Source: Patescibacteria group bacterium (GTDB taxonomy: Bacteria; Patescibacteriota; Minisyncoccia; Phycocordibacterales; Phycocordibacteraceae). Taken from it: a DNA stretch of 64,000 nucleotides. Shown in pieces: positions 1-64,000 of the stretch. The stretch lies in the NCBI GenBank assembly GCA_018970425.1, contig JAGWWK010000002.1, positions 7,891 through 71,890 on the forward strand, given 5' to 3'. Positions within the stretch are counted from its first letter, which is position 1. The number at the start of each line of letters is the position of its first letter. The notes below the pieces were generated by a model that did no database searches, had not been told where the DNA came from, and saw only the letters and a program-made list of their open reading frames with translations. A program made the position numbers and the translations under genes.

Positions 1-63
1 TTCACACGACGAGGCACGGGTAACCGCTCCGGCATTCGAATCTCTGCCCCTACTCGCACCACA

Positions 64-98
64 CCCTCTCAGAATAGCTGGTCGCTATTCTGAGAGGT
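64..98. other. Perfect 13-bp-stem hairpin (cctctcagaatagc-tggtc-gctattctgagagg) just 3-prime of tRNA-Ser on the minus strand; no U-tract
   Basis: Inverted repeat read directly from the sequence. Confidence 0.4.
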
Positions 99-103
99 CG
101 TTG

Positions 104-190
104 CGGAGAGGAAGAGATTCGAACTCTTGAAGAGGTTTCCCCCTTGCCGGTTTTCGAAACCGGTGCTTTCGACCACTCAGCCACCTCTCC
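104..190 (-). tRNA. tRNA-Ser (anticodon CGA), long variable arm
   Basis: Reverse complement folds as a cloverleaf: ggagagg acceptor stem, anticodon loop ttCGAaa, long extra arm, T-loop gttcgaatc. Confidence 0.8.
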
Positions 191-235
191 AGTTTATTAA
201 AACAATTTGCGCTACATTGAGCCACTGCTTCAACT

Positions 236-331
236 CATTACCCTACCGGGAATCGCCCGCGACTGAGAGCCATCTGGCTCTCGTCTGGGCACCGCCTCGG
301 TTACCTTCAGAACCTCCGGCGTTCGATTCCC
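236..331 (-). other. Degenerate fragment derived from tRNA-Glu: a 16-nt exact copy of the tRNA-Glu 3-prime end (accctaccgggaatcg, 240-255), a shortened T-loop, and a long imperfect hairpin at 256-291
   Basis: Sequence comparison with the adjacent tRNA-Glu. An inverted 11-mer gttcgattccc also lies at 320-330. No complete cloverleaf can be drawn. Confidence 0.4.
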
Positions 332-406
332 TGGTGACCCTACCGGGAATCGAACCCGGATTCTCAGCTTGAAAAGCTGGTGTCCTAACCATTAGACGAT
401 AGGGCC
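332..406 (-). tRNA. tRNA-Glu (anticodon TTC), CCA encoded
   Basis: Reverse complement ggccctatcgtctaatggttaggacaccagcttttcaagctg...gggttcgattcccggtagggtcacca folds as a cloverleaf. Confidence 0.85.
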
Positions 407-465
407 GTGCCTTTGCACTTAGGGCTACTATACCACTCCCTCTACACTCCTGCTACCCACGTGAC

Positions 466-1452
466 ATGCGCTATACTCAATCTATGGATTTAGCACTTGC
501 TCTCGCATTCCTCGGCGGCGGACTGGCAATTTTGGTGTTCGGCGCTGAATATTTAGTCAAAGGTTCGGCATCACTCGCCACACGGATTGGCGTACCTCCG
601 CTTGCGATAGGTCTCACCATCGTAGCCTTCGGCACCTCAACGCCAGAGCTCACAGTGAACCTCTACTCTGCGATAACCGGAGCGACAGATATCGCCATCG
701 GTAACGTAGTCGGATCCAATATCGCTAACATCTTACTGATTCTTGGTGTCTCATCGCTTGTGGCACCACTCGTCGTTAAAAACTCGACCGTATGGAAAGA
801 GATGCCCTTCGCACTCCTTGCAGGAGGACTACTCCTGGTGCTCGGGGCCGATCAAATCATAAGCGGTGCCGGACCTGACATGCTTACCCGCGGCGATGGA
901 CTCGCACTCATGGGGGTCTTCGCGATTTTCATGTACTACGTTGTAGGACTTGCTCGCGCGAACCGCGAAGCCACGAACGCAGAGGCGGTAGAAGAGATGC
1001 CGCTCGCGCGCTCGATAGTGTGTATTGTCATGGGTCTCGGCGCCCTCGTACTTGGCGGTAAGATCCTAGTAGACCAAGCAGTATTCCTGGCGCAGCTAGT
1101 AGGGTTGTCTGAAGCGGTTATTGGTCTCACCGTTGTCGCGGTAGGTACATCGCTGCCTGAACTTGCAACCTCCGTTATAGCAGCAATTCGAGGTCAGTAT
1201 GACATTGCGGTCGGCAACATCATCGGGTCAAACATATTCAATATATTCTGGATCTTAGGACTGACCGCCGTCATCGCCCCACTCCCCATATCACAGAGCT
1301 TCGGCGGAGATATTCTCGTCCTGCTCCTCACGACGCTCCTCCTTTTTCTCTTTATGTTTACGGGACGCAAGTTTGTCCTCGATCGATTCGAGGGCGCGTC
1401 GTTCGTTATTCTCTATATCGCGTACGTAGTATTCTTGCTAACACAGCACTAA
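466..1452 (+). CDS. CaCA-family Na+/Ca2+ exchanger (YrbG-like) membrane protein
   Basis: Two alpha-repeat motifs (GTSTPELTVN and GTSLPELATS) in a polytopic hydrophobic protein. Confidence 0.8.
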   Translation: MRYTQSMDLALALAFLGGGLAILVFGAEYLVKGSASLATRIGVPPLAIGLTIVAFGTSTPELTVNLYSAITGATDIAIGNVVGSNIANILLILGVSSLVAPLVVKNSTVWKEMPFALLAGGLLLVLGADQIISGAGPDMLTRGDGLALMGVFAIFMYYVVGLARANREATNAEAVEEMPLARSIVCIVMGLGALVLGGKILVDQAVFLAQLVGLSEAVIGLTVVAVGTSLPELATSVIAAIRGQYDIAVGNIIGSNIFNIFWILGLTAVIAPLPISQSFGGDILVLLLTTLLLFLFMFTGRKFVLDRFEGASFVILYIAYVVFLLTQH

Positions 1453-1638
1453 GCTCGGTCCTCTATAAACCCTCGAGCTTGATGCGCCCAGAGGCGTGCG
1501 CCCATCCGTCGCCTCTTGAGTAGCGTTTTGTTAATTATCTACACTCACACTTTCTGCAACTCGCACTCAGGAATTGCTCCCTCACGCAGAACCTTAGGCA
1601 CTGCTCCACGCGCGTCCACACGACGTCCGCGAGGACGA

Positions 1639-1672
1639 AAAACCCCCGCACTACTAGCGGGGGTTTTTCTTA
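1639..1672. terminator. Bidirectional intrinsic terminator (aaaaacccccgcactactagcgggggttttt)
   Basis: GC-rich hairpin flanked by an A-run and a T-run, between convergent genes. Confidence 0.7.
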
Positions 1673-3454
1673 CTCCTCGATGAAGCCGCCGGCTTGGTGC
1701 GCCCAGAGTCGAGCGTAGCACCCACCCTCCTTCGTCACGAGCACGTCATGCGTACCGTCTTCTACTATCGTACCGCCTTCCATGACGATGATGCGATCCA
1801 TCTCCTTTATCGTCGAGAGTCGGTGCGCGATAGCGATCACAGTCTTCCCTTGCATCAAGGTGTGGAGTGCCTTTTGTATCTCAGCCTCACTTTCAGAGTC
1901 GAGACTCGAGGTCGCCTCGTCGAGGATGAGTATCGGCGCCGCCTTCAGTATCGCGCGAGCGATAGCGATGCGCTGGCGCTGTCCTCCCGAGAGCTTTACG
2001 CCACGCTCACCCACCTCGGTGTCGTAGCCTTTCTCGAGTGCAGAGATAAACTCGTGTGCCTCAGCCTTCTTCGCTGCTTCGACCACCTCTTCGTGCGTGG
2101 CGTCGGGCTTTCCGTACGCAATGTTCTCGCGGATCGTGCGGTGAAAGAGTGCTGGGTCCTGTGGCACGACCGCGATGTGCTCGCGGAGTGAGTCCTGAGT
2201 CACCTCAGCGATATTCTGTCCTCCGAGCGTAATAGCGCCACCCTGTATGTCGTACTGGCGCAAGAGTATCGACACCAGCGTCGTTTTACCCGAGCCTGAC
2301 GGACCGACGAGTCCGACGCGCTCACCCTCTTTGAACGTGAGGTTAAAGTGCTCGAACACGTTTTTGTTTCCGTACGCGAAGGTCACGTCAGAGAGGACGA
2401 TGTCGCCGCCGCCCACGAGCGCCTTGGCACCCGGCGCGTCGACGACCGTGTGCGCTTCGAGTATCTGATCGAGTCCTTCTTTCGTCGTGCCGTACGACTC
2501 TGCGAAGTGGTTAATGTTCATACCGATGTACGAGAACCACCCGAGTATCCCGTTAATCACCGTAATAGACATGATGAACTGTCCTATCGTGAGATGTCCT
2601 TGGTCCCAGAGGTAGTATCCTGCTGCGACCATGCTGAGCGTAAAGAAGCCGAGGAGAATGTTATTTAACAAGAGGAGGAGCTCTGAGTAAAATCCGTTTT
2701 TCCACGTCGCGATGCGCAAGAGCTCACTCTGCTCAGCAACGAAGGCAACTTCTTTCTTGCGATTTGCAAAGTTAATGACCGAAAACATGTTCGACACGAT
2801 GTCGACCACGTAGCCCGAGAGTCGTGAGCGCAGTTCTTCGCGCTCTTTAGCGTACACCGAGGTGTACTTCGAGAGCTGGTAGTTTGTGATGACGAGCACC
2901 ACCATCCACACCGCGAAGAGGCCGGTGAGGACTGGGCTCGCAGTATAGAGGAGTCCAGCCGAGGCCACGAACGCGAGCGCGGTGTTTATAAAGTTCCACA
3001 CCACTGCGTCGACTAAGTCGCGTGCACCGCCAGAGGCGTTCCAAATTTTATTTGCAGTCGAGCCGGACATGCGGTTTGAGAAGTATGGGATCGAGTGGAG
3101 CGACAGGTGCTCGAAGAGTATCGTCGATGCGTGCGAGCGCATCGCAGACGTCCACGTGAGTGCACTCGCCCCCGACGCGCGGTACAAGAGCTGGTGACCA
3201 ATGAGTGTCACCGGGAGCGCCACCACCCACCAGAAAAACTGTCGGTGCGTCGCAAGCCCGCTACTCAGCGCATGTGCGGTGTCGATGAGCTGCTGGTACA
3301 CGTAGTACGTCGCCGTGTCTACCGACACAGCAATGACCATAAAGAAAATAGTAAGCACACCCCACGCCCAGTAGGGGCGCGAGACGTAGAGCGCAAACCG
3401 TATCGGTGTGCGCGGAACGCGTGTGTGTGCAGCGTGTGTGTGCATATATCGCAC
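1670..3454 (-). CDS. ABC transporter, fused permease and ATPase (MsbA/exporter type)
   Basis: Six-TM N-terminal domain, Walker A GPSGSGKTT, signature LSGGQRQRIAIARA, Walker B ILILDEATS. Confidence 0.9.
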   Translation of the reverse strand: MRYMHTHAAHTRVPRTPIRFALYVSRPYWAWGVLTIFFMVIAVSVDTATYYVYQQLIDTAHALSSGLATHRQFFWWVVALPVTLIGHQLLYRASGASALTWTSAMRSHASTILFEHLSLHSIPYFSNRMSGSTANKIWNASGGARDLVDAVVWNFINTALAFVASAGLLYTASPVLTGLFAVWMVVLVITNYQLSKYTSVYAKEREELRSRLSGYVVDIVSNMFSVINFANRKKEVAFVAEQSELLRIATWKNGFYSELLLLLNNILLGFFTLSMVAAGYYLWDQGHLTIGQFIMSITVINGILGWFSYIGMNINHFAESYGTTKEGLDQILEAHTVVDAPGAKALVGGGDIVLSDVTFAYGNKNVFEHFNLTFKEGERVGLVGPSGSGKTTLVSILLRQYDIQGGAITLGGQNIAEVTQDSLREHIAVVPQDPALFHRTIRENIAYGKPDATHEEVVEAAKKAEAHEFISALEKGYDTEVGERGVKLSGGQRQRIAIARAILKAAPILILDEATSSLDSESEAEIQKALHTLMQGKTVIAIAHRLSTIKEMDRIIVMEGGTIVEDGTHDVLVTKEGGCYARLWAHQAGGFIEE

Positions 3455-3597
3455 CTCTCTCTATACTACCCCCTTGGATGCACAAAAAGGCGCCGGTGCG
3501 CCGCGCGATTTTCTCTCTATGCGGGTATACCCGCTCGCGTATCCTTTCGTACAGTCCCCAGGGTTATGAGGAAGTGCTTACTAATATTACACCACAT

Positions 3598-4146
3598 TTA
3601 TACCCCTTGCAAGTCACTCCAGGGTACTGCCCCTTCGCGTATCAGGACGAGCGACTCGCCCCGAGCGTCGACCACCGTCGACGGAAGCGACTCAGGGAGC
3701 GTGCTCGGCCATGCAGGATCAAAGTAGATCTCTCCCGCTCGGTCACCAAACTGCGAAAGGATATCTGGGACTGTCTTTTGAGTCGACTGACCCGAGACGT
3801 TTGCGCTCGTCGCAGTAATAGGTCCACCAATTTTTTTAATAAGCTCTCGGACGACTGGGTGGTCAGGAACACGCACGCCGATAGTTCCATCATCAGACAG
3901 CTCGTGAGGTAGGTTTTTTGCTTTCAGAATAATGGTGAGCTTTCCGGGTAAAAACTTTTGCACCAAGCGTTCTGCAAGTGGTGTCACTTCGGCATACTCA
4001 CGCATCATCTCGAGCCCTGAGACGGCTATCGAGTAGTGCTTCTCGCCCCCGCTCCCCTTCAAAACGCGGAGCGCGCGTACCGCCTCAGCGTCGCGCGCGT
4101 CGACACCGAGGCCATAGACTGTATCTGTTGGGTAGAGGTAGATCAC
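3598..4146 (-). CDS. tsaC: L-threonylcarbamoyladenylate synthase TsaC/YrdC
   Basis: YrdC-domain motifs: YPTDTVYGLG near the N-terminus and TSANVSGQ later. Confidence 0.85.
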   Translation of the reverse strand: MIYLYPTDTVYGLGVDARDAEAVRALRVLKGSGGEKHYSIAVSGLEMMREYAEVTPLAERLVQKFLPGKLTIILKAKNLPHELSDDGTIGVRVPDHPVVRELIKKIGGPITATSANVSGQSTQKTVPDILSQFGDRAGEIYFDPAWPSTLPESLPSTVVDARGESLVLIREGAVPWSDLQGV

Positions 4147-4149
4147 GAA

Positions 4150-4347
4150 CTATGCGTTCCAAGGCCACCACGAAGAGTGGAGGAACTTTCTTTGGCGACG
4201 CTTGTGCTTACCGCCCGAGCTACGCTCACTAGCAATACCTTGAGAAATTCCATATAGACCTGCAGCAGAGATAACAGCTGCAATCACCCATGCGACTGGG
4301 CTTGAAACTACATCTTCTAAAAGTTCTGTCGACGCACCTATAGTCAT
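4150..4347 (-). CDS. Hypothetical small membrane protein (65 aa, one TM)
   Basis: ATG-initiated ORF with a hydrophobic segment, ending 4 nt before the tsaC start; weak support. Confidence 0.3.
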   Translation of the reverse strand: MTIGASTELLEDVVSSPVAWVIAAVISAAGLYGISQGIASERSSGGKHKRRQRKFLHSSWWPWNA

Positions 4348-4530
4348 AGCATCTAAAAACTATCCCGAGAAAGTTCCCCTCAACGTAGGTGAGAGACTCT
4401 TTTTCAGGCCCAGCTTGCTTCTAATCAAGCCGTACTTTATACCTTACTCTTCATTACGCCACAGTGCAATAGTGGTGTGGTGTAATTGCTGTGGCTTAAA
4501 AACCCGATTTGGTGTATAGTTTTAGCCACG

Positions 4531-4603
4531 GGCGCTTAGCTCAGTTGGTAGAGCATTTCTTTGACGTAGAAAGGGTCAGAGGTTCGAGTCCTCTAGCGCC
4601 CAC
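4531..4603 (+). tRNA. tRNA-Val (anticodon GAC)
   Basis: gggcgcttagctcagttggtagagc...anticodon loop ttGACgt...ggttcgagtcctctagcgccca. Confidence 0.85.
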
Positions 4604-4608
4604 CCCGT

Positions 4609-4633
4609 AAAACCGGCACTGCCGGTTTTTTTA
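4609..4633. terminator. Bidirectional terminator (aaaaccggcactgccggttttttt) serving tRNA-Val and orn
   Basis: Hairpin with a flanking A-run and T-run; it overlaps the orn stop codon. Confidence 0.7.
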
Positions 4634-5185
4634 TTTCAACCAGTTCTCGCGGTAGTAGCGGAGCTCTTCGATAGACCCCTTGATGTCATCGAGCGCGCGG
4701 TGTGTCTTACCCTCCTTCATCTTTTGTGCGGCCTCAAAGTACTCCGGGCGCCAGCGTCGTGCGAGCTCTTTCACTGCGGTGACATCGATGTTGCGATAGT
4801 GGAGATAGAAGTAGAGGTCATGCATCTGAAGTCGCATAAATGTGCGGTCGAGCGTCATCGAGTTACCACACAGTGGCGCCGTCTGTGGTGCGCAGTAGGT
4901 CGAAATAAACGTGAGCGTCTCTGCCTCTGCTTCCTGAATAGTTGTAGTCGATGCACGGACACGGTCGATGATCCCCGACTTCTTGTGTATCTCTAGGACC
5001 TCGGGCGGGATGTGGTTAAACCGGTCCATGTCTGCCTGGATCGTAATTTGTGGCCCCTCGGCGATGATCTGTAGGTCTTTGTCTGTAATTATTGTTGCGA
5101 CTTCAGTAATAGTGTCCACCGTTGGATCGACAATAGACGTCATTTCAAAGTCCATCCACACTAAGAGGTCGTCTCGCTGTGCCAT
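4631..5185 (-). CDS. orn: Oligoribonuclease (DEDD 3-prime to 5-prime exonuclease)
   Basis: LVWMDFEMT DEDD motif and overall resemblance to Orn; ATG at 5185 chosen. Confidence 0.8.
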   Translation of the reverse strand: MAQRDDLLVWMDFEMTSIVDPTVDTITEVATIITDKDLQIIAEGPQITIQADMDRFNHIPPEVLEIHKKSGIIDRVRASTTTIQEAEAETLTFISTYCAPQTAPLCGNSMTLDRTFMRLQMHDLYFYLHYRNIDVTAVKELARRWRPEYFEAAQKMKEGKTHRALDDIKGSIEELRYYRENWLK

Positions 5186-5211
5186 GTGATTTTTGCTACA
5201 CTCACCATACC

Positions 5212-6270
5212 ATGCGTGTCCTAGCAATAGAAACCTCGTGCGATGAAACCGCGGTCTCGATTCTTGAATGTTCAGGTAGCGTGAGTGGGGCGACCTTCCG
5301 CGTGCTCGGAAACGCGCTCTACTCGCAAGCTGATCTCCATGCTCAATACGGTGGCGTCTTCCCTACCCTCGCGAAGCGCGAACATATTAAGAACCTTCCC
5401 GTCATGTATGCGGAAGCGATGCGGCAAGCTGGAAACCCGACCGTCGACCTTATCGCAGTAACCCAAGGTCCTGGACTTGAGCCCGCGCTTTGGACGGGCA
5501 TTGAATACGCAAAGGAGCTTGGTGACACGCTTGGCGTACCCGTCTTTGGCACTGATCACATGGAAGGCCACATCGTCTCAGGACTCGTCTCGCAAAATGA
5601 CGCATCCTCGTACACCCTTTCTGCTCCAGCCTTCCCTATACTTGGATTACTTATTTCTGGCGGGCACACCGAGCTCGTCCTCATGCGTACGTGGCACCAG
5701 TACGAGCTCGTCGGTCGCACGCTCGACGACGCCGTGGGCGAAGCGTTCGACAAAGTTGCCCGCATGCTCGACCTCCCCTACCCCGGCGGACCGCGGATAG
5801 AGAAGCTAGCCGCTCAAGCAAGCGCACGCGGAGCGGTCCACGATATAGTATTTCCGCGACCAATGCTGCATGACAAGAGCTGCAACTTCTCATTCTCAGG
5901 ACTCAAGACTGCCGTTCTCTATCGCATACGCGAAATGAAAGATTTGTCAGACGATGATAAGGAGCATATCGCACAGGCCTTCCAAGATGCCGCACGGGAA
6001 GTGCTCGTGGCAAAAACCAAGAAAGCTTTGCTCGAAACTGGTGCACGCACGCTCGCGGTAGGCGGTGGTGTCTCCGCGAGCAAAAATATTCGCGCAGGAC
6101 TTGAAGATCTTGTCCGGACTGACTTTCCTGAAGTCCACCTCTCGTACCCTACTGGCGGTCTCCACCTCGACAACTCCATCATGATAGGTATGGCCGCATA
6201 CCTCCGCCACGCGGCCGGGTACCCTAGTGGCCCCCTTGAGGCCCGAGGGGCGCAAAAACTGGCTCCGTGA
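5212..6270 (+). CDS. tsaD: tRNA N6-adenosine threonylcarbamoyltransferase TsaD (Kae1/YgjD)
   Basis: MRVLAIETSCDETAVSIL N-terminus and GGVSASKN motif; ATG at 5212. Confidence 0.9.
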   Translation: MRVLAIETSCDETAVSILECSGSVSGATFRVLGNALYSQADLHAQYGGVFPTLAKREHIKNLPVMYAEAMRQAGNPTVDLIAVTQGPGLEPALWTGIEYAKELGDTLGVPVFGTDHMEGHIVSGLVSQNDASSYTLSAPAFPILGLLISGGHTELVLMRTWHQYELVGRTLDDAVGEAFDKVARMLDLPYPGGPRIEKLAAQASARGAVHDIVFPRPMLHDKSCNFSFSGLKTAVLYRIREMKDLSDDDKEHIAQAFQDAAREVLVAKTKKALLETGARTLAVGGGVSASKNIRAGLEDLVRTDFPEVHLSYPTGGLHLDNSIMIGMAAYLRHAAGYPSGPLEARGAQKLAP

Positions 6271-6282
6271 TACCATTTTTAA

Positions 6283-8442
6283 ATGCTCGACCCCAAGTTC
6301 CTTAAGCCCTACGATGCGCAGTCCTCTGAAGGCCGCATCTACAGTACGTGGGAGAATTCCGGCTATTGCAACCCTGACAACTTGCCTCACAACCGCACGG
6401 AGCCGTTTTCTATTGTTCTGCCGCCTCCTAACGTTACCGGTACCCTCCACATGGGCTCAGCGCTCATGCTCGCACTTGAAGATATGATTGTGCGCTACAA
6501 GCGTATGCAAGGATTCAAAACACTCTGGATCCCAGGCACTGACTCTGCTGCCATAGCAACGCAGGCACGCGTAGAAAAAAATATTCAAAATGCCGAGGGC
6601 AAGAGCAGGTATGACCTGGGGCGTGAAGAGCTCCTCAGACGGATTGATGTGTATGTAGAATCAACCAAAAATATAATTATTGGGCAGATGCGTGCCACGG
6701 GCGCTTCTCTCGACTGGTCGCGCTACGCCTACACAATGGATGCTGAGCGCTACAGCGCTGTGATGCACGCGTTTATCAAAATGTACGAAGCGGGTCTTAT
6801 CTACCGGGGGAACCGTATCGTCAACTGGGACCCGAAGGGACAAACAACCATCTCAGACGATGAAATTGTGTATGAGGAGCGAGACGCAATGCTTTACACG
6901 TTTACCTATGGAAAGGAGTTTCCTATCCCTATCGCAACGACCAGGCCTGAAACAAAAGTTGGCGATGTGGCGGTTGCAGTGCACCCGTCCGATGAGCGCT
7001 ACGCTGAATACGTCGGCAACGTATACGACGCTGTCTTTTGCGATGTACCCATTCGCATCACGGTCGTTGCCGACCACACAGTAGACAGGGAGTTTGGAAC
7101 TGGTGCCGTCGGAGTTACCCCGGCGCACTCACTCGCTGACTGGGATATTGCTGACCGGCACAACTTACAACGCCCGCAAGTCATAAATGAGTACGCAAAG
7201 ATGACGGTCGAGGGCCGCTTGCACGGAAAAAAGACAACTGTCGCGCGCGAAGAGGTGGTCGCCTGGCTCAGATCCGAAGGACTGCTCATTACGGAGGAAA
7301 AAATTAAGCACAATGTTGCAACTGCTGAGCGGACCGGCGGTATTATCGAGCCTTTGCCAAAGCTCCAGTGGTTTGTTGCGGTAAATAAAGAGTTTACCCG
7401 CCCTGATGGCACCGTCGATACGCTCAAGGAGGTCATGCGCCGCGCTGTAGACTCGGGCAAGACAACATTCCTCACTGAGCGCTTCGAAAAGCAGTATCGA
7501 CACTGGGTCGAGAATCTCCGCGACTGGTGTATCTCTCGTCAAATTTGGTTCGGGCACCGTATCCCCGTGTGGTACCAGGGCGATGCTAGTAAGGTCCAGG
7601 TGACGTCCCCCGGCGAAGGATGGTCGCAAGACGAAGACGTGCTCGATACCTGGTTTTCCTCCGGACTCTGGACCATGACCACGCTCGGCTGGCCCAATGA
7701 TACTGAAGACCTGCGAACGTATCACCCCACCGCACTTATTGAAACTGGGTACGATATTCTTTCCTTCTGGGTCGCGCGCATGATACTCATGAGCGGTTTT
7801 TTCCTCAACGATGTGCCGTTTAAAACAGTCTACTTTCACGGAATTGTCCGCGACGGCCAAGGGCGCAAGATATCAAAGTCGTTAGGCAACAACATTGATC
7901 CCGTCGACCTAGCGGCAAAGTATGGTATGGACGCGGTACGCATCGCGCTCATTATGGGTATGGCTCCCGGCACCGACTCAAAGGTAGATGAAAACAAAAT
8001 CCGTGGCTACAAAAATTTTGCAAATAAAATTTGGAATATTGCTCGCTTCGTCCTTGAGAACACTGAAGGTACTGACCTCACGGAAACTCATGTCTTTTCC
8101 GCTGAAGACCAAGAAGACCTTGCGGCACTCAGCCGTACCGTGCTCGATGTCACGAAGCATATGGACGAGTACCGCGTCGACCTCGCCGCAGATCGCGCGT
8201 ATCACTACGTATGGCACACGTTTGCAGATGAGGTCATTGAGCGGGCAAAACCAATTCTCAAAGGCACCGACGCGGTGGCACAGCGTGCAACTGCCGCGAA
8301 ACTGTATACCATCCTTACCACCTCACTCAAACTCCTCCACCCGTTTATGCCGTTTGTGACGGAGGAAATCTGGCTGGCGCTCCCGCAAAAAGACGCGGAG
8401 CTCTTACTCATCGCTCCCTGGCCAAAATCCGCGATACAATAA
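6283..8442 (+). CDS. valS: Valyl-tRNA synthetase, compact form (719 aa)
   Basis: HIGH region PPPNVTGTLHMGSAL, KMSKS-type KISKSLGN, CP1 editing region; no C-terminal coiled coil. Confidence 0.85.
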   Translation: MLDPKFLKPYDAQSSEGRIYSTWENSGYCNPDNLPHNRTEPFSIVLPPPNVTGTLHMGSALMLALEDMIVRYKRMQGFKTLWIPGTDSAAIATQARVEKNIQNAEGKSRYDLGREELLRRIDVYVESTKNIIIGQMRATGASLDWSRYAYTMDAERYSAVMHAFIKMYEAGLIYRGNRIVNWDPKGQTTISDDEIVYEERDAMLYTFTYGKEFPIPIATTRPETKVGDVAVAVHPSDERYAEYVGNVYDAVFCDVPIRITVVADHTVDREFGTGAVGVTPAHSLADWDIADRHNLQRPQVINEYAKMTVEGRLHGKKTTVAREEVVAWLRSEGLLITEEKIKHNVATAERTGGIIEPLPKLQWFVAVNKEFTRPDGTVDTLKEVMRRAVDSGKTTFLTERFEKQYRHWVENLRDWCISRQIWFGHRIPVWYQGDASKVQVTSPGEGWSQDEDVLDTWFSSGLWTMTTLGWPNDTEDLRTYHPTALIETGYDILSFWVARMILMSGFFLNDVPFKTVYFHGIVRDGQGRKISKSLGNNIDPVDLAAKYGMDAVRIALIMGMAPGTDSKVDENKIRGYKNFANKIWNIARFVLENTEGTDLTETHVFSAEDQEDLAALSRTVLDVTKHMDEYRVDLAADRAYHYVWHTFADEVIERAKPILKGTDAVAQRATAAKLYTILTTSLKLLHPFMPFVTEEIWLALPQKDAELLLIAPWPKSAIQ

Positions 8443-8448
8443 GCGGAG

Positions 8449-9183
8449 ATGGATATGTTACCTCTCTTGCCCACAGCGCTCAGCGCGGTGGCACTTGGCT
8501 TTTTCCCCATCATCATTTGGCTTGCCTTTTGGCTCATTGAGGATCGGCGCCACCCGGAACCGCGTCAACGCCTCCTCGTTGCATTTATGGCGGGAATGCT
8601 TTCAGTACCATTTGTACTTGGTGCTCAGGCAGGCGCCTACGCCTTTGTGACCTATGGGACCCTGCTGTTATTCATCTGGGCCACTATCGAGGCGATTGCC
8701 AAAATTTTCTTTGCGTGGTTTTTCGTCCTTCGCGACTCAGCTGTCGATGAGCCGATAGACATTCCAGTCTACCTAATCACTGTTTCCCTGGGTTTTGCAG
8801 CACTTGAAAATACACTCTTCCTCGTACAGCCCCTTATGTATGAAGGATTTGCTATTTCTGCCACAACGGGCGGCTTGCGCTTCATTGGCCCCACGCTCAT
8901 CCACGTCCTCGACGCAGTTATAATCGGCTCAGCGCTTGCTCTTGCGTTCTTCCGCAGTCGCGGAGAGAAAATACTGTACGGCCTCATCGGAATTATCCTC
9001 GCTGCCGCATTGCATGCGACGTTTAACATTCTTATAATAGCTACAGATGCGGAGCAATCGCTCAGTATCTTTCTCGGCGTATGGGTCGCAATTATCTTTG
9101 CACTCCTCATGCTTGAGAGGATTAAACTGTTGCATCCTCCCGCCTGGTGGGAAAAAGTATTTATAAGCTCACGTGATCGCTAA
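8449..9183 (+). CDS. Polytopic membrane protein, possibly a PrsW-like intramembrane protease
   Basis: 7-8 TM helices; motifs resembling the PrsW E..K, F...H and H...N (HATFN) signatures; the assignment is tentative. Confidence 0.4.
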   Translation: MDMLPLLPTALSAVALGFFPIIIWLAFWLIEDRRHPEPRQRLLVAFMAGMLSVPFVLGAQAGAYAFVTYGTLLLFIWATIEAIAKIFFAWFFVLRDSAVDEPIDIPVYLITVSLGFAALENTLFLVQPLMYEGFAISATTGGLRFIGPTLIHVLDAVIIGSALALAFFRSRGEKILYGLIGIILAAALHATFNILIIATDAEQSLSIFLGVWVAIIFALLMLERIKLLHPPAWWEKVFISSRDR

Positions 9184-9187
9184 CCGT

Positions 9188-9652
9188 ATGGCAAAAAAAC
9201 TATCATTCTTCGACCGACTCACCGGCTCGACAGCAGAGGAAGAAGACGCCTTCTCTGAGGAAGAAGCGCGCCATATAACTCCAACGCGCTCGCGAGCTGC
9301 GCCGGCAGAGGTTGAAGACGTTGGTGAGGCACAGCTCACCGTAGACATGTACGAGACTCCGAGCGAAATTGTTGTTAAAGCACTCGTTGCTGGTGTTCGT
9401 CCGGAAGATCTTGATATCTCAATTACACGCGACATGGTCACGATTCGTGGCCGCAGAGTTGAGTCTAAAGAAATTGATGAAGAGTCGTTCGTGTACCGCG
9501 AGTTATTCTGGGGCGCCTTCAGTAGGACTATCGTGCTCCCTGCAGAGGTGGACGTGGACATGGCAGAGGCGGAGCAGAAGCATGGCCTTCTCACAATCCA
9601 CCTGCCCAAGATCAATAAAGATCGACAGACCAAACTCAAGGTTAGAGGCTAG
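9188..9652 (+). CDS. Hsp20/alpha-crystallin small heat-shock protein
   Basis: Alpha-crystallin domain (DMYETPSEIVVKALVAGV...GLLTIHLPK). Confidence 0.85.
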   Translation: MAKKLSFFDRLTGSTAEEEDAFSEEEARHITPTRSRAAPAEVEDVGEAQLTVDMYETPSEIVVKALVAGVRPEDLDISITRDMVTIRGRRVESKEIDEESFVYRELFWGAFSRTIVLPAEVDVDMAEAEQKHGLLTIHLPKINKDRQTKLKVRG

Positions 9653-9745
9653 ATTTCCCCTGAGTTTTAAGATAAAATAGCCACTGTGGCCGAGTACGCA
9701 TCGCGTACTCACGCGTCACGCTGAATACCAGTATTCAGCACATAT

Positions 9746-9819
9746 GCCGGGATAGCTCAGTTAGTTAGAGCATTCGCCTGAAGAGCGAAGGGTCGTCAGT
9801 GCGAATCTGACTCCCGGCA
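9746..9819 (+). tRNA. tRNA-Phe (anticodon GAA)
   Basis: gccgggatagctcagttagttagagc...anticodon loop ctGAAga...ggtcgtcagtgcgaatctgactcccggca. Confidence 0.85.
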
Positions 9820-9913
9820 CCGAGAGAAGAGAGTGAGACGCTTGCGTACTCACTCTTGGACGAGGTGACGGAGTATGTGTCTCATACTCCCGGCACCGAG
9901 AGAAGAGAGTGAG
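9810..9913 (+). repeat. Two exact 28-nt direct repeats (actcccggcaccgagagaagagagtgag at 9810-9837 and 9886-9913). The first includes the last 10 nt of tRNA-Phe; the 48-nt spacer is rich in hairpins
   Basis: Exact repeat read directly; stem-loops gagtgag/ctcactc, ggagtat/atactcc and agagagt/actctct. Confidence 0.85.
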
Positions 9914-9937
9914 GCGCCTTAATGAATTACTCTCTGA

Positions 9938-10237
9938 TTACGGCTGTATGCCGAAGTCTCTTAACAAATCCCAAATTCCGCTGACTTGGCTTTCAATATT
10001 TTTTGCCTCAGACTGGAGCGACGCTCCGGTCTCTTGTACGGCACGGTACTGCGCCTGCGCGGCCGTCAGGTAGGGCTCGAGGTACAACCACGAGACCGCG
10101 GGTACGACAACGAGTAACACGACCCACCACACGAACGTGATAACAGAGTGAATAAATGCGGAACGCCGCTGACTGCGGAGCATTGCATTATTTTCTCGCA
10201 CTAGCTGATACATTTCTTCAAGTTTTCTTTCATCCAT
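9938..10237 (-). CDS. Hypothetical membrane protein (99 aa, one TM)
   Basis: ORF with a TATACT box 6 nt upstream of the ATG; central hydrophobic helix. Confidence 0.5.
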   Translation of the reverse strand: MDERKLEEMYQLVRENNAMLRSQRRSAFIHSVITFVWWVVLLVVVPAVSWLYLEPYLTAAQAQYRAVQETGASLQSEAKNIESQVSGIWDLLRDFGIQP

Positions 10238-10262
10238 GAACGTAGTATAGCCGAAAAAATGG

Positions 10263-10334
10263 TGCCCTCAGCAGGAATTGAACCTACATCTTCTCCTTAG
10301 GACGGAGCTGCTCTATCCGTTGAGCTATGAGGGC
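10263..10334 (-). tRNA. tRNA-Arg (anticodon CCT, tentative)
   Basis: Reverse complement gccctcatagctcaacggatagagc...loop gtCCTaa...gtaggttcaattcctgctgagggca; one mismatch in the anticodon stem. Confidence 0.7.
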
Positions 10335-10395
10335 CTGGGGCCCCGACAAGCGTAGCTTATGAGGGCGTACCTCGATAGTACACCACTCAGGGCGT

Positions 10396-10421
10396 AGCAA
10401 AAACCCCGCGTGAGCGGGGTG
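10396..10421 (-). terminator. Intrinsic terminator downstream of the nrdH-like gene
   Basis: ccccgcgtgagcgggg hairpin followed by a T-run on the minus strand. Confidence 0.6.
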
Positions 10422-10425
10422 TGCG

Positions 10426-10680
10426 CTACTCCTTAATGCCGAGAAGTTCGGCCAGCTTTGGCTTATCAAAGCCAATCACGATGTCGTCGCCAATCCGGAT
10501 TACCGGTACCCCCATCTGGCCAGTGAGGTCAATCATTTCTTGACGCTTCTCGAAGTTAGATGAAACGTCATAGTTTGTGAACGGTATGTTGTGCTTCGTA
10601 AAGTAATCCTTCGACAGTGCGCAAAAGTGGCATGTCGGGGTTGAATAGATGACGACTTCTTTAGGTGTAGAGGTGTCCAT
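10426..10680 (-). CDS. Glutaredoxin-like protein (NrdH/Grx family)
   Basis: CHFC active site in a thioredoxin-fold-sized protein (84 aa). Confidence 0.8.
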   Translation of the reverse strand: MDTSTPKEVVIYSTPTCHFCALSKDYFTKHNIPFTNYDVSSNFEKRQEMIDLTGQMGVPVIRIGDDIVIGFDKPKLAELLGIKE

Positions 10681-10746
10681 GAATATGTGTAATTACTTTG
10701 CTATTATAGCATAGCCGCATACCAGCGTTGCGGTCGGAATATTTGT

Positions 10747-10817
10747 GCAGGATTAGTTTAGTGGCAGAATGACTGCTTCCCAAGCAGTAGGCACGAGTTC
10801 GATTCTCGTATCCTGCA
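10747..10817 (+). tRNA. tRNA-Gly (anticodon CCC)
   Basis: gcaggattagtttagtggcagaatgactgc-ttCCCaa-gcagtaggcacgagttcgattctcgtatcctgca. Confidence 0.8.
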
Positions 10818-10863
10818 CAAATCCTCTGTACCGACTCCTAGGGTCCCACGGCCCAGCTCTCTC

Positions 10864-11238
10864 TTACCAGAAAGGTATGAGTGCGCGGAGGCGTTCCCAT
10901 ACGGTAGCAGGGGCTTCGGGCTCTGGAGCCACGCTGTCGGCCTTAACAAATATAAACTCGACTTCCCCATTTTTGACCCATGGGTAGGTAGAGCGAATGT
11001 GCTCCTCTACCCCTCGCTCAGTTTTGAGCGCAGCAAGCTTATCCTTGAGAACCGCCACTCGCTCAGCAAGCTCGGCACGGGTCGACTCTGCTTCGATTCG
11101 CTCCGCCCGCACCACGCTCAGCGTGCCGAATACGCGATAGGTCGAAATGAGGAGCGCGGACGCAAGGAGGACAAGTACAATAGCGAGCGCCCACATAAGG
11201 ACTCGCTGTACCTGCCGAACAGTCCGCTTTGTCGCCAT
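10864..11238 (-). CDS. Septum-formation initiator family protein (FtsB/DivIC-like)
   Basis: N-terminal TM helix followed by a coiled-coil-like region; TATACT box 9 nt upstream of the ATG at 11238. Confidence 0.5.
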   Translation of the reverse strand: MATKRTVRQVQRVLMWALAIVLVLLASALLISTYRVFGTLSVVRAERIEAESTRAELAERVAVLKDKLAALKTERGVEEHIRSTYPWVKNGEVEFIFVKADSVAPEPEAPATVWERLRALIPFW

Positions 11239-11273
11239 AGCCAAAGTATAGTATGTACTGTATACTCTCATCC

Positions 11274-11381
11274 ATGTTATTCGACAAGAAAACGAAAGGG
11301 ATTATCCGAATATTCTGGATTATCACATCCATCCTCGTGATCGTCTCAATGGTGGCCCTCTCGATCCCGTTCGGCTATTAA
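11274..11381 (+). CDS. Candidate 35-aa hydrophobic micropeptide (MLFDKKTKGIIRIFWIITSILVIVSMVALSIPFGY)
   Basis: ATG ORF with a TATACT box 9 nt upstream; a single TM helix; absent from the >=60-aa ORF track. Confidence 0.3.
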   Translation: MLFDKKTKGIIRIFWIITSILVIVSMVALSIPFGY

Positions 11382-11394
11382 GCGCACCTACACT

Positions 11395-11688
11395 ATGGGT
11401 ATTCAAGACGATGATGCAGAGGCGATTCTCTGGGGAATGTACCGGGTATCAGAAATCGGTAGAAACCTATGTTTTTCTATTCTTATAGGACTCGGTGGGT
11501 ATGGAGCTCTCGATGCACTTGATATCAGTCCTTTTGAATTAGCGTGGACGGACTACACCCTTGGGGGTCTCGTCCTATCTATAGCTACGGTACTTCTGCA
11601 TCAATTTTCAAAAAAGACATATCAAAGCCAGCAAGAAGTAAGTGTCCGATCGATGGACGACCAATACTCTGACTCACAGAAACATTAA
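11395..11688 (+). CDS. Hypothetical membrane protein (97 aa, two TM)
   Basis: ORF with two hydrophobic helices. Confidence 0.4.
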   Translation: MGIQDDDAEAILWGMYRVSEIGRNLCFSILIGLGGYGALDALDISPFELAWTDYTLGGLVLSIATVLLHQFSKKTYQSQQEVSVRSMDDQYSDSQKH

Positions 11689-13466
11689 TCTTCACTCGGC
11701 TTAATTAGTTTAAGAAAGACTTCCTGTGGGATGTGCATGCGATTGCCGCCAAGTTCGCCGCGGCGCTCTTTTCCTTTCTTTTGCTTCTCGAGCAATTTCA
11801 TTTTTCGCGTTACGTCACCGCCATACAGGTAGCCCGTCACGTCTTTTCTCAGCGCGCTTATCGACTCACTTGCAACAATCCGCCCGTCAGCGCGTGCCTG
11901 GATCTTCACCACAAACTGTTGCCGCGGTAGCTCTTTCTTAAGTCGCTCAACCAGAGAGCGCGCCTCTCCTTCTAACCTGCGGCGAGACAATATGCGCGAA
12001 AGCGCCGGCACCTCCTCCTCCGCTACCAACACATCGAGCCGTACCACGTCTGCTGACTGCCAGCCGGTCAGGTCGTATGAGAGCGACGCGTAGCCACTCG
12101 TCGCACTTTTCAATGAATCGAAAAAACCGTGCATCAGCTCGCGAAGCGGCATGTGTACCGTGAGGCGCATACGCGAGAGATACATTTCCGTAGTTTGTAT
12201 TACTCCCTCGTGCTCGTAGAGAAGTTGCGTGACCGGTGACAGATATTCGACCGGCGTCATGATGGTGAGCGTCGTCACCTGCTCAGTTACTGACTCGATT
12301 GATCCATCATTTGGAAATTGCGATGCTGACCTCGCATACAATGCGCCCTTCTTTGTCGTCACTTCGTATGTAATCGAAGGCGCGGTAATGACTGGCACTA
12401 CCCCGTGCTCTCGTTTGAGCCGCTCCGTTACGATCTCCATGTGGAGCATGCCCAAAAAGCCAGTGCGGAACCCTTTTCCAAGCGTGAGCGATCCTTCCTC
12501 TTCAAACGACAATGCGGAGTCCGAGAGTTTGAGACGGTACAGTGCGTGCTTGAGGAGCGTAAAGTCGTCTTGTGACTCCGGATACAGTGATGCCCAAACT
12601 ACTGGTTTTGGCACCTCGTATCCGGGGAGCGCGCTACCATTTTTTTGTGCCAGCGTATCGCCAACAATCCCCTGCGATGCCTCGCGAAGTCCGGTAACAA
12701 CGTACCCGATATCTCCTGCTACGAGCGCTTCCGCCTTGCGTTCGTGTGGCACCACATGGCCAAGCTCAAGGAGTGTTGAAGATGCTCCTGCGGAGACGAG
12801 CGTAGCGCGTTCACGTGGCGTCAGTACGCCGTCCATCACACGGACGTACGCCACTATGCCGCGGTGTTCTGAAAATGAGTAGTCAAACACGAGAGCTCGT
12901 GTCCCCGGTCCTCCCTTCGGTACTGGAGCCGGAATGCGGGTAACAATCGCGTCAAGAAGCTCAGGCACACCCGCTCCAGTCCTGCCGGATACATGCATTA
13001 TGTCGTCGAGCTCAACCCCGAGGAGTTCAACCATTTCAATCGAGATATCATCGACGCGCGCGAGAGGAGAGTCAATCTTTGTTATGACCGGCAGAATGGC
13101 GCATCCCGCTTCTCGAGCCATGTGCAAGACCGCCAGGGTTTGGGCTTGGACGCCCTGCGTCGCGTCAACAAGGAGGAGCACGCCCTCCACCGCAGTAAGC
13201 GCGCGTGACACCTCATACGCGAAGTCAATGTGTCCAGGCGTATCAATAAGATTGAAAACATGCGGAACACCATTTGCACTCCACTCCATGCGGACTGGCT
13301 GCATCTTGATGGTGATACCCCGCTCACGTTCAAGGTCCATCGCATCAAGGACCTGAGCGCGCATCTTCCGCGCTTCGATAGTCTTTGTAACCTCAAGCAT
13401 ACGGTCCGCAAGCGTCGACTTACCATGGTCGATGTGCGCTATGATTGAAAAATTTCGTATGTTCAT
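11685..13466 (-). CDS. lepA: Elongation factor 4 (LepA)
   Basis: MNIRNFSIIAHIDHGKSTLADR G-domain and the LepA C-terminal domain. Confidence 0.95.
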   Translation of the reverse strand: MNIRNFSIIAHIDHGKSTLADRMLEVTKTIEARKMRAQVLDAMDLERERGITIKMQPVRMEWSANGVPHVFNLIDTPGHIDFAYEVSRALTAVEGVLLLVDATQGVQAQTLAVLHMAREAGCAILPVITKIDSPLARVDDISIEMVELLGVELDDIMHVSGRTGAGVPELLDAIVTRIPAPVPKGGPGTRALVFDYSFSEHRGIVAYVRVMDGVLTPRERATLVSAGASSTLLELGHVVPHERKAEALVAGDIGYVVTGLREASQGIVGDTLAQKNGSALPGYEVPKPVVWASLYPESQDDFTLLKHALYRLKLSDSALSFEEEGSLTLGKGFRTGFLGMLHMEIVTERLKREHGVVPVITAPSITYEVTTKKGALYARSASQFPNDGSIESVTEQVTTLTIMTPVEYLSPVTQLLYEHEGVIQTTEMYLSRMRLTVHMPLRELMHGFFDSLKSATSGYASLSYDLTGWQSADVVRLDVLVAEEEVPALSRILSRRRLEGEARSLVERLKKELPRQQFVVKIQARADGRIVASESISALRKDVTGYLYGGDVTRKMKLLEKQKKGKERRGELGGNRMHIPQEVFLKLIKPSED

Positions 13467-15088
13467 CGTAAGAATCGGGCTGTAACGAGTGCGGTAATAT
13501 CGCGCAGTTCCGCGCTCTTCAGGAGTACGAGTACCGCAATCCAGAGGACGAGCCCTGCGGCTCCCGCGGTAACCCCTTGAGCGAAGATACCTAAAAAGGT
13601 GTTCGTTGGCAACAAGGGGCCAAACGCGTTGAGCGCAAGGTACGCCGCGGCGGCTCCTGCAACTGACGCAGCAAATGACGTTCCAAACGCGCGAGCCGCA
13701 ACACTGCTCCCGCCGTAACGGATCACAAACAGGCCGACATAGACAAGCGCGGCCAGAATCATTGCAGCTGAAAAAGCCGCAGGAAGAACTAAGACCTCCG
13801 TGCCTGGCACATCACTCACGCGTAGCAGTGCCTCAAGGAAGTAGAGCATGACAGGATACGCGCCAACAACGTGAATTGAGAGAAACGCGAGCCCTGCCGC
13901 ACCAAGTGCGCTCGCAAACGCAATACATACGGGTGCAAGTGACGCGTGAGCGGCATAATATGCTCGCGAAAACGCAAGGAGGAGTGCCTGCGCGAGGAGT
14001 GACACGACAAACAACGCGAGCATTGCGGCAGTGAGTCGCGTATCATCCCAAGAAAACGCTCCCGATCCTAAGACCACTCGGACGATGTGTGCTCGGAGCA
14101 CAATAATGAGCATAGTTGCAGGAAGCAGCCAAAATACAAGGTGTCGCACCGCAACCCAGACCTCTCGCGCGTACTCGCCCCACTCCGCACGATGCGCATG
14201 CCCGGCAAGCGCAGGAAACAGTGCAGATGCATACGAGAGCCCAATAACGGTAAGTGCGACTGACTGCAGGTTGAACGCGAAACTGAGCGCGGCTACTGAC
14301 CCGACCGCGATTTGAGATGCAAGTGCCGCAAATGCTACCAAGAGGAGTTGCGTTGAAAAAAGCGTGAGCGACCGCGGTACTGATGGCGTAATGACTGAAT
14401 GTGTAAATTCACTAACTGAAAGCCCTCCTGATGCGCCCTGCCCTCTCATAACCGGCCCGATCTGTACCCCGAGGTGGAGCGCTGCACCCAAGACCACTCC
14501 CCACGCGAGTCCTGCCATGCCAAATGTCGGAAAGAGGAACATAGCACCCGCAATGATACCGAGGTTATACAAAGCCGGTGCTAATGCGAAAAGCGCAAAG
14601 CGCCGTTCACTCTGCACGTATGACGCGAGGATGGAGGAAATACCGAGGAGAATCGGCTGAATAAGGAGAATACGCGCGAGAGATGCAGTTTCCTCTAGCG
14701 CCGCAGCACTGAAGCCAGGCGCAAGAAGCGGCACCAGGAGATCTAAGGAGAGCATAAGCACGAGTGCGATAGGCACTGCCGCCACTCCGAAATAGAACAC
14801 CAGTGATCGGAGGGCACCTAAACGCTCACTTGGACTCCTGCGCGAGAAAAGCGGCACAAGTACAAACGACGACACCACGAGCGTAAACACAGCGAACGCG
14901 ACATCAGGTACACGGAATGCTGCAAAGTAGATGTCGAGCTCTGGACCTGCGCCAAACAGGTGCGCGAAGGTGCGGTCTCGCAACAGTGCAAGCACTTGTG
15001 AGACGAGTGAGAACGCTGCTAAGAGATACGCGGCCTCATGGAGGCCGCGTATTTCTCTATCCATACGCGCAAGGAACGTTCGAACCAT
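13463..15088 (-). CDS. murJ: Lipid II flippase MurJ/MviN
   Basis: MurJ N-terminal signature (ASQVLALLRDRTFAHLFGAGPELDIYFAAFRVPD) and 14 TM helices. Confidence 0.85.
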   Translation of the reverse strand: MVRTFLARMDREIRGLHEAAYLLAAFSLVSQVLALLRDRTFAHLFGAGPELDIYFAAFRVPDVAFAVFTLVVSSFVLVPLFSRRSPSERLGALRSLVFYFGVAAVPIALVLMLSLDLLVPLLAPGFSAAALEETASLARILLIQPILLGISSILASYVQSERRFALFALAPALYNLGIIAGAMFLFPTFGMAGLAWGVVLGAALHLGVQIGPVMRGQGASGGLSVSEFTHSVITPSVPRSLTLFSTQLLLVAFAALASQIAVGSVAALSFAFNLQSVALTVIGLSYASALFPALAGHAHRAEWGEYAREVWVAVRHLVFWLLPATMLIIVLRAHIVRVVLGSGAFSWDDTRLTAAMLALFVVSLLAQALLLAFSRAYYAAHASLAPVCIAFASALGAAGLAFLSIHVVGAYPVMLYFLEALLRVSDVPGTEVLVLPAAFSAAMILAALVYVGLFVIRYGGSSVAARAFGTSFAASVAGAAAAYLALNAFGPLLPTNTFLGIFAQGVTAGAAGLVLWIAVLVLLKSAELRDITALVTARFLR

Positions 15089-15091
15089 TGA

Positions 15092-17359
15092 CTAGCGTCT
15101 CGGCGCAAACGGGTTTTTACCGGCGCGGAGACCGGTAATAATCCCGGCGACTTCCTCATTATCTGGATTCAGGCGCTGTACTTCGACAAACTCTGGAATG
15201 GCGAGCTCATACTGATTTTTAACCACATAGGTGCGTCCTAGGTAGAATCGCGCATTCGCGTACTCCGGAGCGATCGCTACCGCGCGTAGAAATGATTCAA
15301 GCGCGGCATCATATCGGCGTGCCTCAAACTTAAGCACTCCCGCCTGGAACTGAAGAACCGCGTTTGACGGCTCGAAGAGTGCTGCTGCCTCTGCTCGCTC
15401 TATGGCCTTATCAAGGTTGCCAGAGTTCAGCTCAAGCTGTGCAAGAGAGTTAAGCGCGGGAATAAAGTCACGCTTCAAGGCAATCGACTCCTCGAGGAAT
15501 GCGCGCGCTTCGGCCGTCTTCCCCTGCGATGCCTCAAGCTGCGCAAGCGTTAGAGGTAGAGTCGGCATGCCAGGGTTTAATGTTCGCGCTTTCACCATCG
15601 CATTTACTGCCGCCTCGTACGAACCGTCTACTTTGAGCGGGACGACTGCCTGATAGGTAGCGCTCAATGTCGTCCAGTTGCGATAGTTGGTCTCGTTCAT
15701 TCGAACCGCGGAGAGCGCTGCTTCAACGGCGGACCCAAGCTCGCGTTGGAATGCCTCTTGAGAGCGCGTATCACTACCCGCGGACGCGATAATCGTGTTG
15801 AGCTTCGCGAGATGAATAAACGCGGCTAGACGGAATGCTTCATCAGTCGGATTGAGTGTAACCGCGCTCCGCACACGCTCAAGGCCGAGGTCAAAATTTC
15901 CCTCAACTTGTGCCGCCCGAGATGCCTCCTCAGCCGCCTGCGCAGCTGCGTAGACAACACCGACGCCGTAAACAGTAAGTACCGACGCAACGAGCGCAAA
16001 CGCGAGTCCAAGTACCGCCACGAACCCGACGCGAGGACGCTCGCGAAAGTCAACGGAGAACACTGGTCCAAGAGACGCGCGGTGCTGGAGCGCCGCATAC
16101 ATACCGATGAGTGCGAAGCCGATAAATGCGACCTGCGGAGATGGTAAGTAAAGAACCGCCATCGCGAGGGTATACAGACCGCCGTAGAACGTGAGCACCA
16201 TGAGCTGATACGTCTGCGGATCATGTGCTGTACGCGAGAGAAGACCTCGTACTCCCACAAAGAGAAATGCCCCAATAAGGAGGAGCCATGCCAGCGTACC
16301 AATAAGACCCGTGGTCACAATTGACGTAGGAATAAGTCCGACTCCTGCGGTAAAGTCGGCGTTCCAGAAGATGCTCTGATTTACCTCAAGAGGGCGATAC
16401 AGATCCCACTGAGTTGCAAACAAGTTTGGCCCCGCGCCGGTCAGCGGGTTACTCGCTAGAGCTCCCTGCGCTATCGCAAACGTTGATGTCCACGCTGGTC
16501 GCGCTTCTACGTGCTCAAGACCAAACGCGCGGCTCATACTTCCGCCAATCGATCCCGCAAAGAGCACCGCGACAGTTGCAAGCACGAAGACAATCGTTGC
16601 CGCGATAGAGAATGTGGACTGTTCTTTAGGCTCAAGAACGAGCTTGTATATAAGGACACCAAGCGCGACAAGGCCGAGTGCAACCCATGCCGGTGTGAAG
16701 TTAACAAGCGTCACGAAAAATACGGAAGCGACGAGTGTCGTGAGTACCGCGTACCACTCTCGGCCCTTGAGCGTAAACGACTCGAGCGCGATAAGTGCCA
16801 TACCGCCCATGAGACCAAAAAAGATTGCGAGATCGGTCCACTTGCCGAGCGGGGTAAAGAGCGGGTTGGTCATTACTCCAAACGAAGTAAGATCAGTTCC
16901 AAGAACGAGTCGGATGAGATGAAAGAGCGCTACAACTCCAGAGACTGCGACGAGTACCGTGAGAGCCATGCGCACATCCGCCTTGCTGTCTGACACCGCA
17001 AACGGCACAGTGACAGAGAGCGCGAGCATTGCCGCGAAGAATACTGTATCTCCATCGAGCCCGCTTCCGACAAGCGACCACATAAATGACGGACCTAGGA
17101 GCGCCGATGCGAGGTACGCAAGCGGTAAGAGCCACGCAGCTCCAATAACAAACGAAAGCGGAATACTGATAGATCCGCGCTTTAATGAGTACAAAATAGC
17201 GAGTACAGAAGCACCAATCAGCGCGACAGTTGCGATGGTCATCTTCAGTGCAGGTATGGGCACCGTGTACGAGACAATAAAAATAGTTGGTACTAAAAAG
17301 AGTCCCGCAAGGTAGATACGATTTGCGGCATTAGATATGAATGAATGTACTGATGACAT
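15092..17359 (-). CDS. Large polytopic membrane protein (O-antigen ligase/polymerase-like) with a C-terminal TPR-repeat domain
   Basis: About 12 TM helices followed by TPR-like repeats (AYQ...LNPGMP, LKRDFIPALNSLAQLE). Confidence 0.6.
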   Translation of the reverse strand: MSSVHSFISNAANRIYLAGLFLVPTIFIVSYTVPIPALKMTIATVALIGASVLAILYSLKRGSISIPLSFVIGAAWLLPLAYLASALLGPSFMWSLVGSGLDGDTVFFAAMLALSVTVPFAVSDSKADVRMALTVLVAVSGVVALFHLIRLVLGTDLTSFGVMTNPLFTPLGKWTDLAIFFGLMGGMALIALESFTLKGREWYAVLTTLVASVFFVTLVNFTPAWVALGLVALGVLIYKLVLEPKEQSTFSIAATIVFVLATVAVLFAGSIGGSMSRAFGLEHVEARPAWTSTFAIAQGALASNPLTGAGPNLFATQWDLYRPLEVNQSIFWNADFTAGVGLIPTSIVTTGLIGTLAWLLLIGAFLFVGVRGLLSRTAHDPQTYQLMVLTFYGGLYTLAMAVLYLPSPQVAFIGFALIGMYAALQHRASLGPVFSVDFRERPRVGFVAVLGLAFALVASVLTVYGVGVVYAAAQAAEEASRAAQVEGNFDLGLERVRSAVTLNPTDEAFRLAAFIHLAKLNTIIASAGSDTRSQEAFQRELGSAVEAALSAVRMNETNYRNWTTLSATYQAVVPLKVDGSYEAAVNAMVKARTLNPGMPTLPLTLAQLEASQGKTAEARAFLEESIALKRDFIPALNSLAQLELNSGNLDKAIERAEAAALFEPSNAVLQFQAGVLKFEARRYDAALESFLRAVAIAPEYANARFYLGRTYVVKNQYELAIPEFVEVQRLNPDNEEVAGIITGLRAGKNPFAPRR

Positions 17360-17402
17360 ACTGCGGCTAAATTGATATATGCGCAGTATACCCTATCGCG
17401 TG

Positions 17403-17427
17403 AAAACCCCGCGGATGCGGGGTTTTC
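17403..17427 (-). terminator. Terminator hairpin (aaaaccccgcggatgcggggtttt) downstream of rnpB
   Basis: GC-rich hairpin with flanking A and T runs. Confidence 0.65.
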
Positions 17428-17433
17428 ACAACT

Positions 17434-17738
17434 GTGGGCTATGCGTCGGTAAGCCGAATTCTGTTGAGGACGTGAGTCCATGGGCAATCATGTATCTTGT
17501 CCGCATGTTGCCATACGGATCTTTGCGGCACTTCCCATTGCTGGGACACGGCCTTGCACCCTGGTAAGGATTTTGCACGTTTCAGCCGGACTTAACCGGG
17601 TCGTTTCTGTTCGCACCTCTCACCGCGCCCACGCGGTGTGCGGGCGTTACCCGCTACCTTTTTAACCTGCGCACCCTTTCGAGTGCCAAGTGAGTGTTCG
17701 GACTTTCCTCTCTCAAAGAGCGATTGCCTGACGCAGTT
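17434..17738 (-). ncRNA. rnpB: RNase P RNA, bacterial type A
   Basis: The minus-strand transcript carries GAGGAAAGUCCG (P4 5-prime strand), GGGUAACGCCCG, GCAAGGCC and ACAGAAUUCGGCUUA (P4 3-prime strand); P1 pairing GCGUC/GACGC. Confidence 0.85.
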
Positions 17739-17741
17739 CTG

Positions 17742-17768
17742 ATTATATCACAATAAATAACTTGTCAA
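17742..17768 (-). promoter_or_regulatory. Sigma70-like promoter of rnpB (-35 TTGACA, 15-nt spacer, -10 TATAAT)
   Basis: Read on the minus strand immediately upstream of the RNase P RNA 5-prime end. Confidence 0.55.
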
Positions 17769-17770
17769 AA

Positions 17771-17937
17771 GCGGAGGCGGAGAGATTCGCCCGCAACTCG
17801 CGTCCTGCGGGCCGCGGTCTGGGCACCGACTCACTCGCCTACGCTCGCTCCGTCGTTCTCATCTCTCCTTCTCTCGACATCAGTCCTTACCGAGACATGC
17901 TCGGCTCGGACTGCTGTTGCGGAGGCGGAGAGATTCG
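17771..17937 (-). repeat. 19-nt exact direct repeat (gcggaggcggagagattcg) at 17771-17789 and 17919-17937; the second copy is the 3-prime end of tRNA-Ser(GGA)
   Basis: Exact duplicate read directly; the two copies flank a 129-bp insert containing the hairpin ccgagcatgtctcgg. Confidence 0.8.
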
Positions 17938-18004
17938 AACTCTCGGAGGGTTTCCCCTCACACGCTTTCCAAGCGTGCGCACTAGACCGCTATGCGACGC
18001 CTCC
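17920..18004 (-). tRNA. tRNA-Ser (anticodon GGA), long variable arm
   Basis: Reverse complement ggaggcgtcgcatagcggtctagtgcgcacgc-ttGGAaa-gcgtgtgaggggaaaccctccgagagttcgaatctctccgcctccg. Confidence 0.85.
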
Positions 18005-18035
18005 GTGCATACACGTTATAGCACAATCGCGTTTT

Positions 18036-18305
18036 TTAAACGGATACTAGATCTGCCTTCTTTGGGTAGAGTTGGTTTATGAACCCGAGCATAAAAAGTA
18101 TCGGAAGTATTGCAGGGACAGTAGACGCATACTCACCCGCACGGACGTGCTCTGCAACGTTGAAAAATTCATACGAGATCCAACCAGTGCCAAGGAGAAT
18201 AACCATAGCGCACACATGGTGCGTACGTTGTTCGCGGGGGCCGTATGTATAGGTTATTTCTTCTTCCACTACTTCTTTTATCACGTGCCGTCTCTGTTCT
18301 GCCAT
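18036..18305 (-). CDS. Hypothetical small membrane protein (89 aa)
   Basis: ATG with an AGGAG Shine-Dalgarno 10 nt upstream; acidic N-terminus followed by two TM helices. Confidence 0.5.
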   Translation of the reverse strand: MAEQRRHVIKEVVEEEITYTYGPREQRTHHVCAMVILLGTGWISYEFFNVAEHVRAGEYASTVPAILPILFMLGFINQLYPKKADLVSV

Positions 18306-18496
18306 ACTTTTCTTACTCCTGTATGCACTGAAAAGTTTCATCGAACAACTCGTAGCGTGGTAGAGACGAATGGTAAACAAAAAAATCCGCAAATGCTTTT
18401 TTTGCGTAACCTCGCTTCTACGTTGAGTGTATGACTAGTGAAGGAACGGTGAGGTACCAACCGCCACTTCCTTACTAGCGTAGTTAAAAAAAAACT

Positions 18497-18637
18497 ATGG
18501 CAACTGAAATTGTGGAGGGGTACCTCAGCTGGAACGAAGTCGTGATAAATGATGCGCTGTTTATCTTTGGCATCATGTCAGCGATTGGGTACATATTCAG
18601 TTCGGGCAAAAAGATAGGAAAAGACCTCGCATCATAA
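18497..18637 (+). CDS. Candidate 46-aa membrane micropeptide (MATEIVEGYLSWNEVVINDALFIFGIMSAIGYIFSSGKKIGKDLAS)
   Basis: ATG ORF followed 40 nt later by an intrinsic terminator in the plus orientation; a 64-aa antisense ORF looks non-coding. Confidence 0.3.
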   Translation: MATEIVEGYLSWNEVVINDALFIFGIMSAIGYIFSSGKKIGKDLAS

Positions 18638-18677
18638 GACCTCACGGATTTCGCGAGATCCGAAGAGCATCTTCTCA

Positions 18678-18706
18678 AAACTCCCCTCGCCGGGAGTTTT
18701 GTGTTT
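18678..18706. terminator. Intrinsic terminator (aaaactcccctcgccgggagttttgtgttt)
   Basis: Hairpin followed by a T-rich tract; plus orientation preferred. Confidence 0.65.
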
Positions 18707-19592
18707 ACGAACCAAGAAGCGCTTTGACACGTTCTTCAACGGGAGGGTGCGTCATGAATAGTTTGTGAAGGCCCTTAAATGACTTTGCACCGAATGGACT
18801 CGAAATAAAGAGGTGCGCAGTCGCATCATTTGCAGTACGCATCGGTGCACTATACGCGCCAATTTTCTGAAGCGCGGACGCAAGCCCCTCTGGATAGCGA
18901 GTCATCAAGGCTCCCGACGCGTCAGCCAAAAACTCGCGCTTTCTAGAAATCGCAAGTTGTATGAGCTGCGCAATGATGGGCGAAAGAATAGCGAGCACGA
19001 GTCCTGCCACCACCATGACGGCGCCAAGGCGGTTATCGCGGTCTCCGGCCCCGTTAACCATCATTGAGCGAAGAAAGAAGTCCGAGAGGAGCGTTACAAA
19101 CCCAAGCAGCACGACGACCACCGTCATTACGAGCGTGTCGCGATTCTTTATATGCGACAGCTCGTGCGCTAAGACACCTTCAAGTTCTGACCGATCCATC
19201 ATGCGAAGGAGTCCCGTGGTCACCGCCACAACGCCATGCTTCGGGTCGCGGCCAGTCGCAAAGGCGTTCGGTGCCGGGTCGTCTATCATGTACACCTTAG
19301 GCATAGGCATACCTTCCGCAATCGCAAGGTTCTCGACGATGTTATACACATCTGGTGCTACCTCTTTCGTTACTGGCTTTGCACCAGTGGACGCAAGCGC
19401 GAGTTTGTCCGAGTACCAGTAGCTCCCCACGTTCATCGCAATCGAAAGAAATACTGCTATGTAGAGGATGCCTGGGTTGTCGAACGCATACGACAGTGCC
19501 CACCCGATGCCGATAACTGCGATAAAAAACGTGGTCATCAAAAACCACGTCTTCCGCACGTTCGCATCCGCTTGCGAATACAGTGTTGCCAT
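18705..19592 (-). CDS. htpX: Zinc metalloprotease HtpX (M48 family)
   Basis: HELSHIKNRD HExxH motif and four TM helices. Confidence 0.9.
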   Translation of the reverse strand: MATLYSQADANVRKTWFLMTTFFIAVIGIGWALSYAFDNPGILYIAVFLSIAMNVGSYWYSDKLALASTGAKPVTKEVAPDVYNIVENLAIAEGMPMPKVYMIDDPAPNAFATGRDPKHGVVAVTTGLLRMMDRSELEGVLAHELSHIKNRDTLVMTVVVVLLGFVTLLSDFFLRSMMVNGAGDRDNRLGAVMVVAGLVLAILSPIIAQLIQLAISRKREFLADASGALMTRYPEGLASALQKIGAYSAPMRTANDATAHLFISSPFGAKSFKGLHKLFMTHPPVEERVKALLGS

Positions 19593-19602
19593 ACGCTACC
19601 TA

Positions 19603-20163
19603 TTAGAACGTAACTGCGACTGGGTTTTTAGCTGCCTGGTCGGCCTCAGAGAGCTCGAAGAAGTCCATTGCCTTAAAGTTAAACCAGCCACCCACGAAGT
19701 TAGACGGAAACTGCTCGAGCGCGGTCTGAAGCTCCTGCACATTGCCATTGTAAAAGCGTCGCGCGGACTGAATTTTGTTTTCAGTGTCGGACAGCTCGCG
19801 TTGCAACTCAAGGAAGTTCTGATTTGCCTTGAGGTCCGGGTACGCCTCTGCAACCGCAAAGAGCGACTTCAAGGCTCCCGTAAGCATGTTCTCTGCCTCG
19901 GCGTGGTCTGCGACGGTTTGTGCACCAATAGCCGCGGCTCGAGCCCGCGTGACACTCTCAAACGCTTCACGCTCATGCGTGGCGTATCCCTTCACGGTCT
20001 GCACCAAGTTGGGAATGAGGTCATACCGGCGCTTGAGCTGTACGTCAATGTCAGCCCACGCTTCCTTAGTTCTGTTAACAAGGGTAACGAAGCGGTTGTA
20101 CGTTACGACGAGCCAGAGGCCGATCACAACAATACCGCCGAGAACGATATATAGTGGAATCAT
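19603..20163 (-). CDS. lemA: LemA family protein
   Basis: N-terminal TM helix plus the LemA domain (NRFVTLVNRTKEAWADIDVQLKRRYDLIPNLV). Confidence 0.85.
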   Translation of the reverse strand: MIPLYIVLGGIVVIGLWLVVTYNRFVTLVNRTKEAWADIDVQLKRRYDLIPNLVQTVKGYATHEREAFESVTRARAAAIGAQTVADHAEAENMLTGALKSLFAVAEAYPDLKANQNFLELQRELSDTENKIQSARRFYNGNVQELQTALEQFPSNFVGGWFNFKAMDFFELSEADQAAKNPVAVTF

Positions 20164-20167
20164 ACAT

Positions 20168-20217
20168 CCAGTATACCGTATACGCGCTTTCTAGCACTTC
20201 TTGTTAGAGAGTGTGGT
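20168..20217 (-). promoter_or_regulatory. lemA-htpX promoter (-10 TATACT 6 nt before the ATG) with an imperfect CIRCE-like inverted repeat (TAGCACTT-N9-GAGTG)
   Basis: Compared with the CIRCE consensus TTAGCACTC-N9-GAGTGCTAA: 7 of 9 match on the left half, 5-6 of 9 on the right. Confidence 0.35.
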
Positions 20218-20241
20218 CTACGAGCCCTCTCGCTGCGCGCA

Positions 20242-21876
20242 CTAGTAATCCATGCCGCCTGGCATCTGGGGAGCTTCCTTCTTCTCCTCTGGCTCTTCTG
20301 CAATAGCAGCCTCGGTAGTAAGAAGAATTGCCGCTGCTGAAACCGCATGCTGCACGCCACCGCGCGTCACCTTGACCGGATCAATAATGCCAGCCGCGAC
20401 CATATCAACCACCACGACATCATTCATCGCGTCATAACCCGCGAAACCTTTTGCCTTCTTGACCTCCTCAACAATCACTTCTCCGGAATCCTTACCCGCA
20501 TTGATCGCAATCTGCTTCAAGGGCTTTAGGAGCGCAGCGAGAACAATGTTATATCCAACAGTCTCCTCAACACCGAGCTTCTTCCAATCAGTCTCCGCTT
20601 CAACCTTTTGCGCTGCTTTGACGAGCGCGGTACCACCGCCGGGCACTATGCCCTCTGCAATAGCTGCCTTTGTCGCATTCACCGCATCCTCAATCTTGTC
20701 TTTGAGATACTTCATCTCCGTCTCCGTTGCGGCACCAACCTTAATCACAGCAACGCCTCCGGAGAGCTTCGCGATGCGCTCCTCGAGCTTCTCCTTATCA
20801 AACTTTGATGTCGTATCTGAGAGCTGCTTCTTAAGTGCGGCAACACGTCCGTCAATCTCCTTCTTCGTTCCTTTACCGCCAACTACAATGGTCGAGTCCT
20901 TGGTCGCAATAACTTTTGCCGCACGTCCAAGCATCGAGAGTTCAGTTTTATCGAGCTTAAGGCCTACCTCTTCGGTAATGACTGTACCGCCCGTAAGTAC
21001 CGCGATGTCCTGGAGCATCTCCTTTTTGCGATCACCGTACCCCGGAGCCTTGACCGCGAGGACGCTAAACGTGCCGCGAATCTTGTTCACCACAAACGTA
21101 GCAAGAGCTTCGCCCTCTACGTCGTCTGCGATAATCACCAACTCTTTCTTTCCCGTTCGAGCAACCGCTTCAAGAACCGGTAGCACTTCCTGAATGGATG
21201 CGATCTTCTTGTCTGTTATGAGGATTGCTGTTTCTTTGTACTCGGCAGCCATTTTGTCCGCGTTCGTGATCATATACGGAGAGATGTAGCCGCGATCGAA
21301 CTCGAGACCCTCAACTACCTCCTTGTCGATACCGAATGACTGCGACTCCTCAACCGTCACTACGCCGTTCTGCCCAACCTCGGCAATCACCTCCGCGATA
21401 GTCTCACCGATCTCTGCGCTCTCCGCTGAAATCGTTGCGACTTGTTTGATGTCTTTGTCTCCCTGCACCGGCTTTGCGATAGACTTGAGCGCCTTCACGG
21501 TTGCCTCCGCCGCTTTCTCCATTCCCACACGCACCTGCATGGCGTTCACACCCATCGCAGTGTGCTTCATCCCTTCATCAACAAGCGCCTGAAAGAGTAC
21601 TACCGAAGTGGTGGTTCCGTCGCCCGCGAGGTCATTGGTCTTATTTGCGACCTCCTTCACGATCTCCGCCCCCATGTTTTCAAACTTGTCCTTGAGAGAA
21701 ATTTCTTTAGCAATCGTGACGCCGTCATTGGTCATGTGCGGACCGCCGTACCCCTTGTCGAGGATGACATTTCTGCCTCGCGGACCAAGCGTTACCTTAA
21801 CTGCCTGCGCGGCTATATCAACTCCTCGCTTGAGCGCTGAGCGTGCTGCCGCGTCGAATAGAACTTTTTTTGCCAT
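20242..21876 (-). CDS. groL: Chaperonin GroEL
   Basis: Full-length Cpn60 with the C-terminal GGM motif (PGGMDY). Confidence 0.97.
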   Translation of the reverse strand: MAKKVLFDAAARSALKRGVDIAAQAVKVTLGPRGRNVILDKGYGGPHMTNDGVTIAKEISLKDKFENMGAEIVKEVANKTNDLAGDGTTTSVVLFQALVDEGMKHTAMGVNAMQVRVGMEKAAEATVKALKSIAKPVQGDKDIKQVATISAESAEIGETIAEVIAEVGQNGVVTVEESQSFGIDKEVVEGLEFDRGYISPYMITNADKMAAEYKETAILITDKKIASIQEVLPVLEAVARTGKKELVIIADDVEGEALATFVVNKIRGTFSVLAVKAPGYGDRKKEMLQDIAVLTGGTVITEEVGLKLDKTELSMLGRAAKVIATKDSTIVVGGKGTKKEIDGRVAALKKQLSDTTSKFDKEKLEERIAKLSGGVAVIKVGAATETEMKYLKDKIEDAVNATKAAIAEGIVPGGGTALVKAAQKVEAETDWKKLGVEETVGYNIVLAALLKPLKQIAINAGKDSGEVIVEEVKKAKGFAGYDAMNDVVVVDMVAAGIIDPVKVTRGGVQHAVSAAAILLTTEAAIAEEPEEKKEAPQMPGGMDY

Positions 21877-21896
21877 AGTGTTTCTGTGTTCGATAC

Positions 21897-22277
21897 TTAT
21901 GCGTGAATAATTGCGAGCACATTGGACTCAGCGATGACGTAGTACGTCGTGCCGGCCAAGGTAATCTCATCAAATCCATACTTAGAAAACATAACGCGAT
22001 CACCAACCGAGACTGACATCGGGACTCGTCCATCGCCATCCTCGTTCCACTTGCCGGGACCGACAGCGATCACCGTACCCTGCTCTGGCTTTTCTTTAGC
22101 GGTATCCGGAATAATGATTCCAGAAGCTGTAGTCCTGCCCATCTCCTCTGCCGTGAGCGGTCGAATGACGATGCGGTCACCAAGCGGTGCGACGGGGCCC
22201 GAGTGGATTCGTGCCGGTGCTGCTTTAACCTTTGACTTTACTGCCTTTTTTGCGGGCGCGCGGTTTTTCTTTTTCAT
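21897..22277 (-). CDS. groS: Co-chaperonin GroES with a Lys-rich N-terminal extension of about 30 aa
   Basis: Cpn10 core (LGDRIVIRPL...GIIIPDTAKEKP...GDRVMFSKYG) preceded by MKKKNRAPAKKAVKSKVKAAPA. Confidence 0.9.
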   Translation of the reverse strand: MKKKNRAPAKKAVKSKVKAAPARIHSGPVAPLGDRIVIRPLTAEEMGRTTASGIIIPDTAKEKPEQGTVIAVGPGKWNEDGDGRVPMSVSVGDRVMFSKYGFDEITLAGTTYYVIAESNVLAIIHA

Positions 22278-22304
22278 AGTGCACCTAGTATAGGGAAAAG
22301 GTGC
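22278..22304 (-). promoter_or_regulatory. groES promoter region: TATACT -10 box 9 nt upstream of the ATG, bracketed by the inverted repeat GCACC-N14-GGTGC
   Basis: Inverted repeat overlapping the -10; weak resemblance to a CIRCE/HrcA operator. Confidence 0.3.
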
Positions 22305-22358
22305 CCCTCGCGCAAATCTGGTTGCCGCCCCCTCTCGCCGTGCTATACTCTACCCGGT

Positions 22359-22598
22359 ATGGCAACAGTTCTTGCATCACTCCAGGGATTCCTACCTCTT
22401 GCCCAGACATGCGTTGCGCTCCTTATTGTAGGCGCCATTCTTCTGCAGACGAGAGGCGCCGGCCTATCTGCTTTCCAGGACTCATCGGCGCAGACGTTCT
22501 ATAAGCGTCGTGGCGGAGAGCTCTTCCTGTTTCAGGCAACGATCGTGCTTGGCGTCGTCTTCGTACTCCTTGCGCTCGCGTCGCTTATAGCGCAATAA
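22359..22598 (+). CDS. secG: Preprotein translocase subunit SecG
   Basis: Two TM helices flanking a Gly-rich loop (LLQTRGAGLSAFQDSSAQTFYKRRG); TATACT box 10 nt upstream. Confidence 0.75.
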   Translation: MATVLASLQGFLPLAQTCVALLIVGAILLQTRGAGLSAFQDSSAQTFYKRRGGELFLFQATIVLGVVFVLLALASLIAQ

Positions 22599-22611
22599 CT
22601 TTCTCCTCGTC

Positions 22612-24267
22612 ATGAGGTTTTCATTCACCACTGAGCGCATCCCCCTGAGCGCAGGCGACTGGTTTATCCTCGGCGCCCTCGGCGCGCTCTTTGCCGTCGG
22701 CACCTACTGGCTTCTCGCGACTATCTACTTCCGCTTCACCACTGAGGTGCCAGCACGCGGAGGCGCGATGACTGAAGGCATTGTCGGCACACCTCGCTTC
22801 ATTAACCCAGTGCTCGCGATTTCAGACGCCGATCGTGACGCCACGGAGCTCTTATTTGCCGGTCTTATGCATCCGACGCTGAGCGGTATGCAGCCCGACC
22901 TCGCTGAAGGGTATACGCTCTCCGATGATCGCAGGACCTACACTTTTACCCTGCGCCCCGACGCCGTATTTCACGACGGAACGCGCGTAACGGCTGACGA
23001 TGTGGCATTTACCATCGCCCGGATCCAAGACCCTGCTATAAAAAGCCCGAAGCGTCCGAATTGGGAGGGAGTCGCAGTTGCAGTTAGTGACGAGCGCACC
23101 ATCTCATTCACACTGCGCGAGCCCTACGCACCGTTTCTCGACAACACAGATGTCGGCATTATCCCAAAGCGACTATGGGACACTGTGCGCCCTGACGAGT
23201 TCCCCTTCTCCAAGCTCAATGTAGAGCCGGTAGGCGCCGGACCATTCCGTGTGCAGCGTCTCGTCACAAACGCCTCAGGGATCCCCGAACGTCTCGACCT
23301 CACCGCATTCTCACGCGCGATACATCCGCCGTTCATTGAATCGTACACGTTACGCTTTTTCAGCGACCCGAATGCACTCGCTCTTGCCGTATCACGAGAC
23401 AGTACGCTCGCGGCGCACTCTATAACTCCTGAAATGAGCGCAGGGCAGCGCGCCTACGACGCGGTGTTCGGTCGCGTATTTGCAGTCTTTTTCAATCAGA
23501 ATGAAAATGCGCTATTCGCCTCGCGCGCGGTGAGAAGCGCGCTCGACGCCGCGCTTGACAAAGAAGCGCTCGTGCGTACACTGATAGGAGGGTATGGCTC
23601 CGTAGCCGTCGGTCCGCTTCCAAAAGAGTCGTCCGCAGATAACACGCCATGGTCGGCAGATCGTGCAGCGTCTATCCTTGCCGCGGATGGATGGTTGCGC
23701 GGAGAGGACGGCATCTGGACCAAGACCGTTAAAAAGTCCACAACGCGCCTCGCGTTCACGCTCACTACGTCGAACGCACCCGAACTCAAGCAGGCGGCGG
23801 AACTTGTGGCAGACTCGTGGCGCGCGCTCGGCGCAGATGTCACGGTAGCGTACTTTGACCAAAACGATCTGCAGCAGGATGTCATTCGTCCGCGAAAATA
23901 TGACGCGCTCCTCTTCGGCATTGTTGTCGGGCGGGACGCAGACCTCTTCGCGTTCTGGGACTCGAGCCAACGGAACGATCCCGGACTCAATATCGCGCTC
24001 TATACGAATGCCGACGTTGACGCGATCCTCCGTAAGACGAGAACCGCTGAAGACCCAACCGAGCGCACCGCGCTCGCGGAGAAGGCAGCAGACATCATTG
24101 CGAAAGAGGTTGCTGCCGTATTCCTCTACACACCGCACTTTCTGTACCTGACTGACCCGCGCGTCCGAGGCGTCACGCTCGACACAATCGTGACACCGGC
24201 AGACCGATTCGCGTCGATCACGGACTGGTACATAGACACGGAACGCATTTGGCCGATTTTCAGGTAA
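22612..24267 (+). CDS. ABC-transporter substrate-binding protein, family 5 (peptide/nickel type)
   Basis: N-terminal TM/signal anchor and an SBP_bac_5-like architecture of about 550 aa. Confidence 0.75.
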   Translation: MRFSFTTERIPLSAGDWFILGALGALFAVGTYWLLATIYFRFTTEVPARGGAMTEGIVGTPRFINPVLAISDADRDATELLFAGLMHPTLSGMQPDLAEGYTLSDDRRTYTFTLRPDAVFHDGTRVTADDVAFTIARIQDPAIKSPKRPNWEGVAVAVSDERTISFTLREPYAPFLDNTDVGIIPKRLWDTVRPDEFPFSKLNVEPVGAGPFRVQRLVTNASGIPERLDLTAFSRAIHPPFIESYTLRFFSDPNALALAVSRDSTLAAHSITPEMSAGQRAYDAVFGRVFAVFFNQNENALFASRAVRSALDAALDKEALVRTLIGGYGSVAVGPLPKESSADNTPWSADRAASILAADGWLRGEDGIWTKTVKKSTTRLAFTLTTSNAPELKQAAELVADSWRALGADVTVAYFDQNDLQQDVIRPRKYDALLFGIVVGRDADLFAFWDSSQRNDPGLNIALYTNADVDAILRKTRTAEDPTERTALAEKAADIIAKEVAAVFLYTPHFLYLTDPRVRGVTLDTIVTPADRFASITDWYIDTERIWPIFR

Positions 24268-24392
24268 GACGCCACGCCTCACCGCCACGGCAGCCCTGAA
24301 CTATGTGCTACGCATTTCAGATTCGATATACCAAGTACACCAGTACACGTATTCACACTTAAAAAATTATTTATAGTATTGTTTAACATCAT

Positions 24393-26447
24393 ATGAATGA
24401 AGTATCACCAGCCCAGGGAGAGCAACCGAGCGATCACCGGCGTCCGTACTCAGCCGCGCCACGACGCGACTTTCGCGGACCGCGTCGCCCGTTTTCCGCT
24501 CGGGGCGGACACCGACCGCACCGTAGCGCTCCTATTCCACGGAACGGAGAGCAGGCCGCTCCACGACCTGACGACATAGTCCGCGAACCCGCGGCACTAA
24601 GTCCCCGCGGCGCCCATGGCGCACCACGCGGGCGTGGCGCAGATCGCGGCCGCGGAGGTCCGAGGCGCGGTCGCGGACATTTCCGCCGACCGCCATCAAT
24701 GCCACGGCAGCCGTTTAATGAACCTGAAGCGCGTGAGCGCGTCGTGCTCCCCGTCCTAACTGATGACATGGTGCGCATTGTGCCACTCGGCGGCGTTGAG
24801 GAAGTTGGACGCAACATGCTTGCCGTTGAAACGCCAGCCGGCATCATCATTTCAGATGCGGGATTTCAATTTACCCGTGAGATGAACACACCGGGCGTAG
24901 ACTACATCCTCCCGAATACGCGATGGCTCGAGGACAACCGCGACCGCATCCTCGCTTTGTTTGTCACGCACGGCCACTTGGACCACATCGGCGGTATTCC
25001 GTTCATGATGGACCGCATCGGTAATCCGCCAATCTATACGCAGTACCTGACGTCTCTCATGATTAAGAAGCGTCAGGAAGAGTTCCCGCACCAGCCGCAG
25101 CTCGACATCCACGTGATGGATATCGGCTCATCCGTACTATTGACCGCAAAGGACGGCAAGACCGTGACGGTTAAAACATTCCCGGTGACGCACTCGATTC
25201 CCGACTCTATGGGTATCTCAATCGTCACGAAACATGGCAACATAGTCATCTCTGGCGACCTCAAGCTCGAGCACGAGGACGGAACGCCTACAGAGCGCGA
25301 GCGCACCGTCTGGGGGGCGCTCGGCAAAGATCGGAACATCATGTTCATCGCCGACTCCACGAACGCTGAGCGCGAAGGATTCTCTATTCCGGAAAAGAAG
25401 GTATTCGCCACACTTGAGGACATAATCACGACAGTCAAAGGCCGCTTGGTGATCGGACTCATCGCATCAAACTTCGAGCGCATGATCCGCATCATTATGG
25501 CGGCGGAGCGTAGTGGCAGAAAAGTTATTCTCGAGGGCCGATCGGTCAAAAACAACATAGAAATCGCGCAGATCGCGAAGTTCTTTGAGGCACGTAAAGG
25601 CACCATCATCCCTGCCGAGGCAATCAACGACTACCCATCGGACAAGATCGTTATTATGTGTACCGGTGCGCAGGGCGAGGACGCAGCCGCGCTCATGCGC
25701 ATCGCCACCAAGAAGCATAAGTTCATCACCTTCAACGAGCGCGACACAGTAGTGCTCTCGTCGTCTATTATTCCAGGCAATGAAATGCAGGTACAGAAGC
25801 TCAAAGACAACCTCCTGCGCCATGGCCTCTCGATAGTCCACTATCGCTCATCGGACGTGCACTCAACCGGCCACGGCAACACTGGCGAACTTGTATGGAT
25901 GCGCCAGCAGGTCAACCCGAACTTCTTTATGCCCGCGTACGGTTACCACTCAATGCTCAGGAACCACGCCGCGGCGCAGATTGCCTCGGGCTTTCCGAAG
26001 GATCATGTGATCATCCCTGACAACGGCACGGTCATCGACATAACAAACGGCACCGAGCTTACGGTGCATCGCGAAAAGCTCCCAAACACGCCGGTGATGG
26101 TGGACGGCTTCTCTATTGGAGACATGCAGGAAGTAGTGATCCGCGACCGGCAAGCACTCGCAAAGGACGGTATGTTCGTCATCATCGCAACAGTCAATAT
26201 CCGCTCGGGCCAGCTCAAAAAGTCCCCGGACATCATCAGCCGCGGCTTTGTGTACTTGCGCGAGTCACAAGGACTACTCTCTGAAGCTCGCCTCCTCGTG
26301 AAAAAGTCTATCGAGGACATGACGCGCGAAATGAACCCCGTGGACCTCGAGCTCGTTAAAACGCAACTCTCAGACACCATCGAACGCTACCTCTTCCAAA
26401 AGACCAGCAAGCGTCCAATGGTGATTCCAGTCCTTATCGGTGTCTAA
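24393..26447 (+). CDS. rnj: Ribonuclease J with an Arg/Pro-rich disordered N-terminal extension of about 130 aa
   Basis: Metallo-beta-lactamase motif VTHGHLDHIGG, beta-CASP and the RNase J C-terminal domain. Confidence 0.9.
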   Translation: MNEVSPAQGEQPSDHRRPYSAAPRRDFRGPRRPFSARGGHRPHRSAPIPRNGEQAAPRPDDIVREPAALSPRGAHGAPRGRGADRGRGGPRRGRGHFRRPPSMPRQPFNEPEARERVVLPVLTDDMVRIVPLGGVEEVGRNMLAVETPAGIIISDAGFQFTREMNTPGVDYILPNTRWLEDNRDRILALFVTHGHLDHIGGIPFMMDRIGNPPIYTQYLTSLMIKKRQEEFPHQPQLDIHVMDIGSSVLLTAKDGKTVTVKTFPVTHSIPDSMGISIVTKHGNIVISGDLKLEHEDGTPTERERTVWGALGKDRNIMFIADSTNAEREGFSIPEKKVFATLEDIITTVKGRLVIGLIASNFERMIRIIMAAERSGRKVILEGRSVKNNIEIAQIAKFFEARKGTIIPAEAINDYPSDKIVIMCTGAQGEDAAALMRIATKKHKFITFNERDTVVLSSSIIPGNEMQVQKLKDNLLRHGLSIVHYRSSDVHSTGHGNTGELVWMRQQVNPNFFMPAYGYHSMLRNHAAAQIASGFPKDHVIIPDNGTVIDITNGTELTVHREKLPNTPVMVDGFSIGDMQEVVIRDRQALAKDGMFVIIATVNIRSGQLKKSPDIISRGFVYLRESQGLLSEARLLVKKSIEDMTREMNPVDLELVKTQLSDTIERYLFQKTSKRPMVIPVLIGV

Positions 26448-26460
26448 GCACGAGTACCTG

Positions 26461-26492
26461 AAACCCGTTCCAATGCATCGGAACGGGTTTTA
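26461..26492 (+). terminator. Intrinsic terminator after rnj (cccgttccaatgcatcggaacgggtttt)
   Basis: Hairpin followed by TTTT. Confidence 0.7.
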
Positions 26493-26621
26493 TGCTTTCC
26501 CACGTAGTCACGCGAGTGGATGGATGACTCCGATTTCCGCAAACGCGCGAGCATAGTCCGCGCTTCGCGGCCGCACGGCTCGGGAACCACCCACCCCGAG
26601 CGTCCACGCTATACTGCCCCT

Positions 26622-27776
26622 ATGTACGCGTTGTTTTCCCGACCGCTCATACTCGTTGGCAATTTTTTGGTGCAGTACCACTACTATGTCATCGCGTTCT
26701 TACTCTCGCCGTTTCTTGCCGCGTTTGTCGGCGTCGAATACGTAGGGTATGCGTTTATCGCATCTTCAATCCTCGCAACTCTCCTCCTCTACGCTGCGCC
26801 GCCCATTTTCCGCTCATTCGGTACCACTAATGTTATCGGGACAGTGGGCGTTCTGGAGGCACTCATACTGGTCGCACTGACGCAGGTTTCTCATCCTTAT
26901 ATGGCGGTAATCCTTGTGACGGCGCAGTCTACGCTCGCGTACATGCTGTTTATCGGCATGGACCTTGTCATAGAGTCCTCAACCGCTACTGAGCGCGTTA
27001 CAGGACAAACGAGAACTGCATACCTCACGATCACTAATCTCGCGGTCCTTGCGGCTACATTGTCACTGTCTGTGCTCGTAGTACAAGACGCCTATGGCCC
27101 CGCGTTCATCACCTCGGTCGTCGTACTCCTTCTCTTTGTCATACATGCGCGCTTCTTCTTCCCTGCGGTGTCGTATGTAAGCTCGCCCGAGGCGGACGGA
27201 AGCGTGATCGCGAGACTTTCGACTGACCAGTCTGTGCGCAACATTTCGGCAGCACACCTCGTACTGCAGACATTCTTCTCGTGGATGGCTATTTACATTC
27301 CGGTTCTCCTCTTTATGTATCAGGGCTTCAGCTGGGCCGAGATTGGCATTATTCTCTCTATCGCCATGCTTCCGTACATTCTGTTTGAGTACCCGTTCGG
27401 ATATATCGCTGACCGCTACATCGGAGAGCAGGAACTCCTGATTCTCGGATTCATTATTATGAGCGCGTCGCTTATCGCTATTCCATTTCTACCGCAACAG
27501 GACTTCTGGCTCTGGACTGCCGTAATGTTCATAGCCCGAATCGGTGCCGCGATGGTTGAGGCAATGACCGAGGTGCATTTTTTCCGCCGCGTCTCCCACT
27601 CCGACACAAGCATCATCACTTTTTTTAGGGCGTTGAAACCGATCGGTTCTATCATTGGCCCGTTGATTGCCGGAGTATGTCTCATCTTCCTCGACCTCAC
27701 CACCACATTTGCAGTTCTCGGCGTCGCCACCTGTGTCGGCATCATCTTTTCTCGACGGATCATTGACTCAAAGTAA
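26622..27776 (+). CDS. MFS-type transporter
   Basis: 12 predicted TM helices; ATG at 26622 with a TATACT box 8 nt upstream. Confidence 0.7.
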   Translation: MYALFSRPLILVGNFLVQYHYYVIAFLLSPFLAAFVGVEYVGYAFIASSILATLLLYAAPPIFRSFGTTNVIGTVGVLEALILVALTQVSHPYMAVILVTAQSTLAYMLFIGMDLVIESSTATERVTGQTRTAYLTITNLAVLAATLSLSVLVVQDAYGPAFITSVVVLLLFVIHARFFFPAVSYVSSPEADGSVIARLSTDQSVRNISAAHLVLQTFFSWMAIYIPVLLFMYQGFSWAEIGIILSIAMLPYILFEYPFGYIADRYIGEQELLILGFIIMSASLIAIPFLPQQDFWLWTAVMFIARIGAAMVEAMTEVHFFRRVSHSDTSIITFFRALKPIGSIIGPLIAGVCLIFLDLTTTFAVLGVATCVGIIFSRRIIDSK

Positions 27777-28613
27777 CTAGATGAGCCCCTCGGCTCGTAG
27801 CGCCTTGCGTATCGCACGCACACGCCGCGCGGGAAAGCCGGTGACTTTTGAACCCGTGAGTGCGGCGCGCACGAGAGCACCGCGGATCTCGCGATCCGAA
27901 CCCTTGAACGGCTTTTGTCTCGCGTGGTGACGCGAACGGCGTGAAGGATTGGGTATGCTTTTTTTGAGGTGTGAACCGTAGTCCATAAGTGCCGCGTACC
28001 ACACCCGGGGCTGAACACCTCGCGGTACCCGTATATGCGGAATGATTTCCGCATCCGCTACCGTGTCGCGACGCGGAAAGAGGTGGTGCAGGTACACAGC
28101 TCGAATGTTGGTTTCAATAAGCACACGAGGTTCATTATGTGCGAACACGCGTACTGCGTTTGCAGTATAAGGTCCTACACCAGGCAACTCCTCAAGCACG
28201 CCTCCCCATCGTTTAGACGCTTCCCACAGATACTTTGCGCGACGGTTGTACCCGAGGCCCTGCCACAACCTGAGCACATCAACAAGTGGGGCTTGCGCAA
28301 GCGCGTCAGCGTTTGGATAACGCTCAATAAACGCACTAAACTTAGGGACCACCCGATCAACCTGCGTCTGCTGTAGCATCACTTCGGAGACAAGAATCTG
28401 ATACGGATCGACGGTCTTGCGCCACGGCAGCTCGTGCCGGCCATGCGTTCGATAATACTGTAAAACTATTTTTGTGAGTTCCTGCAACACCTTCGGGCTG
28501 GCCCGCCCTCGGCGGCGCGTTATGTGCGCGCGCTTACTTCTTTTTTTCAAGAAGACGGGTGAGCGGGTGCTCGCGGCAGTCGTGCGGGCGCGCGGGGCAG
28601 ATGTAGCGACCAT
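27777..28613 (-). CDS. HhH-GPD DNA glycosylase (MutY/Nth-like), no C-terminal Fe-S cysteine cluster seen; start uncertain
   Basis: HhH-GPD motifs (VSEVMLQQTQV...LPGVGPYTANAV); Arg/Lys-rich N-terminal tail; overlaps the next gene. Confidence 0.75.
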   Translation of the reverse strand: MVATSAPRARTTAASTRSPVFLKKRSKRAHITRRRGRASPKVLQELTKIVLQYYRTHGRHELPWRKTVDPYQILVSEVMLQQTQVDRVVPKFSAFIERYPNADALAQAPLVDVLRLWQGLGYNRRAKYLWEASKRWGGVLEELPGVGPYTANAVRVFAHNEPRVLIETNIRAVYLHHLFPRRDTVADAEIIPHIRVPRGVQPRVWYAALMDYGSHLKKSIPNPSRRSRHHARQKPFKGSDREIRGALVRAALTGSKVTGFPARRVRAIRKALRAEGLI

Positions 28614-29208
28614 AGAGTACGAGGCCATTATTAACATACTTCCAATCTTTTTTCGGTACGAGGGTCTCGAGGTCATGCGATATCTTTGTGAGGTCAGTGT
28701 TCCGTGTGAGACCGAAGCGCTGCGCGAAGCGCTTCACATGCGTGTCTGTCGGTATGCCGTCGTACTCGTCTAAAAGCTCGCCGCGAATGACATGCGCGGT
28801 CTTATACCCTATGCCGGGGAGCGCAACCAGTTCAGAGTACCCCATTCCCGTAAATCGTTGTGCCGCTTCAATAACATGACGTGCTTTTGTTCGAAAGAAG
28901 GTGATGGAAGAAATTTCTTTCTGGAGTGTTTCAAGATCCGCCCGAGCAAAGTCCGCAGGCGTTCTATATTTTTTAAACAGCGTTCGCGTCACGCGGTTTA
29001 CTACCTTGTCTGTGCATTGTGCTGAGAGCATAACCGCGACAACGAGCTGAAACGGCGTATCGTAGAGGAGCTCGGTCTTAGGGACCGGATACGCGCGCTT
29101 CAAGTACGCGACAAGCGTCGCGGCGCGTGCGCGTCGCGCCGCATTACGCGCGGGCGCTGAGGTCCGTGAGGACCTGACTCGCGTGCGTGAGTGGATTGAC
29201 TTTTTCAT
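28534..29208 (-). CDS. nth: Endonuclease III
   Basis: HhH motif LPGIGYKTAHVI, catalytic Asp/Lys region, C-terminal Cys cluster (CPARPHDCREHP); start uncertain, overlaps bcp. Confidence 0.8.
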   Translation of the reverse strand: MKKSIHSRTRVRSSRTSAPARNAARRARAATLVAYLKRAYPVPKTELLYDTPFQLVVAVMLSAQCTDKVVNRVTRTLFKKYRTPADFARADLETLQKEISSITFFRTKARHVIEAAQRFTGMGYSELVALPGIGYKTAHVIRGELLDEYDGIPTDTHVKRFAQRFGLTRNTDLTKISHDLETLVPKKDWKYVNNGLVLYGRYICPARPHDCREHPLTRLLEKKK

Positions 29209-29608
29209 ATACAACCGCAACACGACCTTCAGGGTCAACAAGGTACGATGTGCGCGAAATACCCTCGTACGAGCGACCGAGAAATGTTTTCTTTCCCCAG
29301 ACGCCGTAGGCCTTCAGCATATCGTGTCCTGTATCTGAGAGGAGCGTGAATGGTAGCTCGTACTTAGTGGCAAACTTTTTATGGCTCTCTACGGAGTCTG
29401 CTGAAACCCCGAAAATCTTTGCCTTCTTAGTATCAAAAGCGGGAAAATCATCACGCAAAGCGCACGCCTCCTTGGTGCACCCTGGCGTGTCATCCTTGGG
29501 GTAAAAGTAAATCAAGACCCATTGCCCTGCGTAGTCCCTCAGAGAGTGCATAACGCCGTCCTGGTCGGGCAAAGTAAAATCTGGTGCCTGTTGTCCTGTG
29601 GTAAGCAT
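29144..29608 (-). CDS. bcp: Peroxiredoxin Bcp (thiol peroxidase)
   Basis: PGCTKEACA peroxidatic-Cys motif in an AhpC/TSA fold. Confidence 0.85.
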   Translation of the reverse strand: MLTTGQQAPDFTLPDQDGVMHSLRDYAGQWVLIYFYPKDDTPGCTKEACALRDDFPAFDTKKAKIFGVSADSVESHKKFATKYELPFTLLSDTGHDMLKAYGVWGKKTFLGRSYEGISRTSYLVDPEGRVAVVYEKVNPLTHASQVLTDLSARA

Positions 29609-29626
29609 GCGCTCAGTGTACCGCGC

Positions 29627-30871
29627 TCACGCGCGACCCGCCAAAATCTCAAGCGCTACCCGTCTACCTTCTTCAATCGCACCATGGGCGGTGCCCGGAT
29701 GTCCTCGCGTATTCGTCGCCTCCCCGCAGTAGTAGAGCGTATCGGCAATAGGTCGAGCTAAAATATCGCGCGTATCCTCCATTCCGACCGTAGGAAACGA
29801 GTACGATCCATACGCATACGGATCGCTACTCCAGGTGATATGCCGCGCATGTGAGATAAGATGCCGCACCCCGGCACCAAGCGCGTCCGAGAGGTCTTGC
29901 ATACCCGCCTCAATCGCATCTGCCTCGCTCATGCGCGCGAGTTCGTTCGCACGCGCTCCGCCGCTGTACCCCACGAGTACCGGCTCTTCCCCGAACCAGC
30001 GTTGCCACCAGTGACCTACAGGTCCGTCAGTATCGATCATACGGAACGGGGGTAGGTGTCCGCTCATCCAAAAAAGCATTTTAGTGGAGTTACCAAAACC
30101 GACCGCGCGCACGCCTTGCTCAAACGCCTGCGGGAGCGCCGGCATAAATTCTGGAGGACATTTCTTCATCACACCAATCGGGATAGTGAACACGAGCCGC
30201 GGTGCTTCAAAATGCGCACCGTTCTCACACTCAACGGCAACGCGACCCTCGGCCCAGCGCACACGCACGGCGCGGTGCCGCAGGCGAATATCAAGCCCCT
30301 CGGCATAGCCGCGCATCACGCGATCGTATCCGTCCGTGATCCAAAAGTTTTTCCCCCCGTTTGTCGCGAGTCGCTCTTCGTGGACGATGCCGCGCACCGA
30401 CAGGAGTCCGGGGTCCGCCGCTTCTATGTCGCCAATCTCGCGGACTTTGTAAAAGGCCGCCTCTTCGTCTGTGGCGTTTTTGCGAAAATATTCAGCGACC
30501 GACATGTCTGGACCATCATATGACCAGAGCTCATCGTCAACCGCACGAAAACGCTGGAACAAATCTTCGGAATCATCTCGTATCTGCCCTCCTTTTCCGA
30601 ACAAGCGATAGCTGTCCGCAGTCTCAAGTCCCCATTCCTCGGTTTTCAATTCAAGCGCACGAACCATCTCCCAGGTGGTCGCGTTTTCTCCATGTATAAA
30701 TTCCGCTCCGGCCTCAACGACGCCTCGTTCGCGAAGCGTGTGTACCCTGCCACCAATCCGATCACGCGCCTCAAGGACGACAACGCGCACACCCTTTTTC
30801 ACAAGTTCGCGCGCGGCTGATAGCCCTGCCGGGCCAGCTCCAATCACTACTACATCAAAAGTGTCTGACAC
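29627..30871 (-). CDS. FAD-dependent amine oxidase-family oxidoreductase
   Basis: Rossmann motif VVVIGAGPAGLSAAREL...LEARDRIGGR and flavin amine-oxidase architecture. Confidence 0.75.
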   Translation of the reverse strand: MSDTFDVVVIGAGPAGLSAARELVKKGVRVVVLEARDRIGGRVHTLRERGVVEAGAEFIHGENATTWEMVRALELKTEEWGLETADSYRLFGKGGQIRDDSEDLFQRFRAVDDELWSYDGPDMSVAEYFRKNATDEEAAFYKVREIGDIEAADPGLLSVRGIVHEERLATNGGKNFWITDGYDRVMRGYAEGLDIRLRHRAVRVRWAEGRVAVECENGAHFEAPRLVFTIPIGVMKKCPPEFMPALPQAFEQGVRAVGFGNSTKMLFWMSGHLPPFRMIDTDGPVGHWWQRWFGEEPVLVGYSGGARANELARMSEADAIEAGMQDLSDALGAGVRHLISHARHITWSSDPYAYGSYSFPTVGMEDTRDILARPIADTLYYCGEATNTRGHPGTAHGAIEEGRRVALEILAGRA

Positions 30872-30875
30872 CTCT

Positions 30876-31433
30876 TTATTGTGCCACAGCTCGCGTAGCC
30901 ACCACGAACACCGTGTAATTAAACTTCATGTCCTGAATTTTTTCTTCGAGAACGTCAAGTCCGTAAAGCTCCGCCGCCATAGCTGAGGCAACCACCGCGG
31001 TAGTCTCGGGCAGCACGCCGCTCGCGAGATCCTTTGCAGCGAGTGCCGTGTCTGCGTAGGGCACGAGCTCAACGTTCGGCCACATACGCTTCAAATACAT
31101 ACGGCATTGCTTGAGAGCCTGGTCGTGTGAGGTGATCGCCGTTACATCGGATGCAGTCACACCCTTCTTGACGAGTAAGTTTTGATTCACTTCGATTTCA
31201 AACATTTTTTCGATAGCAAAGCGGTGCTTAGCCATGGCGTATACGGCCTCTATAACCACCCCACCAGTCGAGTTTTCTATAGGAAACACGCCACAGTCTA
31301 GTGTTCCGCGTTCGAGCTCGGTGAGCACATTTTCAACAGAGACCAAGAAGATGATCTCCGCGGCAGGATCAACGGTGAGCGCCGCCTGCTGTGAAAAGGC
31401 TCCCGGTGCTCCTGATATTCCGATACGCATCAT
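30876..31433 (-). CDS. pheA: Prephenate dehydratase (PDT domain only, no ACT domain)
   Basis: PDT-domain motifs (GAPGAFSQQAA...GVFPIENSTGG...TAITSHDQALKQC). Confidence 0.7.
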   Translation of the reverse strand: MMRIGISGAPGAFSQQAALTVDPAAEIIFLVSVENVLTELERGTLDCGVFPIENSTGGVVIEAVYAMAKHRFAIEKMFEIEVNQNLLVKKGVTASDVTAITSHDQALKQCRMYLKRMWPNVELVPYADTALAAKDLASGVLPETTAVVASAMAAELYGLDVLEEKIQDMKFNYTVFVVATRAVAQ

Positions 31434-31447
31434 GCTAGACTACCACC

Positions 31448-31915
31448 ATGACACAAGACTTCAAAATACCGAGCGAAGAGGAGCTTAAAGCGCGTCTGTC
31501 TGCCGAGGAGTATGAAGTCTTGCGCAATAAGGGCACCGAGATCCCCTACACTGGTGACTTTTTAACAAAAACTCCTGACGGAACCTTCATCTGTAAGGTG
31601 TGTGGGCAGCCGCTCTTTGAATCGACCGCAAAGTACGAATCACTGACCGGCTGGCCATCGTTCGATCAAGCCATACCAGGTGCAGTGACTGAAAAAGCTG
31701 ACGACTCGCATGGCATGCAGCGAACGGAAATAGTGTGCAGTCGTTGTGGCTCGCACCTGGGGCACGTCTTTGAGGATGGCCCGCGTACCTCGACCGGCAA
31801 GCGCTATTGTGTAAATTCTGTATGCCTCAATCTCGATGAAAGTAAAAAGCCGGCGCCGCGCGCACCGGCTCAAGCAGATACCGAAGAGACTGCGGCAGAA
31901 CCTACCACACCCTAA
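31448..31915 (+). CDS. msrB: Peptide-methionine (R)-S-oxide reductase MsrB
   Basis: CxxC...CxxC zinc site and catalytic RCGSHLGHVFEDGP. Confidence 0.9.
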   Translation: MTQDFKIPSEEELKARLSAEEYEVLRNKGTEIPYTGDFLTKTPDGTFICKVCGQPLFESTAKYESLTGWPSFDQAIPGAVTEKADDSHGMQRTEIVCSRCGSHLGHVFEDGPRTSTGKRYCVNSVCLNLDESKKPAPRAPAQADTEETAAEPTTP

Positions 31916-32454
31916 TGGCAACGGCAGTCTTTGGCGGAGGATGTTTCTGGTGCACTGAAGCGGTCTTCAAAATGCTGAACGGTGTTTCTTCGGTCCTGCC
32001 GGGCTACGCCGGAGGCACCGTGCCGCACCCTGCCTACGAGGCTGTGTGCAGTGGCACAACCGGACACGCAGAGTGCGTAAAAATTGAGTACGACGAACAG
32101 GTAGTCACTTATCGCGACCTCCTGACCGTTTTTTTCGCATCACACGATCCCTCGACACTGAACCGACAAGGCAACGATGTCGGGACACAGTACCGCTCCG
32201 TCATTTTCTATACCACTCCGGACCAACAGTCAGAAGCGCTCACAATGATAGCTGAAATGAACGCCTCTTCAGAGGGAGGTGCGCCTATACTCACCGCAGT
32301 AGAGCCCCTAACGGAGTTTTACCCCGCCGAGGACTACCACCGCGACTACTATGCCCTGAACAGCCACGCCCCCTACTGTCGAATAGTCATTAACCCCAAG
32401 CTCGAAAAGGTGCAAAAGGACTTCTCCGCACTACTCAAAAACGGCTCAGTATAG
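31915..32454 (+). CDS. msrA: Peptide-methionine (S)-S-oxide reductase MsrA
   Basis: GGGCFWCTEAVF active-site motif. Confidence 0.9.
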   Translation: MATAVFGGGCFWCTEAVFKMLNGVSSVLPGYAGGTVPHPAYEAVCSGTTGHAECVKIEYDEQVVTYRDLLTVFFASHDPSTLNRQGNDVGTQYRSVIFYTTPDQQSEALTMIAEMNASSEGGAPILTAVEPLTEFYPAEDYHRDYYALNSHAPYCRIVINPKLEKVQKDFSALLKNGSV

Positions 32455-32468
32455 GCCCACAATATTAC

Positions 32469-32497
32469 TTGACTATACACTGTTTATGGTGTATAAC
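32469..32497 (+). promoter_or_regulatory. Near-consensus sigma70 promoter (TTGACT, 17-nt spacer, TATAAC) in an AT-rich island
   Basis: Read directly: ttgact atacactgtttatggtg tataac. Confidence 0.6.
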
Positions 32498-32564
32498 GTA
32501 AATACTACATAATCGCTGGAGGTGGTGCTATTGCTGGACTCCGTGTCCACTGTGTAGTCAAAAG

Positions 32565-32599
32565 GTCAAATCTTGACGGACGGAGGTCAAGATTTGAAA
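32565..32599 (+). other. Strong stem-loop (12-bp stem tcaaatcttgac/gtcaagatttga) within the orphan transcript
   Basis: Inverted repeat read directly. Confidence 0.6.
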
Positions 32600-32611
32600 A
32601 AATAATACGTA

Positions 32612-32677
32612 ATGCTGATGAATAGTCTTGTTGGGATTATAGGTGCTGGTGTTTTGGTAGATGCCGCACGGCGCTAA
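32612..32677 (+). CDS. Candidate 21-codon ORF (MLMNSLVGIIGAGVLVDAARR) inside the orphan transcript
   Basis: ATG..TAA ORF between the promoter and terminators; no clear Shine-Dalgarno; very tentative. Confidence 0.2.
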   Translation: MLMNSLVGIIGAGVLVDAARR

Positions 32678-32694
32678 AACGGACGTAAGTAAGT

Positions 32695-32727
32695 AAACCC
32701 CGCTTCGGCGGGGTCTTTACTTTATTA
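32695..32727. terminator. Bidirectional intrinsic terminator (ccccgcttcggcgggg followed by tctttactttatt)
   Basis: Hairpin with T-rich tracts on both strands. Confidence 0.7.
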
Positions 32728-32754
32728 CACTGGCAGCCTCAACCAGAACGTTCA

Positions 32755-32787
32755 CCCCCCCCCGCCCTGTGGCGGGGGTTTTGTTTA
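32755..32787 (+). terminator. Second intrinsic terminator (ccccgccctgtggcgggggttttgttt)
   Basis: GC hairpin followed by a T-run. Confidence 0.65.
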
Positions 32788-32790
32788 TGA

Positions 32791-34359
32791 CTAGACAGGT
32801 AGCGCGACCCAGAAGGTAGAACCCTTCCCCTCGCCCGGCGACTCGGCGCCCATCTTCCCCCCGTGCATCGCCACAATATGCTTCGCGATAGACAGTCCTA
32901 TCCCCACGCCCTCGGTGTCGGCACGCTTTGCGGCGTCAGTACGATAGAACGAAGAAAAGATACGTGCTAGATCTGCTTTTGGTATGCCGATACCGCTGTC
33001 GCGCACCGCTAGCCGCACACCGCGACGCTCCGCGCTCAAAGACACATGGACGGATCCTCCATTTCGGTTATACGCAATCGCGTTTTCAATCAGTATGTCA
33101 ACGACTGACGCGAGGCGCGTACTGTCTCCCACCGGCTTGCCCGCGTCTGGGTCGAGCCGAGTGACTACGGAGATATTTTTTTCTTTCAGCGCCGAGTCAA
33201 ACCGCGCGAGAGACGCGTGAATGAGCACGTGCAGGTCTACCGGCTCTTTAGCGTACGCGTACGAGTCCTCATCAATACGCGACGCGTCCATCAGTATGTT
33301 CGTGAGCTCTATGAGGCGTGAGTTAGAGGCGTCAATGCGCTGTAGGCCCGCAACGAGCTCAGGATCACCTTTTGCCCGCTCTAGAAGCCCGGGCACCTCC
33401 CACCTAATGCGTGTGAGGGGCGTGCGGAGTTTGTGTGTCGCTATGGTAATGAACTCATACTTGAGCCGCTCGGTATCACGACTCATTGACCACACGCCGC
33501 GCGCAACCGTCACCGACACCAGAGCCGCAATAAGTGGCACCGTTATAAATGAAAGGTACGGAACGGCGCGCACTAAAAAGTCGTTGACCAAGATGAGCGC
33601 CGCAAACACCGCAGCCAATCCCCCTACTGAAAGTCCGTACACCAGCGCTCGCCGCGCGAGTATGCGGATGTCGAGCAAGTTCACCGCAAAGATGCCGTAC
33701 GCAATCGGAATAAAAAAGAGTCCGAACAGGGAGCCAAAGAGCGGATCAAGCGGTATGTCATACACGAGCGCAAAGTTAAGAGTCCCGAGCGCGTACCCTA
33801 TGAGGAGCATCAGTATGAAGTACTCGTACCGGCGGCGCTCAACACCCTGAGCGCGACGATATGCCGCAATAAGCGCGATAAAGGGCGGGAGCGGAAAGAG
33901 CAAAAAGTACGCGAGCATGACTGAGTACAGCCATCCCGCCTCAAGGTAGAAATAAAAATAGAGTTTCGGCTCTATGAGCGGGAGGAATGCCTGCGGGTCT
34001 GCCCACGCATAGATAAAAATAGCGATACCCGTGAGGTACGTGAGTCGTATGTATGAGCGCCAGGCGCTCGCCCGATTGATACTGTGCAGTACAAAGTGCA
34101 CCACTGCCATCGTGATGAACACATCAACGCTATTCAGAAACCACCAAAAGTATGCAGCAAAGTACTCGCGTTGCAGTGCCGCCAGGATATAGAACACCTG
34201 GTAGAGGAGCGTCGACAGCATGAGAAAGGCAAAAAGCTGGTTGGTCCGCGCACGCGGATTACTGAAAAATACAAACAGCCCGCCCGCGGCAATGATAAGT
34301 GCCGAGAAGGCGTTCCCGGCTATGGTCACAAATAGCTGATCCGGAATACCAAACATCAC
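32791..34359 (-). CDS. Sensor histidine kinase with about 10 N-terminal TM helices
   Basis: HisKA H-box (ITIATHKLRTPLT) and HATPase_c N/G boxes (NAIAYN, DSGIGI, GVGIGLSIA). Confidence 0.9.
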   Translation of the reverse strand: MMFGIPDQLFVTIAGNAFSALIIAAGGLFVFFSNPRARTNQLFAFLMLSTLLYQVFYILAALQREYFAAYFWWFLNSVDVFITMAVVHFVLHSINRASAWRSYIRLTYLTGIAIFIYAWADPQAFLPLIEPKLYFYFYLEAGWLYSVMLAYFLLFPLPPFIALIAAYRRAQGVERRRYEYFILMLLIGYALGTLNFALVYDIPLDPLFGSLFGLFFIPIAYGIFAVNLLDIRILARRALVYGLSVGGLAAVFAALILVNDFLVRAVPYLSFITVPLIAALVSVTVARGVWSMSRDTERLKYEFITIATHKLRTPLTRIRWEVPGLLERAKGDPELVAGLQRIDASNSRLIELTNILMDASRIDEDSYAYAKEPVDLHVLIHASLARFDSALKEKNISVVTRLDPDAGKPVGDSTRLASVVDILIENAIAYNRNGGSVHVSLSAERRGVRLAVRDSGIGIPKADLARIFSSFYRTDAAKRADTEGVGIGLSIAKHIVAMHGGKMGAESPGEGKGSTFWVALPV

Positions 34360-34739
34360 GGGTGCGGCGGACCTGTGAGCGTGCGGACTATCGCGACGAT
34401 ATCCGTGGGCATACTGACCGCCTTCACGAAAAAGTGTTTCGCGCCGAGCTCGGCGGCGCGCCGTACGTCTTCAGGCGAAGAAAGGTTAGAGAGAACGACT
34501 ACCGGAATTTTCTGCGTTGCCATATCGGTTTTCAATCGTCGGAGCACCTCAAACCCCTCAATCTGTGGCAAGAGGAGGTCGAGGAGGATTAGGTTGGGCT
34601 GCCACTTGCTGACAGCGGCAAGACCTGCCGCACCGTCTCGTGCCTGGCGCACCTCGTACCCTGCGGCTTTGAGCGCGCGCTCAATAGTATCGGCAAAAAA
34701 CTTTTCGTCCTCGATGTAGAGGATGCGCGGCGCGGACAT
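34356..34739 (-). CDS. Stand-alone response-regulator receiver (CheY-like)
   Basis: REC-domain residues (YIEDE...DLLLP...K); 4-nt overlap with the kinase gene. Confidence 0.85.
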   Translation of the reverse strand: MSAPRILYIEDEKFFADTIERALKAAGYEVRQARDGAAGLAAVSKWQPNLILLDLLLPQIEGFEVLRRLKTDMATQKIPVVVLSNLSSPEDVRRAAELGAKHFFVKAVSMPTDIVAIVRTLTGPPHP

Positions 34740-34754
34740 GCATTCAGTATAGCG

Positions 34755-35117
34755 CTAGGAGTAGCGATTCGTCCCCTCGTCTTCACGCTTGTGGACTGCG
34801 TCTTCATCGAGTCCCATGTAGTGCCCCACCTCGTGCCAGAGCGTATCCTGTATTACTTGTTCAACTGAGAGTCCGCTCTCGGCGGCTTCAGTCGCAATAG
34901 GGCGCATGTAGAGCGTAATCGTATCCGGGAGTGTCATACCGATACCGTAGTCACCGCCGCGCTCTGACTGCGGTACGCCTTGGTAGAGTCCAAGCAACTC
35001 TCCATCGTCTTCACCCTCTTCAATAAGTACCGCGACATTCTTCATTTGGCGCGCAAACTTTTCCGGCACCTGTGCGAGTGCGTGTACTACTAACTGCTCA
35101 AATTCTTCATACGTCAT
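34755..35117 (-). CDS. Zincin-like metallopeptidase family protein (DUF1025-type, HExxH)
   Basis: HEVGHYMGL motif in an acidic protein of about 120 aa. Confidence 0.7.
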   Translation of the reverse strand: MTYEEFEQLVVHALAQVPEKFARQMKNVAVLIEEGEDDGELLGLYQGVPQSERGGDYGIGMTLPDTITLYMRPIATEAAESGLSVEQVIQDTLWHEVGHYMGLDEDAVHKREDEGTNRYS

Positions 35118-35156
35118 ATGACGAGCATTGAGGACAGACTGCGAGGCGACACGTGT

Positions 35157-36944
35157 CTAGTTCGTACGGCGTGCTTTGGCGCGATCGTTCTCAGTCAGCT
35201 GCTGCTTTCGCAATCGTACGGACGATGGAGTAATTTCGAGGTACTCGTCCTCGCCCATCACCTCAAGCCCTCGTTCAATCGTTAACTCCCATGGCGGCGT
35301 GAGCATAATGGCATCATCCGAGCCGGATGCGCGCATGTTCGTGAGCTGTTTGCCCTTTGTGGGATTCACGGTCATTTCTTCACCCTTCGAGGTGTTACCG
35401 ATCACTTGACCCTCATACACTTCAACCGCGGGGCCGATATAGAGTATGCCGCGATCCTGGAGGTTAAAGAGCGAGAAGCCGAGCGCCTTGCCGCTCGCCA
35501 TTGAAATCATGGAGCCAGTTGCGCGCTTCTTTATCTCGCCCGCGTACGATCGAAACTCAATGAACCTGCTTGAAAGAATGCCTTCGCCCTTGGTGTCAAC
35601 GATGAACTGGTTACGGTACCCCAGGAGTCCGCGTGTCGGCCCCTCAAAGGTCATGCGCACCTGATTCTCGTGCATCTTGAGGTCCTTCATCTGAAACGCG
35701 CGCTGACCAAGGCGTTCAATGATCGCCCCCTGAAATTCGCTCGGCACATCGATAATCACCTCTTCAAACGGCTCGAGCTTTTGCCCTGCTTCTTCTTTAA
35801 TAATGACCTGCGGCTGTGACACCTGCATTTCATAGCCCTCGCGGCGCATGTTCTCTAACAAGATTGAAACATGGAGCTCGCCGCGGCCATACACGCGGAA
35901 GACGTCCGACGCACCAAAATCTACGCGGAGCCCGACATTGACCTCAAGTTCTTTCTCAAGACGCTCGCGAATCTGGCGATTGGTGACGTACTTACCCTCG
36001 CGTCCAGCAAACGGCGAGTTGTTCACTAAGAAGTTAAGCGCAATCGTTGGCTCATCAACGTGAATCGACGGGAGCGAAGGCGCAGACTCATCGGTAGTGA
36101 CAGTCTCACCGATGTAAATGTCAGGAAGTCCCGCAAGCATTACGATGTCTCCCGCTTCTGCCGAGGCGGTTTCTACGCGCTCGAGCCCGGTAAAGCTGAA
36201 AATTTTTACTGTGCGTCCAGTGCGCGTCGGAGCGCCCTCCTTCTTGATAAAGACATTTTGGTTCGGCGTGAGCACTCCTTCGTATACGCGTCCGACTGCC
36301 AAGCGACCGAGGAAGTTATCGTACCCGAGGTTAAACGGCTGAAAGCGGAGCGCAGTACCCTCTCTTGAAGGTAGCGCCGCAGGTACGTGCTCGAGTACCG
36401 TGTCGAGAAGCGGTGTCATATCAGCTCGTGGGTCATCGAGCTTTTTCATAGCCACGCCCTCACGGCCGATCGCATACACTATTGGAAAATTGAATTGATC
36501 ATCATTCGCGCCGAGCTCAAGAAAGAGTTCGTGCACCGCGTCTACAGTCTGCGCTGGGTTTGCGGCGGGCTTGTCTATCTTATTAATCACGACAATAGGT
36601 TGTAGCCCCAGCTCGAGTGACTTTTTAAGCACAAAGCGAGTCTGTGGCATCGGTCCTTCCTGCGCGTCGACGACGAGTAGAACCGAGTCGATAGAGCGCA
36701 AGACGCGCTCCACCTCGCTTCCGAAGTCTGCGTGACCCGGTGTGTCTACGATGTTAATCTTTGTACCCTTGTACTGAATCGAAGCATTTTTAGCGTAAAT
36801 AGTGATACCGCGCTCCTGCTCGAGCTTGTTCGAGTCCATCGAGACCCCCTCCTTCGCAGCGCCAGTCTGACGGAGTATCGCGTCGGTCATGGTCGTTTTC
36901 CCATGGTCGACGTGCGCGATGATTGCTATGTTTCTGATTTCCAT
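35157..36944 (-). CDS. typA: Translational GTPase TypA/BipA
   Basis: [26 protein letters not shown], and the BipA C-terminal domain. Confidence 0.95.
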
Positions 36945-36989
36945 AATAAAAAACCGCCCGAAGGCTACATTAATTATAGCATAATTTGA

Positions 36990-37742
36990 TTAAATCGCTA
37001 CAGCACGGATAAGGAGGAAGTGTGGGAACTCGGACTCGTAGCCTTTGCTGCCGGAGTAGATCTCTGAAAGGTCGGCTATGGCGAAGCCTGCATCGCGGAG
37101 CGCGGAGGCATAAGACGCAAGCGGTCGGTGGTAAAAAAAGCTCGTCACCTCGCCTTGACCCGTGCGCTGCGGGAGCGGAATGGTCACCTCAGTTTTATAG
37201 CGGTCGACACGGCGGAACGTCAGTTTTCGTCCCTCGTCCTTCCCCCACCCAGACTGGCGAGGAATGCGGAATGCAGGATGAATCATAAAAATAACGAGCT
37301 CACCTCCCTGCCGTAACAGTTTAGCGGCGTTAGAGAAAGCACTGCGGTGATTATCAATATCTTGAATTGAAAACATAAAGACTGCTCGATCGAACTTTTC
37401 TTTTTCAGGAATTTCTATCCCGTTCGGCCGGGCCACATCGGCGACATAAAAGCGCGCCGTACCGCCGCGTTTCTTTGCCTCGCGGATCATCGCGGGCGAC
37501 TTGTCGACACCGACATAGGAGTGTCCCGCGCCTTCAACCGCTTCGCGGAGCGCACCAAAGCCGCACCCTAGCTCTATGACGCGAAGCGCGCCCCTGCGGG
37601 GGTGCGCTTCGAGCGCACGCATAACTTCAGGAATCGCGTACTGCTTATGAAAGGTGGAACCGCCGCGAGCCCAGCCGGCATACCACGGTGCCATCTCATC
37701 CCAACCAGTTTTGTGCGTCTTCCGCAGAGCGTGCCCCCTCAT
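36990..37742 (-). CDS. Class I SAM-dependent methyltransferase
   Basis: Motif I VIELGCGFG and a Rossmann-fold MTase. Confidence 0.75.
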   Translation of the reverse strand: MRGHALRKTHKTGWDEMAPWYAGWARGGSTFHKQYAIPEVMRALEAHPRRGALRVIELGCGFGALREAVEGAGHSYVGVDKSPAMIREAKKRGGTARFYVADVARPNGIEIPEKEKFDRAVFMFSIQDIDNHRSAFSNAAKLLRQGGELVIFMIHPAFRIPRQSGWGKDEGRKLTFRRVDRYKTEVTIPLPQRTGQGEVTSFFYHRPLASYASALRDAGFAIADLSEIYSGSKGYESEFPHFLLIRAVAI

Positions 37743-37759
37743 AGGGGTATCATAGCAAA

Positions 37760-37864
37760 TTAGTCGTTACATGGCGCCCCTGGATCGTGCATGCCGCCAC
37801 AATTCGGGCACTCCCCCGTGGCACACACTTCAACTGGCGTCGGTACTATTTGTTCGAAACGCAT
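37760..37864 (-). CDS. Candidate 34-aa zinc-ribbon microprotein (MRFEQIVPTPVEVCATGECPNCGGMHDPGAPCND)
   Basis: ATG preceded by a TATACT box 6 nt upstream; four Cys as CPNCG plus two more; this is the 3-prime part of a longer 106-aa ORF whose upstream portion looks non-coding. Confidence 0.35.
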   Translation of the reverse strand: MRFEQIVPTPVEVCATGECPNCGGMHDPGAPCND

Positions 37865-38090
37865 ACAGAGTATAGATAAAATTTTGTAAAAATCGACCTC
37901 CAAAAAAACAAAATCCCTTCCGTTTGGAAGGGGCTTGTGAGTTCTTGGCGTTATGTCGTTGACTAACGCGTCACACAAGCCCCCTCCGTGAGGGTAATTG
38001 CAGCAAAGGCAATCTGAGCTCGTGTGCCGTGTGTAACCGACATGCAGGTGATGATAGCAAGAAATTATTTTTCTAGTCAACGCATCAGTT

Positions 38091-39263
38091 GTGGATTATA
38101 CTTTCTACATGGACATACGCATTCCGCGCGATGAAGAAGAGCGGCTCCGCGCACATCTTGCCGCACGCACCGATGCTGAGGCGCGCCGTATAGAGCGCTA
38201 CCTAGCAATGCCCGACCTCTCTCGCACACCCGGATCTCCGTTATATGAAATCGTATCGCGCGTTTCGAGCGCACCGGTATTCAAACATTTTGACATCATT
38301 ACCATTCCTGAAATCGTTCCGACTGACGTTTCCTTTGACTTGTTTGACTTCCCTCCGAACCATCCCGCGCGTTCGTCCTCAGACACATATTACATCGATG
38401 AAAAAAATATTTTACGCACACACGACACAGTATTTTGGTACTACTATCTGAACGACCCAGCCGTTAAGGAGCGCATCGCGCGCGGCGAGGCTATGGGAGC
38501 ACTCTGCTACGGAAAGGTGTACCGCAAGGATGAGGTAGACAGTCGCCACATGAACGTCTTCCATCAGTTTGGCGGTTGGTACATCGCGCCTACGAGTACT
38601 GCTGTCGAGCCAGCTGATCTCCATAACGCACTCGGAGAGATCGTGCATGCGGTGTTTGGCCCAAGCATGCAGTATCGCATCAATCCAGATACTTTCCCGT
38701 ACACGGACCCATCATACGAGGTCGAGCTTTATGTAAAAGGCACCGCGGCAGAGGGTCCAGCTCGCGGCGACTGGCTCGAGATTGTCGGGTCGGGTATGCC
38801 CAAAATGACGGTTCTCAAAAAAATGGGAGTTGAGGGATACCATGGCTGGGCGTTCGGATTCGGTCTTGAGCGACTGGCTATCGCATCGATGGCCCTGCCG
38901 GACATTCGCCTCTTATGGTCTGACGACGCACGAATAAAAAAACAGCTCGTACTCGGTCACGCATTTAAGGATGTTTCAAAGTTCCCTCCAGCCGTTCGCG
39001 ACATCTCGTTTGTGGTACCGAAAACATTTGTACCGAACGACTACTTCGACACCGTGCGCGAAATCGCCGGAGACTTGGTCGAAGAAGTGGCACTCATCGA
39101 CAAGTATGAAAACGATTCGAAGTTTGGCGCTGACAAAATGAGCTACGCCTATCGCATTACGTACCGTTCCATCGAGCGAACACTTACCGGTGACGAAGTC
39201 GAGACGCTCCACAAAAAAATTGAAGCCGCAACGGTCTCAGAATTCGGCGCCTCGATCCGCTAG
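38091..39263 (+). CDS. pheS: Phenylalanyl-tRNA synthetase alpha subunit, with an N-terminal extension
   Basis: Class II motifs (FDFPPNHPARSSSDTYY, motif 2 and 3 regions, GWAFGFGLERLAI); TATACT box 8 nt upstream; no adjacent pheT. Confidence 0.9.
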   Translation: MDYTFYMDIRIPRDEEERLRAHLAARTDAEARRIERYLAMPDLSRTPGSPLYEIVSRVSSAPVFKHFDIITIPEIVPTDVSFDLFDFPPNHPARSSSDTYYIDEKNILRTHDTVFWYYYLNDPAVKERIARGEAMGALCYGKVYRKDEVDSRHMNVFHQFGGWYIAPTSTAVEPADLHNALGEIVHAVFGPSMQYRINPDTFPYTDPSYEVELYVKGTAAEGPARGDWLEIVGSGMPKMTVLKKMGVEGYHGWAFGFGLERLAIASMALPDIRLLWSDDARIKKQLVLGHAFKDVSKFPPAVRDISFVVPKTFVPNDYFDTVREIAGDLVEEVALIDKYENDSKFGADKMSYAYRITYRSIERTLTGDEVETLHKKIEAATVSEFGASIR

Positions 39264-39296
39264 AATCGAGAGCGCTTCTCTGCTACAATCACTGCC

Positions 39297-40526
39297 ATGA
39301 CCGAGGCGGCGCTCTACGTCACGTTGTTTCTTGCGCTGTATTTTCAGACCTTCGCGCTCCTGACGTTTTTATCGAAAGATGCTCGTCAGCGCCGTACAAA
39401 AGTACGCCTAGAGAGCGACTTTCCGCGTGTTGCAGTCATCGTTCCCTGCTGGAATGAAGAAACGACCATTCGCGGCACAGTCGAGTCACTCCTCGCGCTC
39501 GACTACCCGAGGGAGAAGCTCGAACTCATTTTGGTAAATGACGGATCGACCGACAACACTGCCCGCGTGCTCAATGAGTACCGCGCACACCCAATGATCA
39601 GCGTGATCCATAAACAAAACGGCGGTAAGCACTCCGCGGTGAACCTCGGCGCGGCCCGCACCAGAGCAGAGTTTATCGGCTGCCTTGATGCCGACTCGTT
39701 TGTGCACCCGGGAGCTCTGAAAGAGGTGCTGGCGCACTTTGATGACCCGCGAGTCGCATCAGTCACGGCGTCTATGACCGTGCATGAGCCACGTACTATT
39801 CTTGAGCGTATGCAGTACGCCGAGTACCTCGCGGGAGTTGCATTACGGCACATCCTCGCGACGGTAAACGGTCTGTACGTCACGCCTGGTCCATTCTCGT
39901 TTTACCGCGCATCCATCATTCGGAAACTTGGTGGGTTCCGTCACGGTCACCAAACCGAAGACATGGAAATGGCAATGCGTCTCCAGCGTCATGGCTATCG
40001 TATTGAAAACGCTCCGCGCGCGCAGGTATTCACCAAGGCACCAAAAACTGTGTGGAAGCTGGTCAAACAGCGTACGCGTTGGACCTCCGGCTTTATCAGA
40101 AACGCGTACGACTACCGCGACCTCATGTTCAATCATAACTATGGCGTCCTCGGACTCCTCGTACTGCCGCTCGGTGTTCTTGCGCTCATTTCAGCAATGG
40201 GACTCACTGTACTCGCAATCACTGATACCTCGCGCATGGTCGCGACAGCGCTCCGCACGCAGGGCGATGTCCCATGGTCATTCGCGTTTTCCGCGCCACG
40301 CATGGATTGGTTTTACGCCCCTATAACGGAAGCTCTTGTTCTTTCTATTGTCGGTATTGCGACAGTGACCGCAATTATGTACATTGGCAAAGCGATTTCG
40401 GGTGCCCAAAAGCCGATCGCGCAAGATATTCTCTGGTATTTGGCATGCTACTCGCTCGTCGCGCCGATCTGGGTCTTCAGGTCAGCTGCCTACGTTGCGC
40501 TCGGCGTCCGGAATGCCTGGCGCTAA
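39297..40526 (+). CDS. Family-2 glycosyltransferase, membrane-bound processive type (cellulose/chitin/PNAG-synthase-like)
   Basis: VAVIVPCWNEE, DGSTD, DADS, C-terminal QRTRWTSG (QxxRW) and TM helices. Confidence 0.85.
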   Translation: MTEAALYVTLFLALYFQTFALLTFLSKDARQRRTKVRLESDFPRVAVIVPCWNEETTIRGTVESLLALDYPREKLELILVNDGSTDNTARVLNEYRAHPMISVIHKQNGGKHSAVNLGAARTRAEFIGCLDADSFVHPGALKEVLAHFDDPRVASVTASMTVHEPRTILERMQYAEYLAGVALRHILATVNGLYVTPGPFSFYRASIIRKLGGFRHGHQTEDMEMAMRLQRHGYRIENAPRAQVFTKAPKTVWKLVKQRTRWTSGFIRNAYDYRDLMFNHNYGVLGLLVLPLGVLALISAMGLTVLAITDTSRMVATALRTQGDVPWSFAFSAPRMDWFYAPITEALVLSIVGIATVTAIMYIGKAISGAQKPIAQDILWYLACYSLVAPIWVFRSAAYVALGVRNAWR

Positions 40527-40527
40527 T

Positions 40528-41199
40528 ATGACACCATTTCAAAACGCTCTCGCTGCCCTCGGTATTACCGTAGCCCTGTTTGGTACGGTCGTCTTCGCCG
40601 TAGACTACCTGAATGAGCAGCGCATTGCTGAACTCAGCCGAATCGAGGACACTATCACCATCGACACACTCTCTCTTGAAACGCAGTTCGACCTCCTTGC
40701 AGAGGCGCCGTGCCGAGAGGTTTCCGAAGGTAGCGTGCTCTCTGGAGAGCTGAACGATCTCGCCGCCCGGCTATCCTATGCAGAGGAGCGACTAGGCGCA
40801 GACAACGAAGAAGTCACTAAACTAAAAGAGCGCTATACCCTTCTTGAAATAAAAGACTACCTCTTGATGAAGCGTCTTGCCAAGGAGTGTACAAACCTGA
40901 AGCCAGTCTTCGTGCTCTACTTTTACTCAAACAAGGGCGACTGCCCCGGTTGCGCCGAGGCGGGCTATGCACTCTCGTACCTGAGAGAAAAATATCCTGA
41001 ACTCCGCGTGTACGCCTTCGACTACAACCTCGACCTAGGAGCACTCAAAACGCTCCGCTCGGTGCTTCGCATCACGGAACCCCTTCCTGCCTTTGTGATC
41101 AATGGTAAGAACTACAGCGGTATCACCTCACTAGGAGATCTTGAACCGCTCTTGCCGACAGATCTCCTCGCTACCTCGACAGACGCACGACGTCGCTAG
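40528..41199 (+). CDS. Membrane-anchored thioredoxin-fold protein with a CPGC motif
   Basis: N-terminal TM helix, coiled region, CPGC redox motif (DsbA-like / thiol-disulfide oxidoreductase-like). Confidence 0.55.
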   Translation: MTPFQNALAALGITVALFGTVVFAVDYLNEQRIAELSRIEDTITIDTLSLETQFDLLAEAPCREVSEGSVLSGELNDLAARLSYAEERLGADNEEVTKLKERYTLLEIKDYLLMKRLAKECTNLKPVFVLYFYSNKGDCPGCAEAGYALSYLREKYPELRVYAFDYNLDLGALKTLRSVLRITEPLPAFVINGKNYSGITSLGDLEPLLPTDLLATSTDARRR

Positions 41200-41263
41200 C
41201 GCAGTGACATTAAAAACGGTATAGTAGCTGAACGTTGTCGTAGCTACTGCCACGGCATCGTAC

Positions 41264-41339
41264 GCCGCCTTAGCTCAGTTGGTAGAGCAACTCACTTGTA
41301 ATGAGTAGGTCCCCAGTTCGAATCTGGGAGGCGGCTCCA
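41264..41339 (+). tRNA. tRNA-Thr (anticodon TGT), CCA encoded
   Basis: gccgccttagctcagttggtagagcaactcac-ttTGTaa-tgagtaggtccccagttcgaatctgggaggcggctcca. Confidence 0.85.
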
Positions 41340-41359
41340 GACAAATAAAAATAAAAAAG

Positions 41360-41540
41360 ACCTGATCTACGATCGGCCTTCCCTCGCTCGCTCCGTGTAA
41401 GCAATGCTTGCTCCGTTCACTCTCTCGGAAGACCTGATCTACGATCGGCCTTCCCTCGCTCGCTCCGTGTAAGCAATGCTTGCTCCGTTCACTCTCTCGG
41501 AAGACCTGATCTACGATCGGCCTTCCCTCGCTCGCTCCGG
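41360..41540. repeat. 72-bp tandem repeat, 2.5 copies (unit gacctgatctacgatcggccttccctcgctcgctccgtgtaagcaatgcttgctccgttcactctctcggaa)
   Basis: Exact tandem copies read directly; each unit has an internal hairpin (agcaa tgc ttgct); the last partial unit overlaps the 3-prime end of the minus-strand ORF. Confidence 0.9.
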
Positions 41541-41891
41541 AGTTATCGTTTTGAGGAATTCTGACACTGGAGCGGCTCCCGTCCGCGGCGCTGAAATCCG
41601 GAGTTTGTACGAGAGCTTCGCAAGAGGGCGCTCAATAGCCCGAATCGCTTCTACCGCACCGTGAATAGAAAGATGTGTCACATCGTGCGCGATGGCGCCA
41701 AGGTACGCACGCCATGAGAGTGGAACACCGCCAAGCACAAGGCGTGGCACGAATGCCGTCACACGTGCGTCGAGTCGTGCGCGCTCAGATTCAAAAAAAC
41801 GGGCTCCGCGCGCTAGTTCCAAACGCCGCACGTACGCAAACGCGAGCATCAGTGATGCCGCGACAAGCATGACGCTGAGGGGCAAAAGCAT
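41511..41891 (-). CDS. Hypothetical membrane-anchored protein (126 aa)
   Basis: ORF downstream of tsf with an N-terminal TM helix; its C-terminus runs into the tandem repeat. Confidence 0.45.
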   Translation of the reverse strand: MLLPLSVMLVAASLMLAFAYVRRLELARGARFFESERARLDARVTAFVPRLVLGGVPLSWRAYLGAIAHDVTHLSIHGAVEAIRAIERPLAKLSYKLRISAPRTGAAPVSEFLKTITPERAREGRS

Positions 41892-41894
41892 ACG

Positions 41895-42476
41895 CTACTT
41901 GGTCGCGTAGCGCTTGAACTCTCCCACGTCAACGCGCTCTCCGAACTTCTGCACGGCGTCGTCTATGAGCTGGCGCACGGTACGCGTATCATCTTTTATG
42001 AACGGCTGCTCCATAAGCACTACGTTCTTGAGGTACGAGTCTACCTTACCGTTTAAAATAGTCTCTCTCAGGCTCTCTGGCTTTCCTTCCACCTCTTTCG
42101 TGTAGAGCGACTTAATTTGTTCAAGCTTTTCTGCCGGAATGTCGGCGCGAGACTTGTACTCTGGGTTTGTCGCTGCGACTTGGAGCGCGATATCGTATGC
42201 AAGCTTTGCAAAGTCCTCGTGCTTTGACACAAAGTCAGTCTCTGAGAGAAGCTCCACGACGGATGCTATTTTCTTGTTTGCGTGCGTGTAGGTAGCAAGC
42301 GTGCCAGACCCAAGCTCGCGGTCGCCTTTTTTATCCGCGATTGCCGATCCTTTTTTTCGAAGAATGAGGAGCGCTTTTTCCATGTCACCGCCCGCCTCTT
42401 CAAGGGCGGCTTTGCACTGCATGACGGAAATGCCCGTCCGCTCGCGGAGCTCCTTCACCGTGTCAGATGAAATCAT
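41895..42476 (-). CDS. tsf: Elongation factor Ts (short form)
   Basis: UBA-like N-terminus (VKELRERTGISVMQCKAALEEAGGDMEKA) and the EF-Ts dimerisation core. Confidence 0.9.
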   Translation of the reverse strand: MISSDTVKELRERTGISVMQCKAALEEAGGDMEKALLILRKKGSAIADKKGDRELGSGTLATYTHANKKIASVVELLSETDFVSKHEDFAKLAYDIALQVAATNPEYKSRADIPAEKLEQIKSLYTKEVEGKPESLRETILNGKVDSYLKNVVLMEQPFIKDDTRTVRQLIDDAVQKFGERVDVGEFKRYATK

Positions 42477-42490
42477 ACTGTTGTAGTATA

Positions 42491-43201
42491 CTACGCTGCC
42501 GCTCCTCGTCCTGCCTCGTACGCGCGCGCGACCTCCGCAAGGAAGTAGCGAACACTCTCCTGTGATGCGTCATTGCCGACCACTGGGTGCGAGACAACGC
42601 TCAAGTCGCAGTCAGAGTTCATTATGCCGATAACTGGGATGCCGAGCTTTTTCGCTTCGAGTACGGCGTTCTCCTCGCGCTTCGTATCAACGACCACAAG
42701 CGCGTCCGGGAGGCGATCCATGCTCACGAGTCCTGTAAAGTTTTCTTCAAGACGCGCGATTTCGCGGTCAATCATGAGGCGCTCTTTCTTCGTGTACTTT
42801 TTCGCGGACACGCCTGACTCGCGCTCGTCGGTGAGCTCCTTCATGCGGTTCATGCGCTTCTTAATTTCAGTGAAGTTTGAGAGCGTTCCGCCAAGCCAGC
42901 GGCCCGCGACAAACGGCATAGCAACCGAGGCTGCTGCCTCTCGAACGATAGATTGCATCTCCGGCTTGCCCGAGACAAAGAGGAGCATCTTACCCTGGCG
43001 GCCCAGTACCTCTACAAACGAGAGTACGTCAGAGAGCATTCCGCTCGTCTTCGTGAGATCGAGGATATCTGTCTTATTCTTGGTGCCGTAAACCAAGTGC
43101 TTCATCGTAGCGTGACGGCGACTGCGCGAGTACCCGAAATGTGCCCCTACCTTAAACAGGGCTTCGACGAGTGGGTTCTGTGCTTGAGACATAGGCCGCA
43201 C
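42491..43201 (-). CDS. rpsB: 30S ribosomal protein S2
   Basis: GAHFGY...LLFVSGKPE...GGTLSNF S2 signature. Confidence 0.95.
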   Translation of the reverse strand: MRPMSQAQNPLVEALFKVGAHFGYSRSRRHATMKHLVYGTKNKTDILDLTKTSGMLSDVLSFVEVLGRQGKMLLFVSGKPEMQSIVREAAASVAMPFVAGRWLGGTLSNFTEIKKRMNRMKELTDERESGVSAKKYTKKERLMIDREIARLEENFTGLVSMDRLPDALVVVDTKREENAVLEAKKLGIPVIGIMNSDCDLSVVSHPVVGNDASQESVRYFLAEVARAYEAGRGAAA

Positions 43202-43210
43202 TGTAGCACA

Positions 43211-44173
43211 TCACTCATCCTCAGGCAACGCCGCCCCGATGCCTCCGGCCTCAGCCGCCTTCTCCTTGAGGGTTTTGATCACTTCATCAAGATCTCCATC
43301 CATAATCCCAGGCAAATTGTGCCAGGATTCCTTAATCCTGTGGTCAGTGAGCCGATCTTGCGGAAAGTTGTATGTTCGTATCTTTTCAGACCGATCTCCC
43401 GTCCCAATCTGAGACTTCCGCGCCTCGGCGTGCTCGCGTGCGGCTTTTTCCTCCTCTAAATTTTCGAGCTTCGCCGCAAGAATCTGCATTGCTTTCTCTC
43501 GGTTAGCAGCCTGCGAGCGCTCCGACTGCGACCTCACCTCAAGTCCGGTCGGGCGGTGTACGAGTCGTACCGCAGTTTCAACCTTGTTAACATTCTGCCC
43601 TCCCGCTCCCCCAGAGCGGGAAAATTCCATATCAAGGTCGGCTGGATTTAAGACAAGCTTTGTATGTTTACGAATCGGCAAGATCGCGACTGATGCCGTC
43701 GAGGTATGGATGCGTCCGCTTTTTTCAGTGGCCGGTATGCGCTGGACTCGGTGCACGCCAGTTTCAAACTGCAGCGCGTCGTACACTCCCTTGCCTTTGA
43801 TTTCAAACGAGCGCAAACCATCGAGGAGCTTTACCTCAAAGCCATGCCGCTCCGCGTATCGCACGTACATACGCGCCAACTCTTCAGCAAACAGCGCCGC
43901 CTCATCCCCTCCTGCCGCGGCTCGAAACTCCATGACCGCAGCCACTGCCTCACGCTCGCTCTCATTCGCGTCATCAAGAATTTTTGCCATCTGACGCATA
44001 AGGTCCCCCTGTGCCGCCTCAAGTGACTGAATCTCCGCGTCAGCAAGCTCTCCGAGCGTTGGGTCAGAGGCTTTAAGCTCGCGCGCGCTACTCAGTTCCG
44101 CACCGAGGCGGTCGTACTCGCTCGCGAGGTACTGCGTGCGGTGGTCCTTTCTAAAATCATCAATAGTTGCCAT
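43211..44173 (-). CDS. prfA: Peptide chain release factor 1
   Basis: GGQ motif (SGGAGGQNVNKVETAVRL) and RF1-type PAT tripeptide (VQRIPATEKSGRIHTS); no frameshift site. Confidence 0.85.
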   Translation of the reverse strand: MATIDDFRKDHRTQYLASEYDRLGAELSSARELKASDPTLGELADAEIQSLEAAQGDLMRQMAKILDDANESEREAVAAVMEFRAAAGGDEAALFAEELARMYVRYAERHGFEVKLLDGLRSFEIKGKGVYDALQFETGVHRVQRIPATEKSGRIHTSTASVAILPIRKHTKLVLNPADLDMEFSRSGGAGGQNVNKVETAVRLVHRPTGLEVRSQSERSQAANREKAMQILAAKLENLEEEKAAREHAEARKSQIGTGDRSEKIRTYNFPQDRLTDHRIKESWHNLPGIMDGDLDEVIKTLKEKAAEAGGIGAALPEDE

Positions 44174-44206
44174 AGAAAAAAGCGCTACCTCAAGTGTAGC
44201 GCACCG

Positions 44207-44470
44207 TTACTTAGCTGAGCCCGTCTTTTTAGACGCGCGAGTCTTGAACCGCTCAACCCGACCTGCGCGGTCTATGGTTACCTTCTTACCAGTATAAAAC
44301 GGGTGCGATGCGGATGAAATTTCAACAACCACGCGGTCGTACTCTTTCCCATCATCCCAGGTCGCCGTACCGGTCCCTTTAACCGTTGAGCCGATCAAAA
44401 ACCGGGTACCTGACTCAACATCATCAAAAATGACGGGGCGAAAGTTCTTCGGGTGAATATCTGCCTTCAT
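44207..44470 (-). CDS. rpmE: 50S ribosomal protein L31, type B (no Cys zinc site)
   Basis: MKADIHPKNF...HPFYTGK L31 signature without CxxC. Confidence 0.85.
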   Translation of the reverse strand: MKADIHPKNFRPVIFDDVESGTRFLIGSTVKGTGTATWDDGKEYDRVVVEISSASHPFYTGKKVTIDRAGRVERFKTRASKKTGSAK

Positions 44471-44509
44471 AGCGAAACGATACCAAAAAACAGGGTCGTG
44501 CGCAAGCCC

Positions 44510-47500
44510 TTACCGCTCCTCGTACCGAGGTGCAAGCTTGACCGATGTAGAGACCGAAACAGTCTGACCACTCTGCATTGAGCGACACGAAAGTGTATAG
44601 GTAGTTTCCCCCGGTATCGCCCCCGTCTCTTGACTACCCGACTCGCCTGCTAGGGTCCATGACGCTCCGCGCGACGATGTTAAGCGGCACGAGTTTTTAA
44701 CAACATCTGCCGCACTCCAGGAGAGCGTTACACTACCCCCTAGGCGCACTGCCGAGCGGCTCGCTGAGAGTGAGAGTGCCGCGGGTACATTACTCTCCTC
44801 AGTTGTATCAGTGCCGGATGAGCACGCTGGGTCCTCAGTATCCACAAGACCATTTCCGTTATTATCTATGCCGTCTTGGCATTGAGTCGGTGTTGCGATA
44901 GTGACTGCGTACCACGCACCACAATTATTTGCCGTGTTTCCTTCCGGCGTGCCGAGTGGCGTGTTCGCGCAGATGCGGACGCGATGCGCGCCGGGTACGG
45001 CGGTCCACGCCTCTGATATGCTCTGCACCGAAGCTTGCGGCGCGAGACCCGTGAGCGTGGGCCCAGTGAGTGTTACGTCAGTTGAGCCGTTCGATCCAAT
45101 ATCAATCTGAAATGCGACAGGAGCAGAACCACTAAACGCGTAGCTTGAGAGGTTTTCCGTAAAGGTGCCCGTGTAGGTAGTGGTTTCCGTTGGCGATACA
45201 CTGCGGGTGCCCTGAGTCGCAGGCGTCACCGACCCAATGCCGCGATCAATCGTAAAGGTCGCGGCGCCCGGCGCAGACCATGCAAGTGATGCCGACTGGC
45301 CTGCGGTGATGATTGACGGAGAGGCAGTCAGGCTGCATTTTGCTCCCTGATTCGGGATAGTGATGGTCGCGCCGCACGTGTCACTGCACGCGGAACGATT
45401 AAAACCTGCGAAGAAATTGTAGTTTTTCTGATTCATTCCTCCATATCCGGTTGTGTAAGAGTCTCGCTGAACAAGTGTCGCTCCCGTAAATGCGCGGTAT
45501 GTGTAGTACGTATTGAAGGGCTGCCCGGTTGGTCCGACGTGTTCGCGCACCTCTACGGAACAGCACCCATTGAGTGGCGTTATTGCCTCGCACGCTGACT
45601 GAATTGACTCAGTACCGAACCCGAACCCGACGCCGTCTTGGATATCATTGTCCGAAGCCACTAAGGTTCCTCCGCTACATTGCATTCCACCTTGAAGTGC
45701 AACCGACGAGTTCACATCTGTTCCAATACAGCGATTTGAGGTCAGTGCATATGTGTGCACGCCCGCGGCGAGTCGTGTCGGGAATGTGTATGAGCCGCTG
45801 AGAGCATACGGCGTGCCCGCGTACCGGCATGAGAGCGTATCGGAAAGATACGGACCCGTGCATCCGGAGAGTGACCGCCAGATTGAGCCGTCATAGGATA
45901 GGTTTGAGGAACTTCCGCAGGTACTCCAGTTTCTTGCCCCCCACGTGTACGCTGTCGCATCGGCTCGTCCTGTAATAAGCGCACACACGCGATCAAGCGT
46001 TGTCTGTGTTGCCGATGCTGACCGCGTACCCTTCACTGTTTCAGGAAAACTAATGCCACCATTTGTTTGCATGTCCTGCTTCACCGCAGTAGATGAAAAG
46101 AACCCGCTTTCGCCCGGACTTACAATAACCTGATTACTACTTCCGGACGCGGGAATGGTCGGAGAACCGCTCGTGAGCGGTCGAACAGATGACACGACTG
46201 TTGCACCGGAGGTTGACCATCGCACCTCCTGTTCACTCAACGTGATTGAGCATCCGCCCTGTGCCGCTAACGCCACTGTCGCTTGGCACTGACCGCCTGC
46301 GGCGAACGCCGGTGGCTCATTGGTAATTGTTCCGAAAAAGCGCACCTGCTTACCGCCGACTAGCTCGCCGCTTTCTACACCCGTAGCGCCGCCCACCAGG
46401 TCAAAGCCAGTTACGGTAAACGAGTAGTCCGGTCCGCAGTTATTGTTTTCATTTATTTCCGAGAGCTGAGAAGTCGGACTATCAGCGCACATGCGCACGC
46501 GGTGCGAACCAAGCGGTACCGGCGACCACACGGGTGATGTCACTCCCGCGACTCCTCCGTATGGAACATCGTACTGCGTGCCCGTCACGGAACGCCACGT
46601 CCCCGCAAAGCATGTACTCCCACTCGGGCATGTGCTCGTTGTTGGATTACTGTAGACAGAAACACCTATTGTGTAAGAACCGAGTGACAATGCATCAGCA
46701 ATGCTAGCAACAAGGCGATTCGTGGCCACTAAGTTAGTACCTCCGCCGCCTCCGCCTCCTCCTCCGCCGCCTCCGCCTCCTCCGCCGCCTCCGCCGCTGG
46801 AGTCCGTACTATAGATAACCGATGCTCCACAACATTGCCCCGGGGAGGAGAGCTGGGTACACAGTGTCCGTACAGTTGAATCCAAGTCACCAGCTCCAAA
46901 GAGAGTGAATGACTCTGTACGCAAGAGCGAGCCGGTCGTACACGTTCTACCATACTCAAGCTGAAGCTCAGTGCCCGTCGAGCCTCCCGTATCGAGCAGA
47001 ACATCATAGCTACCATCCGCGCCTATGTCGACTTGAAAGCGATTACTAAATACTTTCGAAATAGAGTTGTTTCCTATATTTTGCACATTCGCGCTAAAGC
47101 GTATTTCACCAAGCGGAAGTAGAACACCGAGAATAGACGGGAGCGATGCGGTCACATCTGTACTCACGCCTTCTTGTACGATCACGCCACAACCGCTTCC
47201 CGAGCAGATACATGACGATTGCTGGCACGGATCCCCGGTACACGCCGCGGCAATACTCGCACTACCCGACTGCACCGTAAGCGTTGCTACCTTCTCACCA
47301 GTCGTTGTATAGGTTTTTGCCACTGTTGCCTGAGTCCCATACACATCGTCGGTCCCACTCCATGAGTATGTATATGAGCCCGATCCACCACTCACCGCAG
47401 ATGTCCACGACACTGACTGCCCAACCGTAACAGGATTTGGACTCGCACTGCAGGAGACGGTGAACACATTCACCGTAACAGTGCGTGACGCGGTGGCAGT

Positions 47501-48907
47501 ACCGCCCGCACCCGAGCATGAAATAGAGTAGGTCTTAGTAGCAGTCGGCGAAATAGTTACGGAACCTGTAGTTGCCCCACCAGTAGAAAAGTTGGTACCG
47601 GTGCAGCTTGTTGCGTTTGTCGAAGACCACGTAAGAATTGTGTTTTGACCCGATGACACACTGGTCGGATTCGCTGCAAGCGATGCCGTGACCGCTGGTC
47701 CGTATGAGATGAGTGTTGCGTCAAACGATGTTGTGGAGCAACGCGGCTCGGCTCCTCCAGTGCAACTTTGTCCGCCAGCATTTGGCGCAGTGGTCTGTGT
47801 ACCGGTAAACGCGGAGCAGGTAAACGATGTGCTGAAGTCATCGGTATATGTTCGCGTTGTGCAGCAGCTTGCATTCTGCGATGTGCAGTACGAAACACAT
47901 GAGTTCGTCGTATACGCTGCACTACCCACAAGCGTGCCGCCCGTACACATGCTATCGCTTACTTCTTGTGTGCTGTATGCCGCCGATACCGTCACGGTCA
48001 CACTTGCAGTTTGGGTTCCACCAGGACCCGTACAGCTTACGGTATATGTTGTTGTCGAACTCGGTGACACACTTTGAGTACCCGAGACCTGGTTGCCAGT
48101 AGAGAAGCCAGTTCCAGTGCAGCTCGTTGCGTTAGCAGAACCCCACGTGAGCGTCACAGACTGTCCTCCAGTGATCGAGGTTGCCGATGCGGTCAACGAG
48201 GCGGTCGGTTGCGCCGGAGCACTTGCGGTAATTGCGCTCCAAGCGCCGCAATTGTTGTTTTCATTTGATTCAACTACGGATCCTGCGGAGCTTGCGGAAC
48301 TTTTATCCGCGCACGCGCGAACGTACCAAACCTGCGCGGACGGAAATGTGTACGAGAATGATGCCGTCGCCGATCCATTTGCGGCGAGTGCCGCAATCGT
48401 CATGGTGCCAATATCAGTCGCGCTCGCGCCCGCGGCAGAGGTGCCGCGCTGAAAAAGTACTGTTGCGCTTGGGCTTGCCGCAGTCCCAATGTTGGAAATC
48501 GTGGCCGACAGCGCTACGGGTGATCCTACTGTTGCAGCGCTCGGAGAGACGCCCCCCGCGGTAAGGTCAGGTTGAGGCGATGCGTATGTTAATAGATAGG
48601 CGGTGTAGTTTAAGCGCGCTGTATTAGAAACTGCGGTTGTCTGGGTTGTAGTACGTGCGGTGCAGGTCGATGAAACATACGATCCTTCAATATCATATGA
48701 GCTGAGCACACCACAGCACGTGGCAGAGAGCGCACCGCAGTACGGTACACACTCGGATGGGTCGTATACAGTAGTCTGACCGACAAGCGGAGCTGTCGAG
48801 AGACACCGAGCCCCGTCTTGAACTGACGCAATCGTATACGCGCTCGCAGAGCTAGCGATGAGGAATGTGGCTACAGCGACAGCAACTATTCCTAATACTT
48901 TACTCAT
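44510..48907 (-). CDS. Giant secreted/cell-surface protein (about 1465 aa), Cys/Ser/Thr/Gly-rich
   Basis: Signal-peptide-like N-terminus (MSKVLGIVAVAVATFLIASSASA). Repeated Ig-like modules (...SCTGTGFSTG...TTTYTVSCTGPGGTQTASVTVTV). Three CARDB-like modules with an ENNNCG motif. A poly-Gly stretch of about 21 residues. A TSP3-like CQDGIDNNGNGLVDTEDPAC motif. Start chosen at MSKV. Confidence 0.75.
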   Translation of the reverse strand: MSKVLGIVAVAVATFLIASSASAYTIASVQDGARCLSTAPLVGQTTVYDPSECVPYCGALSATCCGVLSSYDIEGSYVSSTCTARTTTQTTAVSNTARLNYTAYLLTYASPQPDLTAGGVSPSAATVGSPVALSATISNIGTAASPSATVLFQRGTSAAGASATDIGTMTIAALAANGSATASFSYTFPSAQVWYVRACADKSSASSAGSVVESNENNNCGAWSAITASAPAQPTASLTASATSITGGQSVTLTWGSANATSCTGTGFSTGNQVSGTQSVSPSSTTTYTVSCTGPGGTQTASVTVTVSAAYSTQEVSDSMCTGGTLVGSAAYTTNSCVSYCTSQNASCCTTRTYTDDFSTSFTCSAFTGTQTTAPNAGGQSCTGGAEPRCSTTSFDATLISYGPAVTASLAANPTSVSSGQNTILTWSSTNATSCTGTNFSTGGATTGSVTISPTATKTYSISCSGAGGTATASRTVTVNVFTVSCSASPNPVTVGQSVSWTSAVSGGSGSYTYSWSGTDDVYGTQATVAKTYTTTGEKVATLTVQSGSASIAAACTGDPCQQSSCICSGSGCGVIVQEGVSTDVTASLPSILGVLLPLGEIRFSANVQNIGNNSISKVFSNRFQVDIGADGSYDVLLDTGGSTGTELQLEYGRTCTTGSLLRTESFTLFGAGDLDSTVRTLCTQLSSPGQCCGASVIYSTDSSGGGGGGGGGGGGGGGGGGGTNLVATNRLVASIADALSLGSYTIGVSVYSNPTTSTCPSGSTCFAGTWRSVTGTQYDVPYGGVAGVTSPVWSPVPLGSHRVRMCADSPTSQLSEINENNNCGPDYSFTVTGFDLVGGATGVESGELVGGKQVRFFGTITNEPPAFAAGGQCQATVALAAQGGCSITLSEQEVRWSTSGATVVSSVRPLTSGSPTIPASGSSNQVIVSPGESGFFSSTAVKQDMQTNGGISFPETVKGTRSASATQTTLDRVCALITGRADATAYTWGARNWSTCGSSSNLSYDGSIWRSLSGCTGPYLSDTLSCRYAGTPYALSGSYTFPTRLAAGVHTYALTSNRCIGTDVNSSVALQGGMQCSGGTLVASDNDIQDGVGFGFGTESIQSACEAITPLNGCCSVEVREHVGPTGQPFNTYYTYRAFTGATLVQRDSYTTGYGGMNQKNYNFFAGFNRSACSDTCGATITIPNQGAKCSLTASPSIITAGQSASLAWSAPGAATFTIDRGIGSVTPATQGTRSVSPTETTTYTGTFTENLSSYAFSGSAPVAFQIDIGSNGSTDVTLTGPTLTGLAPQASVQSISEAWTAVPGAHRVRICANTPLGTPEGNTANNCGAWYAVTIATPTQCQDGIDNNGNGLVDTEDPACSSGTDTTEESNVPAALSLSASRSAVRLGGSVTLSWSAADVVKNSCRLTSSRGASWTLAGESGSQETGAIPGETTYTLSCRSMQSGQTVSVSTSVKLAPRYEER
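46738..46797 (-). repeat. Triplet-type simple repeat (CCG/CCT-CCG-CC on the plus strand) encoding the poly-Gly tract of the giant protein
   Basis: Low-complexity run read directly. Confidence 0.85.
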
Positions 48908-49757
48908 ATCGCCACGCATGAAGTTCAATAAATCCAGGGGCTTCGCCGACAACTCGCTCTGCCCCGCTCACGAGGTCGACTAGGGTGAGGGTCGTGGTCT
49001 CAAGATCGCCGTACGCGCTCAGAAGGTACCTCCCGTCAGGAGAAAAGACAAGACTGTGAGACGCAAATGACGGCGTCAGAAGTATAGGGACAAAAAAACC
49101 ATTTTCATTTCTGAATACCTGCAGTGAACGGTCTGCGGAGGCAACCCAGGCGACTCGTTGCCCGTCTTGCGAGACAGTGAAGGGTGTTGTTTCGGTAACA
49201 GGTACCGGACTTTCAACAAGGACGACAGGCGGCGTATCCGCGTATGAGAGCAGAAGAATACCTTTTTCTGTAAGCGCAATCGTGCGCTGCGTACCGGTTG
49301 GGAATGCGTTAAATCCCGTACCCACATCAAGTCGATCGCCGTGCGTAACGGCGCGCGAGACAACCCACGTCCCAGATGCTGACTGCGTTGCAAATGCGAT
49401 ACTGCGCCCATCTTTTGACCACTGCGGCGCTTTCACAACCCCATCGGAGAGCAGCACCTCCGTTCTTCTTCCACGCTGAAGCACCGCAAGCGCTACTCCC
49501 CCCGGCATGCGCTCGACCTGTGCTAATGTATCGGGCTCCGTAGAGGGTACCGCCGCGAGCACACGCGGCTCGGGGCGCAGCAAAAGCTCAGCGCCAAGTG
49601 GTGAAAGTGTTAGTTCTCCAGCTCTAACCGCCCCATCTGTGGCGATCTGCGAAATCGCAACCGCTCCGCGCAGAGGGCCAATGAAAAAAATAATGATGCT
49701 CGCGAGCGAAGCAAATCCTAAAACAATAGCGCCGCCCAAGACTACGCTGCGGTCCAT
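48900..49757 (-). CDS. Membrane-anchored PD40/TolB-like beta-propeller repeat protein (copy A)
   Basis: N-terminal TM helix, PD40-like repeats (SKDGRSIAFAT, SQDGQRVAWVAS, SPDGRYLLSAYGD); paralog of 51641-52267. Confidence 0.5.
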   Translation of the reverse strand: MDRSVVLGGAIVLGFASLASIIIFFIGPLRGAVAISQIATDGAVRAGELTLSPLGAELLLRPEPRVLAAVPSTEPDTLAQVERMPGGVALAVLQRGRRTEVLLSDGVVKAPQWSKDGRSIAFATQSASGTWVVSRAVTHGDRLDVGTGFNAFPTGTQRTIALTEKGILLLSYADTPPVVLVESPVPVTETTPFTVSQDGQRVAWVASADRSLQVFRNENGFFVPILLTPSFASHSLVFSPDGRYLLSAYGDLETTTLTLVDLVSGAERVVGEAPGFIELHAWRYE

Positions 49758-49790
49758 GCGCGTATTGTAACACTTGCACTACTCTCGTTT

Positions 49791-51638
49791 TTAGATTTCC
49801 TCAAATGATGGTGCGATCCTGCAGTCGACTGCTTTAGACACCACGCGTCCATCAAGCGCGGTGCACGAGAGCGTATAGCGAGCAGTTTGTGCAAGTCCTG
49901 GTGTAACAACTACAGACGTTGCGATATTTCCATTAACGGCGGGGATAGTACGGGTGAGGCCGGTTCCTTGTAGAGAGCATGAGCGCACCGCACGCGCCGC
50001 AAATGTAATAGAGCATTGCTCATTCTTTTTAATCAGTGGTGGGTTGATAGTGAGGACGAGCTCTGCAGGTGGCGCCGCCTCAAGTGTATCAGCAAGCGAC
50101 TCGCAGAACGGGTCATCCGGCCAATCGGCAAGTCCGTCACCATTGTTATCGACGCCATCTGCGCACTGCGCGAGAGCGGTCGCTGCGCTTCCCTCAGACA
50201 TGTCAGTTTCTGACGTACACCCTGGGTCTAACCTGTCGACGAGTCCGTCGCTGTCATTGTCTACGCCATCCGCGCACTGCGCTGGCGCAATACGTACCTG
50301 GGTATCGCACGAAACCGTACGAGAAAGCCCGGTAGTCACCCCTCCGCCGATGCACTGCGTACCTACAATTCCCGCCACTGAGCTACATGAGTACTCTCTC
50401 AAACATTTTCTACCGACAGAGTACTTGGGCTCTGTCGGTGAGGGTGAACCTCCACGAAAGACTGTAATAGACCAGAATGAATTGGGCGGATATCCAGCAC
50501 CCAGCGGATTACCGGACTCCTGTACCCACTGGCAGCAGTCTCCGTTTCGTGCCCCCGCCTCAATACATTTATCCACAAAGTAATTTGGCGGCTGGAGGCC
50601 GAGCTGCACAGCATCTTCCATTTCGGCAATTCTTCCGACTTGCGTTCCGCCTGAACAGCTCTGTCCCCCAACATCTATTTTAGGCACTGCCGTTTGTCCT
50701 GCCGGACATTGCCCGGGCTCGACTGCGCTTGCGTACCGTGCACCACCAATCATCGCCGCAACCTGTAGCACTCGGTCAAGCAACGACACCTGTGCAGAGG
50801 GTACAACACTTACAGTAAGTGATGCGCTTTTAAGACCCTCAGTACGGTACTGGGTGAGCGTTTGACGGTCCGTACCTGAAAGGCCGTCAGTGCCCGTCCA
50901 CTGATATGAGTAGGTGCCCTGCGGGCCAGACACTGCTGCCACCCACAGCACACTTTCACCTATCGATGCTCTTGATGGGTACGCACTGCACGAGACCGAC
51001 AAGCTCGGACTTGGAACAATCACGACCACTGTGGTTTTCGAGGACGCAACACCTCCTGGACTCGTACACGTGACTGAATACGTTGTATCAACTTGCGGAG
51101 CTACAAGTGCAGATCCCCGTGGCGCATTGCCAGTAGAAAAATTAGTGCCCGTGCAATTCGTCGCATTTGAATTCCACGTAAGTAGCGTTGAACTCCCAAC
51201 AAGAACCTGCTGCGGATTTGCAACAATCGACGCAGTGATTGCCGAGCTTGAAAGTCCCGCAAGGTATTTCCCCTGCTCTCCCGGAAGAGTACCTGATGGT
51301 CGATCTGTTGCCGAGTAAGGCGGAAAGCCGCTTGCAAGCGTTCCGCCAGCATAGATAGTGTAGTCAAAAATGGTGTAGCTCTGCGATGGTGTAACTGAAG
51401 CCGCATTTGTTCGCACATGCACAGAGCAACAGCCGCCCGGCGGTGTTTGAGCTCCGCATTCTGCTTGTGCTACTGCCTGCGCTCCATTGAAGATAGCAAA
51501 TCCACCTCCGTCTTGGAGATCGGAAAAAGCCGCGACAAGAGTACCTCCGGTGCACTGGGATGCATCAGTAAGAGTCATCGCAAAAGCGGGCGCCGCGAAC
51601 GTGAACATCATGAGCGAGAGCGCAAGTGAGTACCTCAT
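49791..51638 (-). CDS. Secreted Cys-rich surface protein (615 aa), paralogous to the giant protein
   Basis: Signal peptide MRYSLALSLMMFTFAAPAFA. Shared QCTGGTLVA...DLQDGGGF...GGCCSVHVR domain. Ig-like modules. Two TSP3-like Ca-binding motifs (QCADGVDNDSDGLVDRLDPGC and QCADGVDNNGDGLADWPDDPFC). Confidence 0.75.
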   Translation of the reverse strand: MRYSLALSLMMFTFAAPAFAMTLTDASQCTGGTLVAAFSDLQDGGGFAIFNGAQAVAQAECGAQTPPGGCCSVHVRTNAASVTPSQSYTIFDYTIYAGGTLASGFPPYSATDRPSGTLPGEQGKYLAGLSSSAITASIVANPQQVLVGSSTLLTWNSNATNCTGTNFSTGNAPRGSALVAPQVDTTYSVTCTSPGGVASSKTTVVVIVPSPSLSVSCSAYPSRASIGESVLWVAAVSGPQGTYSYQWTGTDGLSGTDRQTLTQYRTEGLKSASLTVSVVPSAQVSLLDRVLQVAAMIGGARYASAVEPGQCPAGQTAVPKIDVGGQSCSGGTQVGRIAEMEDAVQLGLQPPNYFVDKCIEAGARNGDCCQWVQESGNPLGAGYPPNSFWSITVFRGGSPSPTEPKYSVGRKCLREYSCSSVAGIVGTQCIGGGVTTGLSRTVSCDTQVRIAPAQCADGVDNDSDGLVDRLDPGCTSETDMSEGSAATALAQCADGVDNNGDGLADWPDDPFCESLADTLEAAPPAELVLTINPPLIKKNEQCSITFAARAVRSCSLQGTGLTRTIPAVNGNIATSVVVTPGLAQTARYTLSCTALDGRVVSKAVDCRIAPSFEEI

Positions 51639-51640
51639 AG

Positions 51641-52267
51641 CTACGGAAGTAAAGTTACTAATCCAGTAAATGTCGCAATCGTCGTTGGCTCTCGGCCTAC
51701 GTCGATCCGATACACGGTAGTCGCATTTGCGTCTATAACGGCGGCAAGCAACGTACCAGTCTGTTCAGTAAATGCGAGTGAACTTGGCCGAATTTCAGGA
51801 ATGACGGCAACCGGCTGGTAGGCACCGTTCTGATCTGCAAAGATCTGGAGCGAACCGTCGGCCGGATTCCTCCAGGCGATGCGGGCACCCTCTTGCCAAA
51901 CTGCAAACGGCGTCCGAGGATTGGCGGGGACGGCAGATGCAAGGAGGAGTGTAAGCGGTCCTGTACTCGATCCGACACGCTTCACAAGCCCCATCGGAGC
52001 AATGCTAACGACTGAACCGTCGCTCAGACGGACAAACGTCAACAGCTCATCTTGCGCCGCGGTGGTATCAGGCGTAATGGCACCCGATTGCGTATCAATC
52101 GTGAAAACTGCTGCACCAGCTTCCGTTCGCTGTATGAGACGTGCGCTTTCGCTGCTTGGTCGAACTGAGGAGAGTGTTACCGCCGCAGTCACCACCGCAA
52201 GTGTAATAAGATAAAACAGAGCGTTTCCCCACATGCGCGCACGAGGAGAATGAGAAAGAATAGTCAT
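51641..52267 (-). CDS. Membrane-anchored PD40/TolB-like beta-propeller repeat protein (copy B)
   Basis: N-terminal TM helix; homologous to copy A (QEGARIAWRNPADGSLQIFADQNGAYQPVAVIP matches SQDGQRVAWVASADRSLQVFRNENGFFVPILLTP). Confidence 0.5.
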   Translation of the reverse strand: MTILSHSPRARMWGNALFYLITLAVVTAAVTLSSVRPSSESARLIQRTEAGAAVFTIDTQSGAITPDTTAAQDELLTFVRLSDGSVVSIAPMGLVKRVGSSTGPLTLLLASAVPANPRTPFAVWQEGARIAWRNPADGSLQIFADQNGAYQPVAVIPEIRPSSLAFTEQTGTLLAAVIDANATTVYRIDVGREPTTIATFTGLVTLLP

Positions 52268-52318
52268 TACTCAAAGCGTACCACGGCACACACCAGTGAT
52301 TTTAATTTTCCACGGATG

Positions 52319-53677
52319 TTAGTTGTCTCGCAAGAACTCTATATTATTTTGAAACGCTTCGCGCTTTTTTATAACCGAATCGCCGTAGGTATAGTTGATG
52401 GGGCGTCGTGAATCGCACGCTCGCCCTGAGTAGTACCTACATGCGGCATTGCGTTCAGCAGTGTACGTCCCTCCGGCGGCACCCACATCCGCCAAGTACA
52501 GTGCGGTAGCCATGATTGCCTGTTCCGCGTCCCAGGGATTGGCCGCGCTGAGCCCAAGGGCAACTTTAATACGTTCTTCATAAAGGACCCATGTAGACGG
52601 AATGAATTGTGACGGCCCCATCGCTCCACCAAATCCACGGCTCGCGGTATACCGCGCGCCAAGCGGGCACGAGACTGGCGTTGTTGCCCAGGCCATGCCA
52701 AGCGCGGCAGTTATTCGCTCAAACGGTTGTGTGTCGCGTGGAGACTTCATCACTTGTTCGAATCGTCGCCCTGTATTTTTCCCAACCCCATCACCGCTCG
52801 CGAGATCCGTGACGAGGCACGAACCTACGTTCTTGCCTAGATCTGACTCTTGGGAAAGGATGGCGAGAACGAGCGCTGCGCGTACGCCTGTTTTTTGCTC
52901 AGCGGTCACAGCGTGCCTCAGTGCTGTGCCGAATGAAATACCTTCCGCGTCACGGAGCGGGAACAATGCACTTCGTATCTCTTCTGCCTTGCGCTGGCGC
53001 TCTGCAAGCACTGACGCGTATGCTCGCTCTTGGTTTTGCGTAATAGATAAAAGCTTCTTCTTCTCTTCCTGATTTGTTGCGATCTGGGAACGCGTCTGCT
53101 CGACATCGTATCGAGCGTCGATTTCAAGATTTCTTTTTTCAGCGAGCGCGGCTTTCTCACTCTCAGTAAGCTCTTTAACCGTGCGTACCTCTACAAATTT
53201 CTTTTCAAGATCGCGCCTTACTACAGCGATTCGCTCAATGTCGCCATACAGATCCGTGAACGAGTCCGAGCCAAGCAAGAACTCCGCAAAGGTGCGATCA
53301 TCGATTTCTCGTTGAAGCCTCAGCAGTTCCGCTAGTGACACTCGCCCGCGCGCTAATGTATCTTCATACTCAGAAATCTTTTCAGTTTTCTCTGCAATCT
53401 CATCAGACAGACGGGTTATCGTTACCGATCGCTGGCGCAACTCCGCTTCGGCTTTCTTGATAAGCGCATTGAGCCCCGTAACATCGCCCTGCAGGGTGCG
53501 TTTTTTCTCCCGAGTTTCATCAAGAACTTTTTGCCACTCTACTATCTCAGCCTGAATTTTTTCATACTCTGCTTGAAGGCGTACTTTATCAGCCTCGCTC
53601 AACATGGCGTGCGCTGGTGGCACCGCGAGAAAAAAAACTAAACATCCGAAAAAAAGACACACAAAAAAGGCCCGCAT
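52319..53677 (-). CDS. Secreted lytic murein transglycosylase (MltB/SLT family 2) with a coiled-coil N-terminal region of about 250 aa
   Basis: Signal peptide, long coiled-coil region, catalytic ESDLG and GPSQFIPSTW motifs; TATACT box 8 nt upstream of the ATG. Confidence 0.75.
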   Translation of the reverse strand: MRAFFVCLFFGCLVFFLAVPPAHAMLSEADKVRLQAEYEKIQAEIVEWQKVLDETREKKRTLQGDVTGLNALIKKAEAELRQRSVTITRLSDEIAEKTEKISEYEDTLARGRVSLAELLRLQREIDDRTFAEFLLGSDSFTDLYGDIERIAVVRRDLEKKFVEVRTVKELTESEKAALAEKRNLEIDARYDVEQTRSQIATNQEEKKKLLSITQNQERAYASVLAERQRKAEEIRSALFPLRDAEGISFGTALRHAVTAEQKTGVRAALVLAILSQESDLGKNVGSCLVTDLASGDGVGKNTGRRFEQVMKSPRDTQPFERITAALGMAWATTPVSCPLGARYTASRGFGGAMGPSQFIPSTWVLYEERIKVALGLSAANPWDAEQAIMATALYLADVGAAGGTYTAERNAACRYYSGRACDSRRPINYTYGDSVIKKREAFQNNIEFLRDN

Positions 53678-53716
53678 GGGGCCAGTATACCAAGCGCGTG
53701 CGCTATGCGCTTCGGG

Positions 53717-54361
53717 TTATGCGCCTTGCGCCTCCTCTTCTTCCTTCTTCCCTCGCTCAACAGCGTCACCAATCTGAGACATGTCCACTGTGACGGGCGT
53801 TGCTTCGACTTCTTCTTCCTGTGCGAGAGCGGCGATAGCAATAATCTCTTCAGGATCTGCAGCAAGCGTGACGCCTTGCGGCAATACAATATCTCGTGCA
53901 AGTATCTGATCGCCGACTGATGCGAGCTTTGAAATATCGACTGAGAGCTCGTGCGGAAGATTCATCGGGTCTGCTTCAACTGCGATTTCATGCATCGTCT
54001 TCACAAGGTTCGCACCAGCCTTCACCGCAGCTGACTCACCATCAAACGAAAGCGGTATGTTAACCTCCACTTTTTGACCCTTTACGATAGCGTAGAAATC
54101 GGCATGGCGCGGAATGCCTGTTACCGGATCGCGGTCAATGTCGTGAATGAGAACTGGCACTCTAGCACCGTCTACCTGCACCGTCACCACCGTCGACTCG
54201 CCAGCAGATTTAAAGACTTTCTGAAACTCACGCTGGTTTACCGAAATAGACATTGGTTCAGCCTTTGGTCCATAGACTACCGCAGGCATCTTACCGGTAG
54301 CGCGCAACGCTGAAAGCGCTTTGCCGGTCTCAGTTCGCTTGATGGCCTGAATCTCAATCAT
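53717..54361 (-). CDS. rplY: 50S ribosomal protein L25 / general stress protein Ctc, with an acidic C-terminal tail
   Basis: L25 N-terminal domain (RTETGKALSALRATGKMPAVVYG) plus the Ctc-type C-terminal domain. Confidence 0.85.
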   Translation of the reverse strand: MIEIQAIKRTETGKALSALRATGKMPAVVYGPKAEPMSISVNQREFQKVFKSAGESTVVTVQVDGARVPVLIHDIDRDPVTGIPRHADFYAIVKGQKVEVNIPLSFDGESAAVKAGANLVKTMHEIAVEADPMNLPHELSVDISKLASVGDQILARDIVLPQGVTLAADPEEIIAIAALAQEEEVEATPVTVDMSQIGDAVERGKKEEEEAQGA

Positions 54362-54423
54362 GTCGCCCTACTATACCTGACCTCTGCCCTCTTGCCAAGA
54401 GGCCTCAGCGGTTTGAACTCAGC

Positions 54424-55821
54424 TCACACCGTCAGCACAAGGAGCATGTTGGTCGAGCCGGATGCACCGAACTTTGCCCCTGCGGTGACCGCGATACGGT
54501 CGCCCGGCTCCGCAATCCCGTACGTGCGCACAAATGCAGGAATCTTGGCGAGAGCAGAGCCAAAATCGGTTATAGGCTCTACTTTAAATGGATACACTCC
54601 GCGCACGAGCGCAAGCTTTTCTAGCACAGTATCGTGTGGCGTGAGCGCAATGATCGGGCAGTCGGGCTTGAATCGTGCGACGCGCTGCGCGGTTACGCCG
54701 CGCTCGGTGAGGGCAATGATTGCTTTCGCGCCGACATCACGAGCCACATGATAGACCGACTCAGCGATACTGTCTGGTACAGAACTTGGATGTGCGGTTG
54801 GACGCTGCATACTATGCTCGATCGTCGATGCAACTCGACACATGGTGGCAACTGCTTCAACCGCATATGTCCCAAGCGCGCTCTCTTCAGAAAGCATTAC
54901 AGCATCGGCGCCGTCATACACTGCAGTCGCGATGTCTGAGACCTCGGCACGCGTCGGTATTGGCGCATGGATCATCGATTCCAGCATCTGAGTCGCGATA
55001 ATAACGGGCTTACCCAGCTCATTTGCTTTTTTAATGATTCGTTTTTGGTAGATAGGAACCATCTCCGCAGGCACTTCAATAGCAAGATCGCCGCGTGCGA
55101 CCATAACACCGTCCGCCTCAGCAAGTATCTCGTCGAGGTTTTCAATCGACTCCATAGTCTCTATTTTCGCAATGACCGGTAGTACACCGCCCGCTTCTCG
55201 TATCAACTCTTTAAGTTCTACAACATCTTGAGCGCGTCGAACGAACGAGAGCGCAATATAGTCCGCTCCATGTGACACCGCAAATGTAATATCTGACCGA
55301 TCTTTGTCAGTGATCGTTTCTATGGAAAGATACGCACCGGGAATATTTACTCCTCGGCGTGACTTCAATTCTCCGCCAACTATGACACGGCAAGTGATGT
55401 CGTGACCGTCAATGCGTATGACCTCAAGTCGCTTCTTACCGTCATCAAGCATAATTACGGTACCTGGAGCGACTTCGGATGCCAGACGCTCATAATTCAC
55501 ATATATTCGCGACTCATCTCCGGTGCACGGTACTGTCGTAAGCACAAGCGTCGACTCCGGCACGATAGTAATACGGTCAGTTACATATTCACCCGTTCGT
55601 ATTTTCGGGCCTGAGAGATCGACAAGAATTGGTACTGGTGCTCCATGTTCATTTTCTGCCTCGCGTATTCGCTGTATGCGGAGCGCATGCTCCTCATGCG
55701 ATCCGTGACTCATATTGAGTCGCGCTGCGTTCATCCCATGACTCAGCAGAGCACGGAGAGCACGCGGAGACTCACTCGCCGGTCCGATTGTCGCGACGAT
55801 CTTTGTACGCTTAGCAAACAT
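54424..55821 (-). CDS. pyk: Pyruvate kinase
   Basis: MFAKRTKIVATIGPAS...MVARGDLAIE signature. Confidence 0.95.
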   Translation of the reverse strand: MFAKRTKIVATIGPASESPRALRALLSHGMNAARLNMSHGSHEEHALRIQRIREAENEHGAPVPILVDLSGPKIRTGEYVTDRITIVPESTLVLTTVPCTGDESRIYVNYERLASEVAPGTVIMLDDGKKRLEVIRIDGHDITCRVIVGGELKSRRGVNIPGAYLSIETITDKDRSDITFAVSHGADYIALSFVRRAQDVVELKELIREAGGVLPVIAKIETMESIENLDEILAEADGVMVARGDLAIEVPAEMVPIYQKRIIKKANELGKPVIIATQMLESMIHAPIPTRAEVSDIATAVYDGADAVMLSEESALGTYAVEAVATMCRVASTIEHSMQRPTAHPSSVPDSIAESVYHVARDVGAKAIIALTERGVTAQRVARFKPDCPIIALTPHDTVLEKLALVRGVYPFKVEPITDFGSALAKIPAFVRTYGIAEPGDRIAVTAGAKFGASGSTNMLLVLTV

Positions 55822-55827
55822 AGAGCG

Positions 55828-57423
55828 CTAGGAAGAGATATCAAGATAGCGTGCGGCTTCCGCAAAGGTCAAGCCGTACTTCTTTCCTGGGTTGAAAATG
55901 CCCTGCGGGTCAAAAATACGCTTCACGCGACCAAAAAGCTCATACATCTCATGCCCGAACATTTGTTCAACAAATGGCGTACGCACATAGCCGTCATTAT
56001 GTTCACCGGTTATTGACCCGCGATACTCAAGCACTAGGTCGTAGACCCGCCGCGACAGTGTCTCAATCACGGTACGCATCGTCGGATCCTTCGGATCGAT
56101 GAGTGGAATAATATGAAAGTTACCGTCACCAACGTGGCCCGCAATGGTATAGAGGAAGCGATATTCACCAAGTATTTTTTCAAGACGTGGCAAAAATTCT
56201 GACAGTACCGCAGGCGGCACCACAAAGTCATCAATAAATGGCGCAGTGCGCTTGCCGCGAATCTTTTTTCGTAGGAGATTAAAACTTTCACGACGTATGA
56301 CCCAGTACTTGCGCGCGGCACGTTCACTCCGCGCGACGCGCACGCTGATATGCGGCACATGCGCTCTGAGGTCGGCTGCTAACTTTTCCGCTTGTGCAAC
56401 GGCCGCTTCCTGCGTATCAGCCCTGAACTCGGCAAGTAAGACAAGCTTTGGCACGCCACCAAGAAGTGCCATCATAACCTCCGGCAAAAATGATATGCCA
56501 ATACTGAACAGGTTTGCCTTCATTTGCTGCGCGAATTCAAAAAAGTAGCGGGTCGCCAGCGTAAACGTATGGTCGTCATATGACTCAAATGAGTCAGGCT
56601 GATACGCGAGAATGCTCGGTACCAGAGCGCCGAGCGCATGCAAGTCTCGGATAAAAATTACTGCCATCGCGCTGAACGCCTTTGGCTGTACGAGGCGGAA
56701 TTTGATTTTAGTGAGTATCCCGAGAGTTCCCTGCGCACCCGTCATCAAACGCGCGATATTTGGCGAAGCTGGGTCAAGATCCCAAAGCGCGTACCCGGAC
56801 GAGTTCTTACGCACTTCGGGTCGATGTGCGGCTATGAGGTCACGATGCTCAGTAAGAAGCGTTGAAAGCTCTAGCGTAAACTCGTCTTTTGTCCCTCGAC
56901 CGTAGGTCCGTACTGATCCGTCAGCCATGACCGCTTCGACCTCCTCCACATACGCGTCAGTCTTTCCGTACTTGAGATGCTTTTCTCCACCAGCGTTATT
57001 TCCGACCATGCCACCTACAGCGCAGATGTAGCGGCTCGCTGTGTAACTCGGTAGTTCGTACCCACGCGCGCGCGTCGCGGCATCAAAATCTTTAAACAAG
57101 ACGCCTGGCTCCGTTATGGCGTACCCTTCGCCCACTTCAAGTACGCGATTCATGTGCGCCATCACGTCTACAACCACGGACTGCGTCAGCGGCCCTCCCG
57201 ACATGCACGTACCCGCAGCGCGCGGTGTAAGCGACACTCCCGGATGCGTAGCGGCGTACTTTACGAGAGCGCTTATGTCTGCGGCATCTCGCGGACGCAC
57301 CACAACTGCGGGCCGTACGCGATAGAGTGAGGCGTCAGTACTGTACGCTGTAAGCGTTGCGTCGTCAGACAGTACCTCTCCTCGCACAAGAGCGGCGAGA
57401 TCATCATGGAGACTCATATGCAT
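55828..57423 (-). CDS. FAD-linked oxidase (GlcD / D-lactate dehydrogenase-like)
   Basis: FAD_binding_4 PCMH domain (RAAGTCMSGG) and C-terminal FAD-oxidase domain; ATG at 57423 or 57417. Confidence 0.8.
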   Translation of the reverse strand: MHMSLHDDLAALVRGEVLSDDATLTAYSTDASLYRVRPAVVVRPRDAADISALVKYAATHPGVSLTPRAAGTCMSGGPLTQSVVVDVMAHMNRVLEVGEGYAITEPGVLFKDFDAATRARGYELPSYTASRYICAVGGMVGNNAGGEKHLKYGKTDAYVEEVEAVMADGSVRTYGRGTKDEFTLELSTLLTEHRDLIAAHRPEVRKNSSGYALWDLDPASPNIARLMTGAQGTLGILTKIKFRLVQPKAFSAMAVIFIRDLHALGALVPSILAYQPDSFESYDDHTFTLATRYFFEFAQQMKANLFSIGISFLPEVMMALLGGVPKLVLLAEFRADTQEAAVAQAEKLAADLRAHVPHISVRVARSERAARKYWVIRRESFNLLRKKIRGKRTAPFIDDFVVPPAVLSEFLPRLEKILGEYRFLYTIAGHVGDGNFHIIPLIDPKDPTMRTVIETLSRRVYDLVLEYRGSITGEHNDGYVRTPFVEQMFGHEMYELFGRVKRIFDPQGIFNPGKKYGLTFAEAARYLDISS

Positions 57424-57450
57424 ATAGTAGCATCGCGGTATACTGCCTCT

Positions 57451-58437
57451 ATGAGCACTCTTGATTTTATTGCTGTGGGAGACACGGTCGTCGACGACTT
57501 TATAAAATTGCGCGATGCGCGCGTACACTGCCGCATTGCTGACGAGGACTGTGAAATCTGCATGCGATTTGGTGACAAAGTACCGTTCGAGTCGTCAACA
57601 ATTCTCTACGGAGTGGGTAATGCCGCAAATGCCGCCGTGGCTGCGCAGCGGCTCGGGCTGTCCGCGGGACTGGTAACAAATATGGGCGCTGACGCGCATG
57701 GAGACGCGATACTTAAAGCGCACCGCTCAGCCGGCTTAGACACCTCATTCGAAGTGCAGCACGAGGGCGCGCCGACAAACTACCACTACGTGCTCTGGTA
57801 TGAGGACGAACGCACCATCCTCATCAATCATCACCGGTACCCGTATGTATTCCCCGATTCATTGCCTGAACCGCGCATTCTCTATTTTTCTTCCATCGCA
57901 CCAGGCACGGAGTCATACCATGATGCGGTCGCCGCCTACCTTGAACGCTATCCGAACATTTTCTTCTGCTTTCAGCCGGGTACATTTCAGATCTCGCTCG
58001 GCCCTACGCGACTCGCCGTGCTGTACCGCCGTGCTAACCTCTGTGTTGTAAATAAAGAAGAAGCACAACGCATCCTGGGACTCCCGGATACCGCTGACGA
58101 TGTTCCCGAACTTCTCCAAAAACTTGCTGCGCTCGGTCCAAAGGTTGTCGTGATATCAGATGACACTCGCGGTGCATACGCTCTCGAAAACGGTAACGTT
58201 ATCCACCTCCCTATGTATCACGCACCGGAGCCGCCGCGCGAAAAAACTGGCGCGGGGGACGCGTTTACCGCAACAACCTGTGCGCTCTACGCGACTGGTA
58301 TGCCACTCAAAGACGCGATGCGGCGTGGGATGGTCAACGCATCGTTCGTGGTGCAACGCGTAGGAGCGCAAGAAGGTCTTGCAACACGCGATATGCTCGA
58401 CGCGGCCCTCGCTCAGCCTACGGATGAGATTCAGTAG
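57451..58437 (+). CDS. PfkB-family carbohydrate kinase (ribokinase-like)
   Basis: GAGDAFTA motif and di-Gly (GVGNAAN); TATACT box 8 nt upstream of the ATG. Confidence 0.8.
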   Translation: MSTLDFIAVGDTVVDDFIKLRDARVHCRIADEDCEICMRFGDKVPFESSTILYGVGNAANAAVAAQRLGLSAGLVTNMGADAHGDAILKAHRSAGLDTSFEVQHEGAPTNYHYVLWYEDERTILINHHRYPYVFPDSLPEPRILYFSSIAPGTESYHDAVAAYLERYPNIFFCFQPGTFQISLGPTRLAVLYRRANLCVVNKEEAQRILGLPDTADDVPELLQKLAALGPKVVVISDDTRGAYALENGNVIHLPMYHAPEPPREKTGAGDAFTATTCALYATGMPLKDAMRRGMVNASFVVQRVGAQEGLATRDMLDAALAQPTDEIQ

Positions 58438-59068
58438 TACGGATGTGGCTATGATCGTTTAGCGTCATAAGACGCCACGACCCAAGGTCTCGGTCAACGA
58501 GATCTGCGACCGTCACTCCGGTATTTGAAATAAAAAGCTTGTGACGCACTTCGCGAAACGCCGAGGGACTGAATGCTTTTCCGAGTAAAATAATCCCGAC
58601 GAGGACTCGAATGAAACGCTCATGCGACACGACCACGACCCGCTCGAAACCAGTTCGTGAAAGGTAGTCGAGCACGGTGCGCGCTCGAAGCGTAAACTCC
58701 TCAAATGTCTCCTCGTCAGCATACCGCCACCCTGGCGACTCGTAGTGCGCTTCTATAGACGCGAGAATTCGTTCGGAGCGGGGATCGTTTTTCGGCGTTC
58801 CGATAAGTTCACTCGGTAGTCGCACCTCTGCAAGATACTCTGACTCCTGCACGAGGAGCTGTTTCACCTTCGCGGAAATAATATCGGCTGTCTGCCGCGC
58901 GCGCGGAAATGGCGACGTAAAAATAGAGTCAATCACGAGCTCAGACAGTTTGTCCGCGAGCGCACGCGCTTCTTGAATTCCGTCCGGTGAGAGAAAACCG
59001 TCCCGTGACTGACGAACATCAAGCGCGTTTCCCTCAGTCTGTCCATGGCGCACGATGTAGAGCCGCAT
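58418..59068 (-). CDS. Histidine phosphatase family protein (phosphoglycerate-mutase-like)
   Basis: RHG motif LYIVRHGQTEGN. Confidence 0.8.
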   Translation of the reverse strand: MRLYIVRHGQTEGNALDVRQSRDGFLSPDGIQEARALADKLSELVIDSIFTSPFPRARQTADIISAKVKQLLVQESEYLAEVRLPSELIGTPKNDPRSERILASIEAHYESPGWRYADEETFEEFTLRARTVLDYLSRTGFERVVVVSHERFIRVLVGIILLGKAFSPSAFREVRHKLFISNTGVTVADLVDRDLGSWRLMTLNDHSHIRTTESHP

Positions 59069-59077
59069 ACGCGTATG

Positions 59078-60193
59078 TTACCGCACCGCACGGTACGGCT
59101 CTCGCGTTCCGCCCTTTGAAAGCACCACCTGCCAGAGCTGGTTTTCTCGCGCGCGGAACGTACCGGCGCATCCCAAGAGGTAGTAGCGCCACATGCGATA
59201 GAAACGTTCGCCGTATCGGGGAGCAAGTTGTGCCCACGCGGCGTCAAAGTTTTGCCACCACGCGGTGAGCGTCCGGTCGTAATAGGGTCCAAATGAGTGC
59301 CAATCTTCGAGTACAAAAAGACCTTCTAGCGCCCTCCCGATCTGCGCGACAGACGGAAGTACACCGTTTGGGAAGATGTACCGGTCGATCCAAGGATCAC
59401 CTACCTGCGTACTCGTATTTTGTCCGATCGTGTGCAGTACGAATAATCCGCCCGGCTTCAGTAGGTCATGTGCCTTCTGCATGTAGGTGCGGAAGTTTTT
59501 TGCCCCTACGGCTTCAAACATGCCGATCGACACAATGTGGTCATACGAGCCCGTCGTGTCACGATAATCCTCAAGAACTATTTCAACCGGCAGTCCTGCG
59601 GTATGTGTACGCGCATAGTCGCACTGCGCACTCGACACACTCGTACCACGTACGGTGGCCCCGTACTTTTCAGCTGCGAGTTTAGCGAACGAGCCGAAGC
59701 CGCAACCAATATCTAGCACGCTGTCTCCTGGCTTCAATCCGACTTTTCGCGCCACGAGATCGAGTTTTGCATATTGTGCGTCTGTGAGCGTCTCCGCGTC
59801 CGCCCAGTACGCGCAGGTGTATACCATCGACGGCCCGAGCATCGCTTCGTACAAGTCGTTTCCGAGGTCGTAATGCTCGTGCGCCACCTGAAAGGCGCGC
59901 GCTCGCGCCTGCATATTGCCGATAAGCGCGCGCCCCAGAGAAAACATGGACCTCATGTCGTATGAGATGCGCGCCTGAAACCGATGACGTGTTAGGCGCT
60001 CGAACAACCCCGGCAGATCATCGACATCCCACCAGCCGTCCATATATGACTCGCCCGCCGCGAGCGACCATCCGCCAAGAATACGTTCATAGACACGCTG
60101 GTCATGAACGTGCGGATCCCAAGGGTTCGGTCCGTTAAAAGTTATGCCGAGAGGCGCGACGATAGTTGCGAGCGTATCTTTCGCGCGTTGCAT
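59078..60193 (-). CDS. Cyclopropane-fatty-acyl-phospholipid synthase family methyltransferase
   Basis: CMAS-family architecture, motif I VLDIGCGFGSFA. Confidence 0.8.
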   Translation of the reverse strand: MQRAKDTLATIVAPLGITFNGPNPWDPHVHDQRVYERILGGWSLAAGESYMDGWWDVDDLPGLFERLTRHRFQARISYDMRSMFSLGRALIGNMQARARAFQVAHEHYDLGNDLYEAMLGPSMVYTCAYWADAETLTDAQYAKLDLVARKVGLKPGDSVLDIGCGFGSFAKLAAEKYGATVRGTSVSSAQCDYARTHTAGLPVEIVLEDYRDTTGSYDHIVSIGMFEAVGAKNFRTYMQKAHDLLKPGGLFVLHTIGQNTSTQVGDPWIDRYIFPNGVLPSVAQIGRALEGLFVLEDWHSFGPYYDRTLTAWWQNFDAAWAQLAPRYGERFYRMWRYYLLGCAGTFRARENQLWQVVLSKGGTREPYRAVR

Positions 60194-60202
60194 AGCGACA
60201 TG

Positions 60203-61180
60203 CTACGACCTCTTTAGACAGCGCGCAACCGCATCTTGGATTGCCGTTCGATCAAGACCGTACTCACGATACAGTTCCGCAACGGTACCCGACTGCCCGA
60301 ACCGATCATGCACCGCAACAAACTCAATAGGCATCGGATGATGCGTCGCGAGGAACTCTGCGACCGCGCTCCCTAACCCTCCCGCGGCCTGGTGCTCTTC
60401 AACGGTCACCACTCCGCGGGTAGAGAGTGCGGTTCGATACAAGAGCTCAGCATCGAGTGGCTTTATGGTGTGCATATTAATGACAGTCGTGCGAATGCCG
60501 CGCGCTGCAAGCTCTTGTGCCGCGGCGAGCGCTTCTGTAAGCACTGGTCCACAGCCCACAATAGCTATCTGCGGTGCATCGCTCTCCCAGAGCGCATATC
60601 CTCGACCAATTTCAAACGGCGTCTCGCGCGTTGTGACGATCGGAGTCTTTTCCCGCGTAAAGCGTAGGTACGTGGGCCGGCCATTCGCCGCCGCGGCAAT
60701 CGTCGCCTTACGTGCCTCTTCAGCATCGATAGGCTGAATCACGACCATGTTCGGAAGCATGCGCATGAGTCCAATATCCTCAAGTGCCTGGTGCGTAGCG
60801 CCATCAGGGCCAACCGAAACGCCTGCATGCATACCGCAAATCTTTACCGGCACATTATTGAGCGCGATCGTCGTGCGTATCTGTTCATTATTCCTGCCAG
60901 GGTTGAACGCTGCGTACGAGGTTATGAATGGTATCTTTCCGTACTCGGCAAACCCGGCTCCAACCGCAGCTAAATTTTGCTCCGCAACGCCCAGTTCGAT
61001 GTAACGCGTTGGAAACTCTTTTTGAAACCATTCAGCGCGCGTACTCTCCGCAAGGTCGGCACACAAGACAACAACGCGCTCATCCGCTTTCCCTGCCTCA
61101 ACAACCCCCTTGCCGAATCCGTCGCGCGTAGGAGCGCGCGCAATCTGTGGCTCTTCGCGAATACTCAGTTCGTCACGCAT
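60203..61180 (-). CDS. Transketolase, C-terminal (pyrimidine-binding) subunit
   Basis: Split transketolase Pyr plus C-terminal domains; 8-nt overlap with the N-terminal subunit gene. Confidence 0.9.
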   Translation of the reverse strand: MRDELSIREEPQIARAPTRDGFGKGVVEAGKADERVVVLCADLAESTRAEWFQKEFPTRYIELGVAEQNLAAVGAGFAEYGKIPFITSYAAFNPGRNNEQIRTTIALNNVPVKICGMHAGVSVGPDGATHQALEDIGLMRMLPNMVVIQPIDAEEARKATIAAAANGRPTYLRFTREKTPIVTTRETPFEIGRGYALWESDAPQIAIVGCGPVLTEALAAAQELAARGIRTTVINMHTIKPLDAELLYRTALSTRGVVTVEEHQAAGGLGSAVAEFLATHHPMPIEFVAVHDRFGQSGTVAELYREYGLDRTAIQDAVARCLKRS

Positions 61181-62033
61181 ATTCTCCTGGTACAGCTGCT
61201 CCGCCCGTGCGGACCTGTTTTAAAAACTTTTCTGCTTCCGCCTTGCTCGGGGGCTTACCATGCCAGCGGAAATCAAACTCGATGTCCGGCACACCTTTAC
61301 CAGGAATCGTATGAGCAATGATCACCGTCGGTTTCTCATACACGGCGCGTGCAGAGTCACACGCGTCGACAATTTCTTCCATGTTGTGCCCGTTAATCTC
61401 TAACGTATGCCAACCAAACGCTTCGTACTTGTCGCGGAGCGGTTCTAACGGCATCACATCCTCCGTCATGCCGTTAATTTGAATATTATTCCGATCAATG
61501 ATCGCGGTCAGATTGCGCAATCGGTTCCTGCCTGCAAAAAGTGCAGCCTCCCAAATATTACCTGCCTGCTGCTCTCCGTCCGACATTATGCAGAACACCC
61601 GAAACTTTTTTCGATCCATGCGCGCGGCGTAGGCCTGCCCAGCAGCTTGCGAAAGTCCTGATCCGAGTGGCCCTGACGTCGTCTCAAGTCCTGGTAATCG
61701 CTCGCGCTCAGGGTGACCCTGCAGTCTTGAACCGAAAGACCTGAGCGTCAACGCCTCACTGGTCGGAAAGTAACCTGCAAGTGCCATCGCTGCGTACCTC
61801 ACCGGCGTAATATGGCCATTTGAAAGTATGAGTCTGTCGCGCTCGGACCAGAGTGGCTCTCCGGGGTTGTGATTCAAAATTTTAAAGTACAACGCAGCAA
61901 ATATATCTGCCATTCCTAACGGTCCAGCAGTGTGCCCGCTCCCTGCAGTCGCCAGCATTGTAATGAGGAGCGCGCGTATGTCCTCCGCGCGAGCAGCAAG
62001 GAGTGCCTCATCGTGATCAGTAAGAAGTGGCAT
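61173..62033 (-). CDS. Transketolase, N-terminal (TPP-binding) subunit
   Basis: TPP motif GSGHTAGPLGMAD...GDG...N. Confidence 0.9.
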   Translation of the reverse strand: MPLLTDHDEALLAARAEDIRALLITMLATAGSGHTAGPLGMADIFAALYFKILNHNPGEPLWSERDRLILSNGHITPVRYAAMALAGYFPTSEALTLRSFGSRLQGHPERERLPGLETTSGPLGSGLSQAAGQAYAARMDRKKFRVFCIMSDGEQQAGNIWEAALFAGRNRLRNLTAIIDRNNIQINGMTEDVMPLEPLRDKYEAFGWHTLEINGHNMEEIVDACDSARAVYEKPTVIIAHTIPGKGVPDIEFDFRWHGKPPSKAEAEKFLKQVRTGGAAVPGEYA

Positions 62034-62701
62034 TAGAGTAGTGTGAATGACCGGTACGCGCTGAGCGGTGACTCGGCGCGGACAATCGCGGATCCGACGA
62101 CGAGTCGATCTGCGCCCGCCGCAATAAGTGACCGCGCATTCTCGAGCGTAACACCGCCGTCAATCTGTATCGTAACATCCGGAAATTCACGCCGAACGGC
62201 TGAGACGTGCGCGTACACCCGCTGATCAAGCTCTGACCCTTGAACGCCTAAGCGCTGAATACCCATAATCTGTATGTAATCGACGCGCGCAGCATACTCG
62301 TACAGTCGCTCGTACGGTGTCTCAAGATCTAGCGCTACGCCAATGGACGCAGTCGCGCCAACTGCGTCCGATAATTCTTTCCAATCGTGACGAGACCGAA
62401 GATGAAATACGACGCGATCAACACCAGCAGACACCCACTGATGCACATGCCGCTCCGGGTGATGCACCATAAGGTCCACCTCAAAATCAAATTCCTGCCA
62501 GTACGGTAGACCTTGATCTCCTCGCAAAATTTCGGTAAAGCGCGCTCTGTCTCTAGGGTGGTACGGCCATGTGCGCGTACGCACAAACATGCCGTCACAG
62601 ACATCGAGCTGTACGGCACGCGGTCCACCGTGAAGATGAGCAAGACGCGTTTCAAGCTCCTCAAAGCTATCCGGCAAAATCGCAGGAACAATCTCAACCA
62701 T
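62033..62701 (-). CDS. rpe: Ribulose-phosphate 3-epimerase
   Basis: IVPAILPDSFEELE...LDVCDGMFV resembles Rpe; ATG at 62701. Confidence 0.7.
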   Translation of the reverse strand: MVEIVPAILPDSFEELETRLAHLHGGPRAVQLDVCDGMFVRTRTWPYHPRDRARFTEILRGDQGLPYWQEFDFEVDLMVHHPERHVHQWVSAGVDRVVFHLRSRHDWKELSDAVGATASIGVALDLETPYERLYEYAARVDYIQIMGIQRLGVQGSELDQRVYAHVSAVRREFPDVTIQIDGGVTLENARSLIAAGADRLVVGSAIVRAESPLSAYRSFTLL

Positions 62702-63164
62702 CGATTTGTGCGCGTCTTCGTACGTGGCGCTCGTCGGTCGAAGCTGGTGTGGCAATAAAGCGCTGAACCGCATCCCATCCTTCCTCATTCGTTACAAACC
62801 CTGCGCCGAGCGAGAGAACATTCGCGTCATTATGTGCCCGAGCGAGGTCCACGAGCTCGAGGCCACCACCGGCGTACACGGCCGCTCGCACGTGAGGCAC
62901 TCTGTTTGCTACCATCGCTTCTCCTTGACCTGACTTTCCAATAATAATCGCGCATGTCTGAGGCTCTGCCTGAACGCGGAGCGCGGCTGGCCGTACAGTG
63001 CGCGGATAGTCGTCGGCAGGGTCATATGTCAGAGGCCCGAGGTCGACCACGTCAATCTGTGCGGCGGTCAACTGCTTGAGTATAAAAGATTTCCGCTCAA
63101 ATCCCGCGTGATCTGACGCGAGAAAGACGCGCGTAAAAACACTAGGCACAGGTGCGGATGACAT
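62694..63164 (-). CDS. rpiB: Ribose-5-phosphate isomerase B (RpiB/LacAB family)
   Basis: VFLASDHAGF...IIIGKSGQGEAMVANRVP...LSLGAGFV. Confidence 0.8.
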   Translation of the reverse strand: MSSAPVPSVFTRVFLASDHAGFERKSFILKQLTAAQIDVVDLGPLTYDPADDYPRTVRPAALRVQAEPQTCAIIIGKSGQGEAMVANRVPHVRAAVYAGGGLELVDLARAHNDANVLSLGAGFVTNEEGWDAVQRFIATPASTDERHVRRRAQIDG

Positions 63165-64000
63165 GACGGTAGAGCGTTGATACATAACCCCATTCATTAT
63201 CGTACCAGGCGCACACTTTAACGAGCGTTCCACCAACGACACGCGTCAGCTGAAGATCAGCAATCGCTCCGTACGGCATGCCGACAATGTCTGACGAGAC
63301 CAACTCCTCATCCGTTGCGGTAAACACACCTTGATACCGATGATCAGCAGCCGCAGTGCGAAGGATGGCATTTACCTCTTCGACACTCGTCGACCGCTTG
63401 GCGACGAATGTAACGTCCACAAGGGAGCCGCACGCAACAGGAGCGCGAATAGAAATACCATCAAAGCGTGCGTTGAACGCGGGCAACGCTTGCACAACGG
63501 CGAGTGCGGCTCCGGTAGATGTTGGTACCAAGTTTTGAGCGCCGGCCCGATACTCGCGCCGATTGTGTCCCTTTGTCATACCGTCTACTAGGGCCTGCGA
63601 TGCGGTGTACGCATGAGTTGTTGAAAGGAGTGCATTTTCTACTCCCAATGCTTCATCGAGAATGGCAAGAAGTGGCGCGCCCGCATTTGTCGTACATGAG
63701 CCGTTTGACGTAACAAATGATGGCGCGTAAGAGGCCTCATTTACTCCCATGAGAACAGTCGCACCATCTCGGTAGGTTCCGGCGTCTTTCGCGGGAGCGG
63801 TAATTACAACACGACGCGCGCCACCTGTGCGATGTACGGACGCCTTTTCAAATGAGTCATAGAAACCGGTCGCCTCAATGACCACATCCACACCGAGCTC
63901 CTTCCATGGAATTGCTGCAGCGTCTCGTATCGCTGTAATCTTAGTACTGCGATCCCCCGCAAACAATACGCCATTTTGCACGCGTACCGGAAACGGCGCA
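63142..64000 (-). CDS. gap: Glyceraldehyde-3-phosphate dehydrogenase; the 5-prime end lies beyond the window edge
   Basis: SNGSCTTNAGAPL catalytic-Cys motif and C-terminal WYDNEWGYV; the reading frame stays open upstream of 63981 to the window end. Confidence 0.9.
   Translation of the reverse strand, partial: APFPVRVQNGVLFAGDRSTKITAIRDAAAIPWKELGVDVVIEATGFYDSFEKASVHRTGGARRVVITAPAKDAGTYRDGATVLMGVNEASYAPSFVTSNGSCTTNAGAPLLAILDEALGVENALLSTTHAYTASQALVDGMTKGHNRREYRAGAQNLVPTSTGAALAVVQALPAFNARFDGISIRAPVACGSLVDVTFVAKRSTSVEEVNAILRTAAADHRYQGVFTATDEELVSSDIVGMPYGAIADLQLTRVVGGTLVKVCAWYDNEWGYVSTLYRHVIRTCA

Follow-up and report, generated by a model that had tools for sequence, protein, structure and literature searches.

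The duplicated tRNA 3′ ends found behind tRNA genes of the 64-kb window (the whole stretch of 64,000 nucleotides of Patescibacteria DNA analysed here) are probably the 3′ arms of small structured modules of the tRNA-linked repeat (TLR) type, which lie on the tRNA strand as 3′ trailers of tRNA and tmRNA genes. The elements with the core type R1 have an architecture of the known TLR kind, and the R1 sequence family itself is new to Rfam 15, which holds no model for it: scans at gathering thresholds and by E-value returned nothing beyond tRNAs, an RNase P RNA below threshold and a weak RtT match, with no ribozyme or riboswitch family among the hits. All eight tRNA genes in the window were confirmed, and the features considered here are the following.

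1..102, minus strand: degenerate R1-family member behind tRNA-Ser(CGA), truncated by the window edge.
103..190, minus strand: tRNA-Ser(CGA), on the same strand as element 1 and 49 nt downstream of it.
240..331, minus strand: element 1, core type R1, beginning right behind the CCA of tRNA-Glu.
332..406, minus strand: tRNA-Glu(UUC), positions 56-71 of which form the proximal repeat copy (337-352).
9746..9821, plus strand: tRNA-Phe(GAA).
9822..9917, plus strand: minimal tRNA-linked repeat with a 76-nt unit in approximately 1.4 copies.
17771..17918, minus strand: element 2, core type R1.
17919..18004, minus strand: tRNA-Ser(GGA), with the proximal repeat copy at 17919-17937.
41264..41339, plus strand: tRNA-Thr(UGU), without a linked repeat and outside the feature.

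Three of the tRNA 3′ ends are directly repeated. For tRNA-Glu, 16 nt recur exactly at 240-255 and 337-352 (spacing, 97); for tRNA-Phe, segments 9810-9841 and 9886-9917 (spacing, 76) match over 28 nt exactly or over 32 nt with one mismatch; and for tRNA-Ser(GGA), 19 nt recur exactly at 17771-17789 and 17919-17937 (spacing, 148). Shuffled sequences gave a chance expectation of 0.04 to 0.11 matches for these repeats, even with 2 to 3 mismatches tolerated, and no third copies of them were found elsewhere in the 64 kb. The earlier note had claimed a duplicated 3′ end at four of the eight tRNAs; its calls for Glu, Phe and Ser(GGA) stand, as do its views that the repeats are nonrandom, bracket structured inserts and may mark a family associated with the 3′ ends of tRNAs. 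The inserts at Glu and Ser(GGA) are indeed homologous, sharing motifs and fold. Its fourth call, at tRNA-Thr, had to be dropped: the supposed copy of approximately 13 nt (GGAG-CGGCTCC) is a chance match of 7 exact nt plus 4 nt over a gap, falls within an open reading frame on the minus strand (41511-41891), and no second copy of the 20-nt 3′ end of tRNA-Thr was found within 3 mismatches. Behind tRNA-Thr there are instead 2.5 perfect tandem copies of a 72-nt unit.

Element 1 is composed of the antisense arm GGGAATCGAAC (321-331), the motifs GAACGCCGGAG (314-324), GGTGCCCAGAC (283-293) and GTCGCGGGCGA (253-263), and the sense copy CGATTCCCGGTAGGGT (240-255). Its predicted fold has a z value of -4.2, and with 76.6 bits against the model CM R1 (235-340) it belongs to the R1 family. 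The same holds for element 2 (73.2 bits, 17769-17874), in which a 5′ hairpin domain (17875-17918) and the antisense arm (17855-17873) are accompanied by the motifs GAACGACGGAG (17848-17858), GGTGCCCAGAC (17817-17827) and GTTGCGGGCGA (17787-17797) and the sense copy CGAATCTCTCCGCCTCCGC (17771-17789). The region behind tRNA-Ser(CGA) had been described as free of the pattern, which is correct for the sense copy only: an arm antisense to the T arm of this tRNA (35-51) and GAATGCCGGAG (27-37) are present, as is a perfect 14-bp trailer hairpin (65-97). The remainder of this element, completed from L001, has the P2 stem and lacks both P3 and the sense copy; CM R1 gives it only 6.8 bits, which leaves it outside the family as defined by the model. 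No promoter-like or terminator-like sites were called in 1-520, including the stretches between tRNA-Glu, element 1 and tRNA-Ser(CGA). The repeat behind tRNA-Phe forms a 14-bp hairpin (9864-9897; z, -3.5), whose 5′ strand, GGTGACGGAGTATG, is antisense to the tRNA end and whose 3′ strand, ACTCCCGGCACC, is the copy. The R1 core is absent from it, CM R1 finding no match, and comparable mini-hairpins occur behind tRNA-Arg(TCT) in L223, L224 and L230.

A pattern search of Patescibacteria genomes and metagenomes yielded at least 144 copies of the R1 family of approximately 105 to 140 nt each; these copies are pattern defined, and their conserved motifs are partly forced by the search patterns. A same-strand tRNA or tmRNA gene lies directly upstream of 113 of the 144, representing at least 25 anticodons and three tmRNAs, and at these 113 loci the distance from the tRNA or tmRNA to the first conserved motif is 7 to 270 nt. 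Each R1 element runs from the antisense arm through GAAC-NNCGGAG with P2, GGUGCCCAGAC, P3, and GUCGCGGGCGA to, usually, the sense copy. In every full element the 5′ arm is antisense to tRNA positions ~53 to 76, the invariant GAAC of the element matching the universal GTTC of tRNAs; many relatives have this arm split by a hairpin where T stem and acceptor meet, which is not the case in the two full window copies. The 3′ arm equals the neighbouring tRNA from the T loop through the last base, and because the two arms pair, the closing helix has the tRNA's own 3′ strand and end. Several members extend the pairing of the 5′ arm to the discriminator and CCA, so that no free tRNA-like tail is left; the 5′ arm, for instance in L145, complements the 3′ strand by Watson-Crick pairing, discriminator included, and is not a copied tRNA 5′ strand. 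The origin of arms that fit more than 25 different tRNAs is accounted for only if some templated or recombinational process is assumed.

The arms are specific for their neighbours. Identity of the 3′ arm to the cognate tRNA end is at least 90% in 51% of copies, compared to 0.4% for noncognate ends, an exact match of at least 10 nt is present in approximately 73%, and the modal repeat in relatives is 19 nt. In about a quarter of the members the sense copy is decayed, indel bearing or missing, so exact identity is not always required. Binding of the antisense arm to the cognate tRNA has a median dG of -23.8 kcal/mol, compared to -17.4 kcal/mol in controls.

The core of the elements is a conserved three-way junction, in which P2 carries a tandem G-A loop. 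Compensatory change was found in 17 of 30 pairs of a MAFFT/RNAalifold alignment, and in an alignment of 115 CM hits, which was fitted to the model's structure, both sides change in 25 of 30 pairs and 93.9% of cells are paired, compared to 72% for shuffled and at most 43% for slid versions. P2 and P3 contain 59 G-U pairs versus 18 A-C mismatches, an excess indicating that it is the tRNA-sense strand that folds. Two proposals concerning the fold were discarded: kissing of the 5′ hairpin loop (ACUGCU) with the P2 loop (AGCAG), as complementarity of at least 5 nt occurs in 10.3% of cases versus 10.5% with swapped partners, and a hammerhead-like core, as inspection by eye revealed neither CUGAUGA nor GAAA.

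Integrases classically target the part of tRNA and tmRNA genes that runs from the T loop to the 3′ end, and the attL/attR sites of islands and prophages repeat the same segment. The proposal of the earlier note that the repeats are scars left by tyrosine-integrase elements that entered and left such segments agrees with direct repeats spanning the T loop to the tRNA end, with their occurrence at tmRNA genes, and with the frequent position of the elements past one terminator and before a second. However, no integrase or cargo is located between the repeats at the 113 loci, and the window inserts measure only 48 to 130 bp and carry a conserved RNA-like fold whose covariation reveals structural constraint. 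Recombination at att sites leaves the antisense arm of the insert unaccounted for, the distal copy follows changes in the tRNA instead of decaying, and the lack of third copies in the 64 kb likewise speaks against scars. A phage attP origin was also considered and rejected, since a collection of viral contigs gave 11 pattern matches, all due to chance, and no real member. The scar reading is thus already largely refuted, and we regard it as very improbable.

Conservation across genomes is illustrated by the Ser(GGA) locus, which is syntenic in L015, L172, L180, L155 and L124. At these loci each copy equals the differing acceptor sequence of its own tRNA, which points to vertical inheritance. 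Related genomes largely present the duplicated segments as conserved functional elements, the very outcome that the earlier note had set against its integration proposal.

The note had also suggested miniature mobile elements. A nonautonomous element, either MITE-like or RNA mediated, that seeks out the 3′ ends of tRNA genes and duplicates the end of its target upon insertion would explain a homologous core behind at least 25 tRNAs and tmRNA with arms fitting each target, which is hard to reach by stepwise evolution. It would also suit arms that form inverted repeats, a presence that varies at the same tRNA between lineages (tRNA-Glu(UUC) is followed by an R1 core in the window and in L176 and by another core in L100), and the tandem copies seen in L047 (pair 98% identical, period 176 nt), L185, L130, L180, L193 and L201. 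Such an element should leave many near-identical copies per genome, but elements behind different tRNAs in the same genome share only 35 to 70% identity (45% in the window), no more than random members (57%) and equal to the family background; they are old and have diverged. Furthermore, the orthologous Ser(GGA) element has been retained although the flanking genes are only 65 to 73% identical between genomes, the compensatory changes in the stems imply that the elements have long been in place, no transposase, integrase or reverse transcriptase was seen alongside, and the viral contigs are again without real members. Mobility is therefore considered unlikely. A decayed tandem tRNA copy was rejected as well, because the insert resembles its own tRNA only in the 3′ segment and the inserts of different tRNAs are mutually homologous.

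The closest architectural parallel to the R1 elements is provided by the TLRs of E. coli. According to the published account (PMC8144298), 22 TLRs occur at 10 loci, directly downstream of a tRNA or 5S rRNA gene and in the same operon. A locus has from one to five of them, frequently arranged in tandem, and their 3′ 18 to 19 bp match the end of the preceding tRNA or rRNA exactly. The same source places the TLRs of rrn operons between a first and a second terminator, where they are made by read-through and processed to small RNAs, and gives no established function for the tRNA-linked ones, known since 1978 (Egan & Landy 1978; Rudd 1999; PMC8144298). R1 elements likewise sit 3′ of a tRNA on the same strand, copy its 3′ end and can be tandem. 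In the window, the repeats behind tRNA-Glu, tRNA-Ser(GGA) and tRNA-Phe all lie directly downstream on the tRNA strand, and 16, 19 and 12(+16) nt, respectively, of the upstream gene's 3′ end recur in them. Core sequence and junction differ from those of E. coli, the three-way junction of R1 being strongly conserved and bearing invariant motifs, and R1 also occurs behind tmRNA. R1 elements were found in Patescibacteria, the sample outside this group comprising only approximately 10 tRNAs in non-CPR loci, whereas TLRs belong to Enterobacterales. While the account consulted stresses the sense copy (PMC8144298), the antisense arm is the more constant feature in R1.

A similar design was recognized in the E. 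coli RtT RNA (rttR, tyrT operon, RF00391), in which pairing between the arm GGGGAAGGAU and the copy AAUCCUUCCCC...CCA closes a multibranch core; the annotated 171-nt RNA stops at the copied CCA. R1 shares this antisense/sense closing helix around a multibranch core, the RtT unit of 178 bp compares with the L047 tandem period of 176 nt, and the arm ending ...GAUGAGAA... is common to RtT and the window Ser(GGA) element. The Rfam RtT model scored 16.5 bits (E, 2.4) on this element (17769-17883, minus strand), below its gathering score of 45, and gave no match on the Glu element. Conversely, CM R1 reached 8 to 9 bits (E about 1) on three E. coli RtT units, matching the outer helix only; sequence homology is not detectable, none can be asserted for the cores, and the parallel claimed is an architectural one.

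Taken as trailers, the elements are most likely read-through trailer RNAs with a tRNA-like end helix. An element would be cotranscribed with its tRNA, either because it forms the spacer between two tRNAs or because transcription continues past a first terminator. Elements located between same-strand tRNAs, with the next tRNA 12 to 37 nt away, are found in L100, L149, L173 and L195. In many relatives a strong terminator-like hairpin with a T run separates tRNA and element, and transcription there requires read-through. The tRNA-like end helix may allow RNase Z, exonucleases, CCA addition and possibly RNase P to determine where the trailer RNA ends and to protect that end. The conserved junction core would then be the active part of the freed RNA of ~110 to 170 nt, probably as the binding site for a factor. 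Identity to the tRNA could be maintained by selection, by unequal recombination of the two short repeats, or by both; such recombination would also yield the tandem arrays of relatives and the ~1.4-unit Phe repeat.

Alternatively, the 5′ arm might act in cis and compete for the 3′ half of the neighbouring tRNA while this is still nascent, with the distal copy as decoy or replacement strand, and so gate folding, 3′-end maturation or quality control of that tRNA. The complementarity of the arm to tRNA positions 53 to 76, including the contact of GAAC with GTTC, is compatible with this mechanism, and where the sense copy is absent or displaced (L157, L133 and the Ser(CGA) copy of the window), complementarity of the arm is kept and even stronger (median, -28.5 kcal/mol), although the low-identity class contains copies merely shifted by small insertions, which inflates the contrast. 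Minimum free energy folds of tRNA plus element predict a swapped state for both window copies, in which the arm binds the 3′ half of the proximal tRNA and the acceptor stem is closed by the distal copy. These are thermodynamic predictions, however, while the cloverleaf is favoured by folding during transcription, by tertiary contacts and by modifications, and the terminators between tRNA and element at many loci would uncouple the two. We consider such competition rather unlikely and prefer the trailer RNA.

Short direct repeats of tRNA 3′ ends are routinely taken as att sites, which they are not here, so heuristics for island prediction would be misled in these genomes. With more than 140 sequences and clear covariation, the R1 family is a candidate new RNA family, for which cultivable Saccharibacteria are possible experimental hosts. 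Should the elements constitute a dedicated riboregulator behind a large share of the tRNA and tmRNA genes, which is rather unlikely, the antisense arm together with the decoy copy would work as a strand-exchange switch acting on the acceptor/T-arm strand. Such a switch could govern how individual tRNAs mature, are repaired or come under surveillance, or could yield a mimic of the tRNA end that is recognized, and perhaps even charged, by the same enzymes. The E. coli TLRs would then be a long-unexplained enterobacterial counterpart working by the same principle. The presence of a TLR-like architecture, structurally far better conserved, behind a large share of the sampled Patescibacteria tRNA genes and tmRNA argues that this architecture has a function and that it is either old or has been favoured by convergence.

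Eight tRNA genes were identified in the window by ARAGORN and Rfam in agreement, and the duplications of tRNA 3' ends described in the earlier note proved to be largely real. Three of the four, those of tRNA-Glu, tRNA-Phe and tRNA-Ser(GGA), were recovered as exact direct repeats far above chance (shuffle expectation, 0.04 to 0.11), with no further copies elsewhere in the 64-kb window.

Direct repeats of tRNA 3' ends in the window
240-255 and 337-352, tRNA-Glu, 16 nt exact
9810-9841 and 9886-9917, tRNA-Phe, 28 nt exact, or 32 nt with one mismatch
17771-17789 and 17919-17937, tRNA-Ser(GGA), 19 nt exact

The fourth, at tRNA-Thr, was not borne out, as the 3' end of this gene has no second copy within three mismatches and the short gapped match sits in an ORF. 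Directly downstream of tRNA-Thr lies a perfect 72-nt tandem repeat of 2.5 copies (41357-41539, plus strand), in which neither a sense or antisense copy of the tRNA end nor a match to R1, the covariance model built here for the main core type, was found. A short tandem repeat rich in CCG (CCTCCGCCG-like; periods 9, 18, and 21) occupies positions 46740-46797.

Comparison of the inserts with one another showed those of tRNA-Glu and tRNA-Ser(GGA) to be related. On the tRNA strand they share the motifs GAACG(C/A)CGGAG, CGGTGCCCAGAC, and AGT(C/T)GCGGGCGA, the last of which directly adjoins the second copy, and the same three-way junction is predicted for both by folding, with an outer helix in which the second copy pairs with the opening stretch of the insert, itself antisense to the T arm of the tRNA. 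tRNA-Ser(CGA), listed in the earlier note as lacking the pattern, has no sense copy, but both the antisense arm and the GAATGCCGGAG motif are present in its trailer. This trailer is truncated by the window edge; the complete version, taken from an identical contig, retains the junction stem P2 and lacks stem P3 and the sense copy, and is therefore a degenerate member of the family. A perfect 14-bp hairpin, CCTCTCAGAATAGC/GCTATTCTGAGAGG, with no T run behind it, is located directly 3' of tRNA-Ser(CGA) (65-97, minus strand). The Phe repeat is devoid of a core of the Glu/Ser(GGA) type and consists of a 76-nt unit with a 14-bp hairpin combining an antisense segment with the copied end; it extends beyond the tRNA end because the unit begins a second, partial tandem copy, as is likewise the case at E. 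coli tyrT and at the retrieved locus L047.

When one genome per species was scanned with the pattern, 26 true copies emerged besides many chance matches in high-GC genomes; all named sources of these copies are Patescibacteria MAGs (Saccharibacteria, Wolfebacteria, Taylorbacteria, Nomurabacteria, or Paceibacterota), and a metagenome scan with a stricter pattern added at least 120 stretches. Among the matches listed, 113 of 144 copies have a same-strand tRNA or tmRNA gene directly upstream, with the GAAC motif at a median of 65 nt past the tRNA end; these genes comprise at least 25 anticodons, with Ser, Gly, and Ala accounting for about half, plus three tmRNA genes, and 17 of the 31 copies without a called upstream gene lie at contig ends. 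The tmRNA (ssrA) loci are L031 (2141-2730), where the tmRNA 3' end recurs as the 3' arm, and L099 (568-1130) and L140, where the adjacent copy has largely decayed (~50% identity). At 14 loci with ample upstream sequence (e.g., L126, L135, L146, L174, L190, L191, and L196), ARAGORN called no tRNA, possibly because the tRNA genes there contain introns, a condition reported to be common in Patescibacteria (PMC13011429). Two orphan elements without a called tRNA (L057, 680-980, minus strand; L104, 1-230, plus strand) have complete cores and arms, and both are preceded by the motif ..G(G/C)GTTCGGACTAATTCAA(T/G)AATA.., possibly the terminus of a different RNA gene. Other tRNAs in the retrieved loci display the same design with different cores, or minimal Phe-like hairpins (21 of 113 tRNAs without an R1 core). 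At least three further core types have a common layout, i.e., hairpin, antisense arm ending in TCGAA, core, and sense copy, so that the superfamily is wider than the R1 model detects.

Loci with other core types
L100, 6618-6745, minus strand
L057, tRNA-Leu
L136, tRNA-Arg(CCT)
L208
L037, 6781-6886
L154, 3204-3380

In an unbiased MAFFT/RNAalifold alignment of 18 copies, 30 pairs were obtained, 17 of them with compensatory changes, and the two middle P2 pairs switch among GC, CG, and AU. Across 115 covariance-model hits, an alignment fitted to the structure of the model, 93.9% of cells are paired versus 72% after shuffling and at most 43% for slid partners, and both sides change in 25 of the 30 pairs. 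In P2 and P3 of these hits, 59 G-U pairs stand against 18 A-C mismatches, which assigns the fold to the tRNA-sense strand. The 3' arm begins in the T loop right behind the invariant GCGGGCGA, invariant motifs being partly a product of the search patterns used, and ends at the last base of the tRNA; in 51% of copies its identity to the cognate tRNA end reaches 90% or more, the corresponding share for non-cognate tRNAs being 0.4%. The 5' arm, interrupted in many members by a hairpin at the T stem/acceptor junction, is complementary to cognate tRNA positions ~53 to 76 (median, -23.8 versus -17.4 kcal/mol).

An attractive alternative to the trailer mechanism proposed below is a strand-exchange switch in cis between antisense arm, proximal tRNA, and distal copy. 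In minimum free energy folds of tRNA plus element, the antisense arm is predicted to capture the 3' half of the proximal tRNA, with the acceptor stem then closed by the distal copy, and complementarity of the antisense arm to its tRNA persists at loci that have lost the sense copy; such a switch is a thermodynamic prediction.

Predicted swapped folds in the window
236-406, minus strand, z -6.0
17765-18004, minus strand, z -5.5

At L100, L149, L173, and L195, tRNAs of the same strand flank the element on both sides, the downstream one 12 to 37 nt away, and in many relatives a terminator-like hairpin separates tRNA and element. In the window, tRNA-Glu, its element, and tRNA-Ser(CGA) are consecutive, and no promoter-like or terminator-like sites were called there. 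Directly behind the Ser(GGA) sense copy, TTGACA (17768-17763) and TATAAT (17747-17742) are discernible by eye with a 15-nt spacer, a pair not called by the promoter scan, which requires 16 to 18 nt. An RNase P RNA of bacterial type A with several helices short or absent (17434-17739, minus strand; 78 bits, under the Rfam gathering score of 100) starts ~30 nt past this element.

The reading of the repeats as leftover attL/attR sites is wrong, given that neither an integrase nor cargo separates the repeats at any locus examined and that the distal copy covaries with the tRNA. Synteny of the Ser(GGA) locus extends to genomes in which the flanking genes share only 65 to 73% identity with the window; among these genomes the acceptor sequence of tRNA-Ser(GGA) varies, and every distal copy fits its own tRNA, a pattern of concerted evolution and not of a decaying scar. 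Within one contig, copies linked to different tRNAs share 35 to 70% identity (window pair, 45%; random family members, 57%), ~98% being reached by tandem neighbours only, and the 11 pattern matches in a viral contig collection were all due to chance. For the matched arms at so many different tRNAs, a recombinational or mobile origin is kept as a minority view.

The only hint from Rfam was a weak full-length match (16.5 bits) of the Ser(GGA) element to RtT, the RNA of the tyrT operon. The E. coli tyrT region has the same design: GGGGAAGGAU and the copied AAUCCUUCCCC...CCA form a helix that encloses a multibranch core, and the copied CCA is also where the annotated 171-nt RNA stops. The class is named tRNA-linked repeats, of which E. 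coli K-12 has 22 at ten loci, each with its 3' 18 to 19 bp identical to the upstream tRNA or rRNA end (PMC8144298). Their function is given as unknown, an early stringent-response claim for RtT having been withdrawn; the three rrn-linked repeats arise by read-through of a first terminator, undergo processing, and are bound by Hfq and CsrA (PMC8144298). No sequence homology could be detected between the units of E. coli and the Patescibacterial family, the R1 model matching the outer helix only (E ~1), and no mention of the Patescibacterial motif was found in the literature searched. The feature is a Patescibacterial counterpart of the E. coli tRNA-linked repeats, with a new, strongly conserved core. 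We propose that the element would be a trailer module that is transcribed and has an end helix copied from the acceptor/T-arm strand of the tRNA; the tRNA 3'-end machinery would set and stabilise the end of the trailer RNA, and the activity of this RNA would reside in the conserved junction core.

Follow-up and report, generated by a model that had tools for sequence, protein, structure and literature searches.

The duplicated tRNA-Phe tail of a patescibacterial genome as the probable boundaries of an RtT-like trailer unit

Results

The tRNA-Phe gene and the direct repeat behind it

The window, by which we mean the whole 64,000-nt stretch of DNA analysed here (contig JAGWWK010000002.1 of the Patescibacteria group assembly GCA_018970425.1), carries the gene order TsaD, ValRS, PrsW, Hsp20 and tRNA-Phe. 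The tRNA gene faces a convergent gene of a 99-aa membrane protein, beyond which lie tRNA-Arg, glutaredoxin, tRNA-Gly, a gene whose counterpart in relatives is DivIC-like, LepA and MurJ. Database sources label both the Hsp20 and the 99-aa protein as 'Patescibacteria group bacterium'. The tRNA-Phe(GAA) gene occupies positions 9746-9819 of the plus strand according to the Rfam tRNA model (68.1 bits), and ARAGORN calls it as 9746-9821, i.e. together with the CC of the following CCG; the presence of CCG at this place means that CCA is not encoded. The T-loop of this tRNA (9799-9805) reads UGCGAAU. Throughout the clade (all tRNA-Phe loci L006-L023) the loop is either UGCGAAU or UGCAAGU and has a G at the position of the expected U55, the pseudouridine that is near-universal in tRNA T-loops; the T-loop of the sister strain L004 differs from that of the window at two bases.

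An exact 28-nt direct repeat, ACTCCCGGCACCGAGAGAAGAGAGTGAG, had been reported in the initial annotation at 9810-9837 and 9886-9913, and we find both copies there, on the plus strand. The first copy is composed, just as had been proposed, of the last 10 nt of tRNA-Phe, which the Rfam model ends at 9819, and 18 nt of flank; the 10 tRNA nucleotides are 2 nt of the T-stem, the 7-nt acceptor 3' strand and the discriminator A. With one mismatch the repeat stretches to 32 nt (31/32 identical, 9810-9841 versus 9886-9917), and the two copies of the 28-mer are spaced by 76 nt, with 48 nt between them. Copy 1 thus joins the tRNA end to the first part of the trailer, to which the 5' strand of the first trailer hairpin belongs. 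Copy 2, in which the tRNA-Phe tail ACTCCCGGCA(CC) is found again from 9886, is a partial unit that closes an array of 1.4 units.

The 64-kb window holds no third copy of ACTCCCGGCACCGAGAGAAGAGAGTGAG, even when up to three mismatches are permitted (0 in 100 shuffles). The DNA past copy 2 has no detectable similarity to unit 1, as 326 of 1000 shuffles score as high, so a recent and simple duplication in tandem of all 76 nt does not account for the window. Both copies of the 28-mer are present in five independently assembled Logan contigs of the same species, which differ by only two SNPs, both in the spacer; therefore the structure is not an assembly artefact. The 48 nt between the copies hold no gene, no recombinase Pfam family was found within about 8-10 kb of the repeat, where the neighbours are housekeeping genes, and the 18-mer of the trailer had 0 matches among viral contigs.

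Hairpins of the trailer

Three consecutive stem-loops had been proposed for this region, each of them built from a tail of the repeat. Three local hairpins do fold, but the AGAGAGTGAG tail has no part in the middle one, where GGTGACGGAGTATG is paired to the first nucleotides of copy 2, CATACTCCCGGCACC. The proximal hairpin 1 (AGAGTGAGACGC paired to GCGTaCTCACTCT) spans 9829-9857 on the plus strand with a local folding energy of -15.4 kcal/mol and is followed by the linker TGGACG (9858-9863). The GGAC of the linker, which is GAAC in sister strains and relatives, starts the motif GAACG..GNCGGAG, which extends into hairpin 2 and occurs also in longer elements behind other tRNAs. In hairpin 2 (9864-9897, plus strand, -17.8 kcal/mol) the start of copy 2 is paired to GGTGaCGGAGTATG, an inverted and imperfect version of the tRNA tail. 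Hairpin 3 (AGAGAGTGA paired to TTACTCTCT; 9904-9935, plus strand, -12.8 kcal/mol) is made by the tail of copy 2 and adjoins the convergent 99-aa gene (9938-10237, minus strand) at its stop codon.

As a whole, the tRNA-Phe trailer folds far better than shuffled sequences (z = -5.5 to -5.8). In the global minimum-energy fold a nested alternative wins, as either of the two identical tails can take the place of the other. A scan of 9820-9937 for intrinsic terminators returned none, and a search of the Phe trailer against Rfam (E <= 10) gave nothing meaningful. The orthologue in L010 has hairpin 2 followed by GTTTTTATTTT, a U-tract, and thus a canonical intrinsic terminator.

Conservation of the unit at related tRNA-Phe loci

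About fifteen distinct related loci were collected by scans with the 3' half of tRNA-Phe and by look-ups of the neighbouring proteins; their sources are labelled Kaiserbacteria, Paceibacterota and Saccharibacteria. Two loci found through Hsp20 (L017 and L018) had no adjacent tRNA-Phe. In six lineages, namely the window, L003, L016, L006, L010 and L012, the stretch that leads from the discriminator to where copy 2 ends measures 77-78 nt. The two-hairpin consensus of these six is 88.5% paired, compared with 38-53% when the partners are slid against each other, and both sides have changed in a compensatory manner in 13 of 22 pairs, compared with 2-4 when slid, a value reached by 0 of 500 shuffles. 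In the alignment A3 the structure of hairpin 1 is kept across lineages with both sides changed in 8 of its 10 pairs, and the comparison of the window with L016 alone reveals swaps from G:C to C:G and from A:U to C:G. The counterpart of hairpin 2, helix 3 of A3, is 93% paired with both sides changed in 5 pairs. The trailers of L006, L010/L014 and L012 follow the plan of the window: a proximal hairpin, a GAACG or GAGCG linker and a second hairpin, whose 3' strand is CTCTCGGCAC, CCCCGGCG or CCCCGGCACC.

In the nearest relative, L016, whose Hsp20 is 87% identical, the 76-nt unit forms a tandem array of at least 2.4 copies that are 100% identical and run to the end of the contig. We infer that about two perfect units are real, since otherwise an assembly with k=141 could not give the array. 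The 28-mer differs by one base between the two genomes (AGAGAG in the window, AGACAG in L016); the copies agree within each lineage and the partner base in hairpin 1 is compensated, which points to concerted evolution of the copies. The array also bears on the statement of the initial annotation that the repeat is not a CRISPR, with which we agree: the window has two copies only and the would-be spacers of L016 are identical to each other.

The module is missing from more distant relatives. In L023 the tRNA-Phe gene lies about 6 nt from the 99-aa gene, with no module between them, and a second copy of the tail was not found in L007, L008, L011, L013, L019, L020 and L022. Such empty sites stand beside five other lineages that have the module, a pattern that fits an ancient gain followed by losses equally well as insertion.

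These comparisons decide against the initial reading of the repeat as an att-core duplication that marks an integrated element. It is routine to read a direct repeat that starts in a tRNA gene as the boundary of an island, and the start of the repeat in the tRNA 3' end is the classical signature of one; the locus would then be the scar of a genomic island or a prophage, with the tRNA-Phe tail as attL and attR and the island itself deleted down to 48 nt. However, these 48 nt are homologous to those in L006, L010, L012 and L016 and fold into a conserved hairpin, they hold no gene, both flanks are syntenic housekeeping genes, and no matching attP was found in the viral contigs. Orthologous loci carry copy 2 within the conserved hairpin with compensatory changes, which the initial annotation itself had named as a sign of a conserved RNA structure and as evidence against its att reading, and independent deletions would not produce the same pattern with shared internal sequence at several tRNAs. 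Hence we regard an island scar as highly improbable.

Longer elements behind other tRNAs

A script searched the surroundings of every tRNA for its own final 14 nt, with up to two mismatches permitted. Six tRNA loci that are not identical to each other have the tail 14-mer a second time, always on the downstream side at 39-148 nt and in no case upstream: three in the window (Phe, Glu and Ser(GGA)), two Gly loci (L007 and L014) and the Arg locus of L010. The calculated chance expectation is about 1e-3 per tRNA. At four of these loci, namely Glu, Ser(GGA) and both Gly loci, the two tails are separated by a homologous structured element of about 95-115 nt. These longer elements open with the reverse complement of the T-loop and T-stem 3' strand of their own tRNA (GGGGAATCGAAC, GGGAATCGAAC or GGAGAGATGAGAAC), continue with GNCGGAGCG and then with ...GGTGCCCAGAC-hairpin-GTYGNGGGC, and end with a direct copy that consists of GATTC, the T-stem 3' strand and the acceptor 3' strand. 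The four longer elements, taken by themselves, give a three-helix structure in RNAalifold with 9 of 27 pairs compensatory, and their closing stem co-varies with the tRNA to which each element belongs, as both the inverted and the direct copy match it.

The covariance model R1, built from the four longer elements, matches within 118 kb solely in tRNA trailers, including a diverged copy in L010. In the window it marks a full-length element at 238-331 on the minus strand (90.1 bits) after tRNA-Glu (332-406, minus), in which GGGAATC is paired to GATTCCC and which ends with the tRNA-Glu tail copy GATTCCCGGTAGGGTaA. A second full-length element lies at 17771-17865 on the minus strand (91.5 bits) after tRNA-Ser(GGA) (17919-18004, minus), with GGAGAGAT paired to ATCTCTCC and an exact terminal 18-nt copy of the tRNA tail. 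The 5' part of a decayed element (1-44, minus strand, 18.6 bits), cut by the start of the window, follows tRNA-Ser(CGA) (103-190, minus), and its full locus (L025 789-857, 19.1 bits with R1) has neither the distal arm nor the second tail copy. A dispersed repeat of the REP or MITE type is not supported by these searches: the 28-mer occurs just twice in 64 kb with up to three mismatches, and in 118 kb R1 matches nothing besides tRNA trailers.

Orthologous tRNA-Gly genes have the element in L007 and L014 and are without it in the window, L006, L008, L019, L020, L022 and L023; the flank after the second tail copy of L014 matches the flank after tRNA-Gly in the empty L006. The Gly locus of L007 holds one unit and a 42-nt exact duplicate. 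The Phe unit looks like a minimal version of the longer elements, with GAACG..GNCGGAG, a small loop and the tail copy, and this motif acts as the inverted copy in the Phe unit because the acceptor strand of tRNA-Phe happens to match it.

Several observations were made beside these elements. In L010 (586-640) the tail of tRNA-Arg(CCT), TCCCGGTGAGGGCAC, occurs again 39 nt downstream with one mismatch, just before the ATG of the next ORF, and no structured element lies between the tail copies. In L014 (2776-2830) the 5' head of tRNA-Gly (GCGGGATTAGCTCCG...) is present twice, 69 and 35 nt upstream of the gene; copies of the tRNA 5' head upstream were rejected as a general rule, being seen at the tRNA-Gly of L014 only. 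The tRNA-Gly element differs in its 5' half and is identical in its 3' half between L010 (1-150) and L014 (2919-3053), contigs which are otherwise near-identical, and this suggests two tandem units or strain variants. The window also has a perfect 72-nt tandem repeat of 2.5 copies at 41357-41539, 18 nt past tRNA-Thr(TGT) (41264-41339, plus strand). It is without the tRNA-Thr tail and had no match in Rfam; its reverse complement ends in a T-run and has the motifs CCGAGAGAGTGAACGGAGCAAGC and ACGGAGCGAGCGAGG, which resemble motifs of the trailer elements; the repeat may thus belong to a minus-strand transcript. Close to the Ser(GGA) element, a consensus-like TTGACA-17-TATAAT stands at 17745-17773, directly after the second tail copy, and RNase P RNA (class A) lies at 17434-17739 on the minus strand with 78 bits, below the Rfam gathering cut-off of 100, so that a default scan misses it.

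An acceptor-stem-only minihelix (GCCGGGRTAAG...CTT...CCCCGGC) which resembles a collapsed tRNA-Phe was seen upstream of tRNA-Phe in several relatives (L006 6529-6555; L008 5824-5849; L019 about 2421-2447, minus strand; L020 about 1552-1577). One could argue that copy 2 of the window is likewise a decaying duplicate of tRNA-Phe, a tandem gene that has collapsed to a functionless acceptor-stem minihelix. This reading would account for the acceptor-like minihelices upstream of tRNA-Phe in L006, L008, L019 and L020, the 5' strand of hairpin 2, GaCGGAG (GCCGGAG in L006), is like the tRNA 5' acceptor strand GCCGGGA, and the loop AGCAAGGCTTCC is common to the upstream hairpin of L020 and the downstream hairpin 2 of L006. 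However, neutral decay would not hold the length at 77-78 nt or maintain 13 compensatory pairs, nor would 28 nt, of which 18 are fast-evolving trailer, stay identical within a lineage, and the homologous elements behind Glu, Ser and Gly, which are not tRNA-like, would be left without explanation. It is thus improbable that copy 2 is the remnant of a decayed gene.

Search for relatives of the E. coli RtT RNA

The E. coli K-12 tyrTV locus was fetched as a reference after the Ser(GGA) element had given a sub-threshold match to the Rfam RtT family (RF00391). There the last 19 nt of tRNA-Tyr occur again at +178, +356 and +534, so the locus contains 3.1 units (3.14) of 178 nt, and the Rfam structure of RtT is closed by an inverted GGGGAAGGAU paired to a direct AUCCUUCCCC, after which comes the tail ccaCCACCA. 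Of our elements, that of Ser(GGA) aligns with the E. coli RtT above the level of shuffles (z = 5.0, 0 of 300), and no significant alignment with it was obtained for the Phe unit and the remaining elements. The same Ser(GGA) element is the top match of the Rfam RtT model, with 16.5 bits on 17769-17883 against the gathering threshold of 45 bits, and also of an HMM of the E. coli RtT, below significance in each case; the nhmmer E-values of the family are 0.09-1.2. At E <= 10 the Rfam RtT model had no match on 9000-11500 or 1-600, at gathering level the whole window returned only tRNAs and reached the RtT threshold nowhere, and R1 found nothing at E <= 10 on the E. coli tyrTV locus. Since the RtT model stays below 45 bits on every copy, homology to RtT is unproven and the likeness is one of architecture. 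The E. coli RtT unit, when searched against phage and plasmid collections, gave just chromosomal-type copies.

Discussion

Our data suggest, with a probability of roughly 0.6, that the pair of 28-mers bounds a single unit of an RtT-like, co-transcribed, tRNA-distal trailer, which probably has a role in termination or processing. The unit of about 76 nt runs from the acceptor 3' strand of tRNA-Phe via the proximal hairpin to the second hairpin, and the 3' strand of this second hairpin is a new copy of the tRNA tail, paired to its imperfect inverted copy just upstream. The initial annotation had offered, as its alternative, a processing or termination structure built by duplication; this comes close to the reading that the evidence supports. 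A role in termination, protection against exonucleases and processing is suggested by the position of the module between convergent genes, the stability of the hairpins, the covariation and the U-tract of L010.

The module would form a structured 3' trailer on the transcript of the CCA-less tRNA-Phe. Stable as they are, its hairpins may stop or pause RNA polymerase and may block 3' exonucleases, an action that would serve the tRNA transcript and, on the other strand, the convergent 99-aa gene, and the tRNA-Phe would be cut free after A9819. As a tRNA tail is made anew with every unit, the array could expand, contract and be homogenised through unequal recombination or slippage. Recombination or slippage of this kind at the tail copies would explain why the copies are identical inside a lineage and different between lineages, and recombination between tail copies could have led to the array in L016, the one unit in the window and the absence of units in L023. 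The sharp limit of the identity at 28-32 nt fits the duplication of a target or a short conversion tract equally well.

The duplication of a target is the core of another explanation, that of a miniature mobile element, in which a non-autonomous unit inserts into the 3' part of tRNA genes by site-specific recombination and duplicates the tail in the manner of attL and attR. The inverted and direct copies of its stem would mimic a duplex target in a folded single strand, as in the attP of the CTX phage or the attC of integrons, and the repeated use of the regenerated target would build tandem arrays. In this weaker form the att idea of the initial annotation keeps some ground, as the tail is duplicated around a short inserted unit, empty sites exist and arrays consist of n units and a tail, while the island itself has to be given up. 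The arrays do have one extra copy of the tail each (1 + 0.4 in the window, one unit + 42 nt in L007, 3.14 in E. coli), orthologous tRNA-Gly genes are patchily occupied and the flank past the second tail copy of L014 is that of the empty L006, the homologous elements behind Glu, Gly and Ser match their own tRNA with both the inverted and the direct copy, and the identity of the repeat in the window stops sharply.

However, no recombinase, integrase or transposase lies near any copy, and no copy is found away from tRNA trailers in 118 kb. Besides the trailer 18-mer, one motif of the elements also had 0 matches in viral contigs, and the single viral match of another (L027) is due to chance, lies in a phage structural gene and is not recognised by R1. 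The equal length and position of the Phe unit in six diverged lineages fits vertical descent, a circle of 76-140 nt is an implausible substrate for recombination, and the length of the duplicated tail varies (14, 18, 28 and 42 nt). We consider insertion by site-specific recombination less likely than the trailer reading, though a serious rival to it. A still broader proposal, which we hold to be unlikely, is that RtT-like modules are widespread and unrecognised miniature elements that home to the 3' parts of tRNA genes from Patescibacteria to Enterobacteria, and that the 28-mers are the true attL and attR of their 76-nt minimal member. If this were true, each copy would carry an inverted and a direct copy of the T-loop or acceptor segment of its target, a pair that would mimic the duplex target once the single strand has folded, and insertion would regenerate the tRNA and duplicate its tail, with arrays arising through reiteration.

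The findings have several consequences. The rule that takes a direct repeat in a tRNA gene for an island boundary misleads here, for several tRNAs of one genome. The tyrT-distal repeats of E. coli are a curiosity which dates from the 1970s and was never explained, and our data show that the tyrT/RtT design, in which a copied tRNA tail is closed by a stem with its inverted copy and reiterated past the gene, exists in an uncultivated and strongly reduced lineage as well. At least four tRNA species are followed by it there, and the stem co-varies with the tRNA. The E. coli puzzle thereby becomes a comparative problem with many independent instances, which allow one to ask if such modules act in termination or in processing, are released as small RNAs or move as mobile elements. 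In this context the single tRNA-Phe locus is ordinary, and it is the resemblance to RtT across distant phyla that is worth a systematic survey. We also note that the Logan contig L025 ends inside the Ser(GGA) element (at about 17800 of the window) and the MEGAHIT contig L016 inside the Phe array; short-read contigs thus end in tRNA-distal repeats, which break assemblies, and the unit numbers in MAGs may be unreliable.

Comparison with known systems

The closest known counterpart is the RtT repeat of the E. coli tyrT transcript, whose processing frees the RtT RNA (rttR) and in which a Rho-dependent terminator lies inside the repeats. As in RtT, the tRNA-Phe module follows its tRNA gene immediately on the 3' side and in the same orientation; it begins inside the tRNA, at 9810. 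The units of both finish with a repeat of the 3' end of the tRNA that they follow, Phe here and Tyr in E. coli. In both, a direct copy of the tRNA tail is paired to an inverted one upstream of it to give the closing stem, and hairpin 2, which covaries, is the equivalent of this stem of RtT. In E. coli the units stand in tandem and the last, partial unit of the 3.1 is the tail copy alone; reiteration of whole units is perfect in L016, where at least 2.4 units are present, and the window has 1.4 units, with DNA unlike unit 1 behind copy 2. A partial unit may also lie between two tRNA genes of one operon, as does the Glu element here. The differences are that the host is a patescibacterium instead of an enterobacterium, that the Phe unit has 76 nt in place of 178 nt and is without internal arms, that its duplicated tail begins in the acceptor stem whereas that of E. 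coli begins in the T-loop, and that the tRNA-Phe of the window neither encodes CCA nor has a tpr-like ORF. RtT is presumed to take part in tyrT processing and the stringent response (bioRxiv 10.1101/2024.07.17.603846), while its own function is given as unknown in the part of PMC7542023 that cites Bosl and Kersten (1991). Our literature search on tRNA-distal repeats in Patescibacteria found nothing relevant.

The att sites of integrases in tRNA genes share with our loci that direct repeats start inside the 3' part of the tRNA and that the target is regenerated, so that tandem accretion is possible. The repeats of the longer elements even start exactly in the T-loop, which is the classical crossover position of integrases. 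Unlike such sites, the loci described here have no integrase, cargo or attP partner, and what lies between the repeats is a conserved structured unit of 48-100 nt and not foreign genes. Bidirectional terminators are similar in that stable GC-rich hairpins stand between tRNA-Phe and a convergent gene, with a U-tract in L010, whereas the copy in the window is without the U-tract of intrinsic terminators. A plain terminator would give no reason for the copying of a tRNA tail or for its reiteration.

Follow-up and report, generated by a model that had tools for sequence, protein, structure and literature searches.

The 336 bp that separate the end of msrA (32454) from the end of the convergent histidine kinase (HK) gene (32791) constitute, judging from sequence comparison, a species-specific spacer made up of about 283 bp of inserted DNA and a decayed copy of the tail of the HK gene. 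The region belongs to a window of 64,000 nucleotides, by which we mean the whole stretch of DNA that was analyzed. We are highly confident of this origin and of the anatomy described below. The complete statement, namely that the spacer bears terminators between two convergent operons and probably also gives rise to an orphan transcript of about 220 nt, is put forward with slightly better than even confidence.

Gene order and features of the spacer

The window originates from a Patescibacteria (Parcubacteria-type) MAG, and the best matches of its MsrA protein (NCBI MBU6310581.1) are all to Patescibacteria MAGs. msrB and msrA (PMSR; 31915-32454) are located on the plus strand. The HisKA_7TM histidine kinase gene (32791-34359), followed by a stand-alone receiver gene, is located on the minus strand and is convergent with msrA.

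The initial annotation described the region between them as an island of markedly lower GC content containing a TTGACT-17-TATAAC promoter, a perfect 12-bp hairpin, a 21-codon open reading frame (ORF) and two intrinsic terminators. All of these elements were recovered, at the coordinates given in the following sections. The dip in GC content is also real, but modest, and the original wording overstates it: the island has 46% GC (39-45% in its core) compared with 54.5% for coding sequence, while values between 42% and 58% are found in the remaining intergenic sequences of the window.

Origin of the spacer

The order of the neighboring genes (amine oxidase, msrB and msrA, then the convergent HK and RR genes, with BipA further on) is kept in three relatives, L086, L089 and L098, whose MsrA proteins are 76%, 74% and 73% identical to that of the window, respectively. 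In all three, msrA and HK overlap tail to tail, by 27, 17 and 14 nt, respectively, and the spacer is absent, indicating that the island is a lineage-specific gain. The MsrA protein is collinear with its relatives through '...LLK'; its last four codons and stop (NGSV*) already lie in lineage-specific sequence. Based on the junctions with L086, L089 and L098, the insert was delimited to 32442-32724 on the plus strand (about 283 nt, with boundaries accurate to a few nucleotides), and it holds the promoter, the hairpin, the short ORF and the first terminator, T1. The databases contain no relative closer than 76% MsrA identity, and the 90% cluster has a single member.

Protein and DNA alignments identify the remainder of the spacer (32725-32790, minus strand) as an in-frame tandem copy of the last 22 HK codons plus stop that has since decayed. 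Its minus-strand reading, S*TKPPPQGGGG*TFWLRLPV*, was compared with the HK C-terminus, KMGAESPGEGKGSTFWVALPV*; the segment PQGGGG*TFWLRLPV* aligns with PGEGKGSTFWVALPV*, and the distance from the stop of the relic to that of HK is exactly 66 nt, or 22 codons. A tblastn comparison gave E = 0.002 over the last 15 residues, at about 60% amino-acid identity. Local alignment at the DNA level yielded p = 0.004 against the 3' end of the window's own HK gene and p = 0.008 against that of L089, and none of 500 shuffles scored as high against that of L086. The relic can be aligned to four HK 3' ends, and the alignments start precisely at the stop codon. With two internal stops and a divergence of roughly 35%, 32725-32790 displays the significant, collinear and in-frame similarity to an adjacent parent that is expected of a tandem-duplication pseudogene.

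These comparisons leave the claims of the initial annotation unevenly placed. The conservation of hairpin or ORF for which it proposed to look in relatives does not exist in the three that keep the gene order, as the island is missing from all of them. Its fallback, the remnant of an insertion, turns out to be the best-supported part, given the absence of the island from three of three syntenic relatives and the duplicate of the HK 3' end on the right. In the form of an orphan insert plus a relic of an HK 3' duplication, this reading appears largely right.

Several sources of the insert were considered. A derivation as a 238-nt duplicate of the msrA 3' end was rejected, as the CCGCAC..AAAACGG repeat gave p = 0.08-0.22 and global alignment was no better than for shuffled sequences. 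A tblastn comparison of every protein encoded in the window with the insert yielded nothing below E = 0.01. The island might also have been left behind or carried in by a mobile or recombining element, either MITE-like with a target-site duplication or a lox-like site with 12-bp arms and an 8-bp spacer. Such an origin would account for a sequence that is inserted relative to three relatives and carries a promoter atypical for the genome, and the geometry of the hairpin resembles that of tyrosine-recombinase core sites. Moreover, the 10-mer TGACTANACA occurs three times in the 64-kb window, where 0.38 occurrences are expected, and all copies are in or at the edge of the island: at 32470 (+), at 32551-32560 (-) and at 32788 (+), the last overlapping the HK stop. 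However, blastn-short and nhmmer found no second copy of the island in the 64-kb window, and blastn, nhmmer and tblastn found none in 80 msrA loci of GTDB species representatives, so that the multi-copy character of a MITE is not seen in either set. Distant blastn searches of phages and plasmids matched only the generic AAACCCCGC..GCGGGGTTT terminator (T1), and a scan for the exact hairpin sequence, with the loop left free, returned 0 matches from viral and 0 from metagenome contigs. Terminal inverted repeats were not found either, the neighboring genes carry no transposase or integrase domain, and T1 is of native style. Direct 10-mers, TGACTATACA and TGACTAGACA, do lie near the edges of the island. 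The left one, however, lies within the insert, some 30 nt away from its inferred boundary (about 32441), and the pattern is post hoc; the TGACTANACA pair was therefore not treated as a target-site duplication. We assign a mobile element only a very slight chance, and the TGACTANACA repeats could be a trace of the construction of the spacer.

Terminators T1 and T2

Both terminators of the spacer consist of a GC-rich stem-loop followed by a U-rich tract, as expected of intrinsic terminators. T1 (32685-32728, both strands) has a GC stem at 32697-32714 comprising seven pairs (six of them GC), a tetraloop and the tail CTTTACTTTA. Its flanking arms, GTAAGTAAGTAAA and TTTACTTTATTAC, are A-rich and T-rich, respectively, and complementary to each other, so T1 is predicted to be able to act in both directions. 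The same design is present at the convergent junctions at 1631-1675 and 17400-17429 of the window. As a terminator scan detected no other plus-strand terminator between msrA and T1, the insert would form at least the 3'UTR of msrBA. T1 is most likely the shared bidirectional terminator of the msrBA and HK-RR operons. Terminator-like sites amount to six in 1.6 kb, compared with 1.5 expected.

T2 (32759-32788) lies inside the HK relic and is composed of an 8-bp all-GC stem (32759-32778, CCCCCGCC/GGCGGGGG) and the tail TTTTGTTTAT. The stem is the counterpart of the GEGKG-coding stretch in the functional HK copy, and T2 has a C9 run ahead of it at 32755-32763. Since the minus-strand version has no U tail, T2 is expected to work on the plus strand only. 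Given its location, one of the 'twin terminators' of the initial annotation is a hairpin that developed within a pseudogenised piece of the HK gene. Its birth in the relic took several substitutions, which hints at real pressure from plus-strand transcription and hence at an active promoter.

Folding of T2 only marginally beats that of shuffled sequences (z = -1.8, with 10 of 200 shuffles as stable). Of the two strong intrinsic terminators initially annotated, both are thus present, but the second is weaker in this test. The pair does not hold up as the signature of a single transcription unit either, T1 being common to two convergent operons and T2 belonging to the HK relic.

Promoter

The sigma-70-like promoter on the plus strand (32469-32497) is composed of a -35 hexamer TTGACT (32469-32474) and a -10 hexamer TATAAC (32492-32497) separated by 17 nt, with a predicted start near 32504-32505. 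The near-perfect sigma70 promoter of the initial annotation is thus confirmed as a motif, with hexamers near consensus and a spacing within 16-18 nt, and it is unique in the 64 kb: TTGACW-N16-18-TATAAY occurs once in the window compared with 0.04 times expected from shuffles, albeit for a pattern picked after seeing the site. A promoter scan that demanded T at the last -10 position missed the TATAAC site for that reason.

Compared with the promoters native to this genome, the -35 box is unusual and the -10 box is average, the latter being strong in the allele of a sister strain. Native promoters hardly show a -35 signal (on average 2.7 of 6 matches versus 2.4 for background), while the -35 of the island has 5 of 6, a value reached by about 1% of background positions. 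Native -10 boxes read (g/t)g(n)TATACT, TACAAT or TATAGT. Scored with a position weight matrix built from 24 native sites, the -10 of the window (TATAAC, with C at the critical last position) ranks 381 among 128,000 positions, and the TATAAT allele of a sister strain (GGTGTATAAT) ranks 30. The island sequence, GGTGTATAAC, has the same context, GGTGTATA, as the tRNA-Val promoter, and the hexamer TATAAC is also used at tRNA-Ser. As a rough estimate, the accidental origin of such a -35/-10 pair in the island has a chance of a few percent. We consider it moderately probable that the promoter fires.

In DNA as old as the HK relic, chance alone would hardly have preserved a hairpin of 12 perfect base pairs together with a -35/-10 pair so near to consensus, which speaks against an orphan without function. 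Either selection may act on hairpin and promoter, or the insertion may postdate the relic.

The promoter spacer also contains an operator-like 7-bp palindrome, TATACAC-N8-GTGTATA (32474-32495). Its use as a shared operator was discarded, as the window holds no second good copy.

Variation in a sister strain

A contig of the sister strain L005, obtained from another sample, could be compared over 1,279 nt. It differs from the window at 11 positions, 10 of which are inside the island. Seven of the 11 differences fall within 26 nt (32530-32555, plus strand), forming a hypervariable patch that looks like the result of a single event of recombination or templated mutation. The predicted 5' fold differs between the two alleles of this patch. 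The other changes in the island convert TATAAC to TATAAT, improve the U-tract of T1 (GGGGTC to GGGGTT) and affect position 32456.

The same patch eliminates one arm of an inverted repeat of 14 nt (32469-32482/32548-32561) that had suggested an invertible promoter; this possibility was dropped, L005 being collinear with the window and lacking the right arm.

Hairpin, ORF and T1 stem are identical in L005. Given a background divergence of about 0.1-0.25%, less than one change is expected in the segment of about 157 nt that comprises hairpin, ORF and T1 stem, and the invariance of hairpin and ORF is therefore not evidence of selection.

The predicted transcript

The perfect 12-bp stem-loop of the initial annotation is present at 32566-32597, where 32566-32577 pairs with 32586-32597 around the 8-nt loop GGACGGAG. 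The predicted RNA of 226 nt folds better than shuffled sequences (z = -4.4). Analyzed by segment, this is clear for the hairpin (z about -4.9) and T1 (z about -3.9) only, and the 5' domain and the ORF region show no more structure than shuffled sequence in the same test, indicating that the signal of the whole RNA is due to the hairpin and the terminators.

Rfam was searched by E-value with 1.6 kb and at gathering threshold with the whole window. No family reached the gathering threshold for the island, and the whole window yielded tRNAs only; the Rfam search suggested in the initial annotation thus came back negative. The best sub-threshold scores were those of anti-hemB (24 bits versus 49.5, matching the terminators only), RsmY (20.7 versus 57) and istR (16.8 versus 45). 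In the island, ARAGORN detected neither a tRNA nor a tmRNA.

A functional, stand-alone, trans-acting small RNA (sRNA) of about 220 nt, with its own promoter, a GGAGG-loop hairpin and an end at T1, that regulates mRNAs or sequesters a protein, would fit part of these data. The promoter is plausible, hairpin and terminator are strong and accompanied by the folding score of the whole transcript, and the hairpin is the same in both strains. In addition, GGAGGT occurs twice in the transcript compared with about 0.1 times expected, and there is the weak RsmY-like match. On the other hand, that match is far below the family threshold, folding better than shuffled sequence is confined to the hairpin and the terminators, and the island is absent from all relatives, while sequence and fold of the 5' domain differ between two strains of one species. 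The six GGA motifs, where about three are expected, are not a significant excess either. We consider a functional trans-acting sRNA rather unlikely. A more specific version, a sponge of the CsrA/RsmY type, was rejected on the GGA count.

The stand-alone sRNA or micropeptide unit of about 200 nt that had initially been proposed is plausible, the promoter and the distance of about 220 nt from start to T1 being compatible with it. Unsupported is its standing as a functional unit: no homologue, family, covariation or sign of selection emerged from the searches described here.

The 21-codon ORF

The ORF at 32612-32677 on the plus strand is a candidate coding sequence for MLMNSLVGIIGAGVLVDAARR. As annotated initially, it is short and no Shine-Dalgarno (SD) sequence is found upstream of it. 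As an argument the missing SD is uninformative, since even in a loose test only 6 of 51 genes in this genome have an SD site; the genome barely uses them, and their absence at the ORF says nothing about its translation. Most genes instead have a TAnnnT box located 6-9 nt upstream of the ATG, a layout indicative of leaderless mRNAs. The island transcript would not be leaderless, as no start codon is found near the predicted start. The region before the ATG is A/U-rich and predicted to be unpaired.

The transcript could accordingly be viewed as an mRNA for a 21-aa membrane micropeptide, acting either as a type I toxin controlled by an antisense RNA of about 70 nt or as a modulator of the 7TM HK. 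A published screening rule for short type I toxins calls for at least 10 hydrophobic residues in a 15-residue stretch (PMC2887945). The peptide, with 10 of 15 hydrophobic residues and the charged C-terminus DAARR, passes, but so do 55 of 445 (12%) random short ORFs of the window, and its hydrophobic stretch is short, at about 11-16 residues.

A matching antisense RNA can be drawn as well. It would run from a minus-strand TATAAT inside the ORF (32641-32636), a weak candidate for an antisense promoter, to the hairpin, which on the minus strand is followed by CCTTTTGACT and is flagged as terminator-like, and its unstructured 5' tail of 33 nt would cover the start of the ORF. Yet this TATAAT, scored with native context, ranks 606 of 128,000, and about three such sites are expected per island by chance, which places the antisense -10 box at chance level for a region of this size. 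SD-less initiation at an unpaired, A/U-rich site would be in keeping with the norm of the genome. However, the peptide matches no known toxin or antitoxin family, has no tandem copy, paralogue or pattern-search homologue, and the HK genes of the relatives do without it. A search of metagenomes with a degenerate DNA pattern for LVGIIGAGVLV gave a single match, which lies antisense within a 385-aa gene and was dismissed as chance. The toxin-like peptide of the initial annotation finds no support in these tests, its hydrophobicity being shared by random short ORFs and the candidate antisense promoter scoring at chance level. We regard the micropeptide mRNA, in either form, as improbable.

The island might combine both roles as a newborn gene, specifying a dual-function RNA of about 220 nt and a 21-aa membrane peptide (an antisense-checked toxin or an HK modulator) under a strain-tuned -10 switch. 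In such a scheme the antisense RNA would end at the 12-bp hairpin and the T/C switch would be the last base of the -10. We hold this to be very improbable.

Alternatively, the ORF could be what is left of a longer gene, either the N-terminus of a Rossmann-fold enzyme (IIGAG) or an interrupted coding sequence of some 55 codons that shares the frame of the ORF. Within the peptide, GIIGAGV and a subsequent AARR resemble dinucleotide-binding N-termini. Furthermore, a stop in this frame is replaced by Gln in L005, opening 24 codons after a GGAGG motif. Nevertheless, Pfam returned no match at E ≤ 10 to either the peptide or the translations in six frames, PDB sequences gave no match to the peptide at E ≤ 10, and no similarity to any window-encoded protein was found. 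The L005 differences are spread 3-3-1 over the codon positions and thus carry no coding signal. A gene remnant is given only a minimal chance.

Proposed history of the spacer and implications

The following account of the whole island, with a spacer built from an insert and a duplication, is the one we favor. An insert of about 283 nt (32442-32724) would have provided msrA with its last four codons and stop and brought in the promoter, the hairpin, the ORF and T1, while an in-frame tandem duplication of 66 nt of the HK 3' end (32725-32790) would have decayed to the relic that now contains T2. The resulting spacer would have split two genes that ancestrally overlapped tail to tail. T1 would serve as common bidirectional terminator for the convergent msrBA and HK-RR operons, and T2 as a plus-strand back-up that prevents read-through into the HK gene. 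The insert as a whole would then act, at a minimum, as the msrBA 3'UTR. In addition, the promoter probably drives an RNA of about 220 nt (about 285 nt on reading to T2), which would share T1 with msrBA and is most likely a young, non-conserved orphan RNA without established function.

If correct, the finding is mostly ordinary, in that it describes how a terminator-bearing spacer arises between formerly overlapping genes. It would also show a terminator evolving inside a decaying gene fragment. Small RNAs, small proteins and toxin-antitoxin modules are, to our knowledge, barely characterized in Patescibacteria. Should the transcript or the peptide prove functional, the island, being confined to one species and occurring with two alleles of its promoter, would offer a clean example of recent gene birth. 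The largely leaderless and nearly SD-free organization of the genome is probably more useful for the annotation of such genomes than the island itself.

Comparison with known systems

Small RNAs that are embedded in a 3'UTR and have their own promoter are known from enterobacteria, for example DapZ and MicL. The promoter of the island is likewise positioned just after the upstream stop, and its transcript would share the terminator of the gene. DapZ and MicL are enterobacterial, whereas the island comes from a Patescibacteria MAG and is known here from its sequence.

Like the type I toxin-antitoxin loci Ibs/Sib and AapA1/IsoA1, the island is a long intergenic region in which a short hydrophobic ORF ends in a charged C-terminus, and its possible antisense RNA is predicted to overlap the start codon in the same way. 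It differs from them in showing no family homology, tandem copy or convincing antisense promoter, in the very short hydrophobic stretch of its peptide and in being a single-species orphan.

With the bidirectional Rho-independent terminators found between convergent operons, T1 shares the GC stem, the tetraloop, the A-rich and T-rich flanks and the position, while T2 corresponds to a classic plus-strand intrinsic terminator. The differences are that the relatives do without spacer or terminator at the msrA/HK junction and that T2 originated within the duplicate, now decayed, of a coding 3' end. As in other pseudogenised 3'-end tandem duplications, the HK relic immediately follows the functional stop and is degraded; in contrast to these, it forms a strong terminator hairpin for the opposite strand.

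Gene starts and promoters across the window

Most genes in the window carry a TAnnnT box (TATACT, TACAAT or TAGACT) 6-9 nt 5' of the ATG, as exemplified by the gene starts at 20163, 31448, 34739, 39297, 42476, 49757 and 53677. A -35 signal is near absent from the predicted promoters of the window, which use the -10 box alone. Moreover, most genes lack a Shine-Dalgarno (SD) site, only 6 of the 51 being positive by a loose test. The position of the TAnnnT box close to the ATG, together with the scarcity of SD sites, suggests a genome that, judged from sequence, looks largely leaderless and relies on -10-only promoters.

In contrast to most window genes, bipA/typA has a leader, located upstream of the gene on the minus strand (36944-37000). 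TATAAT comes first, followed by a small stem-loop (GCC-TTCG-GGC) and then seven consecutive T residues immediately 5' of the ATG, an arrangement that could be an attenuator-like element.

SD-like motifs and strain differences in the island

The island, the spacer between msrA and the convergent histidine kinase (HK) gene, has two plus-strand copies of GGAGGT (32518-32523 and 32582-32587), against approximately 0.1 expected. This hexamer is a perfect complement of the anti-SD sequence, and the host genome seldom uses SD sites. One of the copies spans the loop and the 3' arm of the 12-bp hairpin of the island (32566-32597). Among the intergenic regions of the window, the sole other long AT-containing perfect hairpin is a 14-bp one (CCTCTCAGAATAGC / GCTATTCTGAGAGG, 5-nt loop) at 65-97, adjoining tRNA-Ser (103-190, minus strand).

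Comparison of window positions 32530-32555 with positions 1085-1110 of L005, a sister-strain contig from another sample, revealed 7 substitutions in 26 nt; elsewhere, the strains differ by about 0.1%. This patch is possibly the product of a single templated or recombination event. Of the two 14-nt inverted repeat arms (32469-32482 / 32548-32561), L005 has lost the right one through it, and a change of TAG to CAG leaves a 24-codon ORF open in L005 downstream of a GGAGG motif. A second, small cluster, with 3 SNPs within 20 nt relative to L004 of the sister strain, falls in the 3'-terminal part of the gene for prephenate dehydratase (30938-30957).

Within the HK relic, the decayed duplicate of the HK 3' end, a C9 run (32755-32763) overlaps the stretch in which several contigs end (about 32761-32790). 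The HK-side contigs of runs SRR32006836 and SRR32006834 break off at about 32761, adjoining the C9 run, while the msrA-side contigs end at 32762, within the run (SRR32006836), or extend to 32790 (SRR32006834). An uninterrupted contig across this region was obtained in SRR32006835 only. Variable length of the homopolymer, or a drop in coverage at the GC hairpin, may account for these contig ends.

The closest syntenic relative

In L086, the closest relative with a syntenic neighbourhood, a Y1-transposase-like gene (1515-2177; weak PF01797 match) is found between the AhpC and amine oxidase genes. The 7TM sensor region of the window HK has no Pfam-matched counterpart in the L086 HK (4517-5302), which measures 261 aa as compared with 522 aa in the window.

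Follow-up and report, generated by a model that had tools for sequence, protein, structure and literature searches.

What do four consecutive minus-strand genes in a Patescibacteria group bacterium build, and how might their large secreted products be kept at the cell? Patescibacteria are ultra-small, mostly uncultivated and presumed to spend their lives attached to other cells; to our knowledge, almost nothing beyond type IV pili has been learned of their surface display and partner recognition. The bacterium in question is a small-genome, groundwater-type member of the group, and the window, that is, the whole stretch of DNA that was analysed, is 64,000 nucleotides long. An initial annotation described the four genes as a tandem duplication of a two-gene cassette, each copy pairing a small membrane-anchored protein with a large cysteine-rich surface protein.

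In this paper we examine the gene layout, domain composition and distribution of the cassette and weigh explanations of its function. The most probable product of the cassette is a surface fibre that evolves fast, and we give a probability of roughly 40% to the reading that a propeller encoded by the first gene of each pair holds the C-terminal end of the large protein at the membrane.

Layout of the locus

All four open reading frames are present where they had been placed, in the minus-strand order anchor B, G1, anchor A, G2. The cassette and its flanking features are as follows.

52319..53677, minus strand: SLT_2 lytic-transglycosylase gene (signal peptide, coiled coil, SLT_2 domain)
51641..52267, minus strand: anchor B, ORF of 208 aa
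49791..51638, minus strand: G1, ORF of 615 aa
48900..49757, minus strand: anchor A, ORF of 285 aa
44510..48907, minus strand: G2, ORF of 1465 aa
44207-44470, minus strand: rpmE (L31), starting 39 nt downstream of G2
44182-44202, minus strand: terminator-like hairpin after rpmE (rpmE and hairpin together, 44182..44470)

The genes had been said to abut or overlap by 2-8 nt, which describes two of the three junctions: B and G1 are separated by a 2-nt gap, and A and G2 overlap by 8 nt (ATGAGTAA), the ATG of G2 at 48907 lying within the end of A including its stop codon (an alternative G2 ATG is found at 48919), whereas G1 and A are 33 nt apart. The second gene of the cassette is usually translationally coupled to the gene upstream of it. 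The SLT_2 gene, which only the close lineage has immediately upstream of anchor B, may belong to one transcription unit with the cassette, and that unit likely ends at the hairpin after rpmE. In the window and all related loci, the cassette neighbours are SLT_2, L25, PK, L31, RF, S2 and Tsf. A CPGC membrane protein is encoded 3 kb from the cassette.

The small proteins are membrane-anchored and related to each other

Anchors A and B each have one N-terminal hydrophobic helix and zero cysteines.

49680-49754, minus strand: transmembrane helix of anchor A (residues 2-26)
48903-49667, minus strand: PD40/TolB-like propeller of anchor A
52160-52228, minus strand: transmembrane helix of anchor B (residues 14-36, approximately)

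Anchor A is a type-II membrane protein in which, according to the structure model, a propeller of six blades and 24 strands follows straight after the transmembrane helix and runs to the C-terminal residues HAWRYE. One PD40 repeat (PF07676) is recognised by Pfam in A, at 31.8 bits against a gathering score of 20.9; the identification of A as a propeller comes from the model, with this single repeat as the Pfam support. Pfam PD40 has no match in B, which is placed in the family solely by its homology to A. The Pfam repeat and the model, both for A, together with the N-terminal helix agree with the proposal of PD40/TolB-like small proteins that are anchored in the membrane.

The ectodomain of B is a truncated paralogue of that of A, about the size of four blades and too short for a six-bladed propeller; it has no counterpart of roughly residues 60-135 of A or of the terminal HAWRYE strand, and it ends in ...LLP. 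That A and B are paralogues, as had been proposed, is borne out by pairwise alignment (39% identity over 87 aa, E 3e-17) and by profile-profile comparison, in which B 76-206 aligns to A 149-279 with a probability of 99.9%. Anchors of distant lineages also show homology to A (probability 95.6% in hhalign, E 1e-8), those of some lineages having diverged beyond BLAST detection.

In the model of A the propeller would rest immediately against the outside of the cytoplasmic membrane. This geometry bears on one alternative, that the propeller helps its partner to assemble close to the membrane (for instance as a holdase, as a scaffold for folding or disulfide formation, or as an aid to passage through the wall) and that the large protein is released or attached elsewhere. 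It fits the evidence as well as docking does: the one-to-one gene coupling is tight, the propeller would lie right against the membrane at the point where Sec substrates come out, large proteins with 24-54 cysteines need extracytoplasmic oxidation, and the CPGC membrane protein is encoded nearby. We nevertheless regard it as unlikely, since the propeller, besides having no cysteine, has neither a catalytic nor a redox motif, since a general chaperone would not require a dedicated paralogue that diverges along with each large protein (A accompanies G2-type ends and B accompanies G1-type ends), and since the strictly conserved free C-terminal tail described below is more like a docking or sorting signal.

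Anchor A shares the six-bladed PD40 beta-propeller with TolB of the Tol-Pal system. The N-terminal alpha/beta (TolA-binding) domain of TolB is, however, absent from A, in which the transmembrane helix is fused straight to the propeller; the TolB equivalog model TIGR02800 gives 22.8 bits against a cutoff of 343.15; and no tolQ, tolR, tolA or pal lies beside the cassette, in the window or at related loci. An outer membrane is not expected in Patescibacteria. The ligands of TolB are Pal and the colicin TolB-box, whereas the partner proposed for the cassette propeller is a secreted modular protein. The eukaryotic YWTD propeller receptors (LDLR, LRP4, LRP6 and nidogen), at 7-14% identity, offer an analogy only, and they carry propeller and cysteine-rich repeats in one polypeptide, whereas the cassette has them on two gene products.

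The large proteins are secreted mosaics

G1 and G2 are acidic (pI ~4.6), rich in Ser, Thr, Gly and Ala, and contain 24 and 54 cysteines, respectively. Their one membrane-directed feature is an N-terminal signal-peptide-like segment: a regular-expression and hydropathy scan found no second transmembrane segment, LPXTG motif, basic tail or lipobox, and Pfam and NCBIfam returned no sorting-domain match. Several segments of the two proteins are collinear (best E 2e-34), in agreement with their proposed paralogy. They are mosaics of Ig-like (IgS), PKD-like and CARDB domains with three types of cysteine-rich domain.

G1, residues 1-20: signal peptide
G1, residues 27-133 and 327-430: two copies of the cysteine-rich domain CRDa
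G1, residues 136-207: IgS
G1, residues 213-276: PKD-like
G1, residues 453-518 (50085-50282, minus strand): two acidic double-disulfide repeats
G1, residues 521-615 (49794-50078, minus strand): Ig-like C-terminal domain (CTD), last residues APSFEEI
G2, residues 112-221 (48245..48574, minus strand): first CARDB domain, PF07705, E 2.2e-18, 66.7 bits
G2, residues 584-641 and 729-825 (46433..47158, minus strand): split CARDB-like domain

The order in G2 is signal peptide, CRDc, CARDB, IgS, CRDc, IgS, PKD-like and the split CARDB, followed by a CARDB-like domain, the unassigned segment 913-1074, CRDa, IgS, CARDB, an acidic repeat and the CTD. The split domain is interrupted by a nested short copy of CRDa (655-705) and by a poly-Gly run, the 19-residue linker (704-722, nt 46742-46798) that had been reported. 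With the full copy in G2 (1075-1175) and the two copies in G1, this confirms that the domain first described by its QC.GGT...CCS pattern is common to both proteins. The three ...NNCG motifs of G2 were likewise recovered, at residues 217, 821 and 1327.

The first CARDB domain of G2 is the sole module to pass a Pfam gathering threshold (66.7 vs 22.7 bits). Four further CARDB-like segments were found with a family HMM built in this analysis; Pfam CARDB has no match in G1. The Pfam PKD models (PF18911/PF00801) score 18.2 bits in G2 and 13.2 bits in G1 against a threshold of 27, which one homologue (P0047) exceeds. The first description of the large proteins, as modular secreted proteins rich in cysteine that carry CARDB and Ig-like domains, is upheld. 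The word "giant" was too strong, as G2, at 1465 aa, is large but not giant; among loci the large proteins range from 469 to 1503 aa.

The C.DG.DN repeats, two in G1 and one in G2, had been read as TSP3-like calcium-binding motifs. This reading found no support, since Pfam TSP_3 gives no match at E<=1 and the repeat matches NCBIfam NF033662, an acidic double-disulfide repeat, at 43.3 bits in G1 (2 repeats, cutoff 41) and at 28.2 bits, under that cutoff, in G2 (1 repeat). The C.DG.DN..DG..D...C pattern that NF033662 shares with G1 differs from TSP_3, and the sources searched attach no function to the NCBIfam model.

The structure model of G1 is weak, with a pLDDT of 61 overall and below 50 in the acidic repeats; a fold search with it returned only generic multi-Ig proteins (TM ~0.12), and CRDa is not classifiable from a model so flexible and of such low confidence. 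A sequence search of the PDB with G1 gave only a weak match to teneurin-2 and teneurin-4 (E 0.015-0.09), and the teneurin C-rich region stands with NF033662 as the nearest known counterpart of the acidic repeat. The PDB matches of G2 are an artefact in which the poly-Gly run is aligned to scFv linkers. A search with CRDa of a set of 5.8 billion proteins found nothing at E<=1e-3, a set so large that a 100-aa domain cannot reach significance in it.

CARDB, PKD-like and Ig-like tandems, a signal peptide and an acidic composition are features that the cassette has in common with adhesin-like surface proteins of bacteria and archaea built from these domains. To these the cassette adds three cysteine-rich domain types without a family model, one of which (CRDa) is nested in CARDB, as well as an obligate partner gene and a constant C-terminal end.

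The C-terminal end is constant

The constant parts of the large proteins are the signal peptide and the C-terminal end only, the remainder being shuffled. This end consists of 1-4 acidic double-disulfide repeats, the CTD and a tail of the form [ILV][AT]P-x-F-x-E-[IFL]-COOH.

49794..50282, minus strand: constant end of G1, two acidic repeats and CTD
49794..49814, minus strand: tail of G1, APSFEEI-COOH, which conforms to the family motif and is modelled as coil
44513..44887, minus strand: constant end of G2, one acidic repeat (44804-44887) and CTD (44513-44797)
44513..44533, minus strand: tail of G2, APRYEER-COOH, a deviant instance (Y for F, R for I/F)

Every codon of the tail shows synonymous variation, and the context downstream of it is unlike between loci, a pattern which indicates that the tail is conserved at the protein level. 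It also rules out, for G1 and G2, that tail conservation is an artefact of the start codon or Shine-Dalgarno sequence of the next gene; at the ...YE end of anchor A, the TATGAG overlap with the start of G2 may contribute.

A conserved C-terminal element on variable, repeat-rich secreted proteins is shared with sortase LPXTG substrates, T9SS CTD cargo, PEP-CTERM/GlyGly-CTERM proteins and the retention modules of giant RTX adhesins, and the last domain of T9SS cargo is, like that of G1 and G2, an Ig-like beta-sandwich. In contrast to C-terminal sorting signals, the cassette proteins have no transmembrane helix, basic tail, LPXTG or lipobox, and their motif ends as a free carboxylate; where sortases and secretion systems are shared, the candidate receptor here is a dedicated neighbouring propeller. 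G1, G2 and seven tail-bearing relatives gave no Pfam or NCBIfam match to curated CTERM or T9SS models. A profile search with the CTD mostly brought up the IgS repeat at large (8429 clusters), with the tail motif terminal in 6 of the best 150, and is for that reason no gauge of family size.

The position of the constant end also bears on whether the cassette belongs among conflict systems, as a polymorphic toxin and its immunity protein or as an anti-phage defence. In favour, its genes are modular and quick to evolve. Polymorphic toxins, however, vary at the C-terminus, which is the constant end here; the small gene comes first, and its product is an extracellular propeller anchored in the membrane where an immunity protein would be cytoplasmic; and Pfam and NCBIfam brought up no enzymatic domain, whether toxin, nuclease, peptidase or other. 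We consider this explanation extremely improbable.

The cassette is old and diverges quickly

The order B-G1-A-G2 is fixed between the SLT_2 gene and rpmE in every close relative examined, and distant Patescibacteria carry single or double propeller/large-protein pairs in another context (UvrC...Ddl instead of SLT...L31). With both pairs paralogous and side by side, a tandem duplication of a two-gene cassette is supported as first proposed; the event is ancient and left two old paralogous copies. A recent or strain-specific duplication is ruled out by the four-gene order common to all close relatives.

Identity between relatives is 32-55% for cassette genes and 60-89% for flanking genes. The locus had been called diversifying, which is apt only for the fast divergence and module shuffling between species. 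It does not extend to a DGR or other hypervariable locus, given that the window matches two independent assemblies at 99.98-100% identity and holds no DGR-like template/variable repeat pair.

Among 21 large proteins whose 5' end and upstream gene were both readable, 20 are immediately preceded by an anchor gene. The 21 are a phylogenetically related, not an independent, set comprising the close lineage, three distant lineages and one stand-alone B-G1 pair. Gaps between the paired genes are small, or the genes overlap. The exception (L020) is a G2-type protein without an upstream anchor. One genome (L021) has lost the cassette but for a CTD relic, from which it follows that the cassette is dispensable, and in L012, L013 and L016 it is reduced to one pair. 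A metagenome scan with the G1-type alignment yielded only 5 loci.

These patterns can be set against the view that there is no physical partnership, the genes encoding ordinary, independent surface proteins kept in one operon. Surface proteins with Ig-like, PKD and CARDB domains are common, most of the clusters matched by IgS have no tail, and L020 manages without an anchor; adjacency, order and coupling nevertheless persist in the face of anchors diverged past BLAST detection and of differing genomic context, and we judge this view very unlikely.

Unlikely, too, is that the pair is a structural part of the envelope, an S-layer-like or wall-spanning scaffold and not an adhesin, its module variation reflecting drift or pressure from phages or predators. 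Such a role would suit the fixed chromosomal position among housekeeping genes, the probable co-transcription with rpmE and the lytic transglycosylase, the acidic, Ser/Thr/Gly/Ala-rich composition and the presence of an archaeal S-layer protein with propeller and PKD (1l0q) among the fold matches. The loss in L021 and the single pairs elsewhere do not suit it, nor do the high cysteine content and extreme variability in length and modules, which are unusual for S-layer proteins that form lattices; Pfam and NCBIfam gave no match to SLH or to any other S-layer family.

Discussion

The most likely product of the cassette is a fast-evolving surface fibre. The product of the second gene would be a Sec-exported, acidic, disulfide-rich fibre of shuffled beta-sandwich modules and small cysteine-rich domains, whose constant C-terminal end would dock non-covalently on its cognate propeller. 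Docking would retain the C-terminus at the membrane and let the variable N-terminal modules extend outwards across the wall as a fibre that binds a ligand; candidate ligands are the surface of a partner or host cell, or a polymer. We infer docking, surface display, host contact and the nature of the ligand; the argument for docking draws on the missing intrinsic anchor, the constant end, the constrained tail, gene adjacency, anchor homology and fast evolution. Where the anchor is of the truncated B type, the tail might complete the propeller. The anchorless L020, the loss in L021, the deviant tail of G2, the short B and the weak model of G1 are points against docking. Nothing ties the cassette proteins to a host.

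A broader proposal, which we hold tentatively and with less confidence than docking itself, is that Patescibacteria possess a hitherto unrecognised, sortase-independent surface-display system in which the tail on the CTD is captured by a dedicated propeller, each propeller tethering its own reshuffled fibre for contact with a partner or host. As the initial annotation had supposed, the cassette matches no well-described system: Pfam, NCBIfam, PDB sequences and the literature searched contain no description of the pair.

Should docking prove wrong, the cassette reduces to a pair of hypothetical surface proteins with nothing out of the ordinary. The analysis also flags widespread domains without a family model, namely IgS, the three cysteine-rich types and the CTD. 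Both pairs in the window fit one signature, in which a TM-propeller gene immediately precedes the gene of a secreted protein that ends in acidic repeat, CTD and tail. The conserved, fast-evolving module that bears this signature is a testable candidate for lineage-specific tethering in Patescibacteria, and the signature could serve to annotate such loci in metagenomes.

Gene organization

Four open reading frames on the minus strand form two successive pairs, B-G1 and A-G2, each consisting of a gene for a membrane-anchored PD40/TolB-like protein (the anchor) and a gene for a large secreted protein, and all four lie exactly where the initial annotation had placed them.

51641-52267, minus strand: anchor B, 208 aa
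49791-51638, minus strand: large protein G1, 615 aa
48900-49757, minus strand: anchor A, 285 aa
44510-48907, minus strand: large protein G2, 1465 aa
53669-53683: terminator-like hairpin after L25 (consensus scan)
44182-44202: terminator-like hairpin after L31, i.e. rpmE (consensus scan)

The genes had been described as abutting or overlapping, which is correct for B/G1 (2-nt gap) and A/G2 (8-nt overlap, ATGAGTAA) but not for G1/A, where the gap is 33 nt. Given the hairpins after L25 and L31, SLT_2-B-G1-A-G2-rpmE is likely the transcription unit, as judged from consensus scans only. The window derives from a Patescibacteria MAG, and two independent Logan assemblies match the region at 99.98-100% identity.

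The SLT_2 (lytic-transglycosylase) gene directly upstream of anchor B (52319-53677, minus strand) encodes a signal peptide, a coiled coil and the SLT_2 domain. All close relatives have it in this position, at 69-74% identity, and distant lineages with the pair lack it; its product may clear a path through the wall for the large proteins, or may be unrelated. An ORF on the plus strand (40384-41199), ~3.3 kb away from the cysteine-rich proteins, has a TM helix at its N-terminus together with a thioredoxin-like CPGC motif (...SNKGDCPGCAEAGY...), has no Pfam match, and is a candidate extracytoplasmic thiol-disulfide oxidoreductase; in the related locus L003 a similar unannotated 232-aa gene adjoins a GT2 gene. 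A perfect 72-bp tandem repeat (41357-41539, 2.5 copies, 100% identical), directly downstream of tRNA-Thr (41264-41339) and overlapping the 3' end of a 126-aa ORF (41511-41891, minus strand), might represent an artefact of assembly, the remnant of an attachment site or a repeat with a regulatory role.

Anchor proteins

The proposed paralogy of the anchors is borne out by 39% identity over 87 aa (E 3e-17) and, at the profile level, by alignment of B 76-206 to A 149-279 with a probability of 99.9%. Each has one N-terminal hydrophobic helix, and sequence scans found zero cysteines and no lipobox in either. An AlphaFold2 model of A from a 17-sequence alignment (pLDDT 93, pTM 0.86) has a helix at 2-26 followed within four residues by 24 beta-strands that form six four-stranded blades. 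In the alignment of all anchors, B retains the initial strands beyond the TM helix and lacks approximately A residues 60-135 (about two blades) as well as the last strand. Anchor A is named 'PD40 domain-containing protein [Patescibacteria group bacterium]' at NCBI; it is not TolB, since it lacks the N-terminal TolB domain, reaches 22.8 bits with TIGR02800 (cutoff 343) and has no tol/pal genes nearby. Close homologues of the anchor number only 17 among 5.8 billion proteins, and four among GTDB species representatives.

Large proteins

G1 and G2 are also related, as had been suggested, with several common segments (best E 2e-34, 50% identity over 145 aa) and related C-terminal ends. Both are acidic (pI ~4.6), with even cysteine counts (24 and 54), and have an N-terminal signal-peptide-like segment only; a sequence scan found no further TM helix and no LPXTG. 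Curated libraries account for little of these proteins: G2 112-220 is CARDB (E 2e-18) and PKD reaches sub-threshold scores only. Further CARDB or CARDB-like domains and 19 Gly in G2 agree with the initial annotation, whereas its TSP3-like motifs have no TSP_3 match in Pfam or NCBIfam and correspond instead to NF033662, the acidic double-disulfide repeat (ADR), with which G1 scores 43.3 bits, above the cutoff of 41, and G2 28.2, below it.

HMMs built on the window proteins and their relatives resolve the modules, including cysteine-rich domains (CRD types), an Ig-like module (IgS) and an Ig-like C-terminal domain (CTD), after the signal peptide (SP):

G1: SP-CRDa-IgS-PKDlike-CRDa-ADRx2-CTD
G2: SP-CRDc-CARDB-IgS-CRDc-IgS-PKDlike-CARDB[nested CRDa + 19 Gly]-CARDBlike-unassigned(913-1074)-CRDa-IgS-CARDB-ADR-CTD

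Orthologue lengths span 469 to 1503 aa, and the differences are whole modules gained or lost. The nesting of CRDa in a CARDB-like domain (46433-47158, G2 residues 584-825) is conserved among G2 orthologues (L007, L008, L009 and L010), and in the window the Gly run that follows it has mixed GGC/GGA codons. IgS, for example G1 residues 136-207 (nt 51018-51233), is a two-cysteine module of ~70 aa without a Pfam model; a search of 1.84 billion representatives with its profile gave 8429 clusters, 2591 of them at E<=1e-10, and a single protein can contain up to 22 copies. Many of the matched proteins end either in a hydrophobic helix and an Arg-rich tail or in other short aromatic-x-E-hydrophobic motifs (e.g. 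...RWEEVAP, ...DYKEF).

Overall confidence in the G1 model is low (pLDDT 61): IgS, PKD-like and CTD are beta-sandwiches (~80), CRDa forms a strand-helix-strand unit (~70), the acidic repeats score under 50 and the last seven residues are coil. A fold search with this model returned generic multi-Ig proteins only.

The constant C-terminal end

The invariant part of the large protein is its C-terminal end only. All end in 1-4 acidic repeats, the CTD, which is a variant of IgS, and a tail, [ILV][AT]P-x-F-x-E-[IFL]-COOH. The CTD comes in two subtypes: the G1 type, ending ...DC[KR][IV]AP[TS]F[EQ]E[IF], comes after B-type anchors, and the G2 type, ending ...[RK][LV][AT]P.[FY]E[EN][IR], after A-type anchors. 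Every codon of the tail shows synonymous variation between loci and the motif is kept whether an anchor gene, L31, Ddl or GAPDH lies downstream; the constraint is therefore on the protein, and an embedded ribosome-binding site was rejected. No curated sorting-signal model in Pfam or NCBIfam matches this end.

All A-type anchors end HAW.YE-COOH (48903-48920 in the window), loosely like the tail ([AW].[FY]E), for which the embedded G2 start codon (TATGAG) may partly account. In L015, a distant lineage, both large proteins (3320-5011 and 6001-8355) run 16-18 residues beyond the usual FEEV end (FRSLPTSIAHIFQVRHYE and FRTLPSNLAGVFRSLF), which could be an added amphipathic segment.

Synteny and divergence

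In the close lineage the order SLT_2-B-G1-A-G2-L31-RF-S2-Tsf is found in five loci (L005, L006, L007, L008, L010) and is partly visible in L003/L009, L018 and L019. L016 has a lone B-G1 pair in a different genomic context and L017 one extra B-G1 copy. On distant Patescibacteria contigs a 304-322-aa TM protein lies directly upstream of a tail-bearing mosaic protein; L012 and L013 have one such pair each and L015 a tandem of two, between uvrC and ddl. These anchors are beyond BLAST detection, yet match the A profile (hhalign probability 95.6%, E 1e-8). The contig of the homologue P0047 is a putative further case (318 aa - 802 aa - L31 - RF). An anchor gene is directly upstream in 20 of the 21 large proteins with a readable start and upstream gene, these cases being phylogenetically related and not independent; mere co-location in one operon is an improbable account of the pairing.

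In L020 (337-5629) a G2-type protein (1343 aa, ending RLTPRFQEL) directly follows G1 without an upstream propeller gene, and after it comes an unrelated 419-aa protein with a signal peptide, a C-terminal TM helix and an RRR tail; this has no family match and could be a replacement partner. In L021 (6803-8357 of a 278-kb contig) the cassette is deleted, and a 72-aa relic of the G1 CTD (7034-7252, ending CKIAPTFEEF), beside a 194-aa minus-strand ORF, is the sole remnant between SLT_2 and L31. From the synteny across lineages and these exceptions, the duplication is old and the module dispensable.

The whole module diverges fast. Against six related loci, the window anchors are 32-46% identical and the best segments of G1 and G2 38-65%, compared with 60-89% for the flanking genes (SLT_2, L25, FAD oxidase, L31, RF, S2, Tsf). 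The suggestion of a diversifying apparatus holds for divergence between loci and for module gain and loss, but comparison with the two Logan assemblies gave no within-population hypervariability and the window has no DGR-like repeat pair. A conflict system is very improbable.

Discussion

The cassette is a conserved, translationally coupled pair: a TolB-like propeller that sits flush with the membrane, and a mosaic protein that is secreted, rich in disulfides and has no anchor of its own. We propose that the constant ADR-CTD-tail end would dock on its cognate propeller, in the way that TolB and YWTD propellers bind peptides and partner proteins, and that the docked propeller would tether a fibre whose variable modules would bind an external ligand. 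This docking-plus-tether mechanism is the simplest consistent with all the evidence, and we give it a probability of about 0.4; we infer the docking, the exposure at the surface and any part played in host contact. That the propeller is instead an assembly factor, and not an anchor, is unlikely, and a structural envelope scaffold formed by the pair is slightly more doubtful still.

The PD40 propeller, CARDB, PKD and Ig repeats and the NF033662 repeat are already known components. The pairing itself, the terminal tail motif and the CRDa, CRDc, CRDw, IgS and CTD domains are found neither in Pfam, NCBIfam and PDB sequences nor in the searchable literature, in keeping with the initial view that the locus does not match a well-described system. 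Large hypothetical repeat proteins are common in Patescibacteria genomes. The system appears to be a kind of surface protein with a dedicated tether, of putative function, and the module offers a concrete, testable handle on surface display in Patescibacteria.
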